Part shown: one piece after another, positions 1 through 64,000 of the stretch
Layout of the letters: the number at the start of each line of letters is the position of its first letter
Position numbering within the stretch: position 1 is the stretch's first letter
From: Candidatus Oxydemutatoraceae bacterium
GTDB lineage: Bacteria; Pseudomonadota; Gammaproteobacteria; Poriferisulfidales; Oxydemutatoraceae
DNA: 64,000 nucleotides
Assembly: GCA_965220085.1 (NCBI GenBank)
Contig: CBDCOZ010000001.1
Coordinates: 151,992-215,991 of the forward strand
Direction of reading: 5' to 3'
Program-made: the position numbers and the translations under genes
The notes under the pieces: generated by a model
The model's input: the letters and a program-made list of their open reading frames with translations, nothing else
The model's database searches: none
Told to the model about the DNA's origin: nothing

Positions 1-170
1 ACAGAGCGGCTACGGCACTACTTAAAGCAGGGAAACCGCCGAAGGATAAAGATTGCCCGATACCGACAAAAGCAGACTTAAACCGTAAGTTTGTCATGCG
101 GGTAGACCGTCAAGGCAAACCCACAATTATTGAGAAATAATACCTCTGTCAAGTTAAATACATAATTCCC
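1..170 (+). mobile_element. Probable right end of an IS1595-family element, with the tail of a small ORF (frame 3, stop at 138-140)
   Basis: Ends in ...AAATACATAATTCCC (170), matching the terminal ATAATTCCC of the three MITEs at 14898-19422. Cut by the window edge. Confidence 0.4.
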
Positions 171-242
171 AAAACAATATGCTTGGGGAATTCTGTTATA
201 CTATCCCCCGACTTTTTGAATTTTGATACGGAGGTATTTGTT

Positions 243-1142
243 ATGACAGAAGAAAAATCGCAAAGAGTATGGATGAACCGTTGCAAGCCTGTTGGCAATA
301 ATCAACTGGAGGATTGCAAGAGGGAACGCATCATAACCATCGGCTGGCCGGATGTGGACCTGAGCCAAGACGGTTGGGAAAATACCAAGTGGTTGACTCC
401 GCGTGGCAGAAGCATGCTTTGGAGGTTTTGTGAAATGAGAAAAGGAGACTGGGTCTTGGTGCCTCGCGGGGGAGACTTACACCGTGCCCAAATAGCATGT
501 GATAAACCGCTCTACTTAAAAGATAAACCCGACTGGGCAGAACACGCGGGCAGTTACTACGAGACCGAAGAATGGAAAGAGGAACCTTGGGAACGGTCAA
601 AAATGCCGGCAAGCGTACAATCGCGCCTGAAGTACAGGGGCACACACCTGTGGTTGCACGACAACTACTCGGAACTGGAAAAGGCATATGGCAAGTCCCT
701 CTCTGCTCGGATGGTGGAGGAATTGCGGGAGATCTTTCAGGTGCCGAGAGAATCCACTCTGCATGCGGATTCGCTGGAGAGAATGATAAAGGGATTGTTT
801 GAAAGCATGCACTTTGAGGGTGTAAGGATACCCGGGAAAAAACAGTCCCAAGCCGGCGATGTGGATGTTGAGGCAATGACACCCTTGGGCATACAGGTAT
901 ATGCGCAGGTGAAGTGGCATCAGGGAACATCGGGGGGTGCGGGTATTGACCAGTTGATAAAGCGCAAAGAGGATGATGGAAAGAAACCTGATAACGAAGC
1001 CAACGCCATCTATCTCTTCATAACCACTGCCAAAGAAATTAACGAAGATGCAAAAAACAAGGCAAACCAGAATGATATTCTGTGCTGGGATGGTGAGAAA
1101 TTAGCCGCCATGCTTATAGAGCACGGCATCCCGAAGGATTAA
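243..1142 (+). CDS. Mrr-like (type IV) restriction endonuclease
   Basis: C-terminal Mrr_cat-type motif GDVDVEA...YAQVKWH and a WDGEKLAAML tail. ATG 243 follows GGAGGT (ORF track starts at 183). Confidence 0.75.
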   Translation: MTEEKSQRVWMNRCKPVGNNQLEDCKRERIITIGWPDVDLSQDGWENTKWLTPRGRSMLWRFCEMRKGDWVLVPRGGDLHRAQIACDKPLYLKDKPDWAEHAGSYYETEEWKEEPWERSKMPASVQSRLKYRGTHLWLHDNYSELEKAYGKSLSARMVEELREIFQVPRESTLHADSLERMIKGLFESMHFEGVRIPGKKQSQAGDVDVEAMTPLGIQVYAQVKWHQGTSGGAGIDQLIKRKEDDGKKPDNEANAIYLFITTAKEINEDAKNKANQNDILCWDGEKLAAMLIEHGIPKD

Positions 1143-1161
1143 TTCGCTCAATCGCTATCCG

Positions 1162-1192
1162 CCGCCTTGCCCGTCTTTGACGGGCAAGGCGG
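1162..1192. terminator. Perfect 14-bp stem-loop, probable terminator
   Basis: CCGCCTTGCCCGTC-TTT-GACGGGCAAGGCGG, 20 nt after the stop codon. No strong U-tract. Confidence 0.55.
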
Positions 1193-1267
1193 TCGCCGCC
1201 CGCCCCTTGTTCCGTCGGCAGAACACGGCTTGTCAAACGAAACGCCTAACCCTCTGTATTTCCGCAT

Positions 1268-3748
1268 ATGGCAATAATCATATATCATGCGGGAAACACC
1301 CTATATCAAATGTGCCAAATGATTAACATCCGCTTACGCATATGCGGGCTTGCCTGTCTCATCGCGTGCATATCGGCGCCGCAGGCATACGCGCAGGAAG
1401 AGGCCGAGCATCTGGTGGTTGTCGGTTCGCGCACCGCCGTGCGCGCCGCATACGACACCAATGTGCCGGTCGATGTGATCAGCAGCGAGGACATCGCCCG
1501 CACCCATGTGACGGAGACCGCGAAGCTGATTCAAACGTTGGTGCCGTCATTCAACTTCTCGGTTTCCACCGTCAGCGACGGTACCGATGCGGTGCGCCCG
1601 GCGACTCTGCGCGGTCTGTATCCGGATCAAGTGCTGGTGCTGGTCAATGGCAAACGCCGGCACACCAGCGCCTTGTTGCATGTCAATGGTTCGGTCGGTC
1701 GCGGTTCGGTCGGCGTCGATCTCAATGCGATTCCGCCGTCGGCGATAGAACGGATTGAGGTGTTGCGCGACGGCGCCGCCGCCCAGTACGGCTCGGATGC
1801 GGTGGCCGGCATTATCAACATCGTGCTCAAGGAGCGGGTCGGCGAGACCGAGGCGCAGGCTTACTACGGGGAGACCTATCAGGGCGATGGCGAGCAACGC
1901 CGCTATAGTTTCAACGGCGGATTCGCCCTCGCCGAAACGGGTTTCTTTAACCTGACCGCCGAGCGGCGCGATCGCAACCCGACCAACCGCGCGGGCGAGG
2001 ACATACGGTGCCAATACGGAGGAACAGCCCCCGACTGCAATGACCCGGCCAGAGAAGCGCGTTTTGACCGCGTCAGTCATCGGGTCGGCGATGCCGAGTC
2101 GGATAACGATTATGTGTTTTTTAATTCCGCGCTGCCTTTGCGCAACGGCGTTGAACTCTATGCGTTCGGCGGCATCAGTCAGCGCGAGACCGAGGCGGGC
2201 GGGTTCTACCGCCGCGCTTCCGACCGGCGCAACCTGCCGTCGGTTTATGCGGACGGTTTTCTGCCGCTGATCACAACCGATGTGGATGACGATTCGCTGG
2301 CGCTCGGGGCCAAGTTTGATCTCGGCGCGTGGCGGGCGGATGTCAGCGCGCATTATGGCGAGAACACTTTTGATTTCCGGGTAAAGGATTCGCTCAATGT
2401 GTCTTTGGGCGCGGCGTCGCCGCGACAAGCCGATTCCGGCGGTTTGAAGTTTGATCAAACGGTATTCAAAGCCGATGCGACCCGTCCCTTGGAAATAGCG
2501 GATTTTGCGTTGGATATCGCGACCGGATACGAGTATCGCCGCGACGGCTATCGCATCCGCGCCGGTGATCCGGCTTCTTACATAGACGGCGGTCAACGCG
2601 CGCAGGACGGCGAGCGCGCCGACCCGGGCATTCAGGTGTTCCCCGGTTTCAGGCCCGAGAACGAGGTCGATGTCAGCCGCCACAATCATTCGCTCTATCT
2701 CGATGGAGAAAGTTGGGTGAGCGATAATCTGTCCCTTGCCGCCGCGGCGCGGTGGGAGAGTTACAGCGATTTTGGAAACGATATGAACGGCAAGCTGAGC
2801 ATGCGCTACGAGATGTCGGATGTGTTCGCACTGCGCGGCGCGGTGTCGTCGGGCTTTCGCGCGCCGTCTCTGGCACAGCAGTACTTCAACAACATCAGCA
2901 CGCAATTTGTCCGAGGCGTTCCCAGAGAAGTGCTGACGGCCAATAACGCCAGCGGTTTTGTCCGCGCCATCGGCGGCGAAGCGCTGGAAGAGGAGAACTC
3001 GGTCAGCCTGAGTTTCGGTTTTGTCGCCAACCCGTTGCCCAGGCTGACTGTCACAGCGGACGCATACCGCGCGAAAATCAGGGATCGCATCGTCTTGTCA
3101 AGACAGTTTGTCAAGGACGACATACGCCCGGGCTTTGTGGCGGGCGCTGCCGATGCCTTGATGCGCGAGCACGATGTCGATATTGACGCTGTGCGGTTTC
3201 AGTTTTTCAGCAACGCGATGGATACGGTGACCCGCGGCCTGGATGTGATCGTTGATTATGACTATCCGTTGGACAGCGGCGCGGCGATAGATTTCACCGC
3301 GGCCTTGAATTTCAACACCACCCGCAGGGACGGCGATATTGAGAATGTCGCCGGTCTGAGAGACGGGACGGCGCCGTTTACCGATATTGAGTCGTACCTC
3401 GAAGAGGGCAGCCCGCGACAGCGCTACAGTTTCACGACCAATTATGCCGACGGCGACAATAACTGGACATGGCGGCTGAATCACTATGGCAGCGTCGTAT
3501 CCAGAGTGGATACGGAGCCGCAACACTATGGCGCGCGCTGGCTGGCGGATGTTGAATATACCCGCAGTTTCGGCAACGAGATAGATTGGACGGTCGGCGC
3601 GCTAAACCTCTTTGATACCAGACCGGAGAGGAATTCGGATGCGAACCGATACGGTTCGGCCGGCGGCAGCTTCGTCTATAGCCGCCGCGTATCGCCGTTC
3701 GGCTTCAACGGCGGCTTCTACTTCACCAACCTGAAGTACCGTTTCTAA
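1268..3748 (+). CDS. TonB-dependent outer membrane receptor
   Basis: Signal peptide (AYA-Q), TonB-box-like LVVVGSR, plug motif IERIEVLRDGAAAQYGSDAVAGIINI, C-terminal F. True start may be ATG 1319. Confidence 0.95.
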   Translation: MAIIIYHAGNTLYQMCQMINIRLRICGLACLIACISAPQAYAQEEAEHLVVVGSRTAVRAAYDTNVPVDVISSEDIARTHVTETAKLIQTLVPSFNFSVSTVSDGTDAVRPATLRGLYPDQVLVLVNGKRRHTSALLHVNGSVGRGSVGVDLNAIPPSAIERIEVLRDGAAAQYGSDAVAGIINIVLKERVGETEAQAYYGETYQGDGEQRRYSFNGGFALAETGFFNLTAERRDRNPTNRAGEDIRCQYGGTAPDCNDPAREARFDRVSHRVGDAESDNDYVFFNSALPLRNGVELYAFGGISQRETEAGGFYRRASDRRNLPSVYADGFLPLITTDVDDDSLALGAKFDLGAWRADVSAHYGENTFDFRVKDSLNVSLGAASPRQADSGGLKFDQTVFKADATRPLEIADFALDIATGYEYRRDGYRIRAGDPASYIDGGQRAQDGERADPGIQVFPGFRPENEVDVSRHNHSLYLDGESWVSDNLSLAAAARWESYSDFGNDMNGKLSMRYEMSDVFALRGAVSSGFRAPSLAQQYFNNISTQFVRGVPREVLTANNASGFVRAIGGEALEEENSVSLSFGFVANPLPRLTVTADAYRAKIRDRIVLSRQFVKDDIRPGFVAGAADALMREHDVDIDAVRFQFFSNAMDTVTRGLDVIVDYDYPLDSGAAIDFTAALNFNTTRRDGDIENVAGLRDGTAPFTDIESYLEEGSPRQRYSFTTNYADGDNNWTWRLNHYGSVVSRVDTEPQHYGARWLADVEYTRSFGNEIDWTVGALNLFDTRPERNSDANRYGSAGGSFVYSRRVSPFGFNGGFYFTNLKYRF

Positions 3749-3825
3749 ATTCGCGCGCCCCGCATCGTATCGGCGGTCACATGTGTGATACCGATAAGTC
3801 GCGAAACTGATAGAATGACAGGCGC

Positions 3826-6800
3826 GTGCGGGACACTTTCTTCAAAAACCGATACTTGACAGCGGCCATCGCGGTTGCGCTGGGGCTGTTTTTCGTGTTG
3901 CAACGCGAAGAACCGCAGCCGCTGATCCCGGACGACCCCTCTATGCCGCAGGCGTTGCGCGCGGCGATGGTCGAGCGCGATTTCGCCGCCGGCGCGCGCC
4001 AGATCAAGACGCGCGCAACGGCGGTTGCCGCCGCGGCGGCTGCCGTCGTCGGTCGCAAAGCGCGGCAACGGTTAATTGTCCTTCATGATCCGGATGTCAC
4101 GCGTATCGACGGTGTCATGGAGACGCTCGCAAACTTTCCGGAGGTGACGGTGGAGGATATGCCGTTATTCAATATGTCGATCATAGAGGCGCCGGCGAGT
4201 TGGAACCTGCAATGGCTGAATGCGCTCGTCTCACTCGACGACTCCATTGAAGCGGTCGGCCCCGATATGATCGCCAAAGGTCTGGCGGTGACGCCGAACG
4301 ATCCCGACTTCGGACAGCAACGCCACTTGTATCACGCGAGTTCTCCGGGCTCGGATATCAATGCGCGGGAAGCGTGGGCCTATACGACCGGCAACCCCGA
4401 TGTCATCGTGGCGGTGATAGATTCGGGCATAGACTATACATACGACGATTTGGCTTCCAACCTGTGGGTCAATCGCGCGGAAGCCGACGGCGTTGCCGGT
4501 GTCGATGACGATAACAACGGTTGTATCGATGACATACACGGCTGTGATTTTGTCAATGACGACGGCGACCCGTGGGATGACCGCGGGCACGGCACCCCGG
4601 TGGCGAGCGTTATCGGCATGCAAGGGAATAACGGGAGATTGGGCGCCGGCATCAACTGGAATGCCTCGATTATGTCGCTCAAGACGATCGACTACGACAA
4701 CGACGGGCGCGTATCCGATAGCGTGCGGGCGTACTACTATGTTCTGAAGATGCGTTTGGCCGGGCACAACATACGGCTTATCAATGCCAGTTACGGAACG
4801 ATTATCAGCGGCACAAACAGCTGTGCCCGGGAGGATTTGCCGACCGCCATAAGAGCCGAGCATATCGCGCTTGAGGAGTTGGGGCGCAACGGCGTGATGA
4901 CCGTCGCCGCCGCCGGCAACGAAGGCAGGGACATTGACGACCCGAGCGCAAACCGCATCACTACGCCGGCTTGCCTGGACATAGACGGGTTGTTGAGCGT
5001 CGCCTCTTTGTCTTCCCGCGGTCTTCTGGCGGGCAGTTCCAATTACGGCGCCGAGTCGGTGGACTTGGCGGCCCCCGGCACGGGCGTGTTTGCGCTTGCC
5101 CCCGGGCGGAGGAACTTTCGCGGAGACTACGGGCAGGTCTCAAGCTATGTTCCCGCGGAGCGCAAAGCCCAAGCCGCGCGGTTGGAGACCGTCGTTTCAA
5201 TTCCCGCCGATACGACGGCAACGGCGGGCTGGAGCGTCGAAGGCGGCTGGGCGCGGGTGGCGGAAGGGGAAAGAATCTATTGGACCGACAGCCCCGATGG
5301 CAACCACCCCAATCAGGCCGATTTCAGCGTGACCCGCGACCCGATCGATTTGAGCATGTACGGCGAGAATGATTACTTGTTTCTGTCATTTGAACTTGCC
5401 ACCGACCTGGAGTATGAGCCAAACCCTTCGTTGCCTCCGATATACTGCGCTTCTTCGTTTTGCGACGCCCTGTTTTTGGAAATCAGCGTCGATGGTCGGG
5501 ATTGGCGGGCGCTGGATGCGTGGAGCAATATTAATTTTGCATCCGATGTTTCCATAGGCATTCCCCGCTGGGCGTATCGTGAGAACTTTCAATTCCGCTT
5601 CCGCCTGGTTTCGGATCCCGGCACGAACAAAGATGGCGTCAGGATCTACGATATTGCGCTGACCCGCTCCGATACGGGCAGCGATGTTTCGGTGCGCTTG
5701 AGCGGCACCTCGTTTGCCGCTCCGATGGTCACCGGCGCGGCCGCGTTGCTGTGGTCTTTCAAGCCCGATTTAACGCTCGCCGAAGTGCGTTCGGCGATAC
5801 TTGACAACGTGCGGCCTTCCGCTGTCGCGGCGGTGCAAAACGGCACGGCAAGCGGCGGCACGCTCGATGCCGCCGCCGCGTTGCATTCTGTCGCCGAAGA
5901 CGGCATTGACTTGCAAGCGGGAGAAATCGCGCTGGTCGAAGGCGAGGAAGGGATGTTTGCGTTGCGCCTGACCCGCCCTCCGCAAGCGCCCGACAGCGTC
6001 GATCCCGGCGGCACATTGTCGAGTGACGACCCGCCGCCGACCATGCCGGACGCCGTTGCGGAGCAAGTGGCGCTGGCTGTCACCGCCGACCCGGCATCGC
6101 GTATTCGGGTGGATACGCCCGCTATCACGTTTACTCCGCAGAACTGGCACATCCCCCAAGCGGTTCGCTTCACAGCGGTTGACGATAACTTGGCCAATGG
6201 CGATGTGATGGCGAGGCTGCAAGTTGCGGTGCGCGCGGACGAGTCTGTGCCTTCGTATCGCGAGTTGCCGCCACAGACGGTCGTCGTCAGCGTGGCGGAC
6301 AATGAGTCAAAGTTATCGTTAGCCCCCGGCGCTCCGACACAAGTGGCGGAAGGCGCGAGCGCCACCTTCGCATTGTTGCTTGAGCCGGCCTTGAGCGAAG
6401 ACCTGACCGTCACGTTGAGCGCGACCGGCAGCGCAATCGCAGGACAGGATTATCGGGCATTGCCCGCTGCTATAACGATAGCCGCCGGTGCGGGGCGCGC
6501 GGAACTGACCCTGACGACGATTGATGATGCGTCGGCCGAGCGCACAAAAAACGTTTTGATACGGGTTGTGCCGCCGCCGTCGGCATCGGTCGTTCAAGAT
6601 CCCGTATTGATTCCGCTGGACATAGAAGACGATGACGCGCAACGTTTTTCGGTTGCGCTTGACAGAGACCGTATCAAGGAAGGCGAGCGCGCGCTTGTCA
6701 CTATCGACACGTCTATCGGCACGACCGAGGCTGTCGTCCTTTTGACAGACCGTATCGGCGGAGATGCAAGCGCCGAAGACTATCACATACCTGCGCCGGT

Positions 6801-7896
6801 CACGTTGCCGGCGGGTCAAACACAGCAACAGTTCTTTGTGACCGCCCGGACCGATGACCAAGACGAAGCCGACGAAGAGTTAATCATCCGCATAAGGTCC
6901 GCGGACGAAACCCGGTTGCGAGGGGAGCGCCGATTTGCTCTGACGCTGGAAGATACGACGATTCCCAAGTTATTGCCCCTGTCGCCGGCAGAGGCAGAGG
7001 AAGGCGAGACGGTGCGCATTGAGTTGCAAGTCGATACGCCGCCGTTGCAAGCCGTATCCGTGTGGGTGGCGGCGACGGGCACCGCCGTGCTCGGCGCGGA
7101 TTATCCGTATTTGCCGCATCAACTGCGTATTCCGGCGGGCGGAACCCGCACTTCGTTTTCGTTGCTGACCACCGAGGATAATCTTTTTGAGCCGGATGAA
7201 CAGATTCGCTTGGTGTTTGCGCCGACGACTGCGACCGACGGACACCCGTTGTTGGCGAGCAGTCAAACGATGACGGTGACGATTCGCAATACCGACGGGC
7301 GGCCGCAATTGGCATTGGACTCGCGGCTTCGTACCGACGCCGATGGCGACGCCGACCCTCAGCACCCCCCGCTCGTGATTCCGCCGAATACTCCGGACTT
7401 TGAGATGTACGGCGTTGAGCTGGCTCGCTACCTCTCGTCGGTTCTTCCGCCGAGCGCCGCCGCCGAGTTGATCACCGTTGTGGCGACGGAAGAGGCGGGA
7501 GTGCGGCACGGTTTTCGCGTTCGTATCGATCCCGCATCCGCGTATGCCGAAGCGATCACGATAGAGACATCGGGCACCGCTATTTACGGGCGCGACTACC
7601 GGATACATTTTCAACAGCCCGGCATGGAGTCGGTCGAACTGACCGAAGCGTCGGCGCGGACGAATATCGCGACAGGCACTCGAGTCGTCGCTGTTTTTGT
7701 CGAACCGCTTGCGGATGATACCGACGAAGACTTGTTTGAATTCGTCGAGGTTCGCGTATCGCCCGACGCAGGCGCGAACTTGGAAGGGGATGCGGCATTC
7801 GGATTTGTCATCGCTTCCACTTCTGCGCTCATCTTTCAAGAGGCGGAGCCCATCAGGCTGCGCTTGCGCCTCTTTCTGGAAGGCCCGCTGCGGTAG
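3826..7896 (+). CDS. Secreted S8 subtilase with inserted beta-sandwich, Calx-beta-like repeats and C-terminal LRLRLFLEGPLR tag
   Basis: Catalytic triad motifs VIDSG, HGT and GTSFAAP, oxyanion AAGN, N-terminal hydrophobic segment, repeated A..G.DY / DD...E..E motifs. Confidence 0.9.
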   Translation: MRDTFFKNRYLTAAIAVALGLFFVLQREEPQPLIPDDPSMPQALRAAMVERDFAAGARQIKTRATAVAAAAAAVVGRKARQRLIVLHDPDVTRIDGVMETLANFPEVTVEDMPLFNMSIIEAPASWNLQWLNALVSLDDSIEAVGPDMIAKGLAVTPNDPDFGQQRHLYHASSPGSDINAREAWAYTTGNPDVIVAVIDSGIDYTYDDLASNLWVNRAEADGVAGVDDDNNGCIDDIHGCDFVNDDGDPWDDRGHGTPVASVIGMQGNNGRLGAGINWNASIMSLKTIDYDNDGRVSDSVRAYYYVLKMRLAGHNIRLINASYGTIISGTNSCAREDLPTAIRAEHIALEELGRNGVMTVAAAGNEGRDIDDPSANRITTPACLDIDGLLSVASLSSRGLLAGSSNYGAESVDLAAPGTGVFALAPGRRNFRGDYGQVSSYVPAERKAQAARLETVVSIPADTTATAGWSVEGGWARVAEGERIYWTDSPDGNHPNQADFSVTRDPIDLSMYGENDYLFLSFELATDLEYEPNPSLPPIYCASSFCDALFLEISVDGRDWRALDAWSNINFASDVSIGIPRWAYRENFQFRFRLVSDPGTNKDGVRIYDIALTRSDTGSDVSVRLSGTSFAAPMVTGAAALLWSFKPDLTLAEVRSAILDNVRPSAVAAVQNGTASGGTLDAAAALHSVAEDGIDLQAGEIALVEGEEGMFALRLTRPPQAPDSVDPGGTLSSDDPPPTMPDAVAEQVALAVTADPASRIRVDTPAITFTPQNWHIPQAVRFTAVDDNLANGDVMARLQVAVRADESVPSYRELPPQTVVVSVADNESKLSLAPGAPTQVAEGASATFALLLEPALSEDLTVTLSATGSAIAGQDYRALPAAITIAAGAGRAELTLTTIDDASAERTKNVLIRVVPPPSASVVQDPVLIPLDIEDDDAQRFSVALDRDRIKEGERALVTIDTSIGTTEAVVLLTDRIGGDASAEDYHIPAPVTLPAGQTQQQFFVTARTDDQDEADEELIIRIRSADETRLRGERRFALTLEDTTIPKLLPLSPAEAEEGETVRIELQVDTPPLQAVSVWVAATGTAVLGADYPYLPHQLRIPAGGTRTSFSLLTTEDNLFEPDEQIRLVFAPTTATDGHPLLASSQTMTVTIRNTDGRPQLALDSRLRTDADGDADPQHPPLVIPPNTPDFEMYGVELARYLSSVLPPSAAAELITVVATEEAGVRHGFRVRIDPASAYAEAITIETSGTAIYGRDYRIHFQQPGMESVELTEASARTNIATGTRVVAVFVEPLADDTDEDLFEFVEVRVSPDAGANLEGDAAFGFVIASTSALIFQEAEPIRLRLRLFLEGPLR

Positions 7897-8129
7897 CTTC
7901 GGGCGGCTGGCGGCGGCAAGCAAGCGCCGCCCGCCGGCGATGGCCGCCGGACTTTCTATAAGCGGCATTTTCTCCCGAGTTTCCATGCTGCCGGCGGCGG
8001 CTTCGTTTATAGCCTTCGGCTTCATCGGCAACTTCCGCTTGCCCGCCCGAAACTCCGCTTCCCAATCCGAACCCCGATACGCCCCGCATCGTTGCGCACC
8101 CCGCCCCATTCCATGCCGGGTGCGGCGCT

Positions 8130-8315
8130 TCTAAGAAACCACAAACAATTAAATATTGTTTGTGCTCTTACTGCCGTTTGTGCTCCATTAAAAAATCACA
8201 AACAATCTAAGAAACCACAAACAATTAAATATTGTTTGTGCTCTTACTGCCGTTTGTGCTCCATTAAAAAATCACAAACAATTGAGTATTGTTTGTGCTC
8301 TTATTATGTGCTCCA
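8130..8315. repeat. AT-rich 76-bp tandem repeat (2+ copies) with CACAAACAAT/ATTGTTTGTG palindromes
   Basis: Unit starts at 8131 and 8207. Related sequence at 45067-45235. Confidence 0.8.
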
Positions 8316-8387
8316 TACCGCCCCGCATCGTATCGGCGGTCACATGTGTGATACCGACAAGTCACGAAACTGATAGAATGACAGGCG

Positions 8388-11300
8388 ATGCGGGATACTT
8401 TCTTCAAAAACCGGTATTTGATAGCGGCGGTTGCGGTTGCGCTGGGGCTGTTTTTCGTGTTGCAACGCGAAGAACCGCAGCCGCTGATCCCGGACGACCC
8501 CTCTATGCCGCAGGCGTTGCGCGCGGCGATGTCCGAGCGCGATTTCGCTGTCGGCGCGCGCCAAATCAAGACGCACGCGGCAACGGCGGCAGCCGTCGTC
8601 GGCCGCAAAGGGCGGCAGCGGTTGATCGCAATTCACGACCCGGATGTCACGCGTATCGACGGTGTCATGGAGACGCTCGCAAACTTTCCGGAGGTGACGG
8701 TGGAGGATATGCCGTTATTCAATATGTCGATCATAGAGGTGCCGGCGAGTTGGAACCTGCAATGGCTGAATGTGCTCGTCTCGCTTGACGACTCCATTGA
8801 AGCGGTCGGCCCCGACACAATCAACGAGGCCCGGGCAGTGATGCCGAACGATCCCAACTTCAGCGACCAACGCCACTTGCATAACGAGAGCGCTCCGGAT
8901 TTGGATATCAATGCGCGCGAAGCGTGGGCCTATACGACCGGCACCGCCGATGTCATCGTTGCGGTCATGGATTCGGGCATCGACTACACCTACGACGATT
9001 GGGCTTCCAACCTGTGGGTCAATCGCGCGGAAGCCGACGGCGTTGCCGGTGTCGATGACGATAACAACGGTTGTGTCGATGACATACACGGCTGTGATTT
9101 TGTCAATGACGACGGCGACCCGTGGGATGACGAGGGGCACGGCACCGCGGTGGCGAGCGTTATCGGCATGCGGGGGAATAACGGGAAATTGGGCGCCGGT
9201 ATCAACTGGAATGCCTCGATCATGTCGCTCAAGGTGCTCGGCTATGACAGCCGGGGACGCACATCCGACATTATTCTGGCGTACTACTATGTTCTGAGGA
9301 TGCGTCTGGCCGGGCACAACATACGGCTTATCAATGCCAGTTTTAGCGCGGTCATCAGCGGCGCCAGTCAGTGCGACAGGGAGCGGTTATCGGCAACCAG
9401 AAGGATGCAGTATATCGCGATTGAAGAGCTGGGGCGCAACGGTGTGATGACCGTCCAAAGTGCCGGCAATGACAGCAGCAACCTGGATAATCCGAATGAG
9501 GGCCGCATCGTCGTGCCGGCTTGCTTTGATATAGACGGGTTGTTGAGCGTCGCCTCTTTGTCTTCCAACGGTTCTCTGGCGCGCAGTTCCAATTACGGCG
9601 CCGAGTCGGTGGACTTGGCGGCCCCCGGCACGGGCGTGTTTGCGCTTGGTCCCGGCAGGGCTTTTTCCGGAAGCTACACGCAGACCCCAAACTATGCTCC
9701 CGCGCAACGCAAAGCCCCGGACGCCCAGTCGGAGACGGTCGTTTCAATTGCCGCCGATACGACCTCAACGGCGGGCTGGAGCGTCGAAGGCGGCTGGGCG
9801 CGGGTGGCGGAAGGGGAAAGAATCTATTGGACCGACAGCCCCGATGGCAACTACCCCAATCGGGCCGATTTCAGCGTGACCCGCGATCCGATCGATCTGA
9901 GCGAGTACGGCGAGGATGATTACTTGTTTCTGTCATTTGAACTTGCCACCGACCTGGAGTATGAGCCAAACCCTTCCACACCCCCGATACGCTGTGCTTC
10001 TACGTTTTGCGACGCCCTGTTTTTGGAAATCAGCGTCGATGGTCGGGATTGGCGGGCGCTGGATGCGTGGAGCGATGTGAATTTCGCCGACGATGTTTCC
10101 ATAGGCATCCCCCGCTGGGCGTATAGCGAGAACTTTCAATTCCGCTTCCGCCTGGTTTCGGATCCCGGCACGAACAAAGATGGCGTCAGGATCTACGATA
10201 TTGCGCTGACCCGCTCCGATACGGGCAGCGATGTTTCGGTGCGCTTGAGCGGCACCTCGTTTGCCGCTCCGATGGTCACCGGCGCGGCTGCTTTGCTGTG
10301 GTCTTTCAAGCCCGATTTAACGCTCGCCGAAGTGCGTTCGGCGATACTTGACAACGTGCGGCCTTCCGCTGTCGCGGCGGTGCAAAACGGCACGGCAAGC
10401 GGCGGCACGCTCGATGCCGCCGCCGCGTTGCATTCTGTCGCCGAAGACGGCATTGACTTGCAAGCGGGAGAAATCGCGCTGGTCGAAGGCGAGGAAGGGA
10501 TGTTTGCGTTGCGCCTGACCCGCCCGCCGCAAGCGCCCGACAGCGTCGATCCCGGCGGCACATTGTCGAGTGACGACCCGCCGCCGACCATGCCGGACGC
10601 CGTTGCGGAGCAAGTGGCGCTGGCTGTCACCGCCGACCCGGCATCGCGTATTCGGGTGGATACGCCCGCTATCACGTTTACTCCGCAGAACTGGCACATC
10701 CCCCAAGCGGTTCGCTTCACAGCGGTTGACGATAACTTGGCCAATGGCGATGCGGTGGCGAGGCTGCAAGTTGCGGTGCGCGCGGACGAGTCTGTGCCTT
10801 CGTATCGCGAGTTGCCGCCACAGACGGTCGTCGTCAGCGTGGCGGACAATGAGTCAAAGTTATCGTTAGCCCCCGGCGCTCCGACACAAGTGGCGGAAGG
10901 CGCGAGCGTTGCCTTCGCATTGTTGCTTGAGCCGGCCTTGAGCGAAGACCTGACCGTAACGCTGACGACGACCGGCAGCGCGATCGCGGGACAAGACTAT
11001 CAGGCGTTGCCCGCCACGATAACAATCGCCGCCGGCGAAGAGCGCGCGGAGTTGACCCTGACGACGATTGATGATGACGTGGCCGAGCGCACAGAAAGGG
11101 TTTTGATACGGGTCCTGCCGCCGTCGACGTCGACATCGGTCGTTCAAGATCCCGTATTGATTCCGCTGGACATAGAAGACGATGACGTGCAACGTTTTTC
11201 GGTTGCGCTTGACAGAGACCGTATCAAGGAAGGCGAGCGCGCGCTTGTCACTATCGACACGTCTATCGGCACGACCGAGGATGTCGCCCTTTTGACAGAC

Positions 11301-14300
11301 CGTATCGGCGGAGATGCAAGCCCCGAAGATTATCAAATACTACCTGCGCAGGTCACGTTGCCGGCGGGTCGAACACAACAGCAGTTCTTTGTTGCCGCCC
11401 GGACCGATGACCAAGACGAAGCCGATGAAACTCTGATCATCCGCATAAGGTCCGCGGACGAAACCCGGTTGCGAGGGGAGCGCCAACTTGCTTTGACGCT
11501 GGAAGATACGACGATTCCCGAGTTGCTGCCCCCGGCGCCGGTGTCGGTCGGCGAAGGCGAGACGGCGCACATTGAGTTGGAAGTCAATACGCCTGTGCTG
11601 CAAGAAGTGTCCGTGTGGGTGGTCGCGACGGGCACCGCCGTGCTCGGCGCGGATTATCCGTATTTGCCGCATCGGTTGCTTATTCCGGCGGGCTCCACCC
11701 GCACTTCGTTTTTGTTGCGACCGACCGCGGATGATATTTTTGAGCCGGATGAACAGATTCGCTTGGGATTCATACCGGCCGACGAACAACTGTTGTCGGG
11801 CAGTCAAACCCTGACTGTGACGGTTCGCGATACCGGCGCGCGGCCGGAATTGGCATTAAATCCCGGCCGACTTTGGATTAGCGGGGAGGCTCGGTACCCT
11901 AGGGCGGTTATTCCGCCGAGCGCCGCCGGCGAGTTGGTGACCGTTGTGGCGCGGGAAGAGACGGATGTGCGGTTCGGTTTGTCCGTTCGTATCGATCCCG
12001 TATCCGCTTTTGCCGAAGCGATCACGATAGAGACATCGGGCGCCGCTGTTTACGGGCAAGACTACCTGGCATATTTTTGGCAGTCGGGCCTTCTGACCGG
12101 ATTGCCCGAGATGCCCGCGCAGAGGGATATCGCGACCGATACTTCAATCGTCGCTATTTTTATTGAGCCGATTGCGGATGATGTTGACGAATGCTTGTTC
12201 AAACACATCGAGGTGCGCGCATCGCCCGGCGAAGATACAAACTTGACCGGGGAGGCGGCGTTTGAATTTGTTATCGCGTCAACGTCCGCGCCGTCGTTTT
12301 CCGTAGCGCCCGCCGGGTTGCAATCGGTTGAGGAAGGCCAAAGCATCGAGGCCACGCTCCTGTTCTGCAATCCGTTGCTGCGTGACGAAATCTTCTATTT
12401 GAGCATCGACGATACCGCCGTCTCGCCCGGCGCTGCGGCGGCGGACCCCGGCGATTACATATTCCCGCCGTTGTTTGCGGCGCCAAGGGGGGCGACCCAA
12501 ACCGTCGTGCGCATCTTAATCCGCGCCGATGGCATTGCGGAACCCGCCGAGGAGTTGCGCCTGGTTTTTAATCCGGCTGATCCCGGCGGCGGTTTGACCG
12601 GGCGGGCGCAACTCAGTCTGGTGATAGAAGATAGGTCGAGGTTATCGTTGGCCGCCGACGCTCCGACACAAGTGGCGGAAGGCGCGAGCGCCACCTTCGC
12701 CTTGTTGCTGGAGCCGCCCTTGAGCGAAGACCTGACCCTGATGCTGACGACGACCGGCAGCGCGATCGCGGGACAGGACTATCGGGCGTTGCCCGCCACG
12801 ATAACGATAGCCGCCGGCAAGGAGCGCGCGCAGTTGACCCTGACGACGATCGATGATGCGGCGGTCGAGCGCACAGAAAGTGTTTTGATACGGGTCCTGC
12901 CGCCGTCGACGTCGACATCGGTCGTTCAAGATCCCGTATTGATTCCGCTGGATATAGAAGACAATGACGCGCAACGTTTTTCGGCTGCGCTTGACAGAGA
13001 CCGTATCAAGGAAGGCGAGCGCGCGCGGGTCACTATCGACACGCCTGTCGGCACGACCGGGGATGTCGCCTTTTTGATAGACCGCATCGGCGGAGATGCA
13101 AGCCCCGAAGATTATCAAATACCTGCGACGGTCACGTTGCCGGCGGGTCAAACGGAACAGCAGTTCTTTGTTACCGCCTTGACAGATGACAAAGACGAAG
13201 CCGATGAAGAGTTGATTATCCGCATAAGGTCCGAGGATGAAGCTCGGTTGCAAGGGGAGTACGAATTTACTCTGACGTTGGAAGATACGACGATTCCCGA
13301 GTTGTTGCCTCTGTCGCCGAGGTCGGTTGAGGAAGGCACGACGGCGACCATTGAGTTGGCGGTCGATACGCCGGTGTTACAAGCCGTATCCGTCGCGGTG
13401 ACAGCGACAGGCACCGCCGTATTTGGCACGGATTATTCGTATTCGACGCAACAGTTGGTGATTGCGGCGGGTTCCACCCGCACTTCGTTTTTGCTAGAAG
13501 CGCTCAAGGATGATATTTTTGAGTTGGAGGAGCGGATTATCCTGACGTTTGCGCCGACCGATGAACAACTGCTGTCGGGCAGTCAAACGATGACTGTGAC
13601 GATTCGCAACACCGATGAACGGCCGAAATTGGCATTAGTTCCCCAGCTTGTTGTTGACGGGGACCCTCGGCACCCTTCGGCGGTTCTTCCGCCGAGTACT
13701 GCCGGCGAGTTGGTTACCGTTGTGGCGAGGGAAGATGCGGGCGCACGGTCCGGTTTTTCCGTGAGCATCGATCCCGCATCCGCTTTTGCCGAAGCGATCA
13801 CGATAGAGACCTCTGCCACCGCTGTTTACGGGCAAGACTACCGGATACATTTTCGCCAGTCCGGTGCGGAATCGGTCGCGCTGCCCGCAGCGCCGGCGCG
13901 GGCGGATATCGCGACAGGCACTCGAGCCGCTGCTATTTTTGTCGAACCGCTTGCCGATGACGTTGACGAATGCAAATTCAAATTCATCGAGGTTCGCGCA
14001 TCGCCCGGCGAAGGGACAAACTTGACCGGGGAGGCGGCGTTCGGGTTTGTCATCGCTTCTGCGTCCGCGCCGTCGTTTTCCGTAGCGCCCGCCGGAGCGC
14101 GATCGGTTGCGGAAGGCCAGAGCATAGAGGTCACGCTCCTTTTCTGCAATCCGTTGCTGCGTGATGAGGTTATCAATCTGCGCGTTGACGAGACCGCCGT
14201 CTCAACCGGCACGGCGGCGGCGGGCCCCGACGATTACGCACTCTTGCCGCAGTCTTTGACGGTGCCGCAACCTTTGACGGCGCCAAAGGGGGCGACCCAA

Positions 14301-14501
14301 ACCGTCGTGCGCCTCTTAATCCTTGCCGATGATACGGACGAACCTGCCGAGGAGTTGCGCCTGCTTTTTGAGCCGGCAGACCCCGGCGGCGGTTTGACCG
14401 GGCGGGCGCGAATCAGTTTCGTGATAGAAGACGTGATGTCTCGAGATTCGGAACCTGTCAAACTGCGCTTGCGTCTCTTTTTGGAAGGCCCGTTGCGGTA
14501 G
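8388..14501 (+). CDS. Paralogous secreted S8 subtilase with duplicated Calx-beta-like block and C-terminal LRLRLFLEGPLR tag
   Basis: VMDSG, HGT and GTSFAAP motifs. Highly similar to 3826..7896. Internal ~1.78-kb duplication (units start ~10856 and ~12637). Confidence 0.9.
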   Translation: MRDTFFKNRYLIAAVAVALGLFFVLQREEPQPLIPDDPSMPQALRAAMSERDFAVGARQIKTHAATAAAVVGRKGRQRLIAIHDPDVTRIDGVMETLANFPEVTVEDMPLFNMSIIEVPASWNLQWLNVLVSLDDSIEAVGPDTINEARAVMPNDPNFSDQRHLHNESAPDLDINAREAWAYTTGTADVIVAVMDSGIDYTYDDWASNLWVNRAEADGVAGVDDDNNGCVDDIHGCDFVNDDGDPWDDEGHGTAVASVIGMRGNNGKLGAGINWNASIMSLKVLGYDSRGRTSDIILAYYYVLRMRLAGHNIRLINASFSAVISGASQCDRERLSATRRMQYIAIEELGRNGVMTVQSAGNDSSNLDNPNEGRIVVPACFDIDGLLSVASLSSNGSLARSSNYGAESVDLAAPGTGVFALGPGRAFSGSYTQTPNYAPAQRKAPDAQSETVVSIAADTTSTAGWSVEGGWARVAEGERIYWTDSPDGNYPNRADFSVTRDPIDLSEYGEDDYLFLSFELATDLEYEPNPSTPPIRCASTFCDALFLEISVDGRDWRALDAWSDVNFADDVSIGIPRWAYSENFQFRFRLVSDPGTNKDGVRIYDIALTRSDTGSDVSVRLSGTSFAAPMVTGAAALLWSFKPDLTLAEVRSAILDNVRPSAVAAVQNGTASGGTLDAAAALHSVAEDGIDLQAGEIALVEGEEGMFALRLTRPPQAPDSVDPGGTLSSDDPPPTMPDAVAEQVALAVTADPASRIRVDTPAITFTPQNWHIPQAVRFTAVDDNLANGDAVARLQVAVRADESVPSYRELPPQTVVVSVADNESKLSLAPGAPTQVAEGASVAFALLLEPALSEDLTVTLTTTGSAIAGQDYQALPATITIAAGEERAELTLTTIDDDVAERTERVLIRVLPPSTSTSVVQDPVLIPLDIEDDDVQRFSVALDRDRIKEGERALVTIDTSIGTTEDVALLTDRIGGDASPEDYQILPAQVTLPAGRTQQQFFVAARTDDQDEADETLIIRIRSADETRLRGERQLALTLEDTTIPELLPPAPVSVGEGETAHIELEVNTPVLQEVSVWVVATGTAVLGADYPYLPHRLLIPAGSTRTSFLLRPTADDIFEPDEQIRLGFIPADEQLLSGSQTLTVTVRDTGARPELALNPGRLWISGEARYPRAVIPPSAAGELVTVVAREETDVRFGLSVRIDPVSAFAEAITIETSGAAVYGQDYLAYFWQSGLLTGLPEMPAQRDIATDTSIVAIFIEPIADDVDECLFKHIEVRASPGEDTNLTGEAAFEFVIASTSAPSFSVAPAGLQSVEEGQSIEATLLFCNPLLRDEIFYLSIDDTAVSPGAAAADPGDYIFPPLFAAPRGATQTVVRILIRADGIAEPAEELRLVFNPADPGGGLTGRAQLSLVIEDRSRLSLAADAPTQVAEGASATFALLLEPPLSEDLTLMLTTTGSAIAGQDYRALPATITIAAGKERAQLTLTTIDDAAVERTESVLIRVLPPSTSTSVVQDPVLIPLDIEDNDAQRFSAALDRDRIKEGERARVTIDTPVGTTGDVAFLIDRIGGDASPEDYQIPATVTLPAGQTEQQFFVTALTDDKDEADEELIIRIRSEDEARLQGEYEFTLTLEDTTIPELLPLSPRSVEEGTTATIELAVDTPVLQAVSVAVTATGTAVFGTDYSYSTQQLVIAAGSTRTSFLLEALKDDIFELEERIILTFAPTDEQLLSGSQTMTVTIRNTDERPKLALVPQLVVDGDPRHPSAVLPPSTAGELVTVVAREDAGARSGFSVSIDPASAFAEAITIETSATAVYGQDYRIHFRQSGAESVALPAAPARADIATGTRAAAIFVEPLADDVDECKFKFIEVRASPGEGTNLTGEAAFGFVIASASAPSFSVAPAGARSVAEGQSIEVTLLFCNPLLRDEVINLRVDETAVSTGTAAAGPDDYALLPQSLTVPQPLTAPKGATQTVVRLLILADDTDEPAEELRLLFEPADPGGGLTGRARISFVIEDVMSRDSEPVKLRLRLFLEGPLR

Positions 14502-14503
14502 CG

Positions 14504-14815
14504 TCAGGCCGCTGTCAGCAGAAAGTCAAGCAAGCGCCACACGACGGCGATGGCCGCCAGGCTTTCTATCAGCGCCACGATCTTTTTCTGCCGAGTGTCC
14601 GTGTTGCCGGTGGCGCAGCACATGACGATATCCATCAGCAACAGTACGAAGACGATTGGCGCGATGACGGGCACGATGATGGTCGTAATCAAGTCGTCCC
14701 AGGCGTCCCATGCGGGGGTCTGCCCGGCTTGCGGCATCAGCAACACCGATGCCGCCGCCGCCATCAGCAGCAGCGTCCTGAATATATTGCCTGAGTTGAG
14801 TGTTTTGCGCTTCAC
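14504..14815 (-). CDS. Small membrane protein, possibly TrbC/VirB2 pilin-like
   Basis: Signal-peptide-like N terminus plus two hydrophobic segments separated by a short basic loop. Degenerate copy at ~7915-7990. Confidence 0.4.
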   Translation of the reverse strand: MKRKTLNSGNIFRTLLLMAAAASVLLMPQAGQTPAWDAWDDLITTIIVPVIAPIVFVLLLMDIVMCCATGNTDTRQKKIVALIESLAAIAVVWRLLDFLLTAA

Positions 14816-14897
14816 GGTGTTCGTTCTGTCGGTCGGTCATTGTAGCGCAGCTCGGATTCCGACCGTTCTTTGTGGCGGGCGGGCTGGCAAAAATGTT

Positions 14898-15092
14898 GGG
14901 AATTATATGCCTGTGTATGCAATCAGACCATTAAACAGGAGTATTTCAATGACAAAGAGAAAGGCAAAGACAATCGGATTATTTGAACTGTATAAGATGT
15001 TTGAAACAGAGCACAAAGCAGTGAAATGGCCGGAGTCAATTTTAGGATTGCGGACTGATAGGCTGTTTTGCATACACAGGCATATAATTCCC
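14898..15092 (+). mobile_element. 195-bp MITE (IS1595-family deletion derivative), copy 1
   Basis: 25-bp TIRs GGGAATTATATGCCTGTGTATGCAA. Internal MTKRKAKTIGLFELYKMFETEHKAVKW resembles an IS1595 transposase N terminus. Confidence 0.85.
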
Positions 15093-15219
15093 AAAGAGAG
15101 GTGTTTCCAACGCCTCTCGCCGCTACTACTGGCAAGGAGCAAGACGATGATTCAGCGGCGGGCTATGTGGCTAGGCTCTTCATCAGGGGTTCACACTGCC
15201 GGACAGAACAAGCCTTGAG

Positions 15220-15621
15220 TCAGGACTTTGGCCTTTTAAAAATTTTCCCAATCTTGTCCTTGAGTGCCTGATAAAATATGAATAGCACCATGGAACCGGA
15301 AAGGAATGTGCCTAACCCCTTGCCATGGTATGCCAGAAAAACCCCTCCAACCGCAAGAACAAGCAGTATGACAAATGTAAACCGATTCGTTTGTTTCCTG
15401 TCATAATGTCTTTGGGCTTGCTCTTTTGCCATGCACTCCAACATCTGTCTCTGCGCCTCGGGAGAATAGCTATTAAATATTTTAGGCGGGAGGATTGGGG
15501 CTTCCCATACTTGTTGCACAAAATGAGATGCTTGTTTGCTTTTGATCGGATCAGTGGGGTCATCAGAGGAGGGCTCGACCGGGGTATCAGAATCTTTAGA
15601 GTTCTCAATTTTAGGCGGCAT
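15220..15621 (-). CDS. DUF2335-like membrane protein
   Basis: WEAPILPP...MAKEQAQRH followed by two TM helices. Confidence 0.6.
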   Translation of the reverse strand: MPPKIENSKDSDTPVEPSSDDPTDPIKSKQASHFVQQVWEAPILPPKIFNSYSPEAQRQMLECMAKEQAQRHYDRKQTNRFTFVILLVLAVGGVFLAYHGKGLGTFLSGSMVLFIFYQALKDKIGKIFKRPKS

Positions 15622-15693
15622 TGCGGTTAGGTTCCGTGCTAAACAAGGCGCTCAGAAGCGCTATATCAACTTTCTTTCTGTCGCTTGAAAGAT

Positions 15694-15978
15694 TCATGCT
15701 ATCTGTGCGAAAACCTTTGGCGCCGAACCAATCACCGCTCGGCTCATCAGAAAAAAGTCGGCAAAAGCCAAAGGGCTCAAAAAACCATTGTCGTCTTCCT
15801 GCTTTCTCATCTTGTTGAATTCGACTGCGACAGCTTTCGCAAGCTCTTCGTCCCGCAAAATGTATTCAATGCTCTCTTCATAAGAGCGCATGGCATCTGC
15901 CATAATCTCCTCTTGCTGAGAGACCGGTTCCGACTCTATCAGAAATGGAAAACCTTGTTGTTTCAGAGGGTTTGTCAT
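15694..15978 (-). CDS. Hypothetical protein
   Basis: Open frame from ATG 15978. The longer ORF call begins inside MITE copy 2. Confidence 0.35.
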   Translation of the reverse strand: MTNPLKQQGFPFLIESEPVSQQEEIMADAMRSYEESIEYILRDEELAKAVAVEFNKMRKQEDDNGFLSPLAFADFFLMSRAVIGSAPKVFAQIA

Positions 15979-16125
15979 AAGCGCTATCTTGCTAACAATT
16001 ATTGATGAACTAATTCGGCAAACAGGAATCATACAAAATAATGCCGGAAAAACAAAATTACGGCGGGTGCCGTTTTGCAATTTAACCCCAAATCCCCTTA
16101 ATAACCTTTGCCTATAAAACAAAAA

Positions 16126-16320
16126 GGGAATTATATGCCTGTGTATGCAAAACAGCCTATCAGTCCGCAATCCTAAAATTGACTCCGGCCATTTCACTGC
16201 TTTGTGCTCTGTTTCAGACATCTTATACAGTTCAAATAATCCGATTGTCTTTGCCTTTCTCTTTGTCATTGAAATACCTCTGTTTAATGGTCTAATTGCA
16301 TACACAGGCATATAATTCCC
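16126..16320 (-). mobile_element. 195-bp MITE, copy 2 (inverted)
   Basis: Reverse complement of copy 1 with a few SNPs. No flanking duplication. Confidence 0.85.
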
Positions 16321-16621
16321 GGTTAGTCGGTGTGGTTAGTAATAACTGCTATACTAGGCATGAGAAAAACAAGGCGAAGTGAAAGCAACGCCCGTTTCCG
16401 AATTATCCCAAACTAAAAAGGTGGCGGTGATTATTATGAAAACTATCAACTGCTCTGCGGGCATTGCAACCGCGCAAAAGGAAACCGCTCTATGGAGTAT
16501 TTGCGAACAAGGATAACATGCCGTAAAAGTGTCATTAAGTTTTGGGCGGTAATTGAGAACAGAAAGCCGACAGAGAAAGAGCTTAAAACAGCATACAGGA
16601 TTACCAAAATGCTAAAACCTT

Positions 16622-17155
16622 GTGAGTACGATGCGGTTTGAGATTGTCGGAGCCTACCTTTATGAGGGGGCGAGGACAGAAACAGCAGAACGGCAGAATC
16701 TTTTCATAAGAAGTGCGATTAACCGCTATTACTACGCGGCATTTCATGTGAAAATAGAAATGTATAAGTGTCTGCACAAAGATCATGGTATAAACCTCAT
16801 GGGGAAAGGCGGAAAAGCAAAGCATCATGGCATTAGAAGAGAGCATAAAAAGAATATATTAAGGAAAATCTCCTCAGAAGATCAATCTACGATGATGAAA
16901 GGGCACTTAGATGCTTTTAGTACTCTCCTTCAGGAAGCTTATGGATATAGGAGGGTAGCAGATTATGAGCCCGATACAGATGTCACTTTAGACACCACAA
17001 GAACCAATAAAATAATGTTTAAATCGGCGACACAAAACGAGTGCATGGAGATAGACTTTGAAGAGGTTCGTGAATGGCCGGAGGAAGCCCGCCAGCGCAG
17101 TCAGGAAATCATTCGGATAGTAGAGAATCAATTGCCCCGTGATCCGGCTAGTTAA
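16622..17155 (+). CDS. HEPN-domain protein, putative retron effector
   Basis: SAINRYYYAAFH and YRRVADY motifs typical of HEPN domains. Same operon as the RT. Confidence 0.75.
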   Translation: MSTMRFEIVGAYLYEGARTETAERQNLFIRSAINRYYYAAFHVKIEMYKCLHKDHGINLMGKGGKAKHHGIRREHKKNILRKISSEDQSTMMKGHLDAFSTLLQEAYGYRRVADYEPDTDVTLDTTRTNKIMFKSATQNECMEIDFEEVREWPEEARQRSQEIIRIVENQLPRDPAS

Positions 17156-17747
17156 TACGATGCATAAATCATCTATCAATACAGGAGACCGACAAGATTT
17201 AGAAAGAACTGTAACCACTTTCCTCCGAAGGCGTTGGGGAAATGAAGTTTCAGGTGTTTTTATGACCATCCATGAAGAGGACGAGACTATTGATGTCCTT
17301 ATAGATCTCTCTGAGGCTTCTCTTATTGACCAAGATGGAATAAAAGCCGACTATTTAAAACTGCTACGGGAGATGAAATTACGCTCAGGAAAAATCAGTT
17401 GGATTGCTCGCAGTGGCTTGGTTGACAAAACGTGGCTCTTAACACTTTTGAAAATCATAGGGTCTGCGAGTCTGCAAGATATCATTAAAGCCGTCAAGGA
17501 AAACTTTCCCTATATAGAAGAGAGCCAAGTGAAAAAGAAAATAGAGTCTTTGCGAAGAAGCGGAGAAATAATATGGCAACCTCCTCACACTGACACAAAT
17601 AATTTGGCCACCTATGCGCTTACTAAAAAAGGGTTGGATATAGCCCGCTCCTTTATTGGAACACAAAGCCCGGACGTAAGAAGGGCTCTATATTTGAGTG
17701 CACAGTGTAAAAAGTGTGTTAGTATTGCTAATAGGAGTGGCGAATGA
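17139..17747 (+). CDS. Winged-helix/HTH protein, retron-associated
   Basis: C-terminal wHTH-like pattern (SLQDIIKAV...IESLRRSGEI...YALTKKG). Overlaps the HEPN stop. Confidence 0.65.
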   Translation: MIRLVNTMHKSSINTGDRQDLERTVTTFLRRRWGNEVSGVFMTIHEEDETIDVLIDLSEASLIDQDGIKADYLKLLREMKLRSGKISWIARSGLVDKTWLLTLLKIIGSASLQDIIKAVKENFPYIEESQVKKKIESLRRSGEIIWQPPHTDTNNLATYALTKKGLDIARSFIGTQSPDVRRALYLSAQCKKCVSIANRSGE

Positions 17748-17894
17748 ATTGCAGGGTATGCCATCATACTCGCCGCGCAAGGCTAGGCAAAGAAGGGCGC
17801 TCCACATTGGGTCGCTTTTCCTTCAGAAAGCGCGACCAAATGTGTCGCTTGTTAAACAATAGTCAAACATAGCCGTGATAGCCCCGCCACTCCT
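17733..17894 (+). ncRNA. Putative retron msr-msd RNA
   Basis: Long imperfect hairpin at 17803-17844, small GTATG/CATAC hairpin, and a 10-bp inverted pair AGGAGTGGCG (17733-42) / CGCCACTCCT (17885-94). Boundaries uncertain. Confidence 0.55.
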
Positions 17895-18900
17895 TGTTTC
17901 CTATATAGACACGAAACATTATCTTCAGGCGCTAGGCGAAGAGTTCTCCTGCGACGACAAAGATAAGATACGCGCGCTGGCTGAGAGGAACTTGCCTCCT
18001 GTTGTTTCGTATTCTTGCTTGGGTTTGCTTTTTGGTTTGGATGCTCGATTTGTTCGCTCCCTAAGTAATGAGAAAAAGTATTACCGCATTTTTAAGGTTA
18101 AGAAAAGCAATAAGCAAAGGCGGATTCATGCCCCGAAGGTTGCATTAAAGGTAATACAAAAGTGGTTTGGTTATCATTTGGCGCGCGCTCTCAAAGAGGA
18201 CTCAACATTCCCTGATGACCACATTTTTGGTTTTGTTCCTGAAAAGTCACATATTCTGGCTGCGCAAAAACATTGCGCAGCCAGACCCGACTGGGTTTGC
18301 TCCGCAGATATTGAAAACTTCTTTGGAACAACAAACGGAGACACCATAAAGAGGCCGCTCATGGGGTTAGGATACTCCGAACATGCTTGCGACATCATTC
18401 TTGCGCTGTGCTGTTACAAAGATTATTTGCCCCAAGGCGCTCCATCCAGTCCTGTTTTGTCTAATCTGGCAATGAAAGAAACGGATGCAAAATTATGTTC
18501 TTTAGCCGAACAAAAGAAGGTGTTATTTACACGGTATGCGGACGATATTGTCTTCTCAGGCTCAGGGGATTTGGATTCCGACCAGTTCCGACAATCTGTG
18601 AATGAAATATTTCATGATACCTGCTGGAAACTCTCTCAAAGAAAAACTTACTTTATGCAACGCGCGCAAGGTGCGGGTCTGAAAGTTCACGGCTTGCTGA
18701 TACATAACGATAATGTAAGGCTCCCTAAATCTTACCGAAACAAAATCCGAGCTTATAAGCATATGCTGGGCCAGGAGAGGCCGAACACAGAAATAAAGAA
18801 AGAAAGCGTGAAGCGGCTAACAGGGCATGTCAAGTATGCGCAACATGTAGAAAATCAGCACATGGAAAATCTCGGAGAGGATTCGGATGAGCCTGTTTGA
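17875..18900 (+). CDS. Retron-type reverse transcriptase
   Basis: RRIHAPK, ADIENFF, LPQGAPSSPVLSN and YADD motifs, plus VHG at the VTG position. No maturase or endonuclease domain. Confidence 0.9.
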   Translation: MIAPPLLVSYIDTKHYLQALGEEFSCDDKDKIRALAERNLPPVVSYSCLGLLFGLDARFVRSLSNEKKYYRIFKVKKSNKQRRIHAPKVALKVIQKWFGYHLARALKEDSTFPDDHIFGFVPEKSHILAAQKHCAARPDWVCSADIENFFGTTNGDTIKRPLMGLGYSEHACDIILALCCYKDYLPQGAPSSPVLSNLAMKETDAKLCSLAEQKKVLFTRYADDIVFSGSGDLDSDQFRQSVNEIFHDTCWKLSQRKTYFMQRAQGAGLKVHGLLIHNDNVRLPKSYRNKIRAYKHMLGQERPNTEIKKESVKRLTGHVKYAQHVENQHMENLGEDSDEPV

Positions 18901-18930
18901 GGCGTTGGTCGAAGGCCTGCATTTCCAATT

Positions 18931-19227
18931 CTAATAATAGGGTCTGGCTTTAACTATGTCCTTTAACTCATCAATCTCAAGCCAAGGTTCTTTGCGATGG
19001 ATCATTCGGTGACAACTAGCGCAAACGAGGATTAAATCCTCTGGGCAGGTCTCGCGCGCGCCGTCGCTGAGTGGTCGGGTATGGTGACACTCAATATAGC
19101 CATCGCCGCGTTCGCCATAATTTTTACGATAATTGAAGTCGCACACCTCACAAAAAATATCCTTATATTCTTCTAAGAACAATGCTTTTTTGTGTTGAAC
19201 GAGTCCGTTATTGATAGTCATCGTTTT
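18931..19227 (-). pseudogene. McrA-like HNH endonuclease, 5'-truncated by MITE copy 3
   Basis: CEVC...IECHH...LVCASCHRMIH. The frame abuts the MITE TIR. Confidence 0.7.
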
Positions 19228-19422
19228 GGGAATTATATGCCTGTGTATGCAATCAGACCATTAAACAGAGGCATTTCAATGACAAAGAGAAAGGCAAAGA
19301 CAATCGGATTATTTGAACTGTATAAGATGTTTGAAACAGAGCACAAAGCAGTGAAATGGCCGGAGTCAATTTTAGGATTGCGGACTGACAGGCTGTTTTG
19401 CATACGCAGGCATATAATTCCC
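19228..19422 (+). mobile_element. 195-bp MITE, copy 3
   Basis: Near-identical to copy 1. Confidence 0.85.
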
Positions 19423-19455
19423 AAAATGTTGGGTTTCTGCGAAAAGTTGTTATGA

Positions 19456-19483
19456 TTGACGGCTATTCGTACTCCGATATAAG
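19456..19483 (+). promoter_or_regulatory. Possible sigma70 promoter for rpe-trp
   Basis: TTGACG-16 bp-TATAAG upstream of ATG 19506. Confidence 0.35.
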
Positions 19484-19505
19484 CAGTATTTATCAGGATT
19501 TGGTG

Positions 19506-20183
19506 ATGAAAGATTTAATTTGCCCGTCTATATTGTCCGCTGATTTGGCGCGCCTTGGCGAACAGGTCAATGCGGCGCTGGATGCCGGCGCGGACATGAT
19601 TCACTTTGACGTGATGGACAATCACTATGTGCCGAATCTGACATTCGGCCCGATGGTCTGCAAAGCGGTGCGCGATTACGGGGTTGCCGCGCCCTTGGAT
19701 GTGCATCTGATGGCGACGCCGGTCGATCGGCTGATCGAGGCGTATGCCGATGCCGGAGCGGATTGGATCACCTTTCATCCGGATGCGACCGATGATGTCG
19801 CGCGCAGTTTGCGACTGGCAAAAGACAAAGGCTGCAAAGCGGGCTTGGTGCTAAACCCGCAGGCGTCGCTTGAGAGCGCGGCGCAGGCCGTGGGCGAGAT
19901 CGATATGCTATTGCTGATGTCGGTGAATCCGGGATTCGGCGGTCAGCAGTTTATGCCGTCGGCGCTGGATAAGTTGCGCGAGGCGCGGCGCCTGATCGAC
20001 CGCAGCGGGCGCGAGATTCGCTTGGAGATCGACGGCGGAATCAAAGTGTCCAATATCGCCGCGGCGAAGGCCGCGGGCGCGGATACCTTTGTCGCGGGGT
20101 CGGCGATCTTCGGCGCCGACGACTATCGCGAGACGATCGGGGCGATGCGCCGCGCCATCGCAGCGGCCGCGTCATCGCGCTGA
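19506..20183 (+). CDS. rpe: Ribulose-phosphate 3-epimerase
   Basis: [38 protein letters not shown]. Confidence 0.97.
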
Positions 20184-20189
20184 CGGCGG

Positions 20190-21662
20190 ATGAATTTGAC
20201 GCGAGAACAATATCAACGACTGGTTGATCAGGGTTACACGCACATCCCGTTATTTATCGAGGTTGAGACCGACAGCTCGCCCGCCGATATTTATCTGAAA
20301 CTGGCGGCGGGCAAGATGAGCTACTTGTTGCAATCGGCGGGAGCCGATACCGAGCAGGGGCGATACTCTTTTATTGGGCTTGAGTGTCGCAAGCACATTC
20401 GCATCAGCGACAAGCGCATCACCCTGCATCGCAACGGCGAGGAGCAAACCCGCGCGGCGGATGATCCCTTGGCCTGGATAGAGGAATACATCAAGACTTT
20501 TCGCGTGCCTCCCATCGAAGGCTTGCCGCGGTTTAGCGGCGGGTTTGTGGGTTATTTCGGTTATGAGACGATACGGCTGATTGAGCCGAAACTCGCCGGC
20601 CGCGCGCTGCCCGACATGCTCGGCACGCCGGATATTTTTCTTTTTGTATCGGAGCGGCTTGCCGTATTTGACAGCGCGCGCAATGCGCTTTTTTTGATCG
20701 CGCATGCGGATGCATCGCGCGCCGACGCGTATGACGCCGCGCGCGAAGAGCTTGCGCGGATGCGCTCCGAGTTGCGCAAAGACGTTCCGCTGTTGCCGGC
20801 GGCGGAAAGCGCGCCGGATGAGAAAGACTTTGTGTCCGGTTTCGGCAAGGCGGAATATATGCGAGCGGCGGAGACGTGCCGGCAATACATCACCGACGGC
20901 GAAGCGATGCAGATCGTGTTGTCGCAGCGAATGCAAGCGCCGTTTCGGTGCGCGCCGTTTCATCTCTATCGGGCGTTGTTGCGCTTAAACCCCTCGCCGT
21001 ATATGTACTATTTTGATTTTGGCGATTTCCGCGTGGTCGGTTCTTCTCCCGAGATACTCGCGCGGCTGCGGGGCGATGAGCTGACGCTCAGGCCCATCGC
21101 CGGCACCCGTCGCCGCGGGGCGACGGCGGCGGAAGACTTGGCGCTTGAGAAGGAACTGCTGGGGGATAAAAAGGAATTGGCCGAGCATCTGATGTTGATC
21201 GATCTCGGGCGCAATGATCTCGGGCGCATCGCGCGGATCGGCAGCGTCTGCGTCACCGAAAAGATGGCGATCGAGCGCTACTCCCACGTGATGCATATCG
21301 TTTCCAATGTGACCGGCAGGAAACGCGACGATGTCGGTTTGCCGGAGGTGTTGCGCGCGACTTTCCCGGCGGGCACCGTATCGGGCGCGCCCAAAGTGCG
21401 GGCGATGGAGATCATCGCGATGTTGGAGCCGGTGAAGCGCAATATCTACTCGGGGGCGGTCGGTTATATCGGCTGGGACGGCGCCATCGATACCGCCATC
21501 GCCATTCGCACCGCCGTCATCAAAGACGAGACGCTGTTTGTGCAGACCGGCGCCGGCCTGGTGTATGATTCAAACCCGGCGCACGAATGGATGGAGACGA
21601 TGAACAAGGCGCGGGTTCTGTTCAAGGCCGCCGAGATGGCGGGCGCGGTATCGCGGGTATAA
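20190..21662 (+). CDS. trpE: Anthranilate synthase component I
   Basis: [35 protein letters not shown]. Confidence 0.95.
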
Positions 21663-21687
21663 TGCTTGTTCTTTTGCGGTTGTCGGT

Positions 21688-22266
21688 ATGATTTTGATGA
21701 TAGATAACTACGATTCGTTCACCTATAATCTGGTGCAGTATTTCGGCGAGTTGGGCGCGCGGGTGAAGGTGTTTCGCAACGACCGCATCGATGTCGCGCA
21801 GATCGCGTCTCTGGCGCCCGAACGAATCGTGATATCACCCGGTCCCGGAACTCCCGATACGGCCGGGGTGACGCTTGACACCATCCGCGCTTTTGCGCAC
21901 AAGGCGCCGATACTGGGCGTGTGTCTTGGCATGCAGGCGATCGGCCAAGTGTTTGGCGGCAAGATCACGCATGCGGCGACAATCAAGCACGGCAAAACCT
22001 CGTTGATACACCACACGAGCGCCGGCGTTTTCAGCGGCTTTGAAAGCCCTTTCACCGCCACCCGCTATCACTCTTTGGCGATTGACAGAGCGTCTTTTCC
22101 CGCCGACTTGGAAGAAACCGCCTGGACCGAAGAGGACGCGGCAAGAGAGATTATGGGGATTCGCCACCGCGCCTATCCGGTCGCCGGTGTTCAATTTCAT
22201 CCCGAATCCATCCTGACCCGCAACGGTCATGCGTTGCTGAAGAATTTTCTCGACGATGCAATTTAG
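21688..22266 (+). CDS. trpG: Anthranilate synthase component II (glutamine amidotransferase)
   Basis: [27 protein letters not shown]. Confidence 0.93.
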
Positions 22267-23281
22267 CGATTTAATCAGAACGCTCAGCGCGAAGAAGCCG
22301 CTTGGCGCAGAGCGGGTGCGCGCCGCGATGCGGGCGATCATTGCCGGCGACAGCGATCCGGTGCAGGTCGGCGCGTTTCTCGCCGTGTTGCATATGTACG
22401 GAGAAGACAGCGCCACCCTGCAGGCGGCGGCCGAAGTGTTGCTGGAGGCGGCGGTGCCGCTTGATGCGCCCGCAGAGAATCTAATCGATACCTGCGGCAC
22501 CGGCGGCGATGGCGTCGCCAGTTTCAATATTTCCAGCGCCGCGGCGATCGTTGCCGCCGCCGCCGGCGCGGTCGTGGCAAAACATGGCAATCGGGCGGTT
22601 TCAAGCAGTTGCGGCAGCGCCGATGTGCTCGAGGCGGCGGGGGTGGCGGTCGCGCTCGATGCGGCGGGCGTTGCGCACACGCTGGAGCGGGTCGGCATCG
22701 GTTTTCTGTTTGCTCCGAACTTTCATCCGGCGCTGGCGCAAGTGGCGCCGGTGCGCAAGGCGCTCGGCGTGCGCACCATATTTAATCTGCTGGGCCCGCT
22801 GGTGAATCCCGCGCGCCCGCCGCGCAGAATCATCGGCGTGTTTGACAAGAGCCTGTTGCGGACGATGGCCGCTGTGGCGGTCGCGCTCGGAGCGCGCCAT
22901 GTGCTGGTCGCGCACTCCGAGGACGGCATGGACGAGATCAGCGCGTCGGCGCCGACCTCGGTGTATGAGATTGACGCCGCCAGCGGCGCGCAAAGGGAAT
23001 TCTCCGTCACGCCCGAGGAGTTTGGCATCCAAGCGACGCCGCTGGATGCCTTGCGTGTCGACGGCGTCGAGCAGAGCCTGGCGATGTTGCATTCGGTTTT
23101 TTCCGGCGCGCCCGGCGCGGCAAGCGATGCGACGGCATTGAACGCCGGCGCGGCGTTGTATGTCGCCGGGCTGGCGGATAGCATCGGGCAAGGGGTGGCG
23201 CTGGCGCAAGAGACGATACGCGACGGCCGCGCGTCGGACAAGCTGAATCAGTGGGTCGCTGTGAGCGGCGAATATGTTTGA
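22256..23281 (+). CDS. trpD: Anthranilate phosphoribosyltransferase
   Basis: [24 protein letters not shown]. Confidence 0.96.
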
Positions 23282-23290
23282 GGCGCGGAT

Positions 23291-24088
23291 GTGATACTGG
23301 ATACGATACTGCGCCACAAGCGCAATGAGATCAAGCGGGCAAAAAAGAAATACGGCATTTCGGCGCTCAAAGATTTTGCCGACGCGCAGGGCGCGGTGCG
23401 CGGCTTTGGCAACAGTTTGCGACAGCGGATAGCGGGCGGTCATGCGGCGGTCATCGCCGAGATCAAACGCGCATCGCCGAGCAAGGGGGTGTTGCGGGAG
23501 GACTTTGACCCGGTTCAAATTGCCGCCGGCTTCATGCGCGCCGGCGCGTGTTGTCTCTCCGTTTTGACCGATGTCCGTTTCTTCAAAGGGTCGGGGGCGA
23601 TTCTGGACTTGGCGCGGCGCCACTGTATGTTGCCCGCCCTGCGCAAGGATTTCATCGTGGATACCTATCAGGTTTATGAAAGCCGCGCCCTCGGAGCGGA
23701 TTGCATATTGCTGATCGCCGCCGCCTTGCCCGATGACGGTTTGTTGCAAGAGTTGTCCGCCGTCGCGCAGCGCTTGGGCATGGATGCGCTCTTTGAAGCG
23801 CACGATGAAGCCGAACTCGACCGTATTCTGGCGCTCGGCGACGCCGCCGCATTGATCGGAATCAACAACCGCAATTTGCGCACCTTTGAAGTCTCCCTTG
23901 AAACGAGCATCGCTCTGGCCGCAAGAGTGCCCGAGGACAAACTGGTCGTCAGCGAGAGCGGGATTCAAACACCGGCCGATATTGAGACCCTGCGACGGAA
24001 TAACATCCGCGCGTATCTGATCGGAGAGACCCTGATGCGGGCCGCCGACCCGGCGACGGCTCTGCGCGAATTGATCGCTGCGCAATAG
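23291..24088 (+). CDS. trpC: Indole-3-glycerol phosphate synthase
   Basis: IAEIKRASPSKG, LRKDFI, GINNRNL, SESGI. Confidence 0.96.
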   Translation: MILDTILRHKRNEIKRAKKKYGISALKDFADAQGAVRGFGNSLRQRIAGGHAAVIAEIKRASPSKGVLREDFDPVQIAAGFMRAGACCLSVLTDVRFFKGSGAILDLARRHCMLPALRKDFIVDTYQVYESRALGADCILLIAAALPDDGLLQELSAVAQRLGMDALFEAHDEAELDRILALGDAAALIGINNRNLRTFEVSLETSIALAARVPEDKLVVSESGIQTPADIETLRRNNIRAYLIGETLMRAADPATALRELIAAQ

Positions 24089-24721
24089 GCTATCCGCTTG
24101 GTGTTGCCCGCGCTCTGGCCGCAAGAGCGCCCGAGGACAAACTGGTCGTCAGCGAGAGCGGGATTCAAACACCGGCCGATATTGAGACCCTGCGACGGAA
24201 TAACATCCGCGCGTATCTGATCGGAGAGACCCTGATGCGGGCCGCCGACCCGGCGACGGCTCTGCGCGAATTGATCGCTGCGCAATAGGCTATCCGCTTG
24301 GTGTTGCCCGCGCTCTGGCCGCAAGAGCGCCCGAGGACAAACTGGTCGTCAGCGAGAGCGGGATTCAAACACCGGCCGATATTGAGACCCTGCGACGGAA
24401 TAACATCCGCGCGTATCTGATCGGAGAGACCCTGATGCGGGCCGCCGACCCGGCGACGGCTCTGCGCGAATTGATCGCTGCGCAATAGGCTATCCGCTTG
24501 GTGTTGCCCGCGCTCTGGCCGCAAGAGCGCCCGAGGACAAACCGGTCGTCAGCGAGAGCGGGATTCAAACGCCGGCCGATATTGAGACCCTGCGACGGAA
24601 TAACATCCGCGCGTATCTGATCGGAGAGACCCTGATGCGGGCCGCCGACCCGGCGACGGCTCTGCGCGAATTGATCGTTGCGCAATAGGCTATCCGCTTG
24701 GTGTTGCCCGCGCTCTGGCCG
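23911..24721. repeat. 200-bp tandem repeat x4 covering the convergent 3' ends of trpC and the hydantoinase gene
   Basis: Units start at 23911, 24111, 24311 and 24511. 11-bp junction microhomology CGCTCTGGCCG. Confidence 0.95.
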
Positions 24722-26609
24722 ACTCGTTGCGTCGCAGGCGCAGATTGCCCATACTGTCCCGTTGCGCCCGCCAGTTTTGCGCCACCCAGGTGGTGCAATT
24801 GGCATCGGAGATCACCGTGTTGGCTTCAAAGCGCTCGTTCGCGCGGGCGCTCGTTTGATACTTCCCGAGCGCTTCTTGGAATGTGATCTCCGGTTCGCTA
24901 TGGGCTTCCAGACGCAACGACACCAACTCTGCCGCCGCATCCAGGCGGTGACCGTAACGCTGTTCGTGCATGCGGTGGAATGCGGCTTGGGTTCGCTCCG
25001 GGCCCTGCCACGGCAAGGTGAGGCAGAACAACTGTCCCAGATAGCGCAGGTCACAACTATATCGCAGCTCAAATTGCGCGATTTGTTGCGCGCGCATAGC
25101 GCTTGCGACTTGCCTTTCAAGCCGTTGCCGAATGGCGGCGATCGCGGATGCCTCAATGCCGTCGATCGGCGCGCATACGGTATGCGTGCGATACAGTCCC
25201 TTGCGCGCCGTAAGCATACCGAGCGCCGACAAGACGCCCGCATAGGCCGGTATGATCGCCCGCTTGATATTGAGTCCGTCCGCCAGCGCGCAAATATGCA
25301 GGCCCGCCGCCGCGCCGAATCCGCACAGCAAAAACGCATCGCCCGAACAGGCTTTTGCGGCCAGCGTTTTTCTCAGCGCTTGTACCATCTGCTCGTTCGC
25401 CAGCTTTATCACACCGTCCGCCGCTTCGTCGCGATCGATGCCAAGCGCGGCACAAAGAGGCCGAAACGCCGCCTCCGCCTTTGCCATATCCAAAGTCAGG
25501 TTTTGCAGGACGGTCGGTATGTGACCGAGAATCAGGTTGGCATCGGTGACGGTCGGCTTTTCGCCGCCGCGTCCGTAACACGCCGGGCCGGGCATGGAGC
25601 CGGCGGATTCGGGGCCAAGGCGCAGCAGGCCGGCTTCATCCGCGAAGGCGATGGAGCCGCCGCCGGCGCCGATCGTTCGGATATCCGCCATCGGTATCGT
25701 CACCGGCCAACAGCCGATCTGTCGGCAGCCGGTCAGGGCTATGTCGCCGTCGATGATCGCGACATCGGTCGAGGTGCCGCCCATATCAAAGGCGAGCATT
25801 TTTTGTTCGCCTAACATATCCGCGACGTGCTTGGCGCCGATCACACCCCCCGCGGGCCCGGACAAAAGCAAGTTGACCGAGCGCTTGGCGGCTTGCTGTG
25901 ATGCGATGGTATGTCCGTTGCTTTGCATCACCCGGATGTTTGCGGCGGGCAATGCGCTGCCGAGTTTTTTCAGGTAGGCGTCTATCAAAGGGATGAGACG
26001 CGCATTGAGCCAGGTGACGATGCCGCGCTCGTACTCGCCGGGCGCCGGATGCAACGCGGAGGAGCGGGAGACAAAAAAATCGTCTTGCAGCGCGCGCTCT
26101 ATTTCCTCCTCAAAATGGCTGTCTATAAAGGAAAACAGGAGATTAACGGCGACCGATTGCGCCCCCATTTGCTTGAGGCGCCGGCGGATGGCAACGATCT
26201 GCGCGGCATCCAATTCTTCCAACACCTCTCCCTGCGGTGTGATGCGTCCGCCGGTTTCAAAACACAGTTCGCGCATAACGGGGATGGTCTTTGCCGCCGG
26301 TTTCAGGTTGTACAATTCGCTCCGTGTTTGTCTGCCGATCGTCAGCGTATCGGCGAAGCCGTAGTTTGTGATGTAAGCGGTCTTCGCTCCGCGTCCTTGC
26401 AACACCGCATTGGTCGCGATGGTGGTGCCGTGCATCATCGACAGGGGCAGATGCGGCGCGATACCCAACTCGCGCAGTCCGCTAACGATCGCTTGCTCGG
26501 GCGCATCCGGCGTGGACAAGGTCTTATGAGCCCTTACGCCCTCCTCGGTGACCAGCACAAAGTCGGTGAATGTGCCCCCTGTATCGATGCCAATTAGTAT
26601 GTTATTCAC
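24690..26609 (-). CDS. Hydantoinase/oxoprolinase A-family protein
   Basis: GIDTGGTFTD, HGTTIATN, SGPAGG, DMGGTSTD, GPESAG..PGPACYG. Confidence 0.92.
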   Translation of the reverse strand: MNNILIGIDTGGTFTDFVLVTEEGVRAHKTLSTPDAPEQAIVSGLRELGIAPHLPLSMMHGTTIATNAVLQGRGAKTAYITNYGFADTLTIGRQTRSELYNLKPAAKTIPVMRELCFETGGRITPQGEVLEELDAAQIVAIRRRLKQMGAQSVAVNLLFSFIDSHFEEEIERALQDDFFVSRSSALHPAPGEYERGIVTWLNARLIPLIDAYLKKLGSALPAANIRVMQSNGHTIASQQAAKRSVNLLLSGPAGGVIGAKHVADMLGEQKMLAFDMGGTSTDVAIIDGDIALTGCRQIGCWPVTIPMADIRTIGAGGGSIAFADEAGLLRLGPESAGSMPGPACYGRGGEKPTVTDANLILGHIPTVLQNLTLDMAKAEAAFRPLCAALGIDRDEAADGVIKLANEQMVQALRKTLAAKACSGDAFLLCGFGAAAGLHICALADGLNIKRAIIPAYAGVLSALGMLTARKGLYRTHTVCAPIDGIEASAIAAIRQRLERQVASAMRAQQIAQFELRYSCDLRYLGQLFCLTLPWQGPERTQAAFHRMHEQRYGHRLDAAAELVSLRLEAHSEPEITFQEALGKYQTSARANERFEANTVISDANCTTWVAQNWRAQRDSMGNLRLRRNESARARATPSG

Positions 26610-26706
26610 AATCTTTCAGTCGGATTTCAAGTGGTTGGAATGACTCATAGTGTAAGGGTTATTCACAAGATATTCCGTATATATACACATAGATATTCAC
26701 CCCCGA

Positions 26707-26766
26707 CCACAATATATAGTAGTTATGGTCGCAAAGTAGTGCTATTATAGACACAAGATGCGGTAG
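26707..26766 (+). promoter_or_regulatory. NrdR boxes upstream of nrdA
   Basis: CCACAATATATAGTAG (26707-22) fits the NrdR-box consensus. Weaker ACACAAGATGCGGTAG at 26751-66. Confidence 0.7.
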
Positions 26767-26864
26767 ACATCGCTTTGACGGGTTATTTTGTTTGAAAGGC
26801 CCGTTGAGAAGGTAAATATAGTCGGGCTTTGCCCTTTAATTTTAGAGAGAGAGAGACACCAATA

Positions 26865-29732
26865 ATGGAGATACAAAAACAGCAAACAGATACCAATTTG
26901 TCCTCGCCGGCTGTCGTCGGCGCCGAAGCGTCGGCGGTTGAGATGCCGGTGGCCGTGCCGGGACAGTACCGAGTGATTCGTCGCAACGGCAAGACCACGG
27001 CATTTGATTCGAGCAAGATCGCGGTTGCTGTGACGAAAGCGTTTCTGGCGGTCGAAGGCAACGCCGCCGCCGCGTCAACGCGCATACATAAGATTGTCGA
27101 AGAGCTGACCGAGCAGGTCGTGACCGCGCTGACGCGCAATCGCTCTTCTTACGGCGAGACCTTTCATATAGAGGATATTCAGGATCAGGTTGAGTTGGCA
27201 TTGATGCGCGGCGGGCATCACCGCGTGGCCAGGTCTTATGTGCTGTATCGCGAACAACGCGCGCAGGAACGTCTGAACAAGAAGAAGAGCGAAGAGAGCG
27301 CGGCGCAACCCGATGCGGAAATCATGGTCGAGTACGCCGACGGCGGCACCCGCCCGCTTGACTTTGAACGCATGCAGCGGATGGTGCGTGACGCGTGTCT
27401 TGACACCGAGCATGTCGCGCCCGATTTAATCCTTGAGCAAGCGCTGCGTAATTTGTACAGCGGCATGAAAGAAGAGGATATCAATAGCGTCGTCGTGATG
27501 AGCGCGAGGAGCCTGACCGAGCAGGACCCGAACTACAGTTTCGTGGCGGCGCGTTTTCTGTTGCAGCGGCTTTGGGGCGAAGCTCTGGCCTTCCTCAATC
27601 GGTCGGATGTGTCGGAGTTGGATGCCGACATGCATTACGCGGCCTATTTCCCGGACTATGTCCGACGGGCCTGCGATTTGGAGCTGCTCGACCCGAGGCT
27701 CATGACCGAATACGACTTGGAGCGCTTGGCGCAGGCGTTGCGCCCGCAACGCGACCGCCAGTTTAACCATCTGGGGCTGCAGACCTTATACGATCGCTAC
27801 TTTATCCACTCCGATTCCGAGGCGCGGATAGAATTGCCGCAGGCGTTTTTTATGCGGGTTGCGATGGGGCTGGCATTAAACGAGACGAACCAGAACGACC
27901 GGGCGATAGAGTTTTATAATTTGCTCTCTTCCTTTGACTTCATGAGCTCAACGCCGACGCTGTTTAATTCCGGCACCTTGTATCCGCAGTTGTCTTCGTG
28001 TTATCTGACGACGATAGACGACGATTTGCACGGCATATTTGAGGCGATGCGGGACAATGCCATGTTGTCCAAGTTTGCCGGCGGGCTCGGCAACGATTGG
28101 ACGCCGGTGCGGGCGATGGGTTCTTACATCAAAGGCACCAACGGCAGGTCGCAAGGCGTCGTGCCCTTCCTCAAGGTTGCCAATGACACCGCCGTGGCGG
28201 TGAATCAGGGCGGCAAACGCAAAGGCGCCGTGTGCGCCTATCTTGAGACTTGGCATCTTGATATCGAGGAGTTCCTTGAGTTGCGCAAGAACACCGGCGA
28301 CGACCGTCGGCGCACGCACGATATGAATACGGCCAATTGGGTGCCGGACCTGTTTATGAAACGGGTCAAAGAAAATGCGCGCTGGACATTGTTTTCCCCG
28401 AACGAGACCGGCGATTTGCACGATTTGTGCGGGCGCGAATTTGAAAAGCGGTATGTCGAATACGAAGCGGCGGCGGAGCGCGGCGAGTTGGAGACATACA
28501 AGCGCGTCGAAGCGGCGCAGTTGTGGCGCAAGATGATTAACATGCTGTATGAGACCGGTCACCCGTGGTTGGCATTCAAAGACCCGTGCAACATCCGCTC
28601 GCCGCAGCAACATGTCGGCGTGGTGCACTCTTCCAACCTGTGTACCGAGATCACATTGAACACCTCCAAGAGCGAGATCGCGGTGTGTAATCTCGGCTCG
28701 GTCAATCTGGCGCAGCACGTCGATGAGAACGGTTTGAATACGGAGAAACTGGAAGCCACGATCAACACCGCGATGCGGATGCTGGATAACGTAATTGATT
28801 GCAATTACTACAGTGTCCGCAAGGCGCGCAATTCCAACATGCGCCATCGTCCGGTGGGGCTTGGCATCATGGGTTTTCAGGATGCCTTGTATAAGTTGCG
28901 CCTGCCGTATTCCGACGAGCGGGCGGTGGAGTTTGCCGACCGTTCTATGGAAGCGGTGAGTTATTTTGCGATTCAGGCTTCGGTTGATCTCGCGCAGGAA
29001 CGCGGCGCGTATTCGAGTTTCAAAGGCTCGCTGTGGAGCCGGGGCATCTTGCCGATCGACTCTGTCAAGATGCTGGCCGACAGCCGCGACGGGATGTTGA
29101 AAGCGGATATGTCTTCGACGATGGACTGGGATGCGTTGCGCGCCCGCGTGAAAAAGGTCGGGATGCGCAATTCCAACACCATGGCGATCGCGCCGACCGC
29201 GACGATTTCAAATATCTGCGGCGTGTCCCAAAGCATAGAGCCGACTTACCAGAACCTGTTTGTCAAATCCAATCTGTCGGGCGAGTTCACGGTGGTGAAC
29301 ACATACTTGCGCAATGACCTGCGCGCGCTCGGCTTGTGGGACGAAGTGATGGTTCACGATCTCAAATACTACGACGGCAGTGTGCGCCAGACCGACAGAA
29401 TTCCCGACGAGCTCAAAGCGTTGTACGCCACCGCTTTTGAGATAGACCCGCGCTGGCTGGTCGAGGCCGCATCGCGGCGGCAGAAATGGATCGACCAATC
29501 CCAGTCGCTCAACTTGTATATGGCGGAGCCGTCGGGCAAAAAGATGTCCAACCTCTACGAGTTGGCGTGGGTGAGAGGTTTGAAAACGACTTACTATCTG
29601 CGTTCTATGGGGGCGACCCATGTGGAGAAGAGCACCCTCAACACGGCCGACTCCAAGTTGAACGCGGTGTCAAACAGCCGGCCGGAAGCGCCCGCGTGTT
29701 CGATGGACGAAGGCTGCGAAGCATGCCAATAA
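26865..29732 (+). CDS. nrdA: Class Ia ribonucleotide reductase alpha subunit with N-terminal ATP cones
   Basis: STPTLFN, SSC, SNLCTEI, IAPTATIS, KTTYY, C-terminal CEACQ. Confidence 0.97.
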   Translation: MEIQKQQTDTNLSSPAVVGAEASAVEMPVAVPGQYRVIRRNGKTTAFDSSKIAVAVTKAFLAVEGNAAAASTRIHKIVEELTEQVVTALTRNRSSYGETFHIEDIQDQVELALMRGGHHRVARSYVLYREQRAQERLNKKKSEESAAQPDAEIMVEYADGGTRPLDFERMQRMVRDACLDTEHVAPDLILEQALRNLYSGMKEEDINSVVVMSARSLTEQDPNYSFVAARFLLQRLWGEALAFLNRSDVSELDADMHYAAYFPDYVRRACDLELLDPRLMTEYDLERLAQALRPQRDRQFNHLGLQTLYDRYFIHSDSEARIELPQAFFMRVAMGLALNETNQNDRAIEFYNLLSSFDFMSSTPTLFNSGTLYPQLSSCYLTTIDDDLHGIFEAMRDNAMLSKFAGGLGNDWTPVRAMGSYIKGTNGRSQGVVPFLKVANDTAVAVNQGGKRKGAVCAYLETWHLDIEEFLELRKNTGDDRRRTHDMNTANWVPDLFMKRVKENARWTLFSPNETGDLHDLCGREFEKRYVEYEAAAERGELETYKRVEAAQLWRKMINMLYETGHPWLAFKDPCNIRSPQQHVGVVHSSNLCTEITLNTSKSEIAVCNLGSVNLAQHVDENGLNTEKLEATINTAMRMLDNVIDCNYYSVRKARNSNMRHRPVGLGIMGFQDALYKLRLPYSDERAVEFADRSMEAVSYFAIQASVDLAQERGAYSSFKGSLWSRGILPIDSVKMLADSRDGMLKADMSSTMDWDALRARVKKVGMRNSNTMAIAPTATISNICGVSQSIEPTYQNLFVKSNLSGEFTVVNTYLRNDLRALGLWDEVMVHDLKYYDGSVRQTDRIPDELKALYATAFEIDPRWLVEAASRRQKWIDQSQSLNLYMAEPSGKKMSNLYELAWVRGLKTTYYLRSMGATHVEKSTLNTADSKLNAVSNSRPEAPACSMDEGCEACQ

Positions 29733-29755
29733 AACAACTATAGGAGACGATACTT

Positions 29756-30961
29756 ATGCAACAACCAAGTCAATTTAATTGGGATTCCCCCTTGGCCGAT
29801 AACGACCCGGTTATCGATGCCCCGGAGCTTGTCCGCAAGCGCAACGGCAATGCGGGCAGCGGGCAACGCGCAGCCGTTGCGCCGCAGAACGGCGCCGGCG
29901 ACAGCGGAGTGACCGGCCTTGAAGACCTGCAGATGGGGGCCGCGCGGATTCAAGTCGATGACAAACAGATCATCAATTGCCGCGCCGACTTAAACCAACT
30001 GGTGCCGTTCAAATACGCCTGGGCGTGGGACAAATATCTCGCGGCGTGTAACAACCATTGGATGCCGCAGGAGATCAACATGACCGCCGATGTCGAGTTG
30101 TGGAAGCGGGCGGACGGTTTGACCGAGGCCGAGCGGATGGTGGTCAAACGCAATCTGGGTTTCTTCTCGACCGCCGACTCGTTGGTCGCGAACAATCTGG
30201 TGTTGGCGGTATATCGTCACATCACCAATCCCGAGTGTCGGCAATATCTCTTGCGCCAGGCGTTTGAGGAGGCGGTACACACCCACGCATACCAATATTG
30301 CATTCAATCATTGGGCTTGGATGAGGGCGAAGTGTTTAACATGTATCGCGAACTGCCGTCGGTGGCGCACAAGTCCGAATGGGCTTTGCCGTATACCAAG
30401 AGTCTGAGCGATCCGACTTTCAAAACCGGCTCGCTGGCGGACAACCGGCGTTTGTTGCGCGACTTGATCGCGTTTTATGTCGTGTTTGAAGGCATCTTCT
30501 TTTATGTCGGCTTTGCGCAGATATTGTCGATGGGACGGCGCAACAAGATGGTCGGCGTCGCCGAACAGTTTCAATATATCCTGCGCGACGAGTCCATGCA
30601 TATGAACTTCGGCATAGATGTCATCAATCAAATCAAGTTGGAAAATCCGGATCTGTGGAGCGAAGCGTTCCAATCCGAGATGATAGAACTGATCATGGAA
30701 GGGGTCAAGCACGAGAAACTGTATGCCGAGGACACGATGCCGCAGGGCATTTTGGGCATGAATGCAAACTCGTTCAAGCAATATGTCGAGTTTATTGCCA
30801 ATCGGCGCTTTGCGCAGATTGATTTGCCGGAGCAGTTTCCCGGCGTCAAAAACCCGTTCCCGTGGATGTCCGAAATACTGGACTTGAAAAAAGAGAAAAA
30901 CTTCTTTGAAACCCGCGTAACCGAGTATCAAACCGGCGGTGCTTTGGATTGGGACGACTGA
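29756..30961 (+). CDS. nrdB: Ribonucleotide reductase beta subunit
   Basis: [31 protein letters not shown]. Confidence 0.97.
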
Positions 30962-31059
30962 GGCGGGCAGCGCGACCTCTTCGTCGCACAGGGCGGCTTC
31001 TGTCCGCGACGAAGCGACGGAGAGGCTTGTTGCCGTAACGCGCGCCCGAGGCATGTAAT

Positions 31060-31584
31060 ATGATGGACTCTGTTCGGGCTTTTTCTTTTCGCAGCATACA
31101 CCTGCTCGGCTTGGCGCTGGCGATAGCGTCTCTGCTCATCGCCGTTTTTTTCATGCAGGGGTATCTGGGTCTGGCCGCATGCCCTCTGTGCATCATCGAC
31201 CGCTGGCTGGTCGGCCTTGCCGCCGTCCTGTTTGCTCTCGCGGCGACACACAATCCGTCCCGCATCGGCCAGCGCATCTATGCCGGTTTGAATATGCTCG
31301 TCTGCGCCGCCGGCATGGCGGTCGCCGGTCGCCACATTTGGCTGCAGAGTGTGCCGCCGGAGGACGTTCCCGACTGCACGCCCGGACTGGACTACCTGAT
31401 GGAGGCGCTGCCGTTGCAAAAAGTCTTTGCGGTATTGATGAACAGCGCCGGCGAATGCGCCGAAGTCGTCTGGACATTTCTGGGTCTGTCCATTCCCCAG
31501 CAGACCTTGCTGCTTTTTATCGCGCTCTTTCTGGTATCGCTGATCGTCGTCGTCAAAGCATGCGGCGGCGGACATCGCGGATAG
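31060..31584 (+). CDS. dsbB: Disulfide bond formation protein B
   Basis: CPLC motif, four TM helices, second Cys pair (DC...GEC). Confidence 0.9.
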   Translation: MMDSVRAFSFRSIHLLGLALAIASLLIAVFFMQGYLGLAACPLCIIDRWLVGLAAVLFALAATHNPSRIGQRIYAGLNMLVCAAGMAVAGRHIWLQSVPPEDVPDCTPGLDYLMEALPLQKVFAVLMNSAGECAEVVWTFLGLSIPQQTLLLFIALFLVSLIVVVKACGGGHRG

Positions 31585-31588
31585 GGCG

Positions 31589-32254
31589 ATGGGTGCGCGT
31601 ATCGTCTCGGTCAATGTCGCACAGCCTCGTGTGGTGATGTACAAAGGCCGCGAAGTGACAACGAGCATTCGCAAAAAGCCGATATCCGGCCGCCGTGTCG
31701 CCCTCGGCGAGGACGGACTTTGCGGCGACGCTCAGGCTGACCGCGCGCGCCACGGCGGCGCGCACAAGGCGGCGTATGCTTATGCCAGCGAGCATTATGA
31801 ATACTGGCGCAGCCGCCATCGCCTGCGCGCCGAAAGTTACGGCCTGTTCGGCGAAAATCTGACGACAGAAGGCCTGTCGGATAACGATGTTTGCATAGGC
31901 GATGACATTGCCATCGGTGATGCGATCTTGCGCGTGACCCAGCCGCGCATCCCGTGCTACAAATTGAATATCGCGACGAATCGCGAACGGTTTGATAGGG
32001 TCTTCGGTCACAGCGCCCGGCTCGGCTTTTATATGAAAGTGATGAAAACAGGTTTTGTTCAAAACGGCGACGCGATTGAGATCGCCTCTCGCGACGCGTT
32101 GCAAATCAGTTCGCAGGCTATTGCCGAAATGTGCTTTCTTGACACCGAAAACTATTCGGGGATGACATATGCGATGCGGCACAAGGAATTGCCCCCCGAT
32201 ATCGCCAAAGTGTTTCAACACCGTCTGGCACGAAGCGGCCGGCTTTTCGGATAA
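31589..32254 (+). CDS. MOSC-domain protein (YiiM-like)
   Basis: GD.QAD...HGG, FGENLTTEG, VTQPRIPCYK. Confidence 0.9.
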   Translation: MGARIVSVNVAQPRVVMYKGREVTTSIRKKPISGRRVALGEDGLCGDAQADRARHGGAHKAAYAYASEHYEYWRSRHRLRAESYGLFGENLTTEGLSDNDVCIGDDIAIGDAILRVTQPRIPCYKLNIATNRERFDRVFGHSARLGFYMKVMKTGFVQNGDAIEIASRDALQISSQAIAEMCFLDTENYSGMTYAMRHKELPPDIAKVFQHRLARSGRLFG

Positions 32255-32268
32255 ACCGGTCTGACGGC

Positions 32269-33375
32269 ATGACTGATCGCATCGCATTCATCGGCATCGG
32301 CAACATCGCCCAGCGCATCATCGCCGGTTTGATAAAGAGCGGTGTTGAACCGCAGCGCATCGTCGTCGCCGAGCATAACCGGCGGCGGCTGCAAGCGTTT
32401 TGTGCCGCTTACCCGGGCTTGATATTAGCGGCTTCAAATCGCGAGGCGGTCGCCGACGCGGCAACGACCGTCGCCTGTGTCAAACCGAATGACATGCGTT
32501 CTGTTTGTGCGGAGATCGCTCCGGCTCTCAACGGCCTGTTCATGTCGACAGCGGCGGGCGTTCCAATCGCGCGCCTGTCCGAGTGGACGCAAGGCTGTCG
32601 GAGCATCGCGCGCTGCATGCCGAACACACCGGTATCGCTGTTACAAGGCGCGGTCGGTTTGTACGCGGCGGCGGAAGTGTCCGCCGACAGCCGCCGGGAT
32701 GCGCAGAGCCTGTTTGCCAGAGTCGCGGCGGTTTTCTGGCTTGACAAAGAGAGCGATATGAATGCCATGACGGCTTTGTGCGGCAGCGGGCCGGGATATT
32801 TTCTGGCGCTGGCCGAACAGCTTGCGGCAATCGCCCGCGATTGCGGTTTTGCGGATACGCAACGGTTCGCAGCGGAGGTGTTGTCTCACGGCGCGCAAGT
32901 CATCGCGCGGTTCGGCGCCGAGGATACCGATGCATTGATCGCACATTGCGCAGAATATCCCGAGCAATGCGGCTTGGCGAACAGCGAGGATGAGCGGATG
33001 TTCTATGCGATGTGCCTGAGTTGTGTGGCGGCGTTTGTGACCGGACTGAAAAAAGCGGCGGCGCAATCGGGGTTTGCCCCGTCGACCGCGACCGCGATGG
33101 TTCATGCGACCTTATCCGGCAGCGCGGCGCTGGCGGCAGACGAAGGCGATGCAAAGCGGTTGTATGCGCAGGTCGCCTCCAAAGGCGGCACGACTGCGGA
33201 GGGAATCAAAGTGTTGAAGGAAGCAAATCTAAAACAGTTGCTGGCAGCGGATGCGCGGGGTGGCCGCGCCGCCTTCGGCGCGCAACAGTATCGCGACGCG
33301 CAAGCGCTCGCGCAACGCATGTTTCATGCGGCGCAACAACGCGCCGCCGCGATGGAGGCGGAGGTCTCCGCTTAG
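32269..33375 (+). CDS. proC: Pyrroline-5-carboxylate reductase, extended form
   Basis: FIGIGNIA, RCMPNTP, GSGPGY, VASKGGTT. Adjacent to yggT. Confidence 0.85.
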   Translation: MTDRIAFIGIGNIAQRIIAGLIKSGVEPQRIVVAEHNRRRLQAFCAAYPGLILAASNREAVADAATTVACVKPNDMRSVCAEIAPALNGLFMSTAAGVPIARLSEWTQGCRSIARCMPNTPVSLLQGAVGLYAAAEVSADSRRDAQSLFARVAAVFWLDKESDMNAMTALCGSGPGYFLALAEQLAAIARDCGFADTQRFAAEVLSHGAQVIARFGAEDTDALIAHCAEYPEQCGLANSEDERMFYAMCLSCVAAFVTGLKKAAAQSGFAPSTATAMVHATLSGSAALAADEGDAKRLYAQVASKGGTTAEGIKVLKEANLKQLLAADARGGRAAFGAQQYRDAQALAQRMFHAAQQRAAAMEAEVSA

Positions 33376-33380
33376 GTCGG

Positions 33381-33965
33381 ATGGGCGTTTCCGTGTCTGA
33401 CAACCCGCTGCTGTTTCTGGTTGATAACCTGTTCACGTTTTATATCATCGCGCTGATTCTGCGCGGCATCCTGTCGCTGGCGTCGGCCGATTTTTATAAC
33501 CCGGTTTCCCAGTTCGTATTTAAGCTGACCGAACCGCCGCTTTCCATCCTGAGAAAATTTATCCCGGTCGCGGGGCGTTGGGATATGTCGTGTTGGGTTT
33601 TTGCGTGGTTGCTCGGTGTCGCCGAGACATGGCTTATCTCTGTGATTCTGGGGTATGCGTTTTCCCCGCCGCAAGCGGCTTTCGCCGCCGTCGTCACGCT
33701 CAGCCTGCTGGTGATACGGATCTATATCTTTGCCATCTTTGCGCTGGCTATCAGCAGTTGGTTTGTCAGCGGGAGGCAAGCGCTGTCCCACCCGGCAATC
33801 TCTTTGCTCTTCGCTGTGACAGAACCGGCGCTCGCCCCTTTCAGGCGCATCATGCCGAGCCTTGGCGTGATCGACATCAGCCCTCTGGCGGCCATTTTCG
33901 CGCTGTACTTTCTGATGAGCGTGATACGCCACATTGCGGCGTGGGTCGCGGTCGTCGTCTTTTAG
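33381..33965 (+). CDS. yggT: YggT-family membrane protein
   Basis: [15 protein letters not shown] and [13 protein letters not shown]...DISP repeats. Confidence 0.9.
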
Positions 33966-33990
33966 CGACTTAGCGACCGGTAACGAACGA

Positions 33991-35034
33991 ATGTTAGCGC
34001 TCGGTTTGGAAACATCGTGCGACGAGACCGGAATCGGTCTGGTCGATTCCGAGCGCGGCGTTGTCGCCGGCGAAATATTCAGCCAAGCGGAACTGCACCG
34101 CCCGCACGGCGGTGTCGTTCCGGAACTCGCTTCGCGCGACCACCTAAAAAAGCTGCTGCCGCTCGTGCGCAAAGCGCTGCGACCGTACGACCTCAAGGCG
34201 ATAGATGCGGTGGCGTATGCCAAAGGCCCCGGTTTGATCGGGGCGTTGCTGACCGGGGCGACATTTGCGCACAGTCTGGCGTGGGCGCTTGCCAGACCGG
34301 CCATCGGCGTACATCATATGGAAGCGCATCTGCTGGTGTGCGAGTTAGGCGCTGCGGCTTTCAAGCCGCCGTATCTGGCCTTGCTGGTTTCCGGCGGGCA
34401 TACCCAATTGGTTGAGGTGCGGGGCTTGGGGAACTATCGACTGCTCGGCGAGACGCTCGATGATGCCGTCGGCGAGGCCTTTGACAAGGTGGCGCGGATG
34501 CTCGGCCTGACCTACCCGGGCGGGCCGGCGATCCAACAACTCGCGCAAAACGGCCGCGAAGGCCGGTTTGAATTCTCCCGCCCGATGAGCGATCGCCGCG
34601 ACTTAAACTTCAGTTTCAGCGGGCTGAAGACACAGGTCTTGCGGGCGGTCCAACGGCAGGGCGACAGCGAGCAAGAGCGCGCCGATATCGCGCTCGCGTT
34701 TGAGACGGCGGCGGTGGATGCGCTGATGATCAAATGCCGTCAGGCGCTGGCGTTGCGCAAAACAAAGAAACTGGTGATTGCCGGCGGCGTTGCGGCGAAT
34801 CTTCGTTTGCGCAAAAGCATTGAAAGCCTGCGCGCGGATGGAACGGAGGTTTTCTGCCCGCCGCAAGATTTGTGCACGGATAACGGCGTTATGATTGCCC
34901 ACGCCGGCTTGCTCCGCCTGCAAGCCGGACAAGCTCCCGATCGCTTCGCGCGCGCGCATCCGCGATGGGGCCTCAACGAGCTCGCCGATCTCGGCGCTGT
35001 GGCAACCCGCGCGGCGGGGTCAGAACAGACGTGA
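33991..35034 (+). CDS. tsaD: tRNA N6-threonylcarbamoyltransferase
   Basis: [36 protein letters not shown]. Confidence 0.97.
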
Positions 35035-35607
35035 TTCGGCGCCGTTGCGGATTCTGTCGATATTGCCGCGGTGGCGCACCACGACCCATATCGCGATGAC
35101 AACGCTTGCCAATACGATCGCGCCTGCCTGCCCGAGAAAGAACAGGGTGACCGGCGCCGATGCGCAAGCGACGATTCCGCCAAGCGAAGAGAAACGCGAT
35201 AGCGCCGCGACAATCAACCAGATTACAATCCAGCATAATCCCGTCAGCGGCGAGATTGCGAGCAGCGTCCCCAGGCAACTTGCGACCCCTTTGCCGCCTT
35301 TGAAGCGATGAAAGACCGGATACAGGTGTCCGATGACCGAGGCGACCGCCATAACGGCGAGCGTGGTATCGCCCAAGCCGAGCGCGCCGGCCGCGAATAT
35401 CGGCAGATACGATTTTGCGATGTCACAGAGCAATACGACAGCGGCGAGTTTCTTGCCGCCGACGGTGATCATATTGGTCGCGCCCGGATTGCCCGAGCCG
35501 CCCTCGCGCGGGTCTGTTGTTCCGGCCAGATGGGTGACGATGATCGCAAAGGAAACAGACCCCGCAAAATAGGCGAGAGCGATGGCAATGATGTCTGTGG
35601 CGGGCAT
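35020..35607 (-). CDS. plsY: Glycerol-3-phosphate acyltransferase
   Basis: [28 protein letters not shown]. Confidence 0.96.
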
Positions 35608-35816
35608 TTTTCGGCGGATATGTTATGCGATACGATACGGTGAAAGACAGCGCTTTGTCATTATACTAAACACCGCCGTCTTATCCTGTTGCACGGTTGG
35701 GTGGCGACGACATGTTGGGATGAGATGAAACCATGCCTCAAAGGATGTTCTATTGCCACGCCGCAGTTACCCGGGCACGGCGACAGCCGCGATGCGGCGC
35801 AGGCGGGTATTACGTT
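35600..35816 (+). pseudogene. Duplicated plsY/bioH intergenic region and bioH 5' fragment (direct repeat of 37155-37374)
   Basis: About 217 bp, near-identical. Start GTG changed to GCG, and the fragment ends after ...GITL. Confidence 0.85.
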
Positions 35817-35921
35817 GCCCTATGTCCGATATGCCTTGGCATCATGCGAATATTTCGATTATTTCCGGCAGCGGTGTATAATTCCGCCGATTATTAACTC
35901 TTTTAGAAATTATAAAGATTC

Positions 35922-36371
35922 ATGACTACTCGCGGGACAGAAGGCTCTTTGGTCGCTCGCCTAACAAGGCAGAGGTTCAGAGCGCAAATCAATTCATAAA
36001 TGCTATCGGGCCTGAGTCCAAAGAGGGCAAGCCCGCAAAGGTGTCGCTTGCCCTTGAAGCCGGCAAAGCTAATGTGACACTTGAGCCTGCTGTGGCAACA
36101 GCGCTTCTTGAAGTTTTGCAGCGGTTATGATTTTTATATGACTCCGGTTGATGCGGAGTTAACAACCCAACAAGCCGCCGACCATCTGAATGTGTCCCGC
36201 CCCTTTCTTGTGCGACTCCTTGAGAAGGGGGATATTCCTTTTGCCAAGGCAGGTCGTCACCGCCGTATCCGTGCTCATGACCTCTTCGCCTACAAAAAGA
36301 AACGGGATGCGAGGCGGTCCAGGGCCTTGAGCGCCCTTGCCAAAGCGGATGCCGAAGCCGGCCTTGTATGA
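35922..36371 (+). pseudogene. Excisionase-family HTH (antitoxin-like), frameshifted
   Basis: [23 protein letters not shown]...GRHRRI lies in a different frame from the upstream part (...[18 protein letters not shown]). Confidence 0.7.
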
Positions 36372-36949
36372 GCCGGCATTCGGGACGGCCCATAGCCGCC
36401 CTCGATGCATGTGTTCTTGGCGGCGCGCTCCGGCGCAACATATTGCTCAGTCTTGCCGAAGCCGATTTGTTCCGCCCTAAATGGAGCGCCCGCATCTTAG
36501 AGGAAACACAAAAAGCAATTTCAAAGATGACGAAAAGCAAGACCGACGGTTCTCGGCAACGAGAAAAGATTGAGGATGCGTTTCCGGAAGCATTAGTGAC
36601 CGAATACGAAAGCCTTGAGAAGGATTTGAATCTGCCGGATGCCGATGACAGACATGTATTGGCGGCTGCCATAAAGGCATCGGCTTCTGTCATTGTGACA
36701 GACAACCTTGTTCATTTTCCTGTCAAAGCTCTCCGGCCATATGCGCTCAAAGCAATGTCGGCAAATGATTTCATTATTGAAATGGTCGAATTTGATTTGC
36801 CCAGAGATCTTCTTGCGCTAGAACGCATGCGACGGCGCTTTAAAAAGCCCATGATGAGCAAAGCAGATCTTATTCATAAGACTAAGGCGCAAGGGTTGCC
36901 CGGAGTTGCGGCCATCCTGAGCGAGTACCGCCAATCTTTGCAGAGGTAA
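36368..36949 (+). CDS. PIN-domain protein (VapC-like)
   Basis: [32 protein letters not shown]. Confidence 0.88.
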
Positions 36950-37204
36950 TCCGGTCACAACCGAATCCGCTTGTGCCAACCCTTGCGCAGGAGCGCAATA
37001 TCAACCGGATGTTTGCCCGATGCGCGGATAGGGCATAATCTGACGATGGATTGGGAGACAGACAAGCCGATACGAGGGGCCGCACCGCGCCGGCTTGCGG
37101 GCGCGCGGCGAGTCAGCCCTCGTGCCGAGGCGCGCAAGCATGAGGCGAAGCGTAGCGGGCATTTTCCGGCGGATATGTTATGCGATACTATGCGGTGAAA
37201 GACA

Positions 37205-37966
37205 GTGCTTTGTCATTATACTAAACACCGCCGTCTTATCCTGTTGCACGGTTGGATGGCGGCGACGACATGTTGGGATGAGATGAAACCATACCTCAAA
37301 GGATGTTCTATTGCCACGCCGCAGTTGCCCGGGCACGGCGACAGCCGCGATGCGGCGCAGGCGGGTATTACGTTCGCCGATCTCCGGCAGTTGGCGGCGG
37401 CGCTCGCCGCTGCGGCGCCCGATGATTCCATTTGGGTCGGGTGGTCGCTCGGGGGGTTGGTCGCGCAGATGATAGCCGTCTGGCACCCCGAGAAAGTTCG
37501 GCATTTGATTTGCGTCTGTTCAAGCCCCAGGTTTATTGCCGCAGATGATTGGCGCGATGGAATGCCGCCCGCCCGCTTTGACCGCTTTGCTTGCAAACTG
37601 GAGACCGATCATCGCGCCTGTGAGCGCGAATTTATTGCGTTGCAGACGATGGGAGACAGCAACGAAGGCGCGCTTAGAAAGCGGTTGCGCGGCTGCCTCG
37701 CCCGCCCTTGTGACGCCGGCGAACTGAAAGCCGGCTTGGATGTGTTGGCGCAAACGGATATGCGCGAAGCCATCGCCGGCTGTCAATGTCCGGTTTCGTT
37801 TGTCGCCGGCGAACACGATCGCCTGACCAGCGCAAAGAGCCTCAAGGCGGCGAGCCGGTTGCCGCCCGACGGGCGCTATCATTGCATCCCGGCAACGGCA
37901 CACGCGCCGATGCTTTCGTCCCCCGCCGAATTTGCCCGCGCCTTGGAGCGGTGTCTGCATGTCTGA
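37205..37966 (+). CDS. bioH: Pimeloyl-ACP methyl ester esterase
   Basis: LLHGW, LPGHG, GWSLGG, HAP. Upstream of bioC. Confidence 0.85.
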   Translation: MLCHYTKHRRLILLHGWMAATTCWDEMKPYLKGCSIATPQLPGHGDSRDAAQAGITFADLRQLAAALAAAAPDDSIWVGWSLGGLVAQMIAVWHPEKVRHLICVCSSPRFIAADDWRDGMPPARFDRFACKLETDHRACEREFIALQTMGDSNEGALRKRLRGCLARPCDAGELKAGLDVLAQTDMREAIAGCQCPVSFVAGEHDRLTSAKSLKAASRLPPDGRYHCIPATAHAPMLSSPAEFARALERCLHV

Positions 37967-38759
37967 GCCGATTGACAAGGCCGCCGTTCGAAGCTCCTTT
38001 GACAAGGTCGCTTTTGAATACGATGCGCACGCCGGCTTGCAACAGAAAACGGCTTGCGCGCTGCTGGCTTTGTGCGGACGACATGCCGATATGCCGCAGA
38101 CCGCATTGGATATCGGCACCGGCACCGGCTACGGCACGCGCCTTTTGTGCCGCCATTTTCCGCATGTGTATGCGGTCGGACTTGATTTTTCCGAGCGCAT
38201 GCTACAGCGCTCAATATTGTACGGGCAATGCCTCTCCCGCAGTCATTATGTCTGCGCCGACGCCAAGGATTTGCCGTTCGCACATGACACTTTTGATCTC
38301 ATCTGCTCCAGTTTGTTTGTTCAGTGGTACCCCGAAAAGGAGGAATTGTTCGCGCATTGCAAAGAAATATTGCGCGACAAAGGCTGGTTGTTCTTCTCGA
38401 CTTTCGGTCCGCAAACACTGTTTGAGTTGCGCGAAAGTTGGAAAGCGGTTGACACCGACCGGCACACGCTGGACTTTGAAAGCGCGGCGGATATCAGAGC
38501 GATGTTAGAGCGCGCCGGCTTTGCGGTTCGCTCATGCAAACGCAGCACGGAGGTGATACATCATCGCGGCGTCAAAGCGGCGTTGCGCAGCCTGAAAAAC
38601 ATCGGCGCGCAAAACCATATGGCAAATCGCCAAGCGGGACTGACGCCGCCCGCCAAGATGCAAGCGATGAGCGCCCACTATTTGTATCATTTCGGGGTTC
38701 AGGATTTAGTGCCGATGACATACGAAGCCTTATTGTTTGCCGCCTGCGCGGCAGACTGA
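37959..38759 (+). CDS. bioC: Malonyl-ACP O-methyltransferase
   Basis: YD.HAGLQ, LDIGTGTG, STFGPQTL.ELR.SW, LK.IGA. Confidence 0.9.
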   Translation: MSEPIDKAAVRSSFDKVAFEYDAHAGLQQKTACALLALCGRHADMPQTALDIGTGTGYGTRLLCRHFPHVYAVGLDFSERMLQRSILYGQCLSRSHYVCADAKDLPFAHDTFDLICSSLFVQWYPEKEELFAHCKEILRDKGWLFFSTFGPQTLFELRESWKAVDTDRHTLDFESAADIRAMLERAGFAVRSCKRSTEVIHHRGVKAALRSLKNIGAQNHMANRQAGLTPPAKMQAMSAHYLYHFGVQDLVPMTYEALLFAACAAD

Positions 38760-38854
38760 GCGCCGGCTGTTTTCTGAATAATGCGCGTATCCTGCGGCGG
38801 AGAAGGGGGTATTAGGGTGCGCACAAGGGGAGTGAGGCAGGCTACAAAAAGAAG

Positions 38855-39140
38855 CTTGCAAAGGACTGCGCTTTGTGGCAGAGTACGCTAAATGAGGGAA
38901 ACAATGGACAATTTAACTCTTGCAAATGACTTGTACTTTGTGATAGAGTACATTAAATGAGGGAAGCAATGAACAACTCAACTTTTGCAAATGACTCGCG
39001 CTTTGTGGCAGAGTACAGTACTAAGAGTGCTCGCACTCATTAGTACAATTTTATTTGCTAGACAAGCTATGAGGAGTAATACGATGAATCGACAAACTGC
39101 CAAAGATACTTGCAAAATGGTTCGCACTTATAGTAGAATA
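38855..39140 (+). repeat. Degenerate ~65-bp tandem promoter/RBS-like repeats
   Basis: (C/T)TTGCAAA..ACT...CTTTGTG..AGAGTAC units at 38855, 38919 and 38984, with a related unit at 39109. Confidence 0.7.
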
Positions 39141-39173
39141 AGTGCTGCCATAGACTGCTATAGGAGAAATATT

Positions 39174-42160
39174 ATGAATAAACAGACTTTTAACACTACC
39201 CCCCCCCCCCCCCCCCCCACTGGCGGGCAACGCTAACCCGGCTTAGCCTCTGGTCGCTGGTTCTGCCAGCCCTGTTTGCCATCTGCGCTCAGGCGCAGGC
39301 GGCCAAGCCGGACATCTTCGGTGCATTCGTAGACGTATACACCAACGCCAACGCCGACAGCCCCTACGCCTTCAAGAAGACCGACTTCCCGTTCCACGAT
39401 GGCGATGGCGACGAACTGCAAAGCATAACCATCCTCAGCATACCCCAACGCGGCACTTTGCGGGTGGGCGGATCCGCTGTCACTGTGCCCCGGGATGTGG
39501 CCGCCGCCGCCATCGGCGACATTACCTACTACCCGGAGCCGGGCCAGAGTCCGACCGCCAACTACGCCACCTTTCTCTTCACTGTCACGGCTGGCGGAGA
39601 AACCTCCCTACAGGCTGCAAGCAACACCATCCGGCTGGTGTTGCGGTCACAGTCCGCTGCCACCGGCTCGCCCGCCATCACCGCCCAGAGTCAGACCGCC
39701 CAGAGTACCTGGGATGAGGACATACTGCTGACAGCCGCTATGGACACTGTTGCCGATGCCAACGGCATAAGCGCCGGCACCATTGCTTGGCGGTGGGAAC
39801 AATCGCCCTTCCGGAATCGGCTCTACGCCGCCATCAGCGGCGCCACCGCCATCACTTTCACCCCTCGGCAGGCCCAGGTGGGCATGTATATCCGCGCCTG
39901 CATCAGCTTTATGGACATGCATATCCCTCCCAGGCTTGAGACCGTCTGCTCCGCCGGCACCCAAGTGATGAACATCAGCGATGCCCCCGTCGGGGCCGAC
40001 TCCGTTGTGAATGTGTCCGCCGAGGTCACCGCGGCCAACCCGTACGACTTTGCCCTCAGCGACTTTCCGATAGACGATGCGGACGGCGACACCCTCAACG
40101 GCATCCGCATCATATCTCTGCCGACTGCGGGCACTCTGGTGGCGGGTCAGATTATCGCCGCCATCGGTACCGAACTGACTCTGACCCAACTCAACGCTCT
40201 GGCCTATTACCCCGACAGCGGTTCCGCCGCCATGAATGGCCACGACAGCTTCGACTACCGGGTGATAGACACCGGCAGCGCCGGCGCCAACATCGCCACC
40301 GCCGAGGTCACCCTCACCATCAACCTGACCGTCAATAGAACACCGCAGGGCGCTATCGGCATGGTGTTGTCGGATGGGGGCGCCGACCTCATAACCACCG
40401 TGGCCCAGAGACAGACAGTCCGTGCCAGTGCGACCGGCCTGCGCGATGAGGATGGCCTGCCCGTAGCGGAACAACTTGACTTCAGTTGGCAACTCAGTAC
40501 CGCCGTCGGCCTGGGCTGGGAAGAGGTGGCCTGGGACACCGACAGATACACCCCGTTATCGCAAGACCATGTGGACAAGAATCTGCGCCTGTGCGTCTTT
40601 TACACCGATGGCCGGGGCACCGCCGAGGGCGGCGACCCCGCCACTGAGAACAGCCGCATACGCACCGCCAGCATCTGCTCCGCCCCCGTCAGAGTGACCG
40701 ATGTCAACGACCCGCCTGCACACGGACTGCGCCACACCAGCGCGGTGCCGGCATCCGCCACCGCCGACAATCCATACCGGTTTAAGGCATCAGACTTTTG
40801 GTTCATAGACCCCGATGGCGATATGCTGGCCGCTATTATCTTTGATACCCTGATACCGGGGGGCACCCTGACCCTGAATGGCAGACCCGTCTCTACTGGC
40901 ACCGGAAACTCCATAACTGTAACCGTGGCCCAGCTGACCGCCGGTGCTCTGGCCTGGTACCCGGAATCCGGTCAGCAACCCGCCAACCTCTATTCTACCT
41001 TTGTCTACACGGTGGTGGACGACAACGATGATGGCACCGGCAAAAACACCGCGTCGGGAGTTAATTTCATACTCATAGACCTGACATCGCCAGACCAGAT
41101 GGCGGCCACCGGCGCGCCCACAATATCACCGGACACCAGCGCCGCCGAGGGCACCCGGCTGACCGCCAGCTACCTCGGCATTGCCGATCTCAACAGCATA
41201 GACTGGAGAACCCTGAGGTGGCAGTGGCAGGTATCCGCTACCAGCACCGGCACCTTTGCCGCCATAGCCGGCGCTACCGCGCAAGAATTCGTCATTACGC
41301 AGGCCCATGTTGACCAATACATAAGAGTCTGCGTAACCTTTAGGGATCGCCACGCGACTCCGGCGGAGGAGGGCCCGTTCTGTTCCGCCGCAGTCCAAAC
41401 CACTAATGTCAACAATGCGCCGGTGGCGCAAGACGGCCACATCAATGTGCCCATGGGTGCGACGATGGCCAGCCCCTACGCTTTCAAGGCGAGCGACTTT
41501 CCGTTCGCCGACGAGGACGGCGATATGCTGGCCAGCGTCACTCTGGCATCGCTGCCGGCATCCGGCGCCCTGCGCAACGGCTCCGCCGCCGCCATGGTCG
41601 GCGACACCATAGTCGCCGCCGACATCGCAGACCTTACGTATTACCCCGCCGCCGGGCAGAGCGCCCGGAGCGGCTACGCCGAATTCACCTTCAATGTGAC
41701 CGACGATGGCAGCGATGGCACAGGCAACAAGGACAGCGCCCGCCCCGCCGCCATCACGATAAACCTAATCACCTCCGTCCCGACGGATGCTACCGGCGCA
41801 CCCACAGTGACCGCCGCTCTGGCCACCGACACTGCCTACCTGCAGGACGCACCGCTTGTCGCATCCGCAGATGGCATCACCGAACCCAACGGCATCCAGA
41901 GCGCCATCCGCTGGCAATGGCAATCTGCCCCGGCCCCGGCCAGCGGCCCCCCGGCCAGCGGCGCATACACCCCCCTCGCCGGCGCCACCGATGCTATTTT
42001 CACTCCCCGCCAGGCCCATGCGGGCATGTACATCCGCGCCTGCGCCAGCTTCACCGATAGCATAGGCACCAGCGAGGAACTGTGCTCCGCCGCCGCCCGT
42101 ATTGTGCCAACAGCCTTGCGCTTGCGGTTGCGTCTTTTTCTTGAAGGCCCGTTGCGGTAG
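39174..42160 (+). CDS. Exported cadherin/Ig-like repeat protein (4 A-B domain pairs) with C-terminal LRLRLRLFLEGPLR tag; frameshifted at a C20 tract
   Basis: AGGAG-ATG at 39174. The frame after the tract reads WRATLTRLSLWSLVLPALFAICAQAQA and continues into ORF 39458..42160. Confidence 0.85.
39199..39218 (+). repeat. Poly-C(20) tract in leader, candidate phase-variation switch
   Basis: C18 or C21 would restore the frame (~995 aa). Confidence 0.85.
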
Positions 42161-42305
42161 CGCGAGTGTCTAGTAGCGGAGCAGGGGAGTGTTGTGGGGT
42201 GTAAGAGGATGAGACAGGATACGAAGATACTTGCGGATGTCTTTGTGGCAGAAGCGCTCATTGCGCAACCGCATTCACGAAACACAAACCAGAAGGAGAA
42301 ATACG

Positions 42306-42440
42306 ATGAAGCGACAAATTTCTGATACCGCCCCCCAGTGCCGACGGGCAACGATGATGTGGCGCAGCCTCCGGACGCTCGCCCTGCCGGCCTTGTTTGC
42401 CCTGGTTGCCATCTGCACCCACGGCCCAGGCGCAAAACCT
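42306..42440 (+). pseudogene. Orphan leader/signal peptide of a further tag-family gene
   Basis: AGGAG-ATG, then MKRQISDTAPQCRRATMMWRSLRTLALPALFALVAIC, then AQAQN after a 1-nt shift. No passenger follows. Confidence 0.7.
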
Positions 42441-42644
42441 GCTCGCCTCCGTTGCCTTCTCGTCCGGCATTGCGTCCGAAATCACCGCCAGAAAATCCAA
42501 GTCGCTATGCTCCCTCATGTCCCCCCTTGCGCCCGAGCCGAACAGCACGACGCGCTCCGCCCGCGCCGCCTCGCCGATGCGCCGCGCGAAGTCCGGAACC
42601 TGCGCCGCCCAGGCGCCGCCGGGAGTTTTCGTTTCCGCCGTCAT
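42440..42644 (-). pseudogene. Minimal nucleotidyltransferase (MNT) domain, apparently 3'-truncated
   Basis: VVLFGSGARG....SDLDFL. The ORF runs on into the antisense of the orphan leader (to 42258). Confidence 0.7.
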
Positions 42645-42702
42645 GTCCGCATTGTATATTGATTCGGGCGGAAATCGGAAATTGTTTGACCCGGGGTTTC
42701 CG

Positions 42703-42719
42703 TGCTACAATTCCTCCGA
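42703..42719 (+). promoter_or_regulatory. Extended -10 promoter, probably giving a leaderless MTase mRNA
   Basis: TGcTACAAT (42703-11) ends 7 nt before ATG 42719. No SD sequence. Confidence 0.5.
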
Positions 42720-43654
42720 TGAATTTTCTGTCCGAAAACAAAGTCCACCGCATGGACGCGCGCGAAGGGCTGCGGCGAATTCGCCCGGTCAGCGTTGCGC
42801 TGAGTTTCTGGTCGCCGCCCTATTTCGTCGGCAAGTCCTACGAGAGGGGGATGACTTTCAAACAGTGGCAAAACCTGCTGTCGGAAACGGCGGCGGCGCA
42901 CGCGCCCATTTTGAAGCCGGGCGGCTTTATGGCGGTTAACATCGCGGACATTCTGTGTTTTCAGGACCCCGAAATGCCCCGCTTTCAGGCGTCCAAGCCC
43001 GGCGCGCGGCGCTCGCCGGTGACCCGCGAGGACATTCTCGCCGCGCTCCAAAAGCGCCCGGACGCCACCCGCGTCCAACTCGCCAAGGCGCTGAATTGCA
43101 GCGAGCAAACCATTCAGCGCCGGCTGGAGGACAACAACTGCCGCGGCGGGCGCCAGTCGCCGGGGACGAAGGTTCTGGTGGTCGGCGGGTTGCTTCAAAA
43201 GTGGGCGGAAACGGCGGGGCTTTACCTTTACGACCGCCGCGTCTGGGTGAAGGACCCCTGCTGGCAAAACTGCCAATGGCACAGCAACTCCTACCGCGCC
43301 GTGGACGAGTTTGAGCACCTGTTTGTGTTTTGGAAGCCCGGCATCACGGAAGTCGACCGCGGCCGCCTGAACGAAAAGGAATGGGGCGAATGGGGTTCGC
43401 GCGGGGTTTGGCGCATTCCGTCGGTGCGCGCCAACGACACTCACGAGGCGAAGTTTCCGCTGGACTTGGCGCGGCGCGTGATTCGCCTGCTTTCCGACCC
43501 CGGCGACCTTGTGCTGGACCCGTTCATGGGGAGTGGGACGACCGCGATTGCCGCGCAAGCGGAGGGGCGGTGCTATGTGGGGCTGGAGTTGGAAAAGAAA
43601 TACGCGGAAACGGCGCGGCGGCGCGTTTCCGCGGCGAGGGTTATGGCGGCGTGA
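42719..43654 (+). CDS. Beta-class N4-C/N6-A DNA methyltransferase with internal HTH
   Basis: SPPY (motif IV) precedes HEAKFP and DPFMGSGTT (motif I). HTH-like TRVQLAKALNCSEQTIQRRL. Confidence 0.9.
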   Translation: MNFLSENKVHRMDAREGLRRIRPVSVALSFWSPPYFVGKSYERGMTFKQWQNLLSETAAAHAPILKPGGFMAVNIADILCFQDPEMPRFQASKPGARRSPVTREDILAALQKRPDATRVQLAKALNCSEQTIQRRLEDNNCRGGRQSPGTKVLVVGGLLQKWAETAGLYLYDRRVWVKDPCWQNCQWHSNSYRAVDEFEHLFVFWKPGITEVDRGRLNEKEWGEWGSRGVWRIPSVRANDTHEAKFPLDLARRVIRLLSDPGDLVLDPFMGSGTTAIAAQAEGRCYVGLELEKKYAETARRRVSAARVMAA

Positions 43655-44356
43655 GTTTGGCGGACCTCCGGCGGAACCCGGAAAAGTTGGAGGATGTGGA
43701 GCGGTCGGCCATGCGCCTGGTGGAGCAGGCCCTGCGGGACTATTCCAAGGCGGCGGCGGACATTTTCCGCAGCGAGCCGGACGCCGTCGCCGATGTCGCG
43801 GAGGATGTCACGCGGGAGGCGATGGATTCGCTGGGAATGCCCCGCATCCCCAACCGCCTGTTCGGCAAGATGGACTTCAAGCGGGCGGGTTATGTGTTCC
43901 TCCCCGACCACACGGTGAAAGTGGCGTTGCTGGTGGATTCCAAGGCGGAAAAAGGAGGACGAGAAAACCATCACGATTCAGACCTCGCAAACCTCCATGG
44001 CCGTCCGCCAGGTCCGGTCGGGAAAAGACACGGAGGAGGCGGGAAAACTGCCGCCCGTGATGACGACCGAGGACGGGCGCGCGCTTTTGTCCGTGACGAT
44101 TTTCGTCAAATACAACTACGCCGAGCCGTCTCCGCCTCCGTCCGAGCCGCCCTACCGGGAGTTGGGCTCCGTTGCCGTGTTGTGCCTCCCAAACGGACTC
44201 CTTCAAGACAAATACAACCCGTCCGCAAGGGGCGAATCCTTTTGGCGGGCGGGGCGAAACTCCCCGTAGCGGGGGGAGGACTTTCGCGTCCGGGCGAATT
44301 TGGACGCGCTGAAAAACGCGGCGGACTGGCGGGTGGTCGTCCTCGGCGACGATTGA
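43651..44356 (+). pseudogene. SfiI-family type II restriction endonuclease, inactivated
   Basis: AED.T, DFKR, LLVDSKAE, LP...L...YNP and AGR.SP recall SfiI. Extra A in run 43949-53 and an in-frame TAG at 44267-69. Confidence 0.75.
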
Positions 44357-44377
44357 TTCGGAAGAACCATGAAGGCT

Positions 44378-44978
44378 ATGAAGCGACAAATTTTTAATAC
44401 TACCCCCCCCCCCCCCCCCTACTGCGCTTAGAATCTGTGCGGCGGTAATACTCGCTTGCGCATTTGCAAACAGCGCGTACGCGCAAACCGAAGAATGCCC
44501 CGAAGGGCAAACGCGAGTCACGGGCCTCACCGGCACCAATTGCTTTCCTGATGCCGCGGTTGACATTCTGGATGACTGCGAAGATGCGGGATGGGCGGGG
44601 CGTCAAGCGCCCGTGTTCATCACGGACGGAGAATTGGGTTGCTCCATTGCCTCCCTCGTATACACGCGCACCGGCCAAAATACCGGCTCCGAATGTTTCA
44701 TACATGGAGGACTTCGCCCCTTATGCACGGATGTGTATGGCAACCCGCCGGTTTTTCCGAAAGCGGCGGACCATCCCGAAGTCAAAACAGGGACGAGGAG
44801 CTTTGTCGCAAACTGCGACCGCGACGGAGATGTCCCCGGCGGTTATCCGCCGGCCCACAACTTGAACGGCAGAACCGAATGCGCTTGCGGCGGCGCCGGA
44901 TACATCGGGCCCTGGCCCGACTGCGTTCCCGGCTTGCGCTTGCGCTTGCGCGTTTTCCTGGAAGGGCCGTTGCGATAG
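44378..44978 (+). CDS. Small exported Cys-rich protein with C-terminal LRLRLRVFLEGPLR tag; frameshifted at a C17 tract
   Basis: MKRQIFNTT-P(n), then the shifted frame TALRICAAVILACAFANSAYA-Q continues into ORF 44613..44978. Ten Cys in the mature part. Confidence 0.8.
44403..44419 (+). repeat. Poly-C(17) tract in leader, candidate phase-variation switch
   Basis: C16 or C19 would restore the frame (~199 aa). Confidence 0.85.
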
Positions 44979-45066
44979 CGCGAGTGTCTGGTGGCGGAGC
45001 AGGGGAGTGTTGTGGGGTGCGCAAGAGGATGGAACAGGATACCGGGTATGTACGCAACGTTTGATG

Positions 45067-45235
45067 AGGCACAAACGATATGAGAGCACAGTGATAAGAA
45101 GCACATGATAAGAAGCACATGATAAGAAGCACAAACAACTTCGTTGTTTGTGTGTCCTTGATTTGTTGTTTGTGTGTCCTTGATTTGTTGTTTGTGGTTT
45201 CTTAAGTTGTTTGTGCTCCATCAACTGTTTGTGGA
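45067..45235. repeat. AT-rich composite repeat (14-bp x3, 21-bp x2), related to 8130-8315
   Basis: TGATAAGAAGCACA x3, TTGTTTGTGTGTCCTTGATTT x2, and shared CACAAAC/GTTTGTG motifs. Confidence 0.75.
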
Positions 45236-45553
45236 ATTTGAAGCGGGTTTGTTGCGGACGACCTGCGGACATTTAATAATCGTCGGATAGACTATCTGTT
45301 ATGGTGTAACACCCAGCGACCACGCTAGCGAAGCCTCAAGCGCCCGTGCCACGGCGCAATGTTTGCCCCCCCTGTGTCCGATATGTCATGGCTTCCCGCA
45401 TTGTCTTGACAATTCTCCGTGTTTCATTCACTATATGCGAAGTTTTTTGCTCGCTCCGAGTGCGGTCTTTGCCGCAAGCGTCAAGGCCCGAGAGATTTGA
45501 GTTCGGCGCCTTAACCGGGCGATACATCGCGAGCCATGACAAGGATATAGAAA

Positions 45554-46372
45554 ATGTTGAAAATTTTTCGAATCGCATCAACTTTTACAATTTTGCTATC
45601 ACTTCCTCTTGCGGCATTTGCCATTCAGCCGTACAACATGCCGGTCGGCGTGACCGATATCAGCCAAGAAGTTTTTGACTTGCACATGTTGATTTATTGG
45701 ATCTGCGTCGCTATCGGCATCGGCGTGTTCGGCGTGATGCTTTACTCGATGATTATGCACCGCAAGTCAAAAGGTCATCGCGCTTCTCAGTTTCACGAAA
45801 GCACGACAACGGAGGTTTTGTGGACTGTCGCGCCCTTTCTGGTGTTGATCGTGATGGCGGTGGCCTCGGCGAAGGTTCTGATCAAGATGGAAGATGTGTC
45901 CGAAGCCGAGATGACGGTCAAAGTGACCGGATATCAGTGGATGTGGCACTACGATTATCTCGATGAGGACATCGATTTTTATAGCGTATTGGCGACCCCG
46001 AGAGAACAGATATACGCCGCGGCGGAAAAGGGCGAGAACTATTTGCTTGAGGTGGATAAGCAGTTGGTTTTGCCGATCGGCAAGAAGATTCGTTTTCTGG
46101 TCACCTCAAACGATGTGCTTCACGCGTGGTGGGTGCCGGATATTGCGGTGAAAAAAGATGCCATCCCCGGATTCATCAACGCATCGTGGGCGAAGATTAA
46201 CGAGCCCGGCATTTACCGCGGGCAGTGTGCCGAATTGTGCGGGCGCGACCATGGCTTTATGCCGATCGTGATACGCGCGGTTACGGAGGACGAATATCGG
46301 CGCTGGGTTGCGGACATGAAAAGCGCCGCGCAACCGGTCGCTTTAACCCGACAGATGTCGGCTATTCAATAA
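45554..46372 (+). CDS. coxB: Cytochrome c oxidase subunit II
   Basis: GYQWMW, DVLHAW, CuA motif CAELCGRDHGFM. Confidence 0.97.
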   Translation: MLKIFRIASTFTILLSLPLAAFAIQPYNMPVGVTDISQEVFDLHMLIYWICVAIGIGVFGVMLYSMIMHRKSKGHRASQFHESTTTEVLWTVAPFLVLIVMAVASAKVLIKMEDVSEAEMTVKVTGYQWMWHYDYLDEDIDFYSVLATPREQIYAAAEKGENYLLEVDKQLVLPIGKKIRFLVTSNDVLHAWWVPDIAVKKDAIPGFINASWAKINEPGIYRGQCAELCGRDHGFMPIVIRAVTEDEYRRWVADMKSAAQPVALTRQMSAIQ

Positions 46373-46385
46373 AAGGAGTATTGTC

Positions 46386-47960
46386 ATGAGCGCAATAATG
46401 GCGGACGAACACCATCACGACGGCCCCGAGACCGGCCTGAAGCGTTGGCTGTTTACGACGAATCACAAAGACATAGGCACGCTTTACCTGTGGTTTGCGA
46501 TGGTTATGTTTTTCCTCGGCGGGGCGATGGCGATGATCATCCGCGCCGAGCTTTTCCAACCGGGCATGCAGGTGGTAGACCCGCAGTTTTTCAATTCCAT
46601 GACTACGATGCATGCGTTGGTGATGATTTTTGGCGTCGTCATGCCGGCGTTTACCGGCCTTGCCAACTGGCTGATTCCGATGATGGTCGGCGGCGCCGAT
46701 ATGGCTTTGCCGCGCTTGAATAATTGGAGTTTCTGGTTGTTGCCGTTCGCTTTTGCGATATTGCTGATGACCTTGTTCCTGCCCGGCGGCGGCCCGGCGG
46801 GCGGCTGGACGCTCTACCCGCCGCTGACCTTGCAGACCGGGGCGGCTCTGCCGTTTGTCATCTTTTCGATCCATCTGATGGGCATGTCCTCGATCATGGG
46901 GGCTATCAATGTGGTGGCGACGGTATTGAATATGCGCGCCCCCGGCATGACGCTGATGAAGATGCCGATGTTTGTCTGGACTTGGCTGATTACGGCGTAT
47001 CTGCTGATTGCGGTGATGCCGGTATTGGCGGGCGGTGTGACGATGTTGCTGACCGATAAGTTCTTCGGCACCAGCTTTTTCAACGCCGCCGGCGGCGGCG
47101 ACCCGGTGATGTTCCAGCATATATTCTGGTTCTTTGCCCATCCCGAAGTCTACATTTTGATCTTGCCTTCGTTCGGGGTGGTGTCAAGCATCTTGCCGAC
47201 CTTCTGTCGCAAGCCGTTGTTCGGCTACAGCTCCATGGTATACGCGACGGCCTCTATCGCTTTCTTGTCTTTTATCGTCTGGGCGCATCATATGTTTACG
47301 GTCGGGATGCCTCTGACCGGGCAGTTGTTCTTCATGTTTGCCACGATGCTCATCGCGGTGCCTACCGGCGTCAAAGTCTTTAATTGGGTTGCGACGATGT
47401 GGCGCGGGTCGATGACCTTTGAGACGCCGATGTTGTTTGCGATCGGTTTCATCATCATGTTTACGATCGGCGGCTTTTCCGGTCTGATGCTCGCGATTAC
47501 GCCGGCGGACTATCAGTATCACGACACCTACTTCGTCGTCGCGCATTTCCATTATGTGCTGGTGCCGGGCTCCATCTTTGCAATTATGGCGGCGGTCTAC
47601 TATTGGCTGCCCAAGTGGACCGGCCATATGTACGACGAGCGTTTGGGCAAGTGGCATTTTTGGCTGTCGACGATCTTTGTCAATTTGACTTTCTTCCCGA
47701 TGCATTTTGTCGGGCTCGCCGGAATGCCGCGCAGGATTCCCGACTACAACCTGCAGTTCGCCGACTACAACATGATGTCGAGTATCGGCGCCTTTGGTTT
47801 CGGCTTGGCGCAGTTGCTGTTCCTGTATATTGTGGTGGCGACCATCCGCGGCGGGCAAAAAGCGACCGACGAAGTGTGGGAGAAGCCCGCCGGGTTGGAA
47901 TGGACGGTGCCGTCGCCGGCGCCGTATCACACTTTCGCGACTCCGCCGGAAGTCAAGTAA
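46386..47960 (+). CDS. coxA: Cytochrome c oxidase subunit I
   Basis: TNHKDIGTLY, HPEVY, WAHH, AHFHY, GMPRR. Confidence 0.98.
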   Translation: MSAIMADEHHHDGPETGLKRWLFTTNHKDIGTLYLWFAMVMFFLGGAMAMIIRAELFQPGMQVVDPQFFNSMTTMHALVMIFGVVMPAFTGLANWLIPMMVGGADMALPRLNNWSFWLLPFAFAILLMTLFLPGGGPAGGWTLYPPLTLQTGAALPFVIFSIHLMGMSSIMGAINVVATVLNMRAPGMTLMKMPMFVWTWLITAYLLIAVMPVLAGGVTMLLTDKFFGTSFFNAAGGGDPVMFQHIFWFFAHPEVYILILPSFGVVSSILPTFCRKPLFGYSSMVYATASIAFLSFIVWAHHMFTVGMPLTGQLFFMFATMLIAVPTGVKVFNWVATMWRGSMTFETPMLFAIGFIIMFTIGGFSGLMLAITPADYQYHDTYFVVAHFHYVLVPGSIFAIMAAVYYWLPKWTGHMYDERLGKWHFWLSTIFVNLTFFPMHFVGLAGMPRRIPDYNLQFADYNMMSSIGAFGFGLAQLLFLYIVVATIRGGQKATDEVWEKPAGLEWTVPSPAPYHTFATPPEVK

Positions 47961-47976
47961 GTCGGGGCGCGGGCGT

Positions 47977-48078
47977 ATGGCGGGTTGTGCCGGAAGTGTT
48001 AAGTTTACAGCCATATTTCTTGCGCTGGCGGCGCTTGCAATCTATGTCACATTCTATTTTGTGGCGGGGATGAAATGA
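47977..48078 (+). CDS. Small single-TM protein between coxA and ctaG
   Basis: 33 aa, hydrophobic; its stop overlaps the ctaG start (ATGA). Confidence 0.45.
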   Translation: MAGCAGSVKFTAIFLALAALAIYVTFYFVAGMK

Positions 48079-48620
48079 GACAAACGGGTAATAAGTCGCT
48101 GGCTGTGAAGCTGGGTTTGGTGTCTGTGGCGATGTTTGCTTTTGGCTTTGCGATGGTTCCAATCTACGATGTGTTCTGCGAGTTGACCGGCCTCAACGGC
48201 AAGACCGGACGGGCGGATGCCGAGCAAGCGGCGCAATATGTCCCCGATGTGAATCGCACGGTTTCGGTCGAGTTGCTGGCCAATTTGAATCAGTCCTTGA
48301 ACTGGGATTTTTATCCGGCGACAAACAAGATGGAAGCGCATCCGGGCAAGCCTTATACGGTGAATTATTTCGTCAAAAACAAGACCTCGCAGAGGGCGGT
48401 CGCGCAGGCCGTCCCCAGTGTGTCGCCGGTGCGAGCGAGCGCTTATTTTGACAAACTGGAATGCTTTTGTTTTACGCAACAGGTTTTTGAACCGGGGCAG
48501 GAACGCGAGTTGGCGGTCAGCTTCGTCATCGCGCCCAAGTTGCCCGATAACGTGAAGACGATATCGTTGGCGTATACTTTTTTTGATATATCGGATACCG
48601 TCGCCGCGGGCGGTGTTTAG
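48075..48620 (+). CDS. ctaG: Cytochrome c oxidase assembly protein Cox11/CtaG
   Basis: PIYDVFC..TGLNG, KLECFCF. Confidence 0.95.
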   Translation: MRQTGNKSLAVKLGLVSVAMFAFGFAMVPIYDVFCELTGLNGKTGRADAEQAAQYVPDVNRTVSVELLANLNQSLNWDFYPATNKMEAHPGKPYTVNYFVKNKTSQRAVAQAVPSVSPVRASAYFDKLECFCFTQQVFEPGQERELAVSFVIAPKLPDNVKTISLAYTFFDISDTVAAGGV

Positions 48621-48653
48621 TTTGCCGGCGGGCAGAGAGGAGGGTAGAAACCG

Positions 48654-49526
48654 ATGACAACTACGCAATCACAATATTACATTCCGCACGGAAGCCATTG
48701 GCCGATAGTCGGTTCCATTGCGCTTTTTGCAATCATGGTCGGCGTATCTTCCATGCTCAACGAATTGTCTTTCGGCGCGCCGCTGATGGGCGTCGGTTTT
48801 GTGCTCCTGATCGTGATGATGGGGGGATGGTTTTCCACCGTCATCAAAGAGAGTCAGTCGGGCGCTTATAACGATCAGGTCGATACCTCTTTCCGATGGG
48901 GGATGTTCTGGTTTATTTTTTCCGAAGTCATGTTCTTTGCCGCCTTTTTCGGCGCGCTGTTTTACGCCCGTGTGTATTCTTTGCCGTGGCTCAGCGGCGA
49001 GGGCGCGGGCGCTGCGACGAACTTCTACTTGTGGTCGGGGTTTGAGTCGCTGTGGCCGACCGCCGCCAACGGCCCGGAGGCTGTCGGGGGAGACTATCAG
49101 ATAATCGGCGCGTGGGGCATTCCGGCGCTGAATACCTTGATTCTTTTGACCAGCGGGGTGACCGTTACGTGGGCGCATCATTCCCTCAAGGAGAATCGCC
49201 GCGGCGGTTTGATCATCGGGTTGCTTCTGACCGTGTTGTTGGGCTTCTTGTTCGTCGGCTTTCAAGCCTACGAATACATACACGCGTATAACGATCTCAA
49301 CTTGACGCTGGGCTCGGGCATATACGGCTCGACATTTTTTATGCTGACCGGCTTCCATGGCTTTCATGTCACTATCGGCGTCACGATGCTGACGGTCATT
49401 TTGATACGGAGCATAGCCGGGCACTTCTCATCCGATCGGCACTTTGCCTTTGAGGCGGTCGCCTGGTATTGGCACTTTGTCGATGTGGTCTGGCTCGGTC
49501 TGTTTATATTTGTCTATTGGGTTTGA
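48654..49526 (+). CDS. coxC: Cytochrome c oxidase subunit III
   Basis: FIFSEVMFF, TGFHGFHV, WYWHFVDVVW. Confidence 0.97.
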   Translation: MTTTQSQYYIPHGSHWPIVGSIALFAIMVGVSSMLNELSFGAPLMGVGFVLLIVMMGGWFSTVIKESQSGAYNDQVDTSFRWGMFWFIFSEVMFFAAFFGALFYARVYSLPWLSGEGAGAATNFYLWSGFESLWPTAANGPEAVGGDYQIIGAWGIPALNTLILLTSGVTVTWAHHSLKENRRGGLIIGLLLTVLLGFLFVGFQAYEYIHAYNDLNLTLGSGIYGSTFFMLTGFHGFHVTIGVTMLTVILIRSIAGHFSSDRHFAFEAVAWYWHFVDVVWLGLFIFVYWV

Positions 49527-49539
49527 TAACACACATCTC

Positions 49540-49746
49540 TCAGCGCATGTTCGGCGATATAAGACCGCTCGCATAGGCCGCCATAAGGATAATGAAAACG
49601 ATGACGGAGAGTGTGATTCTCACTGTTAGCGCTTTCGCCATCCGCTTGCTTTTGCCTTTGCTTGTGACCAGATAAAATAACGCCACAGCCAGACTGCCGA
49701 TGATGGCAAGCAGAAATAGAACGATGACTATTTTTAGAGTCGACAT
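49540..49746 (-). CDS. Twin-transmembrane-helix small protein (DUF2909/HIG1-like)
   Basis: SL..ALFYL...ALT.RI.LS pattern, at the usual antisense position in the cox cluster. Confidence 0.8.
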   Translation of the reverse strand: MSTLKIVIVLFLLAIIGSLAVALFYLVTSKGKSKRMAKALTVRITLSVIVFIILMAAYASGLISPNMR

Positions 49747-49806
49747 GGCGGATTTGAGTTGCCTTTGAACCCGATTGAAATCATCTTTGTGTGTAAAATA
49801 TTAACC

Positions 49807-50553
49807 ATGAAAATCTTCTCGCTGAACATCGGCCCCTTCTGTTTTTCTCCCTCTATCATACCATTGATGGCGGCTTTGTTTTTTGCGGCGATTTTTGCCG
49901 GTCTGGGGCGGTGGCAAATAGACCGCATGATGGAGAAACAACTGATAGAAGAGCAATACAGCGAGCGGCAAAATGCGCCGGCAGAAACGCTTCCCAGGCA
50001 AATAGACGATATTGAAGCATGGCGTTTTCGCAATGTGCGCGTCCGCGGCGCGATGTCGTCGGACAAGCAGTTTCTGCTCGACAATCAGGTGCGCAACAAG
50101 CAAGCCGGGTACAGCGTATTGACGCCTCTGATGACGGAGGACGGACGGGTTATTCTGATAGATCGCGGTTGGGTGCCGCTGGTCGATGGCATGCGCGAGC
50201 GGCTGCCGCGGGCGGATCTTCCGTCGGCGGCGGAGCGGGAACACACGATCGAAGGCCGGTTTTACGCGCCGTTCGGCGACATGGTGACTTTGGGCGACCC
50301 GCAGATGCAAACCCGCCGCTGGCCGATCGTCATCCAGACGATAGATTTTGCCATGTTGCGAGGCCTGTTGGATGCTCCGGTAGCGCCGTTTGTCGTCCGG
50401 ATGTCGCCGTCGCTGCCGCACGGATATTTGCGCGAGTGGCCGCAGATTGCCTTTTCTTCCGCCAAGCATCTGGGCTATGCGGTGCAGTGGTTTGCCTTGT
50501 CGTTGGTGTGCTTGATCCTGTTGATAGCCCTGAATACCACCAGAAAACAATGA
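49807..50553 (+). CDS. SURF1-family protein
   Basis: LGRWQIDR, LLDN, IDRGWVP, HLGYAVQWF. Confidence 0.93.
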   Translation: MKIFSLNIGPFCFSPSIIPLMAALFFAAIFAGLGRWQIDRMMEKQLIEEQYSERQNAPAETLPRQIDDIEAWRFRNVRVRGAMSSDKQFLLDNQVRNKQAGYSVLTPLMTEDGRVILIDRGWVPLVDGMRERLPRADLPSAAEREHTIEGRFYAPFGDMVTLGDPQMQTRRWPIVIQTIDFAMLRGLLDAPVAPFVVRMSPSLPHGYLREWPQIAFSSAKHLGYAVQWFALSLVCLILLIALNTTRKQ

Positions 50554-51125
50554 GCGAAACGACAGTCGGGCGCCTGAAGTTGTTGGCACTTGTTGCTGTA
50601 TTTGCTATCCCGCTCGGCATCGCCAGTCTGATCTATCTCAATCCGCAAAAGGATACCTCTGCGACGACCAATCGCGGCAATCTGGTTGAGCCGGTCAGGG
50701 TCATCGGCGACTTGCGCTTGGCGGACAACGGTTCCGAGCGCTTTGCGCAGAAACCTTTTTCCCGTTATTGGACGATGCTGTTTTGGAGCGATGCGGATTG
50801 TGATCTGTATTGCGAAGCAAACTTGTTCAAGATTCGTCAGGCAAAAAAGATTTTAGGCCGGCATGCGGCGCGCGTAAAGACCGTTTATTTGTCCGCCCCC
50901 GACACGGCGCTCAGTGACAACACCTACGAGTTGCTTCGTTCGCATCCGACCTTGCAAGTGCTGCGTCTGGCACAGACGGATGAGGCCTTTGTGGGTTTGC
51001 CGGGCGGGCGCATTTATCTTGTGGACCCGCTGGGCAATCTGATGATGTCCTACCCGCGGGATGTGTCCACTCGTGATATCGCAAAAGATGCAAAGTTGCT
51101 GCTGAAGGCATCAAAAATTGGCTGA
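50550..51125 (+). CDS. Cox-cluster membrane-anchored thioredoxin-like (SCO-like) protein
   Basis: TNRGNLVEP, CDLYC, YLVDPLGNLMM.Y. Confidence 0.75.
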   Translation: MSETTVGRLKLLALVAVFAIPLGIASLIYLNPQKDTSATTNRGNLVEPVRVIGDLRLADNGSERFAQKPFSRYWTMLFWSDADCDLYCEANLFKIRQAKKILGRHAARVKTVYLSAPDTALSDNTYELLRSHPTLQVLRLAQTDEAFVGLPGGRIYLVDPLGNLMMSYPRDVSTRDIAKDAKLLLKASKIG

Positions 51126-52134
51126 TCAAAGGAAAATTTTCTCGGGCGCCCTCGCGCTGTCTCTGATCACCGCTTTTTGCGTGATCACTCTGGGCGCCTA
51201 TGTTCGTCTGACCGATGCCGGGCTCGGCTGTCCCGATTGGCCCGGCTGTTATGGCAATCTGCTTGCCATGCCGCAGAGCGGCGCCGAGATAGAAGCCGCA
51301 CAGGCGCGTTATCCGCAGCGACCGCTGGATACCGGAAAGGTTTGGCGCGAGATGGCGCACCGTTATCTGGCGGGTTTTCTGGGATTGCTGATACTCGCCG
51401 TGGTCTTTGCCGGGTGGCGCATCGCCCGCCGCGGCTTGCTGGTATTGTTATCCGCAACGGTCGTGTTGCAGGCTCTGTTGGGCATGTGGACGGTCACTCT
51501 TTTGTTGCAACCGCTGATTGTCGTTCTGCATCTGCTCGGCGGCTTTGCGGTGCTGTCGCTGCTGTGGTGGATCTATCTCGACCGCAAACGGACCTTGCAA
51601 ACCAGCGCATCACCGCCGACAAAAGGGCTCGGCTATGCCGTGTATGGGGGGATACTGTTGCTGCTGGTTCAAATTGCCTTGGGCGGATGGACGAGTTCTA
51701 ATTATGCCGCCCTTGCCTGTCCGGATTTCCCGACCTGCCACGGTCAGTGGTGGCCGCCGGCGGATTTCGCCGCCGGTTTCACGCCGGATGCGCGCGCTGG
51801 GGTCAACTATGAGCACGGGCTGCTAGAAACTCCGGCGCGCACGGCCATCCATCTGGCGCATCGCCTGGGCGCCGCCTTCGTCTTGCTGTATTTTTCAATC
51901 TTGATCGTTTTCGTTCTGGCGCGGCGCTCGGCAAAGCCCTTGCAAGCGGCGGCGCTCGCCACCGCGGCGGCGCTGTTGCTTCAGTTGACGCTGGGGGTGG
52001 TCAATGTCCTCTGCATGTTGCCGTTGCCGATCGCGGTGGCGCATAACGGTGTGGCGGCGATCTTGTTGCTCTGTGCCTTGTCGCTCGCGAAGGGTTTGCG
52101 CGACACGCCGCGCCCGATTGATAGCGCGCGATAG
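51118..52134 (+). CDS. ctaA: Heme A synthase (COX15/CtaA)
   Basis: RLTDAGLGCPDWPGC, EMAHR, ACPDFPTC. Confidence 0.93.
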   Translation: MADQRKIFSGALALSLITAFCVITLGAYVRLTDAGLGCPDWPGCYGNLLAMPQSGAEIEAAQARYPQRPLDTGKVWREMAHRYLAGFLGLLILAVVFAGWRIARRGLLVLLSATVVLQALLGMWTVTLLLQPLIVVLHLLGGFAVLSLLWWIYLDRKRTLQTSASPPTKGLGYAVYGGILLLLVQIALGGWTSSNYAALACPDFPTCHGQWWPPADFAAGFTPDARAGVNYEHGLLETPARTAIHLAHRLGAAFVLLYFSILIVFVLARRSAKPLQAAALATAAALLLQLTLGVVNVLCMLPLPIAVAHNGVAAILLLCALSLAKGLRDTPRPIDSAR

Positions 52135-53021
52135 TGATGTCCGCAGTTTCCATCCAAGTCATCAAAGATTATTTTGAGGTGAGCAAGCCCGGCGTGGTCG
52201 GCTTGATGCTGTTCACGGCGCTGGTCGGGATGTTGCTTGCCGAACCGCTCGATGTGCGACCGCTGCTGGTGTTGGCAACGGTATCCGGCATCGCGTTGGT
52301 CGCGGGTTCCGCCGCCGCTATCAACCATATTGCGGATTATAAGATCGATGCCGCGATGCGCCGCACCCGCGAACGCCCGTTGCCGACCGGCAAGCTGACA
52401 AAGCGTCAGGTCTTATGGTTTGCGGCTTTTTCCGGCGGCATCGGGATGGCGATACTCATGCTGTGGGTGAACTATCTGACGGCTTTGTTGACGGTGTTGT
52501 CGTTGCTCGGTTATGCGGTTGTGTATACGCGATATCTAAAGTATGCGACGCCGCAAAACATCGTCATCGGCGGCGCCGCGGGCGCGACCCCGCCGCTGCT
52601 CGGTTGGGTGGCGGTGACGAATCAGATTGAGTTGGAAGCGTTGCTACTGTTCCTGATTATTTTTATTTGGACGCCGCCGCATTTCTGGGCGCTGGCGATA
52701 TGCCGCCGAGAGGAGTACGGCAAAGCGAATGTGCCGATGTTGCCCGTGACCCACGGCGAAGAATACACGCGGCTGCAGATACTGCTGTATATCATTTTGC
52801 TGACTGCGGTTTCAATCCTGCCGTTTGTAACGGGCATGTCGGGCGCTGTCTACCTTTTTTCGGTGTCGCTGCTCAACGCGGTCTTTTTGTATTACGGCAT
52901 CAGTCTGAAGATCACGCGGCGCATGGACCGGGCGATGGAGACCTTCCTCTTCTCCATCGTCTATCTGATGCTTTTGTTTGCCGCGCTGTTGTTGGATCGC
53001 TACATCCTGATTCTTGCGTGA
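52134..53021 (+). CDS. cyoE: Protoheme IX farnesyltransferase (heme O synthase)
   Basis: D..M.RT..RPLP, NIVIGGAAGA, WTPPHFWAL. Confidence 0.96.
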   Translation: MMSAVSIQVIKDYFEVSKPGVVGLMLFTALVGMLLAEPLDVRPLLVLATVSGIALVAGSAAAINHIADYKIDAAMRRTRERPLPTGKLTKRQVLWFAAFSGGIGMAILMLWVNYLTALLTVLSLLGYAVVYTRYLKYATPQNIVIGGAAGATPPLLGWVAVTNQIELEALLLFLIIFIWTPPHFWALAICRREEYGKANVPMLPVTHGEEYTRLQILLYIILLTAVSILPFVTGMSGAVYLFSVSLLNAVFLYYGISLKITRRMDRAMETFLFSIVYLMLLFAALLLDRYILILA

Positions 53022-53055
53022 AGCGGCTTCCCCGCAAGGCGGGCAGCGCGAGGGG

Positions 53056-53922
53056 CTACTCGTCGCCGATGCTCTCTCTGAGCTGTTCCAGCGCGCGCTT
53101 TTCGATCTGACGGATGCGCTCGGGGGATACTTTGTACTGCTTGGCGAGTTCGCCCAGAGTCTTCTTGCTGTCGCTTAGCCAGCGCACTTTTAGAATATCC
53201 CGGCTGCGCCGATCTAATTGCCGCATAGCGACCATCAGTTTTTCCTGATAGTGCTCCTGCCACTGTTCTTTCTCGATGAGTTTTGCCGGGTCTGCGGCTT
53301 GCTTCTCATCCGACAGCCATTCGGACGGCGCGAAAGCGCCCTCGTTGTCGTCGTCTGTCAGCGGATCAAAGCTGACTTCGTTGCGCCCCATGCGCTTTTC
53401 CATCTCAACGACTTCCGCGGGTTTGACGCCCAAGTCTTCGGCAATCCGCGCCACCTCTTCGGGGTTCAGCCAGCCGAATCGCTTTTTGGCGCTGCGCAGC
53501 TTAAAGAATAATTTGCGCTGCCCTTTGGTCGTTGCGACTTTGACGATGCGCCAATTCTTGATGATGAATTCGTGCATCTCCGCCCGTATCCAGTGCACGG
53601 CAAAAGAAACCAGACGGACGCCCAAGGCGGGGTTAAACCGTTTCAGCGCTTTCATCAAACCGATGTTGCCTTCCTGAATCAAATCTTCCAGAGCCAGACC
53701 GTAGCCGGCGTAACTGCGCGCGACGTGAATGACAAAGCGCAGGTTATGCAACGTCAGCTTGCGCGCCGCATTGAGGTCGTTGTGGTCGCGGTATTCGATC
53801 GCCAGCCGGCGCTCTTCTTCGGCGCTGAGCACCGGGATGCCGTAGACCGCCGTGATGTAGGCGTTGAGGTTGCCCAGCGGTACCAAAGCGGTTGCGTCTT
53901 TCTTTGTCAGTTCTTGTCCCAT
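53056..53922 (-). CDS. rpoH: RNA polymerase sigma-32 factor
   Basis: DLIQEGNIGLMKA and the RpoH box QRKLFFKLR. ATG 53922 follows GGAGG. Confidence 0.96.
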   Translation of the reverse strand: MGQELTKKDATALVPLGNLNAYITAVYGIPVLSAEEERRLAIEYRDHNDLNAARKLTLHNLRFVIHVARSYAGYGLALEDLIQEGNIGLMKALKRFNPALGVRLVSFAVHWIRAEMHEFIIKNWRIVKVATTKGQRKLFFKLRSAKKRFGWLNPEEVARIAEDLGVKPAEVVEMEKRMGRNEVSFDPLTDDDNEGAFAPSEWLSDEKQAADPAKLIEKEQWQEHYQEKLMVAMRQLDRRSRDILKVRWLSDSKKTLGELAKQYKVSPERIRQIEKRALEQLRESIGDE

Positions 53923-53955
53923 GCGCGTTGTTGCCTCCAAAAACGGAGGGTCATT

Positions 53956-55555
53956 ATACACGATTGAACTGTGCCGCTTAGCCTAAAAACAGCGCGTAAG
54001 ACGGGTTGCCCGACTCGTTGCGGTAGTTATACTCGGTGTCTTGCATCAATGACTGGAACTGTTCCAACTCGCCATCCGGAATCTGTATGCCGGCCAATAC
54101 CCGGCCAATACCCGACCATACGCCGAGCCGTGGTTGCGGTAGTGAAAGAGGCTGATATTCCATCCGCGATCGCCGATGTGTTCCAGAAACTCCATACACG
54201 ATTGAACTGTGCCGCTCAGCCTAAAAACAGCGCGTAAGACGGGTTGCCCGACTCGTTGCGGCAGTTATACTCGGTGTCTTGCATCAATGACTGGAACTGC
54301 TCCAACTCGCCGTCCGGAATCTGTATGCCGGCCAATACCCGGCCATATGCCGAGCCGTGGTTGCGGTAGTGAAAGAGGCTGATATTCCATCCGCGATCGC
54401 CGATGTGTTCCAAAAACTCCATACACGATTGAACTGTGCCGCTCAGCCTAAAAACAGCGCGTAAGACGGGTTGCCCGACTCGTTGCGGCAGTTATACTCG
54501 GTGTCTTGCATCAATGACTGGAACTGCTCCAACTCGCCGTCCGGAATCTGTATGCCGGCCAATACCCGGCCATATGCCGAGCCGTGGTTGCGGTAGTGAA
54601 AGAGGCTGATATTCCATCCGCGATCGCCGATGTGTTCCAAAAACTCCATACACGATTGAACTGTGCCGCTCAGCCTAAAAACAGCGCGTAAGACGGGTTG
54701 CCCGACTCGTTGCGGTAGTTATACTCGGTGTCTTGCATCAATGACTGGAACTGCTCCAACTCGCCGTCCGGAATCTGTATGCCGGCCAATACCCGGCCAT
54801 ATGCCGAGCCGTGGTTGCGGTAGTGAAAGAGGCTGATATTCCATCCGCGATCGCCGATGTGTTCCAGAAACTCCATACACGATTGAATTTTGCCGCTTAG
54901 CCTAAAAACAGCGCGTAAGACGGGTTGCCCGACTCGTTGCGGCAGTTATACTCGGTGTCTTGCATCAATGACTGGAACTGCTCCAACTCGCCGTCCGGAA
55001 TCTGTATGCCGGCCAATACCCGGCCATATGCCGAGCCGTGGTTGCGGTAGTGAAAGAGGCTGATATTCCATCCGCGATCGCCGATGTGTTCCAAAAACTC
55101 CATACACGATTGAATTTTGCCGCTCAGCCTAAAAACAGCGCGTAAGACGGGTTGCCCGACTCGTTGCGGCAGTTATACTCGGTGTCTTGCATCAATGACT
55201 GGAACTGCTCCAACTCGCCGTCCGGAATCTGTATGCCGGCCAATACCCGGCCATATGCCGAGCCGTGGTTGCGGTAGTGAAAGAGGCTGATATTCCATCC
55301 GCGATCGCCGATGTGTTCCAAAAACTCCATACACGATTGAATTTTGCCGCTCAGCCTAAAAACAGCGCGTAAGACGGGTTGCCCGACTCGTTGCGGTAGT
55401 TATACTCGGTGTCTTGCATCAATGACTGGAACTGCTCCAACTCGCCGTCCGGAATCTGTATGCCGGCCAATACCCGGCCATATGCCGAGCCGTGGTTGCG
55501 GTAGTGAAAGAGGCTGATATTCCATCCGCGATCGCCGATGTGTTCCAGAAACTCC
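53956..55555. repeat. 227-bp tandem repeat x7 of the ilvA 3' end and downstream spacer
   Basis: Units start at 53956 (238 bp, with an 11-bp internal duplication), 54194, 54421, 54648, 54875, 55102 and 55329. SNPs differ between copies. Confidence 0.95.
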
Positions 55556-56865
55556 AGCAGCGCGCCGGGTCTTTCGGGAAATTGGAAACGGCACAGGTGT
55601 TCGTTTGCCGCCGCGCTGTGGATATGCCCTCCGATCATATGCCGCAGGTGCAGTTTTGCCATTTCGTCATCGGAGAGGTCAAAGACTTCGTAGCCCTTGT
55701 TCTCCAGCGCTGCCGTAACGGTCGCTTTTTCTTCCGCCGCAAACTGCAAGCCGACGAACACCCGCGCCTGCGCCTGATCCGAATAACGATAATTGAATTC
55801 GGTAATCGTCCGCTTGCCGATGGCGCGACAGAACTCCAGAAAACTGCCGGGGCGTTCCGGTATCGTGACGCCCAGCAGGGACTCGTTGCCTTCGCCGATC
55901 TCATAACGCTCGACGATGTGTTTGAGGCGGTCAAAATTGATATTCGCCCCCGAGTTGATCGCAATCAGATCTTGTCCTCGCGCTTTTTTCTCTTTGACGT
56001 ATTTCTTCAACCCGGCAATGGCCAGCGCGCCGGCGGGTTCCAACAGCGTTCGGGTGTCGTCAAAATTATCTTTTATCGCGGCGCAGATTTCGTCGGTGGA
56101 TACCAGCACCGTCGCATCCACCGTATGCTTTGCAATCTTGAAAGTTTCCTCGCCGATCTTTTGCACCGCAACGCCGTCGACAAACAGCCCGACATTATCG
56201 AGCGTCGCAGGCCGGTTGTGTCGCAAAGCGGTATGCAAGGTCGGGGCATCGGCGGGCTCCACAGCGATAACCGCTGTCTCGGGCCGCGCGTGCTTGATCC
56301 AGGCGGATACCCCCGCGATCAAGCCGCCGCCGCCGACCGGCACAAAGACGGCATCCGGCGCGCCGGGGAACTGCTCGGTGATTTCTTTGCCAATCGTTCC
56401 TTGTCCCGTGATGATGTCGATGTCATCGTAAGGGTGGATGAATATCATGCCCGACTCTTGGGAAAGTTTGATCGCATATTCAAACGCCTGATCGTAGGTA
56501 TCGCCGATGCCGATAACTTCGGCCCCCATGCTTTTTACCGCATCGACTTTTATCTTCGGCGTCGTCACCGGCATGACGATGGATGCGCGGATGCCGAGTT
56601 TCTGCGCCGACATCGCGACCCCTTGCGCGTGATTGCCGGCAGAGGCCGCGATGACTCCGCGCTTTTTTTGCGAATCCGGTATTTTGATAATCTTGTTATA
56701 AGCGCCGCGAATCTTAAATGAGAAGACGGGCTGGAGATCCTCGCGTTTCAAGAACACGCGATTGTTTAAGCGCAGGCTCAAGCCGCGCGCCCGCTCCAGC
56801 GGGGTTGCGACCGCGACATCATAGACGCGCGATTCTTCTATTGCTTTGACACATTCTTGAAACAT
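55351..56865 (-). CDS. ilvA: Threonine ammonia-lyase, biosynthetic
   Basis: KREDLQPVFSFKIRGAYN, ASAGNHAQG, two C-terminal PERPG regulatory repeats. Confidence 0.97.
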   Translation of the reverse strand: MFQECVKAIEESRVYDVAVATPLERARGLSLRLNNRVFLKREDLQPVFSFKIRGAYNKIIKIPDSQKKRGVIAASAGNHAQGVAMSAQKLGIRASIVMPVTTPKIKVDAVKSMGAEVIGIGDTYDQAFEYAIKLSQESGMIFIHPYDDIDIITGQGTIGKEITEQFPGAPDAVFVPVGGGGLIAGVSAWIKHARPETAVIAVEPADAPTLHTALRHNRPATLDNVGLFVDGVAVQKIGEETFKIAKHTVDATVLVSTDEICAAIKDNFDDTRTLLEPAGALAIAGLKKYVKEKKARGQDLIAINSGANINFDRLKHIVERYEIGEGNESLLGVTIPERPGSFLEFCRAIGKRTITEFNYRYSDQAQARVFVGLQFAAEEKATVTAALENKGYEVFDLSDDEMAKLHLRHMIGGHIHSAAANEHLCRFQFPERPGALLEFLEHIGDRGWNISLFHYRNHGSAYGRVLAGIQIPDGELEQFQSLMQDTEYNYRNESGNPSYALFLG

Positions 56866-56914
56866 AACGGTTAAAATGGGCTTGTCAGACTCAACTTAAA
56901 CTAAAATATACTAG

Positions 56915-57577
56915 ATGTCCGCCGAAAAGCTAAAACACATGGCCGCAGCCGCCGCGCTTGATTATATTGAATCCGGCGCAATTGTCGGTGTCGGCACGGG
57001 CTCCACGGTCGATTTTTTCATCCGCGAGTTGGCAAAGATAAAGTCAAAAATTGACGCGGCCGTCGCCAGTTCCGTGCGGACGCAGCGGCAATTAGCCGCT
57101 CTCAATGTGCCGATAGTCGGCTTGAACGCGACCGCTGAAATCGGGGTGTATATCGACGGCGCGGATGAGGCGGACCATCGCCTGCGGATGATAAAGGGCG
57201 GCGGCGGCGCATTGACCCGCGAGAAAATCGTCGCGCAGATAAGCCGCCGCTTTGTTTGTATCGCCGACGAATCCAAATACGTCGAGCGGCTCGGGCGGTT
57301 TCCGTTGCCGATAGAAGTGATACCGATGGCGCGCGGCATGGTCGCGCGCGAAGTCACTTTGCTGCAAGGGACGCCGCGTTGGCGCGAAGGGTTTGTGACC
57401 GATAACGGCAACGAGATCATCGATGTCGCCAATCTGGATATGACAGACCCGCGCGCGCTTGAGGAAACGCTCAATCAAATACCCGGTGTCGTAACGGTCG
57501 GCCTGTTTGCCAGACGCGCGGCCGATGTGTTGCTGTTAGGCCGTCACGACGGGGTCGAGACGCTGCGGGCTCCCTGA
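56915..57577 (+). CDS. rpiA: Ribose-5-phosphate isomerase A
   Basis: GVGTGST, DGADE, KGGGGALTREK. Confidence 0.97.
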   Translation: MSAEKLKHMAAAAALDYIESGAIVGVGTGSTVDFFIRELAKIKSKIDAAVASSVRTQRQLAALNVPIVGLNATAEIGVYIDGADEADHRLRMIKGGGGALTREKIVAQISRRFVCIADESKYVERLGRFPLPIEVIPMARGMVAREVTLLQGTPRWREGFVTDNGNEIIDVANLDMTDPRALEETLNQIPGVVTVGLFARRAADVLLLGRHDGVETLRAP

Positions 57578-57642
57578 AATCATCCCCCGAGAACACACAA
57601 GGCTGCGCCGCCCATACGCGCGTATTCAAGCGACGGAAGGTA

Positions 57643-58041
57643 TCAGCGTTTTGAGTACTGGATGTCTTTGCGCGCTTTGCGCAGGCCGACTTTCTTGCGC
57701 TCTACGATGCGCGCATCGCGGGTCAGGAAGCCGTCGTCGTGCAGTGGCTTGCGCAGACTCTCATCGTATTTGACCAGCACTCTGGCGATGCCGAGCCGGA
57801 TCGCCCCCGCTTGCCCGCTGGTGCCGCCGCCTTTGACGGAGATATTGAAGTCCAGCTTGTTCATCGTATTCGTCGCTTCCAGCGGCTGGCGGATGATCAT
57901 CCGCGCTGTTTGCCGTGTGCAATATTTCTCTATGTCGCGCTTGTTGATGCGTATGCGCCCGTTGCCGAGGCTGGAGAAGACGCTGGCGACCGACCCCTTG
58001 CGGCGTCCCGTTGCGTAAAAAGTTTGTTCGTTGTCTGCCAT
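57643..58041 (-). CDS. rpsI: 30S ribosomal protein S9
   Basis: [30 protein letters not shown]. Confidence 0.97.
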
Positions 58042-58093
58042 GGTTATGTTTGCCTTTCGTTTGCTATTCGTTTGCCATTTGTTTGCTGTCCGC

Positions 58094-58522
58094 TTAGATT
58101 TCCAGAGGCTGCGGGTTTTGCGCCCGGTGTTCGTGTTCGCTGCCGGCATAGACTTTCAGGTTGCCGAACATTTTTCTGCCCAAAGGATTTTTCGGCAGCA
58201 TGTTTTTCACCGCCAACTCAATGACCCGCTCCGGATGCTTCTCTATCATTTGCGCAAAGGTCATCGTTTTTAATCCGCCCGGATAGCCGCTGTGCCGATG
58301 GTAGAGTTTGTCGCTTCGCTTGTTGCCGGTCACCGCGACTTTCTCCGCATTGATGACGATGATGCAATCGCCGGTAATCACATGCGGCGTGAATTGCGGC
58401 TTATGCTTGCCGCGCAGGCGGCGGGCAACTTCGGTCGCCAGACGCCCGAGCGGCTTATCGGTCGCATCAACCTGAAACCAGTCGGAGGGGACTTCCCCGT
58501 TTTTAGCGCTGTATGTTTTCAT
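58094..58522 (-). CDS. rplM: 50S ribosomal protein L13
   Basis: LGRLA...[21 protein letters not shown]. Confidence 0.98.
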
Positions 58523-58643
58523 AATCGGTCATTCTTGTGCGCGAGGCGCCTCAAGGAAGCCGCTATGATAATCCAAATCGGCCTTTCAGACAAGCGCCTG
58601 TATGATGCCAGCACATATTGGGCGCATGGGGCAAATGCGTGTG

Positions 58644-59157
58644 GCATGGGCGCTTGCGCGCTATCCATAGCAAGGCGCGGGAGGTGCGGCCGTGAAACCC
58701 TTGCCAAGACGGGGCATACGGTATGCTCTGCCGCCAGCGGGGAGGGAGCAGGGGCGCACAAGGAATGCGGCAAGATACAAAGACATGAGCGGATGACGCG
58801 CGTTTTATGGTATAGTACGGCGTTAATCGTATATGCATGAGACATGCCATTATCAAAAGCAACAATATGAACAGTCAAATTTCCATACGCCCCCCGCATG
58901 GGCGCTTGCGCGCTATCCATAGCAAGGCGCGGGAGGTGCGGCCGTGAAACCCTTGCCAAGACGGGGCATACGGTATGCTCTGCCGCCAGCGGGGAGGGAG
59001 CAGGGGCGCACAAGGAATGCGGCAAGATACAAAGACATGAGCGGATGACGCGCGTTTTATGGTATAGTACGGCGTTAATCGTATATGCATGAGACATGCC
59101 ATTATCAAAAGCAACAATATGAACAGTCAAATTTCCATACGCCCCCCGCATGGGCGC
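58644..59157. repeat. 252-bp tandem duplication of the upstream region and leader start of the tagged gene
   Basis: Units start at 58644 and 58896. 10-bp microhomology GCATGGGCGC. Confidence 0.93.
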
Positions 59158-60009
59158 GGCGATTGTCACTTCATCCCGTCAGGCGGCAATCATCATATGA
59201 CTCCCGCGCGGCGGGAAGCAACGATGATACGGCGCAGTCTCTGCTCGCTTCTGTTGCTCGCCCTGTTTGTTGTCTGCGCTCAAGCGCAGGCGCAGACCAA
59301 CAATAGACCGGTTTCACACGGCAACACCATCTATGTGCCGGTGGGCGGCAGCTACACTTTCTCGGCGGGTGACTTCCCCTTCACCGATGCCGATGGCGCT
59401 GCCTTGCACACGGTGCAGATTTCGACCATACCTGCTAATGGCGGCATTGCTCTGGCAGGGGCTGTGCAACCACCTGTGGCATTCAATATATCGTCAAGCC
59501 TTTTAAATAACGGGTCTTTAGTCTACACACCGTCCACTAATGCCACCACAGCCATGGCGAGCTATACCAGTTTTATGTTCAATGTCTGGACTGGACCTGC
59601 TGAATCTAGCATCAGCAATGCCACCATGACCATAGATCTGGTGCAGGCCACGGCATCGCCGGCAACCGGCGCACCGACGGTAACGGCGGCATCGGGCGCC
59701 GCCTACAACGAGGATGTGGAACTGACCGCCAGCGCTACAGGCATCGCCGATGCTAACGGCATACCTACCCACACCCGCAGCTGGCAATGGCAACAGTCAG
59801 CCACCCAGGCCGGCACATACGCCGCCATAGCCGGGGCCACCGCCGCCACATTCACACCTCTGTCGGCGCATATCGGCCAATACATCCGCGTTTGCTTCAG
59901 TTTCACCGATGGCATAGGCACCCCCGAGATGCTTTGCACCACCGGTACCGGTGTGTTCAATGCTTTGCGCTTGCGGCTACGCCTCTTTCTGGAAGGCCCG
60001 TTGCGATAG
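59119..60009 (+). CDS. Exported cadherin/Ig-like protein (one A-B pair) with C-terminal LRLRLRLFLEGPLR tag
   Basis: Leader MNSQISIRPP...ATMIRRSLCSLLLLALFVVCAQAQAQ. Homologous to the repeats of 39174..42160. Start uncertain (59089, 59119 or 59224). Confidence 0.85.
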   Translation: MNSQISIRPPHGRGDCHFIPSGGNHHMTPARREATMIRRSLCSLLLLALFVVCAQAQAQTNNRPVSHGNTIYVPVGGSYTFSAGDFPFTDADGAALHTVQISTIPANGGIALAGAVQPPVAFNISSSLLNNGSLVYTPSTNATTAMASYTSFMFNVWTGPAESSISNATMTIDLVQATASPATGAPTVTAASGAAYNEDVELTASATGIADANGIPTHTRSWQWQQSATQAGTYAAIAGATAATFTPLSAHIGQYIRVCFSFTDGIGTPEMLCTTGTGVFNALRLRLRLFLEGPLR

Positions 60010-60389
60010 CGCGAGCCATCCTCGGCGCTTGCACGACACACCCCTTGGAGCTGACGAGCGCGTAGCCCGACGGCAACTGCCGCAGAACTTTCCGCCCGCA
60101 TCTGTCGCGTCGTTTTGCTTCGCGCGCCGCAGACATCCCAAACCGCAATGAACAGACTGTCTGTTATGGTTTAGCGCCAAAACACCGCGAACGAATCACA
60201 CTGCGGACTGAATCTTCAAGCGCCCGCGGCACACGATATTTGCCCCATGTGTCCAATGTGTCATGGCTCCTGCGGTTTTTGTCGGTGTCAGGAATCCGGA
60301 ATATTTCTGGCATTATGCAACGCCGGTTTGAGCCGGAAAGGGGAGATGACCGTCGCCGCCGTGCTATCCTTGTTATTGTATATACGAGC

Positions 60390-60989
60390 ATGATGGAACA
60401 AAGAGCAATATCGCAACCCGCGCGGCGGTTTATGGTTTCTGTTATCGGCGACAGCGGCACGCCCGAAGACGCGCCCAACTACCGCATTGCGCATGATATC
60501 GGTCGTCGCCTGATAGCGTCCGGCTTCCGCGTTTGCAGCGGCGGGTTGACCGGTGTCATGGCGGCCGTCTTTGCCGGCGCCCACAGCGCGCATAACTACC
60601 GCGAAGGCGATACGGTCGGCATCATTCCGACTCTGGATCGCGCTCATGCCAACGCCCGCGCCGACATCGTGATCGCTACCGGCATCGGCCACGCGCGCAA
60701 TCTGATCGTTGCCAACAGCGATGCCGTGATTGTCATCGGCGGCGGCGCGGGCACTTTGTCCGAGGCCGCTTTTGCCTGGACCAATAACCGCCTCATCGTT
60801 GCTTTGACTGCCAGCGGCGGCACTGCGGAAAAAATTGCCGACAGTGCGATTGATCATCGTGCACGCGGCGATGTAGCGGCACTGCAGAAGGTATGGGGAG
60901 CGAGCACAGCGGAGGAAGCGGTCGCTTTGATTCAACGCCACCTGCCCGAGTGCCAAATCCCACCCCACACTTTTGAATTCAGCAGCTAA
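60390..60989 (+). CDS. LOG/SLOG-family protein (TIGR00725-like)
   Basis: VSVIGD, SGGLTGVM.A, TGIGHARN, GGGAGTLSE. Confidence 0.85.
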   Translation: MMEQRAISQPARRFMVSVIGDSGTPEDAPNYRIAHDIGRRLIASGFRVCSGGLTGVMAAVFAGAHSAHNYREGDTVGIIPTLDRAHANARADIVIATGIGHARNLIVANSDAVIVIGGGAGTLSEAAFAWTNNRLIVALTASGGTAEKIADSAIDHRARGDVAALQKVWGASTAEEAVALIQRHLPECQIPPHTFEFSS

Positions 60990-61024
60990 TCGGCCTTTCG
61001 CTGAATGTAACCAACTCCCCTCAA

Positions 61025-62173
61025 TCAAGGTTTTGGTTTTGGAAGTCGTACCCAGATGGGCATGTGGTCGCTCAGGTCGTGCTCAAATTTGTCCAGCAGG
61101 GTTTTTTGTTGCGCTTTACCGAGGTCCTTGAAGGGTTTTTTGTGCAGGGCTTGTGAAAACAGGTCCACAAAATTGAAGACCCCATAGTCAAAGCCGTCCC
61201 TGGTTTTTCCGGCGGAGTCTTTGATCTTTGGGGCGGGCAGCCTTTTGTCCCGCGCCACTATGGCTATCTGGTCATATGTTTGATTCAATCTGGCATTGGA
61301 GCGAAAAACATCACTGCGTTTGGGATGTTTATCCAGAAAAGGGAAATACATGGTCGCAATATCCCCCCTCTTCCTGGACAATTTTGCATTTATGCTTTTC
61401 AGGTCTTTGTCTATATTCTTCCGATCTGTGTTCGGGTTGTTAAAGTCCAGATTCAAATCTCCCAACAGCAACATATCCCTGCAATAGGAATGCTCTGTGG
61501 CGGCCCTGTATTCCAGCCATTTTATCAATGCCTGGAATTCCATATACCGCTCGGCAGCGTATCTGCCATACAGCAGGTGCGCATTTATTGCCATGAATTC
61601 ATATGGCTTTGCCCCATCTGCGCCCTTTATGCGGAAAGTGACACAGGATGGCTGGCGGATGAAAGTCAGGAATGTCGGCAGGCGCACATATCTTGCATTG
61701 CCTGCCAATTTGGCATTTATTGCTCGTTGAATCCCGTCCCATTCTCTGAGAAGAGTGTCTATGACGCTGCTTCTGTCATAGCTGATATCGGAGGCAATTT
61801 CGGTGCGCTCCACCCTGTCCCAGCGGAACAGAAAAGCCAGCCGCTCAGCCAGCGACCTGCCACCCGGAGGCCTGCCAGTGATATCTGATGCGACCATGCC
61901 ATATTTCCTGCCCAGCATGCCCCTGAGCTTTTTGAGGCCATCCATATTGTCCTGCACCTCCTGGATTGCCAGCAGGTCAAACCGCCTGGAAATTTTGGCC
62001 AGCATTTCCCACGAACCATCACTCTTGCTGTCCTTCTTGCCAAGTTTACGGATATTGAAGCTGCCAATCACGAAAGAATTTTTACGACGTATCGGCAAGC
62101 CATGCTGGTTGGCATATTTATCGAAGTGTTCATGTATTTTCCTCCACTCTTTCTTGCTAAATGATCCGCTCAT
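61025..62173 (-). CDS. Endonuclease/exonuclease/phosphatase (DNase I-like) protein
   Basis: SFNI, AIQEV, NAHL, LGDLN, YDQI, SDHMP. Confidence 0.9.
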   Translation of the reverse strand: MSGSFSKKEWRKIHEHFDKYANQHGLPIRRKNSFVIGSFNIRKLGKKDSKSDGSWEMLAKISRRFDLLAIQEVQDNMDGLKKLRGMLGRKYGMVASDITGRPPGGRSLAERLAFLFRWDRVERTEIASDISYDRSSVIDTLLREWDGIQRAINAKLAGNARYVRLPTFLTFIRQPSCVTFRIKGADGAKPYEFMAINAHLLYGRYAAERYMEFQALIKWLEYRAATEHSYCRDMLLLGDLNLDFNNPNTDRKNIDKDLKSINAKLSRKRGDIATMYFPFLDKHPKRSDVFRSNARLNQTYDQIAIVARDKRLPAPKIKDSAGKTRDGFDYGVFNFVDLFSQALHKKPFKDLGKAQQKTLLDKFEHDLSDHMPIWVRLPKPKP

Positions 62174-62218
62174 GTTTGGTGCTCCTGAATCTACTGGTTG
62201 GCGTATTGATGGTATGTA

Positions 62219-63340
62219 TCAGATTCCGAAGCGGAAATGGATTATGTTCGCTAGTCCAAATCTAAAACAATACTGGTGACACTTAACCATAACCCAAAAA
62301 GGTTGTAAACTCCCTGTATGATGCCAGTACATATTGGAAACTTTGGGCAAATATTGTGTAATTTGTGCCATAGGTGTTTGGAGCCTCAATCCATAATGTG
62401 GTCGTTGGGTATTAAACCATAGCAGGTAGTCTATCATACGCTCATTGAATTCCCGAATATCGGTCAGCAACAAGCCCTCTTCAAACTCCACAAATTCTTC
62501 CTGGAGCGTGCGGTTAAAGCGTTCATTGAATGCGTTCATCTTCGGACATTTGGGATACGTGTAGCAGTGCCGGATACCTTGCTCTTGCAGGCAGCGATCA
62601 AACGCGCCGCAGAACTCGGAGCCGTTGTCGGTGAGCACTTGCTCTATCTTGGCGGGGAACACTTCCATCATCAGCTTCATAAAGAACTCGGCGGCGATGC
62701 TGTTGCCACGAGGGACGCCGATAGCAAAGCCAAACCGGCTATGCAAATCTACGGCCGTGAACAGATAGCGACGCTGACCTTGAATAAACCGTTGCACGGT
62801 ATCCATGGCGATGCAATGCCCGATACGCTTTGCATTGAAACCCTTTTCAAGACGCTCCTTGCTCTTGCTTTGCGTTGTGCGTTGCCGACGCGGTTTTGCG
62901 GGCACCCAGCGCATCTTATCGGGTGCGCTGGCAATCAGTCGCGCGATGGTGCGCGGCTTGGGACAACGCAAGCCGCGCTCGTCACACCACGGTTGAATCA
63001 GCAGGTATATCTTGGGTGCGCCGTAGGGATAGTTTTTGCGGTGTCGCCGAATCTCGTCGATAATCTCCTCAGGCCAGTCGCGCCGGCGTGGCTGGCGCGG
63101 GCAAGTGCTCTGATTGATTAAGCCGTTAATGCCATAAAGCCGATATTGTCTCCGCCACTCATAGAGTGATGATTTGCTGATGTGGTAAGCGTCCATGCTG
63201 GCTTTTATGTTGTGGTTCTCCCATAATATAAGGGCTTCAAGTTTCTGTTTTGCTTTATAGCTCATAGTTGCCTCGTCTATTGAAAAAGCAGCTATTTTAT
63301 AGAAACCTTTGACGCCGTAGCCGATGTGTTGATATTGCAT
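62219..63340 (-). CDS. DDE transposase (integrase core)
   Basis: N-terminal HTH, MDT, TDNGSEF, ERFNRTLQEEF, N..RPH..L...TP. Confidence 0.92.
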   Translation of the reverse strand: MQYQHIGYGVKGFYKIAAFSIDEATMSYKAKQKLEALILWENHNIKASMDAYHISKSSLYEWRRQYRLYGINGLINQSTCPRQPRRRDWPEEIIDEIRRHRKNYPYGAPKIYLLIQPWCDERGLRCPKPRTIARLIASAPDKMRWVPAKPRRQRTTQSKSKERLEKGFNAKRIGHCIAMDTVQRFIQGQRRYLFTAVDLHSRFGFAIGVPRGNSIAAEFFMKLMMEVFPAKIEQVLTDNGSEFCGAFDRCLQEQGIRHCYTYPKCPKMNAFNERFNRTLQEEFVEFEEGLLLTDIREFNERMIDYLLWFNTQRPHYGLRLQTPMAQITQYLPKVSNMYWHHTGSLQPFWVMVKCHQYCFRFGLANIIHFRFGI

Positions 63341-63395
63341 GTCGGCTACGTTTGTTGTTGAAGCCAAGAATCCAGAATGTTTCTGGCATTATGCA
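62315..63395 (-). mobile_element. IS481-family insertion sequence, 1081 bp, with 5-bp target duplication CTCCC
   Basis: Imperfect TIRs TGTATGATGCCAGTACAT / TGCATAATGCCAGAAACAT. CTCCC at 62310-14 and 63396-400. Confidence 0.85.
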
Positions 63396-63529
63396 CTCCC
63401 TGAGGACTCTTGCCGAAGCAACTGTAGTTGCAACGGGAAAATGCTATGGCCTTGTAGTCACAATGCACTGGGAACAGCTGTAAGATGACCGTGCGAGCTA
63501 TCTGATGTTGTCGCTATCTGGGCCTGAGT

Positions 63530-63958
63530 TTATGAGTCCAGTTTTTCCACCAGAGTTAGTAGCTCTGCAAGAACCCCCACAAGTTGTTCGCTAAGTATCT
63601 GGGGGATATCCAGTTGCCCCTCGTACTCGGCCAGATTGCGGTGCCTGTGGCATTGGTCCAGAATGCGCCACTTTGCGGCATCCATGCCCAGAGTGTGTTG
63701 CAGGCACTGGAATACCAGATAGCGTTTGTCGGAGCGGTAGCCGTGCCATCTGAGGGCTGCCAGAGAAAGCGTATATGCCGCACCGTAGGCTATGGTGAAT
63801 CTGCTGTCTTCCGACAGCCCGGCGACTTGCAAATCAGCCATGCGGCGTTTGGCCATTGCTACCATGTTGGCAAACTCTTGTCGGTCAGGTGGCTCCGCCT
63901 TCAGGTGGCCAGTTTTGGTGAGGTTGGCAAGTTTATCTGAGGGAGTTGAGGGCATCAT
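63530..63958 (-). CDS. HEPN-like protein of an MNT-HEPN module
   Basis: RFTIAYGAA...AAL..HGYR and RNLAEYEG. Confidence 0.7.
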   Translation of the reverse strand: MMPSTPSDKLANLTKTGHLKAEPPDRQEFANMVAMAKRRMADLQVAGLSEDSRFTIAYGAAYTLSLAALRWHGYRSDKRYLVFQCLQHTLGMDAAKWRILDQCHRHRNLAEYEGQLDIPQILSEQLVGVLAELLTLVEKLDS

Positions 63959-64000
63959 CGTCGCCTTTTATCCAGATTTTGGGGCGTTGCAGGGTGCGGG
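63933..64000 (-). CDS. C terminus of a probable nucleotidyltransferase partner (partial)
   Basis: RTLQRPKIWIKGDDDALNSLR* overlaps the start of the HEPN-like gene. Confidence 0.4.
   Translation of the reverse strand, partial: RTLQRPKIWIKGDDDALNSLR

Follow-up and report, generated by a model that had tools for sequence, protein, structure and literature searches.

Envelope machineries such as sortase, exosortase, rhombosortase and T9SS have repeatedly been found through short C-terminal sorting signals, and GlyGly-CTERM tags are borne by substrates of type II secretion. The GlyGly-CTERM/rhombosortase system (PMC3237569) resembles the peptide described here in several respects: a short C-terminal tag, carried by Sec-exported proteases and adhesins, in Gammaproteobacteria with type II secretion, and many cargo proteins for one machinery. 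With LPXTG/sortase, PEP-CTERM/exosortase and MYXO-CTERM the peptide shares a small invariant C-terminal signature found on many unrelated exported proteins of certain lineages (10.1101/2023.06.07.544157).

The peptide was observed in a 64,000-nucleotide stretch of contig CBDCOZ010000001.1 of a Candidatus Oxydemutatoraceae bacterium (the window). An earlier note on the window had reported a shared tail on genes ending at 7896, 14501, 42160, 44978 and 60009. All five tails are present at these ends, all conform to x[RK]LRLR[LV]FLEGPLR-stop, and the stop codon is TAG in each case. The genes are the following.

3826..7896 (+): S8 subtilase/Calx-beta exported protein of 1356 aa; tail IRLRLRLFLEGPLR at 7852-7893, TAG at 7894-7896
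8388..14501 (+): paralogous S8 subtilase/Calx-beta protein of 2037 aa; tail VKLRLRLFLEGPLR at 14457-14498
39174..42160 (+): gene of an Ig-like repeat surface protein; tail LRLRLRLFLEGPLR at 42116-42157
44369..44978 (+): gene of a small Cys-rich exported protein; tail LRLRLRVFLEGPLR at 44934-44975
59239..60009 (+): two-domain Ig-like exported protein of 256 aa, counted from the ATG before the signal peptide; tail LRLRLRLFLEGPLR at 59965-60006

The bodies of these proteins do fall into three unrelated classes, as had been claimed: two S8 subtilase/Calx-beta proteins, two Ig-like sandwich proteins and one small Cys-rich protein. The product of 3826..7896 matched Peptidase_S8 (1e-39) and Calx-beta, the bodies of the genes ending at 42160 and 60009 are homologous (47% identity), and the small Cys-rich product matched no Pfam family. 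The claim that each protein has an N-terminal export signal stood in part: classical AxA-type signal peptides were found in three of the five genes, and the hydrophobic N-terminal stretch of the two subtilases could equally be a signal anchor. For the product of 59239..60009, AlphaFold2 predicted two beta-sandwiches (pLDDT 92) followed by the tail as a low-confidence helix. This protein gave generic tandem-Ig matches in the PDB, and 65 or more paralogous matches were found for it in the genome. The annotation of the window agrees with the earlier note that it holds no cognate machinery for the tail; its only envelope machinery is a TonB-dependent receptor.

The five copies are real, but they understate the scale. 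The 2.49-Mb genome contains 237 tail copies, 224 of which lie immediately 5' of a stop codon, and 213 of the 218 strict copies are terminal. In this small genome of a sponge symbiont, about 220 exported proteins carry the same arginine/leucine C-terminal peptide of 12-14 residues, and the tail-bearing ORFs make up 18.6% of the DNA. Since the back-translated tail pattern gave 215 matches in the genome and the reversed control gave none, chance is excluded. The tail joins unrelated bodies in the whole genome as it does in the window, the 72 residues that precede it forming at least 13 classes among 188 proteins. Of the 188 tail proteins with a length of 100 aa or more, 142 have a signal-peptide-like N-terminus according to a heuristic search.

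The synonymous variation noticed among the window copies (ctg/ttg/ctt, ggc/ggg, cgg/cga) is also a feature of the whole set. With respect to the consensus, the tail copies of the genome show 916 synonymous and 140 non-synonymous codon differences, and their mismatches number 724 at codon position 3 and only 48 at position 2. The 213 strict terminal matches are followed by all three stop codons (TAG 134, TAA 51, TGA 28). The codon differences and the use of three stop codons indicate selection on the peptide; purifying selection therefore acts on the tail at the protein level, as had been proposed from the five copies. The DNA 3' of the tail forms 86 clusters among 221 copies, hence the tail does not belong to a single DNA repeat.

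Four genera of the bacterium's family have giant signal-peptide proteins that terminate in diverged forms of the tail. The family-wide consensus is Φ-[RK]-Φ-[RK]-Φ-F-L-E-G-[PA]-L-x, located at the C-terminus or a few residues off. The endings are lineage-specific (GPLR in genus g1, GAVIP in g2, represented by genome G006, GPLQ or GPFR in g3, and GALE or GALQ in g4), and the peptide is kept across genera although the codons are quite different. Across genomes the tail ends in R, Q, E, N or P, with no barrel upstream of it. All five N-termini read among the tail-bearing proteins of relatives are signal-peptide-like. As few as 4-8 tail proteins per genome were found in relatives. The seven variant tails of G006, each followed by 4-15 further residues, were missed by stop-anchored patterns, and a phylogenetic profile in which G006 had served as tail-less is consequently void.

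Exact-pattern scans of genome and metagenome contig collections, from which the records of this genome were possibly left out, gave no match, and a loose-pattern scan of genome contigs gave at least 46. Among the matches listed, the titles of tail-bearing records name Ca. Oxydemutatoraceae, Porisulfidus and Chromatiales; going by PMC11685487 and PMC12988363, the records of the relatives derive from sponge-associated MAGs. The motif was found nowhere in a sample of 399 other genomes from the class. In the family itself, the genomes with the motif are G000, G002, G003, G006, G007, G011, G012 and G015-G018, and the core motif was not found in five (G001, G008, G004, G009 and G005). The tail is therefore a lineage-specific tag with a narrow taxonomic range, that is, one family of sponge-associated Gammaproteobacteria. 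In agreement with the earlier note, which did not recognise the tail as a named signal, no Pfam or NCBIfam model for it was found, eight C-terminal pieces of 60 residues were also without a match, and none of the papers found in a literature search describes it. It has the appearance of an address or anchoring tag that had not been described before.

In homologues from relatives, known anchor modules occupy the position of the tail. The S8/Calx-beta homologue of G001 ends in Dockerin_1, and all eight of the giant ORF ends read in that genome finish with a dockerin; GlyGly-CTERM-like ends are present on giant proteins of G006; and in the sister family (f2) homologous passengers are carried on autotransporter barrels. 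Taken as an argument, these alternative anchors amount to an analogy, homologous bodies having been compared in the subtilase case only. Type I dockerins (PF00404) are similar to the tail in that they serve as C-terminal docking modules, both of giant surface proteins and of the homologous S8/Calx-beta protease in G001, but they are a duplicated calcium-binding loop-helix fold of roughly 60 residues, whereas the tail has 12-14, and PF00404 has no match in the genome. Likewise, type Va autotransporter domains (PF03797) are C-terminal on homologous Ig-like passengers in the sister family, but the beta-domain is a barrel of about 250 residues with an aromatic end and its junctions are unlike the tail. 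At E ≤ 0.001, PF03797 had matches in all 11 sister-family genomes and none in this genome. The autotransporter junctions of seven relatives did not resemble the tail, and tblastn of their barrels against this genome gave no hit at 1e-3.

The tail has neither a transmembrane helix nor a terminal aromatic residue, as had been stated in the earlier note. With respect to GlyGly-CTERM, it lacks the Gly-rich motif, the transmembrane helix and the terminal basic cluster. Furthermore, 18 of the 19 family genomes have a rhombosortase (TIGR03902) above cut-off whether or not they carry the tail, including the five where the core motif was not found, so that the enzyme does not follow the tail. This genome itself contains a rhombosortase above cut-off and two GlyGly-CTERM-like proteins. 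As compared to the tripartite signals, the tail has no membrane span, and its signature follows the basic/hydrophobic stretch instead of preceding it. For LPXTG/sortase, no hydrophobic span, no match to PF04203 in the genome and no NCBIfam model were found. For PEP-CTERM/exosortase, the architecture of PEP motif, transmembrane helix, basic cluster and exosortase gene is absent, with no match to PF09721 in the genome. The tail is far shorter than the T9SS C-terminal domain, a beta-sandwich of about 70-100 residues, and it is not the last strand of a barrel with an aromatic end, as a BAM beta-signal is. Type I C-terminal signals belong to proteins without a Sec signal peptide that are exported through an ABC transporter, HlyD and TolC, whereas tail cargo has signal peptides; no HlyD-type component was above cut-off in the genome (best TIGR01843 score 23 bits vs. 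208), which has only two ABC_membrane proteins and one TolC. Being without a membrane span or an evident enzyme, the tail may work on a different principle.

The earlier note had proposed that the tail forms an amphipathic beta-strand. The pattern is indeed of the strand type, the hydrophobic moment being 1.14 at strand periodicity and 0.40 at helix periodicity. A strand fold did not appear in the AlphaFold monomer, which drew the tail as a helix (pLDDT about 70); this helix was not taken as its conformation. A similar alternation of basic and hydrophobic residues is seen in amphipathic cationic beta-strand motifs that bind lipid A, such as the loop of the Limulus anti-LPS factor, but to our knowledge these motifs occur as hairpins within folded proteins or as free peptides and have no counterpart of the invariant FLEG cap. 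In three proteins the tail is placed just after the signal peptide and is followed by a GGS linker. This position, together with the 4-15 extra residues in G006, indicates that a free C-terminus is not required and suits a binding motif.

On these grounds we tentatively favour the view that the tail is a surface-retention or docking signal acting after Sec and type II export, which we find plausible but would stop short of calling probable. In such a pathway, whose type II step, strand conformation, retention function and partner we infer, tail cargo would pass the inner membrane via Sec and would leave the periplasm through the type II secretion system, no other route being evident; the genome has a complete gspCDABEFG..K operon and a single Omp85. 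The arginine/leucine stretch with its cap, the invariant FLEG turn, would then bind an outer-membrane component non-covalently, so that the cargo is held on the surface. This component could be lipopolysaccharide, or a receptor or scaffold protein; a specific protein pocket or an enzyme would explain the invariance of F-L-E-G better than loose binding to lipopolysaccharide.

A dedicated translocon, anchoring enzyme or scaffold, as envisaged in the earlier note, may recognise the tail, but gene neighbourhoods, type II genes and rhombosortase do not track it. That no partner was found counts against surface retention, as does the housekeeping character of the neighbouring genes: around 14 tail loci in three relatives (G003, G012 and G002), the shared neighbours were only the Nqr operon and other housekeeping genes. 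GspD, GspC and rhombosortase were rejected as partners because they are family-wide. A DUF1640/CCDC90-like family, which clusters with tail genes, was rejected as well; it is essentially confined to this genome and looks cytoplasmic. A search for an acidic alternating partner strand returned 11 scattered matches, none of them convincing.

A wider formulation is possible, but we regard it as doubtful. The FLEG tail might represent a new kind of Gram-negative surface display, free of both barrel and sortase: placed at the front or the back of a protein, an amphipathic peptide of 12 residues would dock type II-secreted cargo, which may be as long as 15,000 aa, to the outer membrane. It would replace the autotransporter barrels, dockerins and GlyGly-CTERM anchors of relatives and serve a repertoire of about 220 surface proteins in this genome, with poly-C switching in no fewer than 76. 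No precedent for type II export of proteins reaching 15,000 aa is known to us, which counts against the retention reading as well. If retention is confirmed, a 12-residue tag that tolerates either end is a possible display tag. Since almost one fifth of this small, uncultured sponge symbiont's DNA is marked by the tail, the tail probably defines the whole variable surface of the organism.

The same export context can be read differently, with the tail as an export signal to an outer-membrane translocon, either type II (for instance through a PDZ-like end of GspC) or another, so that it would serve for crossing the membrane and not for staying on it. We consider this unlikely, though it has points in its favour: all cargo is Sec-exported, and the full type II operon stands in a genome where autotransporters and a recognisable type I system are absent. 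The C-terminus of GspC gave a weak PDZ-like match (E 0.025, below cut-off). In the sister family, where every genome has autotransporters, GspD of this genome found a match in one of the four genomes searched, and a weak one (25% identity), which suggests a changed export route. On the other side, GspD and GspC are family-wide and are of full length even in those members of the family that gave no match to the motif; type II secretion therefore works without the tail, and we know of no linear type II signal. Terminal position in 213 of 218 strict copies is what a PDZ-binding peptide would show, but the three conserved internal copies, the 4-15 residues that follow the tag in G006 and the non-hydrophobic last residue fit the classical recognition of a free carboxylate less well.

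Invariance of F-L-E-G beside a basic/hydrophobic stretch resembles the logic of sorting signals (10.1101/2023.06.07.544157), and it might mark a processing site. An envelope enzyme would recognise FLEG, cleave nearby and possibly attach the protein covalently to lipid, glycan or protein, like a sortase but without the membrane span. The residues after G differ by lineage and length, as a leaving group might, and one of the N-tagged proteins has a weak match to a trypsin-like protease (E 0.019, below cut-off). We hold this to be quite improbable, since the genome has neither exosortase nor sortase, its rhombosortase does not track the tail, and no enzyme gene is linked to the tail genes. Rhombosortase, moreover, requires a transmembrane substrate.

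The strongly strand-like periodicity, the use of the tag at either protein end and the share of the genome devoted to tail proteins would also suit a self-assembly tag, by which tails pair mutually or with cargo domains, as in a cross-beta zipper or a donor strand, and unite roughly 200 proteins in one coat. The donor strands of chaperone-usher and type V pili are likewise terminal peptides with alternating hydrophobics, located at either end of the subunit. We give this reading little credence: in the one cargo protein modelled, both Ig-like domains were predicted as complete, high-confidence sandwiches, no incomplete Ig fold being seen, and the 4-8 tail proteins of some relatives are few for a coat. 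Less credible still is an action on the host, in which the arginine-rich peptide would bind sulfated sponge matrix or bring secreted proteins onto or into host cells. The sponge origin of the relatives' records and the richness of the cargo in adhesin-like Ig and cadherin-like domains agree with it, but it leaves the invariant FLEG unexplained.

Finally, a tail without protein function, as the translated trace of a DNA repeat or recombination handle that had multiplied through duplication and gene conversion, would account for the tail ends that have another within 4 kb (181 of 221), for the tandem copies of tail plus 3' DNA and for the one downstream element common to 52 of the 221 copies, but it is close to refuted by the codon statistics, together with the three stop codons, the 86 downstream classes and the conservation of the peptide between genera.

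Poly-C tracts were found 5' in 76 of 192 tail genes, which suggests phase variation of these 76 genes, and the resemblance to phase-variable surface genes would fit a surface exposure of the tail cargo. With these putative switches, the tail genes may form one of the largest phase-variable repertoires in genomes of similar size, and such a repertoire bears on how a symbiont copes with host recognition, grazing and phages. Contigs break at the poly-C tracts, where the raw reads are poly-C artefacts. Two of the window genes have such a tract between the ATG and the ORF of the signal peptide. In the gene at 39174..42160, the ATG at 39174 is followed by 20 C (39199-39218) and, as assembled, is out of frame by 2 with respect to the signal peptide ORF. 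In the gene at 44369..44978, the ATG (44369 or 44378) is followed by 17 C (44403-44419) and the signal peptide ORF, as assembled, is out of frame by 1.

The C-terminal tail x[RK]LRLR[LV]FLEGPLR, with its invariant core FLEG, is a genuine, selected and portable tag; it is restricted to one family, is carried by exported proteins and corresponds to none of the signals described so far. The five tails in the window, in the genes ending at 7896, 14501, 42160, 44978 and 60009, each lie in the reading frame of a long ORF, with TAG as the next codon, and the synonymous codon differences listed in the earlier note are all present in these copies. In the whole genome (G000; 2,492,841 bases in three contigs), the back-translated tail pattern gave 215 matches as compared to 0 for the reversed control, which excludes chance. 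The strict peptide R-Φ-FLEGPLR (Φ, hydrophobic residue) was found 218 times, in 213 cases directly before a stop (TAG 134, TAA 51, TGA 28). When up to 4 of 12 residues were allowed to differ, the number of tail sites rose to 237, and in 224 of these a stop codon comes next; a translation-blind search at the DNA level, which tolerated up to 11 mismatches in 39 bases, likewise gave 237 copies. With starts chosen by us, the ORFs of 221 terminal tails span 463,869 bases (18.6% of the genome) and have a median length of 342 aa; 15 are of at least 1000 aa, the longest of about 15,100 aa. Tail genes stand in arrays: for 181 of the 221 tail ends, a further one lies no more than 4 kb away. A few decayed, frameshifted copies are also present.

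Among the 237 DNA-level copies, codons off the consensus were synonymous in 916 cases and non-synonymous in 140, most of the latter being L/I/V swaps at one position, and mismatches at codon positions 1, 2 and 3 numbered 381, 48 and 724, respectively. The protein-level selection proposed in the earlier note is thus borne out: selection acts on the peptide. Clustering of the 120 bases 3' of the stop gave 86 clusters; the largest (n = 52) is a shared non-coding element, and others consist of a ribosome-binding site and the start of the next array gene. The bias to synonymous change and the number of downstream clusters together indicate that the tail does not merely reflect a single DNA repeat. 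The shared element is found in the window at:

42161-42215 and 44979-45035, directly after the stop, TAGCGCGAG…GCGGAGCAGGGGAGTGTT…; present in 52 of 221 tail genes

On contig C3 of G000, tail and 3' DNA also occur in tandem copies (periods of about 156, 58 and 168 nt), so that short ORFs follow one another, each with the tail at its end; similar window-type copies are in one downstream cluster:

C3 ~513700-514230, tandem tail copies
C3 ~648670-648970, tandem tail copies
C3 ~908960-909480, tandem tail copies

The tail follows very different proteins. In 188 proteins, at least 13 classes were distinguished by the 72 residues ahead of it, among them Ig/cadherin-like domain ends (81), a Cys-containing Ig-like domain (42), Cys-rich modules (35 and 10), giant cadherin-like proteins (11), PPC domains and Calx-beta subtilases. 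The window cargo agrees with the classes first described, with two S8/Calx-beta proteases, two Ig-like proteins and one Cys-rich protein. The AlphaFold model of the 256-aa protein ending at 60009 shows two complete Ig-like sandwiches (mean pLDDT 92), and its PDB matches are generic tandem-Ig only. By a simple heuristic, a signal-peptide-like N-terminus was assigned to 142 of 188 tail proteins; many of the others are truncated, or show a signal peptide after a proline run. In three paralogues the tag is internal, the order being signal peptide, a conserved 22-residue stretch, LRLRLRVFLEGPLR, a GGS linker and a body with PPC repeats or a weak trypsin-like domain:

G000 C1:24020, N-terminally tagged paralogue
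G000 C1:36519, N-terminally tagged paralogue
G000 C3:1171586, N-terminally tagged paralogue

Tail genes are also marked by poly-C tracts. G000 contains 90 C or G runs of at least 9 bases (maximum 28), as compared to only 2 A or T runs, and 76 of the 90 belong to tail ORFs (76 of 192 tail genes). In these ORFs the run reads as C in the coding strand and separates the signal peptide from a brief conserved start at the 5' end, made up of ATG and about 8 codons. This layout is the anatomy of phase-variable contingency genes. Among the 76 tracts, 18 are in frame, 49 are off by one or two bases and 9 gave no frame call, frame states that could also come from homopolymer assembly errors; the in-frame share of about one third is as expected of such genes. 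Two tracts are in the window:

39199-39218, 20 C, out of frame
44403-44419, 17 C, out of frame

The exact G000 form was found in none of the 40 relatives and gave 0 records in both genome_contigs and metagenome_contigs, scans that possibly did not include G000 itself. With three mismatches allowed, the tail was found in 8 of 18 same-family genomes and in 0 of 22 others of the order (controls 0); a looser pattern had matches in 10 of 53 order genomes and, in a sample of the class, in 2 of 401, both from this family. A still looser stop-anchored pattern counted 217 in G000, 43 in G007, 26 in G015, 25 in G016, 20 in G002, 19 in G017, 16 each in G011 and G018, 8 in G003 and 4 in G012. A collection-wide loose scan returned at least 46 loci; among those listed, 44 are in MAGs named Candidatus Oxydemutatoraceae, uncultured candidatus Porisulfidus or uncultured Chromatiales, where each closes an ORF of at least 102 aa, and the other 2 were discarded as chance matches. 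One Logan-assembly protein ends in LLLRLRLFLEGPLQ.

Endings are lineage-specific: GPLR in G000, GPLQ or GPFR in genus g3, and GALE, GALQ or GALN in genus g4. In G006 (genus g2), 7 large ORFs end in [RK]-Φ-[RK]-VFLEG plus 4-15 residues (AVIP, AVIPSSAP and others; control 0), although this genome scores 0 under every stop-anchored pattern; one of its FLEG proteins shares 28-30% identity over about 1,400-1,500 residues with three giant tail proteins of G000. The end-free core pattern had no match in G001, G008 and G004 and one chance-like match each in G005 and G009; G010, G013 and G014 were covered by stop-anchored patterns only. In a midpoint-rooted two-gene tree (GspC and GspD), the motif is present in both deep family branches and is lacking in genomes closely related to carriers (G008, next to G003; G001, next to G006). 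Homologues of two G003 tail proteins were sought in G008 and not found.

That the tail matches no described family was confirmed as far as the comparison reached: no Pfam or NCBIfam model covered it in the five whole window proteins or in eight C-terminal fragments of 60 residues that represent three genera, and a full-text literature search for FLEGPLR and four related strings found no paper. G000 encodes a rhombosortase above the curated cut-off and two GlyGly-CTERM-like proteins; as a tail partner this enzyme was rejected, being present in 18 of 19 family genomes without following the tail:

G000 C3:470148-475553, 1369-aa GlyGly-CTERM-like protein with the rhombosortase gene just downstream, ~11 kb from the type II operon

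We consider that the tail could well serve in surface retention or docking after Sec and type II export. G000 has two secretins, one within a complete gspC-D-A-B-E-F-G-…-K operon; GspD was found in all 15 and GspC in all 19 of the family genomes searched for them. Of other export components, G000 has one Omp85, one TolC, two ABC_membrane proteins, no HlyD-type adaptor near the cut-off and 0 autotransporter domains; in the sister family f2, autotransporters are present in 11 of 11 genomes, with passengers homologous to the Ig-like bodies of G000. The tail is read mainly as an anchoring or docking device because relatives use various anchors in the same place, which is an argument by analogy. 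The G001 homologue of the S8/Calx-beta protein ends in Dockerin_1 above cut-off where the G000 protein has the tail, and about ten giant ORFs of G006 have GlyGly-CTERM-like ends beside the 7 FLEG ends. G001 has 10 dockerin matches, mostly within giant ORFs, and 8 of 8 ORF ends examined close with a dockerin and a short basic peptide. At the end of its giant ORFs (up to 17,496 aa) and S8/Calx-beta protease, a type I dockerin precedes a conserved basic peptide, …ENKGRRRxFSVx (loci L103 and L123-L130), which may be a second unnamed terminal motif. As for the partner, two pointers are in tension: the invariant FLEG favours a specific protein over loose lipopolysaccharide binding, whereas genes linked to or co-distributed with the tail were sought and none was found, which favours a general partner.

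The amphipathic beta-strand suggested earlier fits the hydrophobic moment of LRLRLRLFLE (1.14 at 170 degrees per residue vs. 0.40 at 100 degrees), so that the tail as a strand would show one leucine and one arginine face, but in the AlphaFold monomer the tail is drawn as a helix of modest confidence. Hydrophobic-basic pairs number three in 159 of 221 tails and two in 50.

The tail would rather unlikely be an outer-membrane export signal. Enzymatic processing or attachment at the tail appears improbable, and sortase and exosortase had no match in G000. A role in self-assembly would be slightly more doubtful still, and a host-directed function more so again; two papers (PMC11685487, PMC12988363) place the Oxydemutatoraceae, Porisulfidus and Chromatiales names among sponge symbionts. 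With selection acting on the peptide, a tail devoid of protein function is barely credible.

Some neighbouring elements were also observed. A divergent gene pair directly precedes the type II operon, just upstream of gspC:

L094:4265-7767 (locus on G000 C3), TPR/retropepsin-like protease and O-antigen-ligase-like (Wzy_C) TPR protein

A family of 15 ORFs, essentially confined to G000, combines a conserved N-terminus with long variable coiled-coil repeats and a C-terminal TM helix, and matches CCDC90-like/DUF1640 weakly; for 13 of these 15 ORFs, a tail end lies no more than 3.1 kb away (binomial p about 7e-6). Examples are:

G000 C3 858538-859278
G000 C3 1300387-1300857
G000 C3 1342026-1342886
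G000 C3 2018313-2020767

In the window, a low-GC3 island at 15200-19250 (GC3 0.38-0.47 as compared to about 0.7 around), which also holds several ORFs lacking any family, could be a defence or mobile unit, for example a retron-like one:

17875-18897, reverse transcriptase (RVT_1)
18934-19221, minus strand, HNH endonuclease

Finally, in Logan contigs of sequencing runs X1 and X2, the depth over the DNA methylase region at 42631-44363 is about tenfold that over the neighbouring tail gene, with 36-42 base differences, which points to a related strain or element of higher abundance in these samples.
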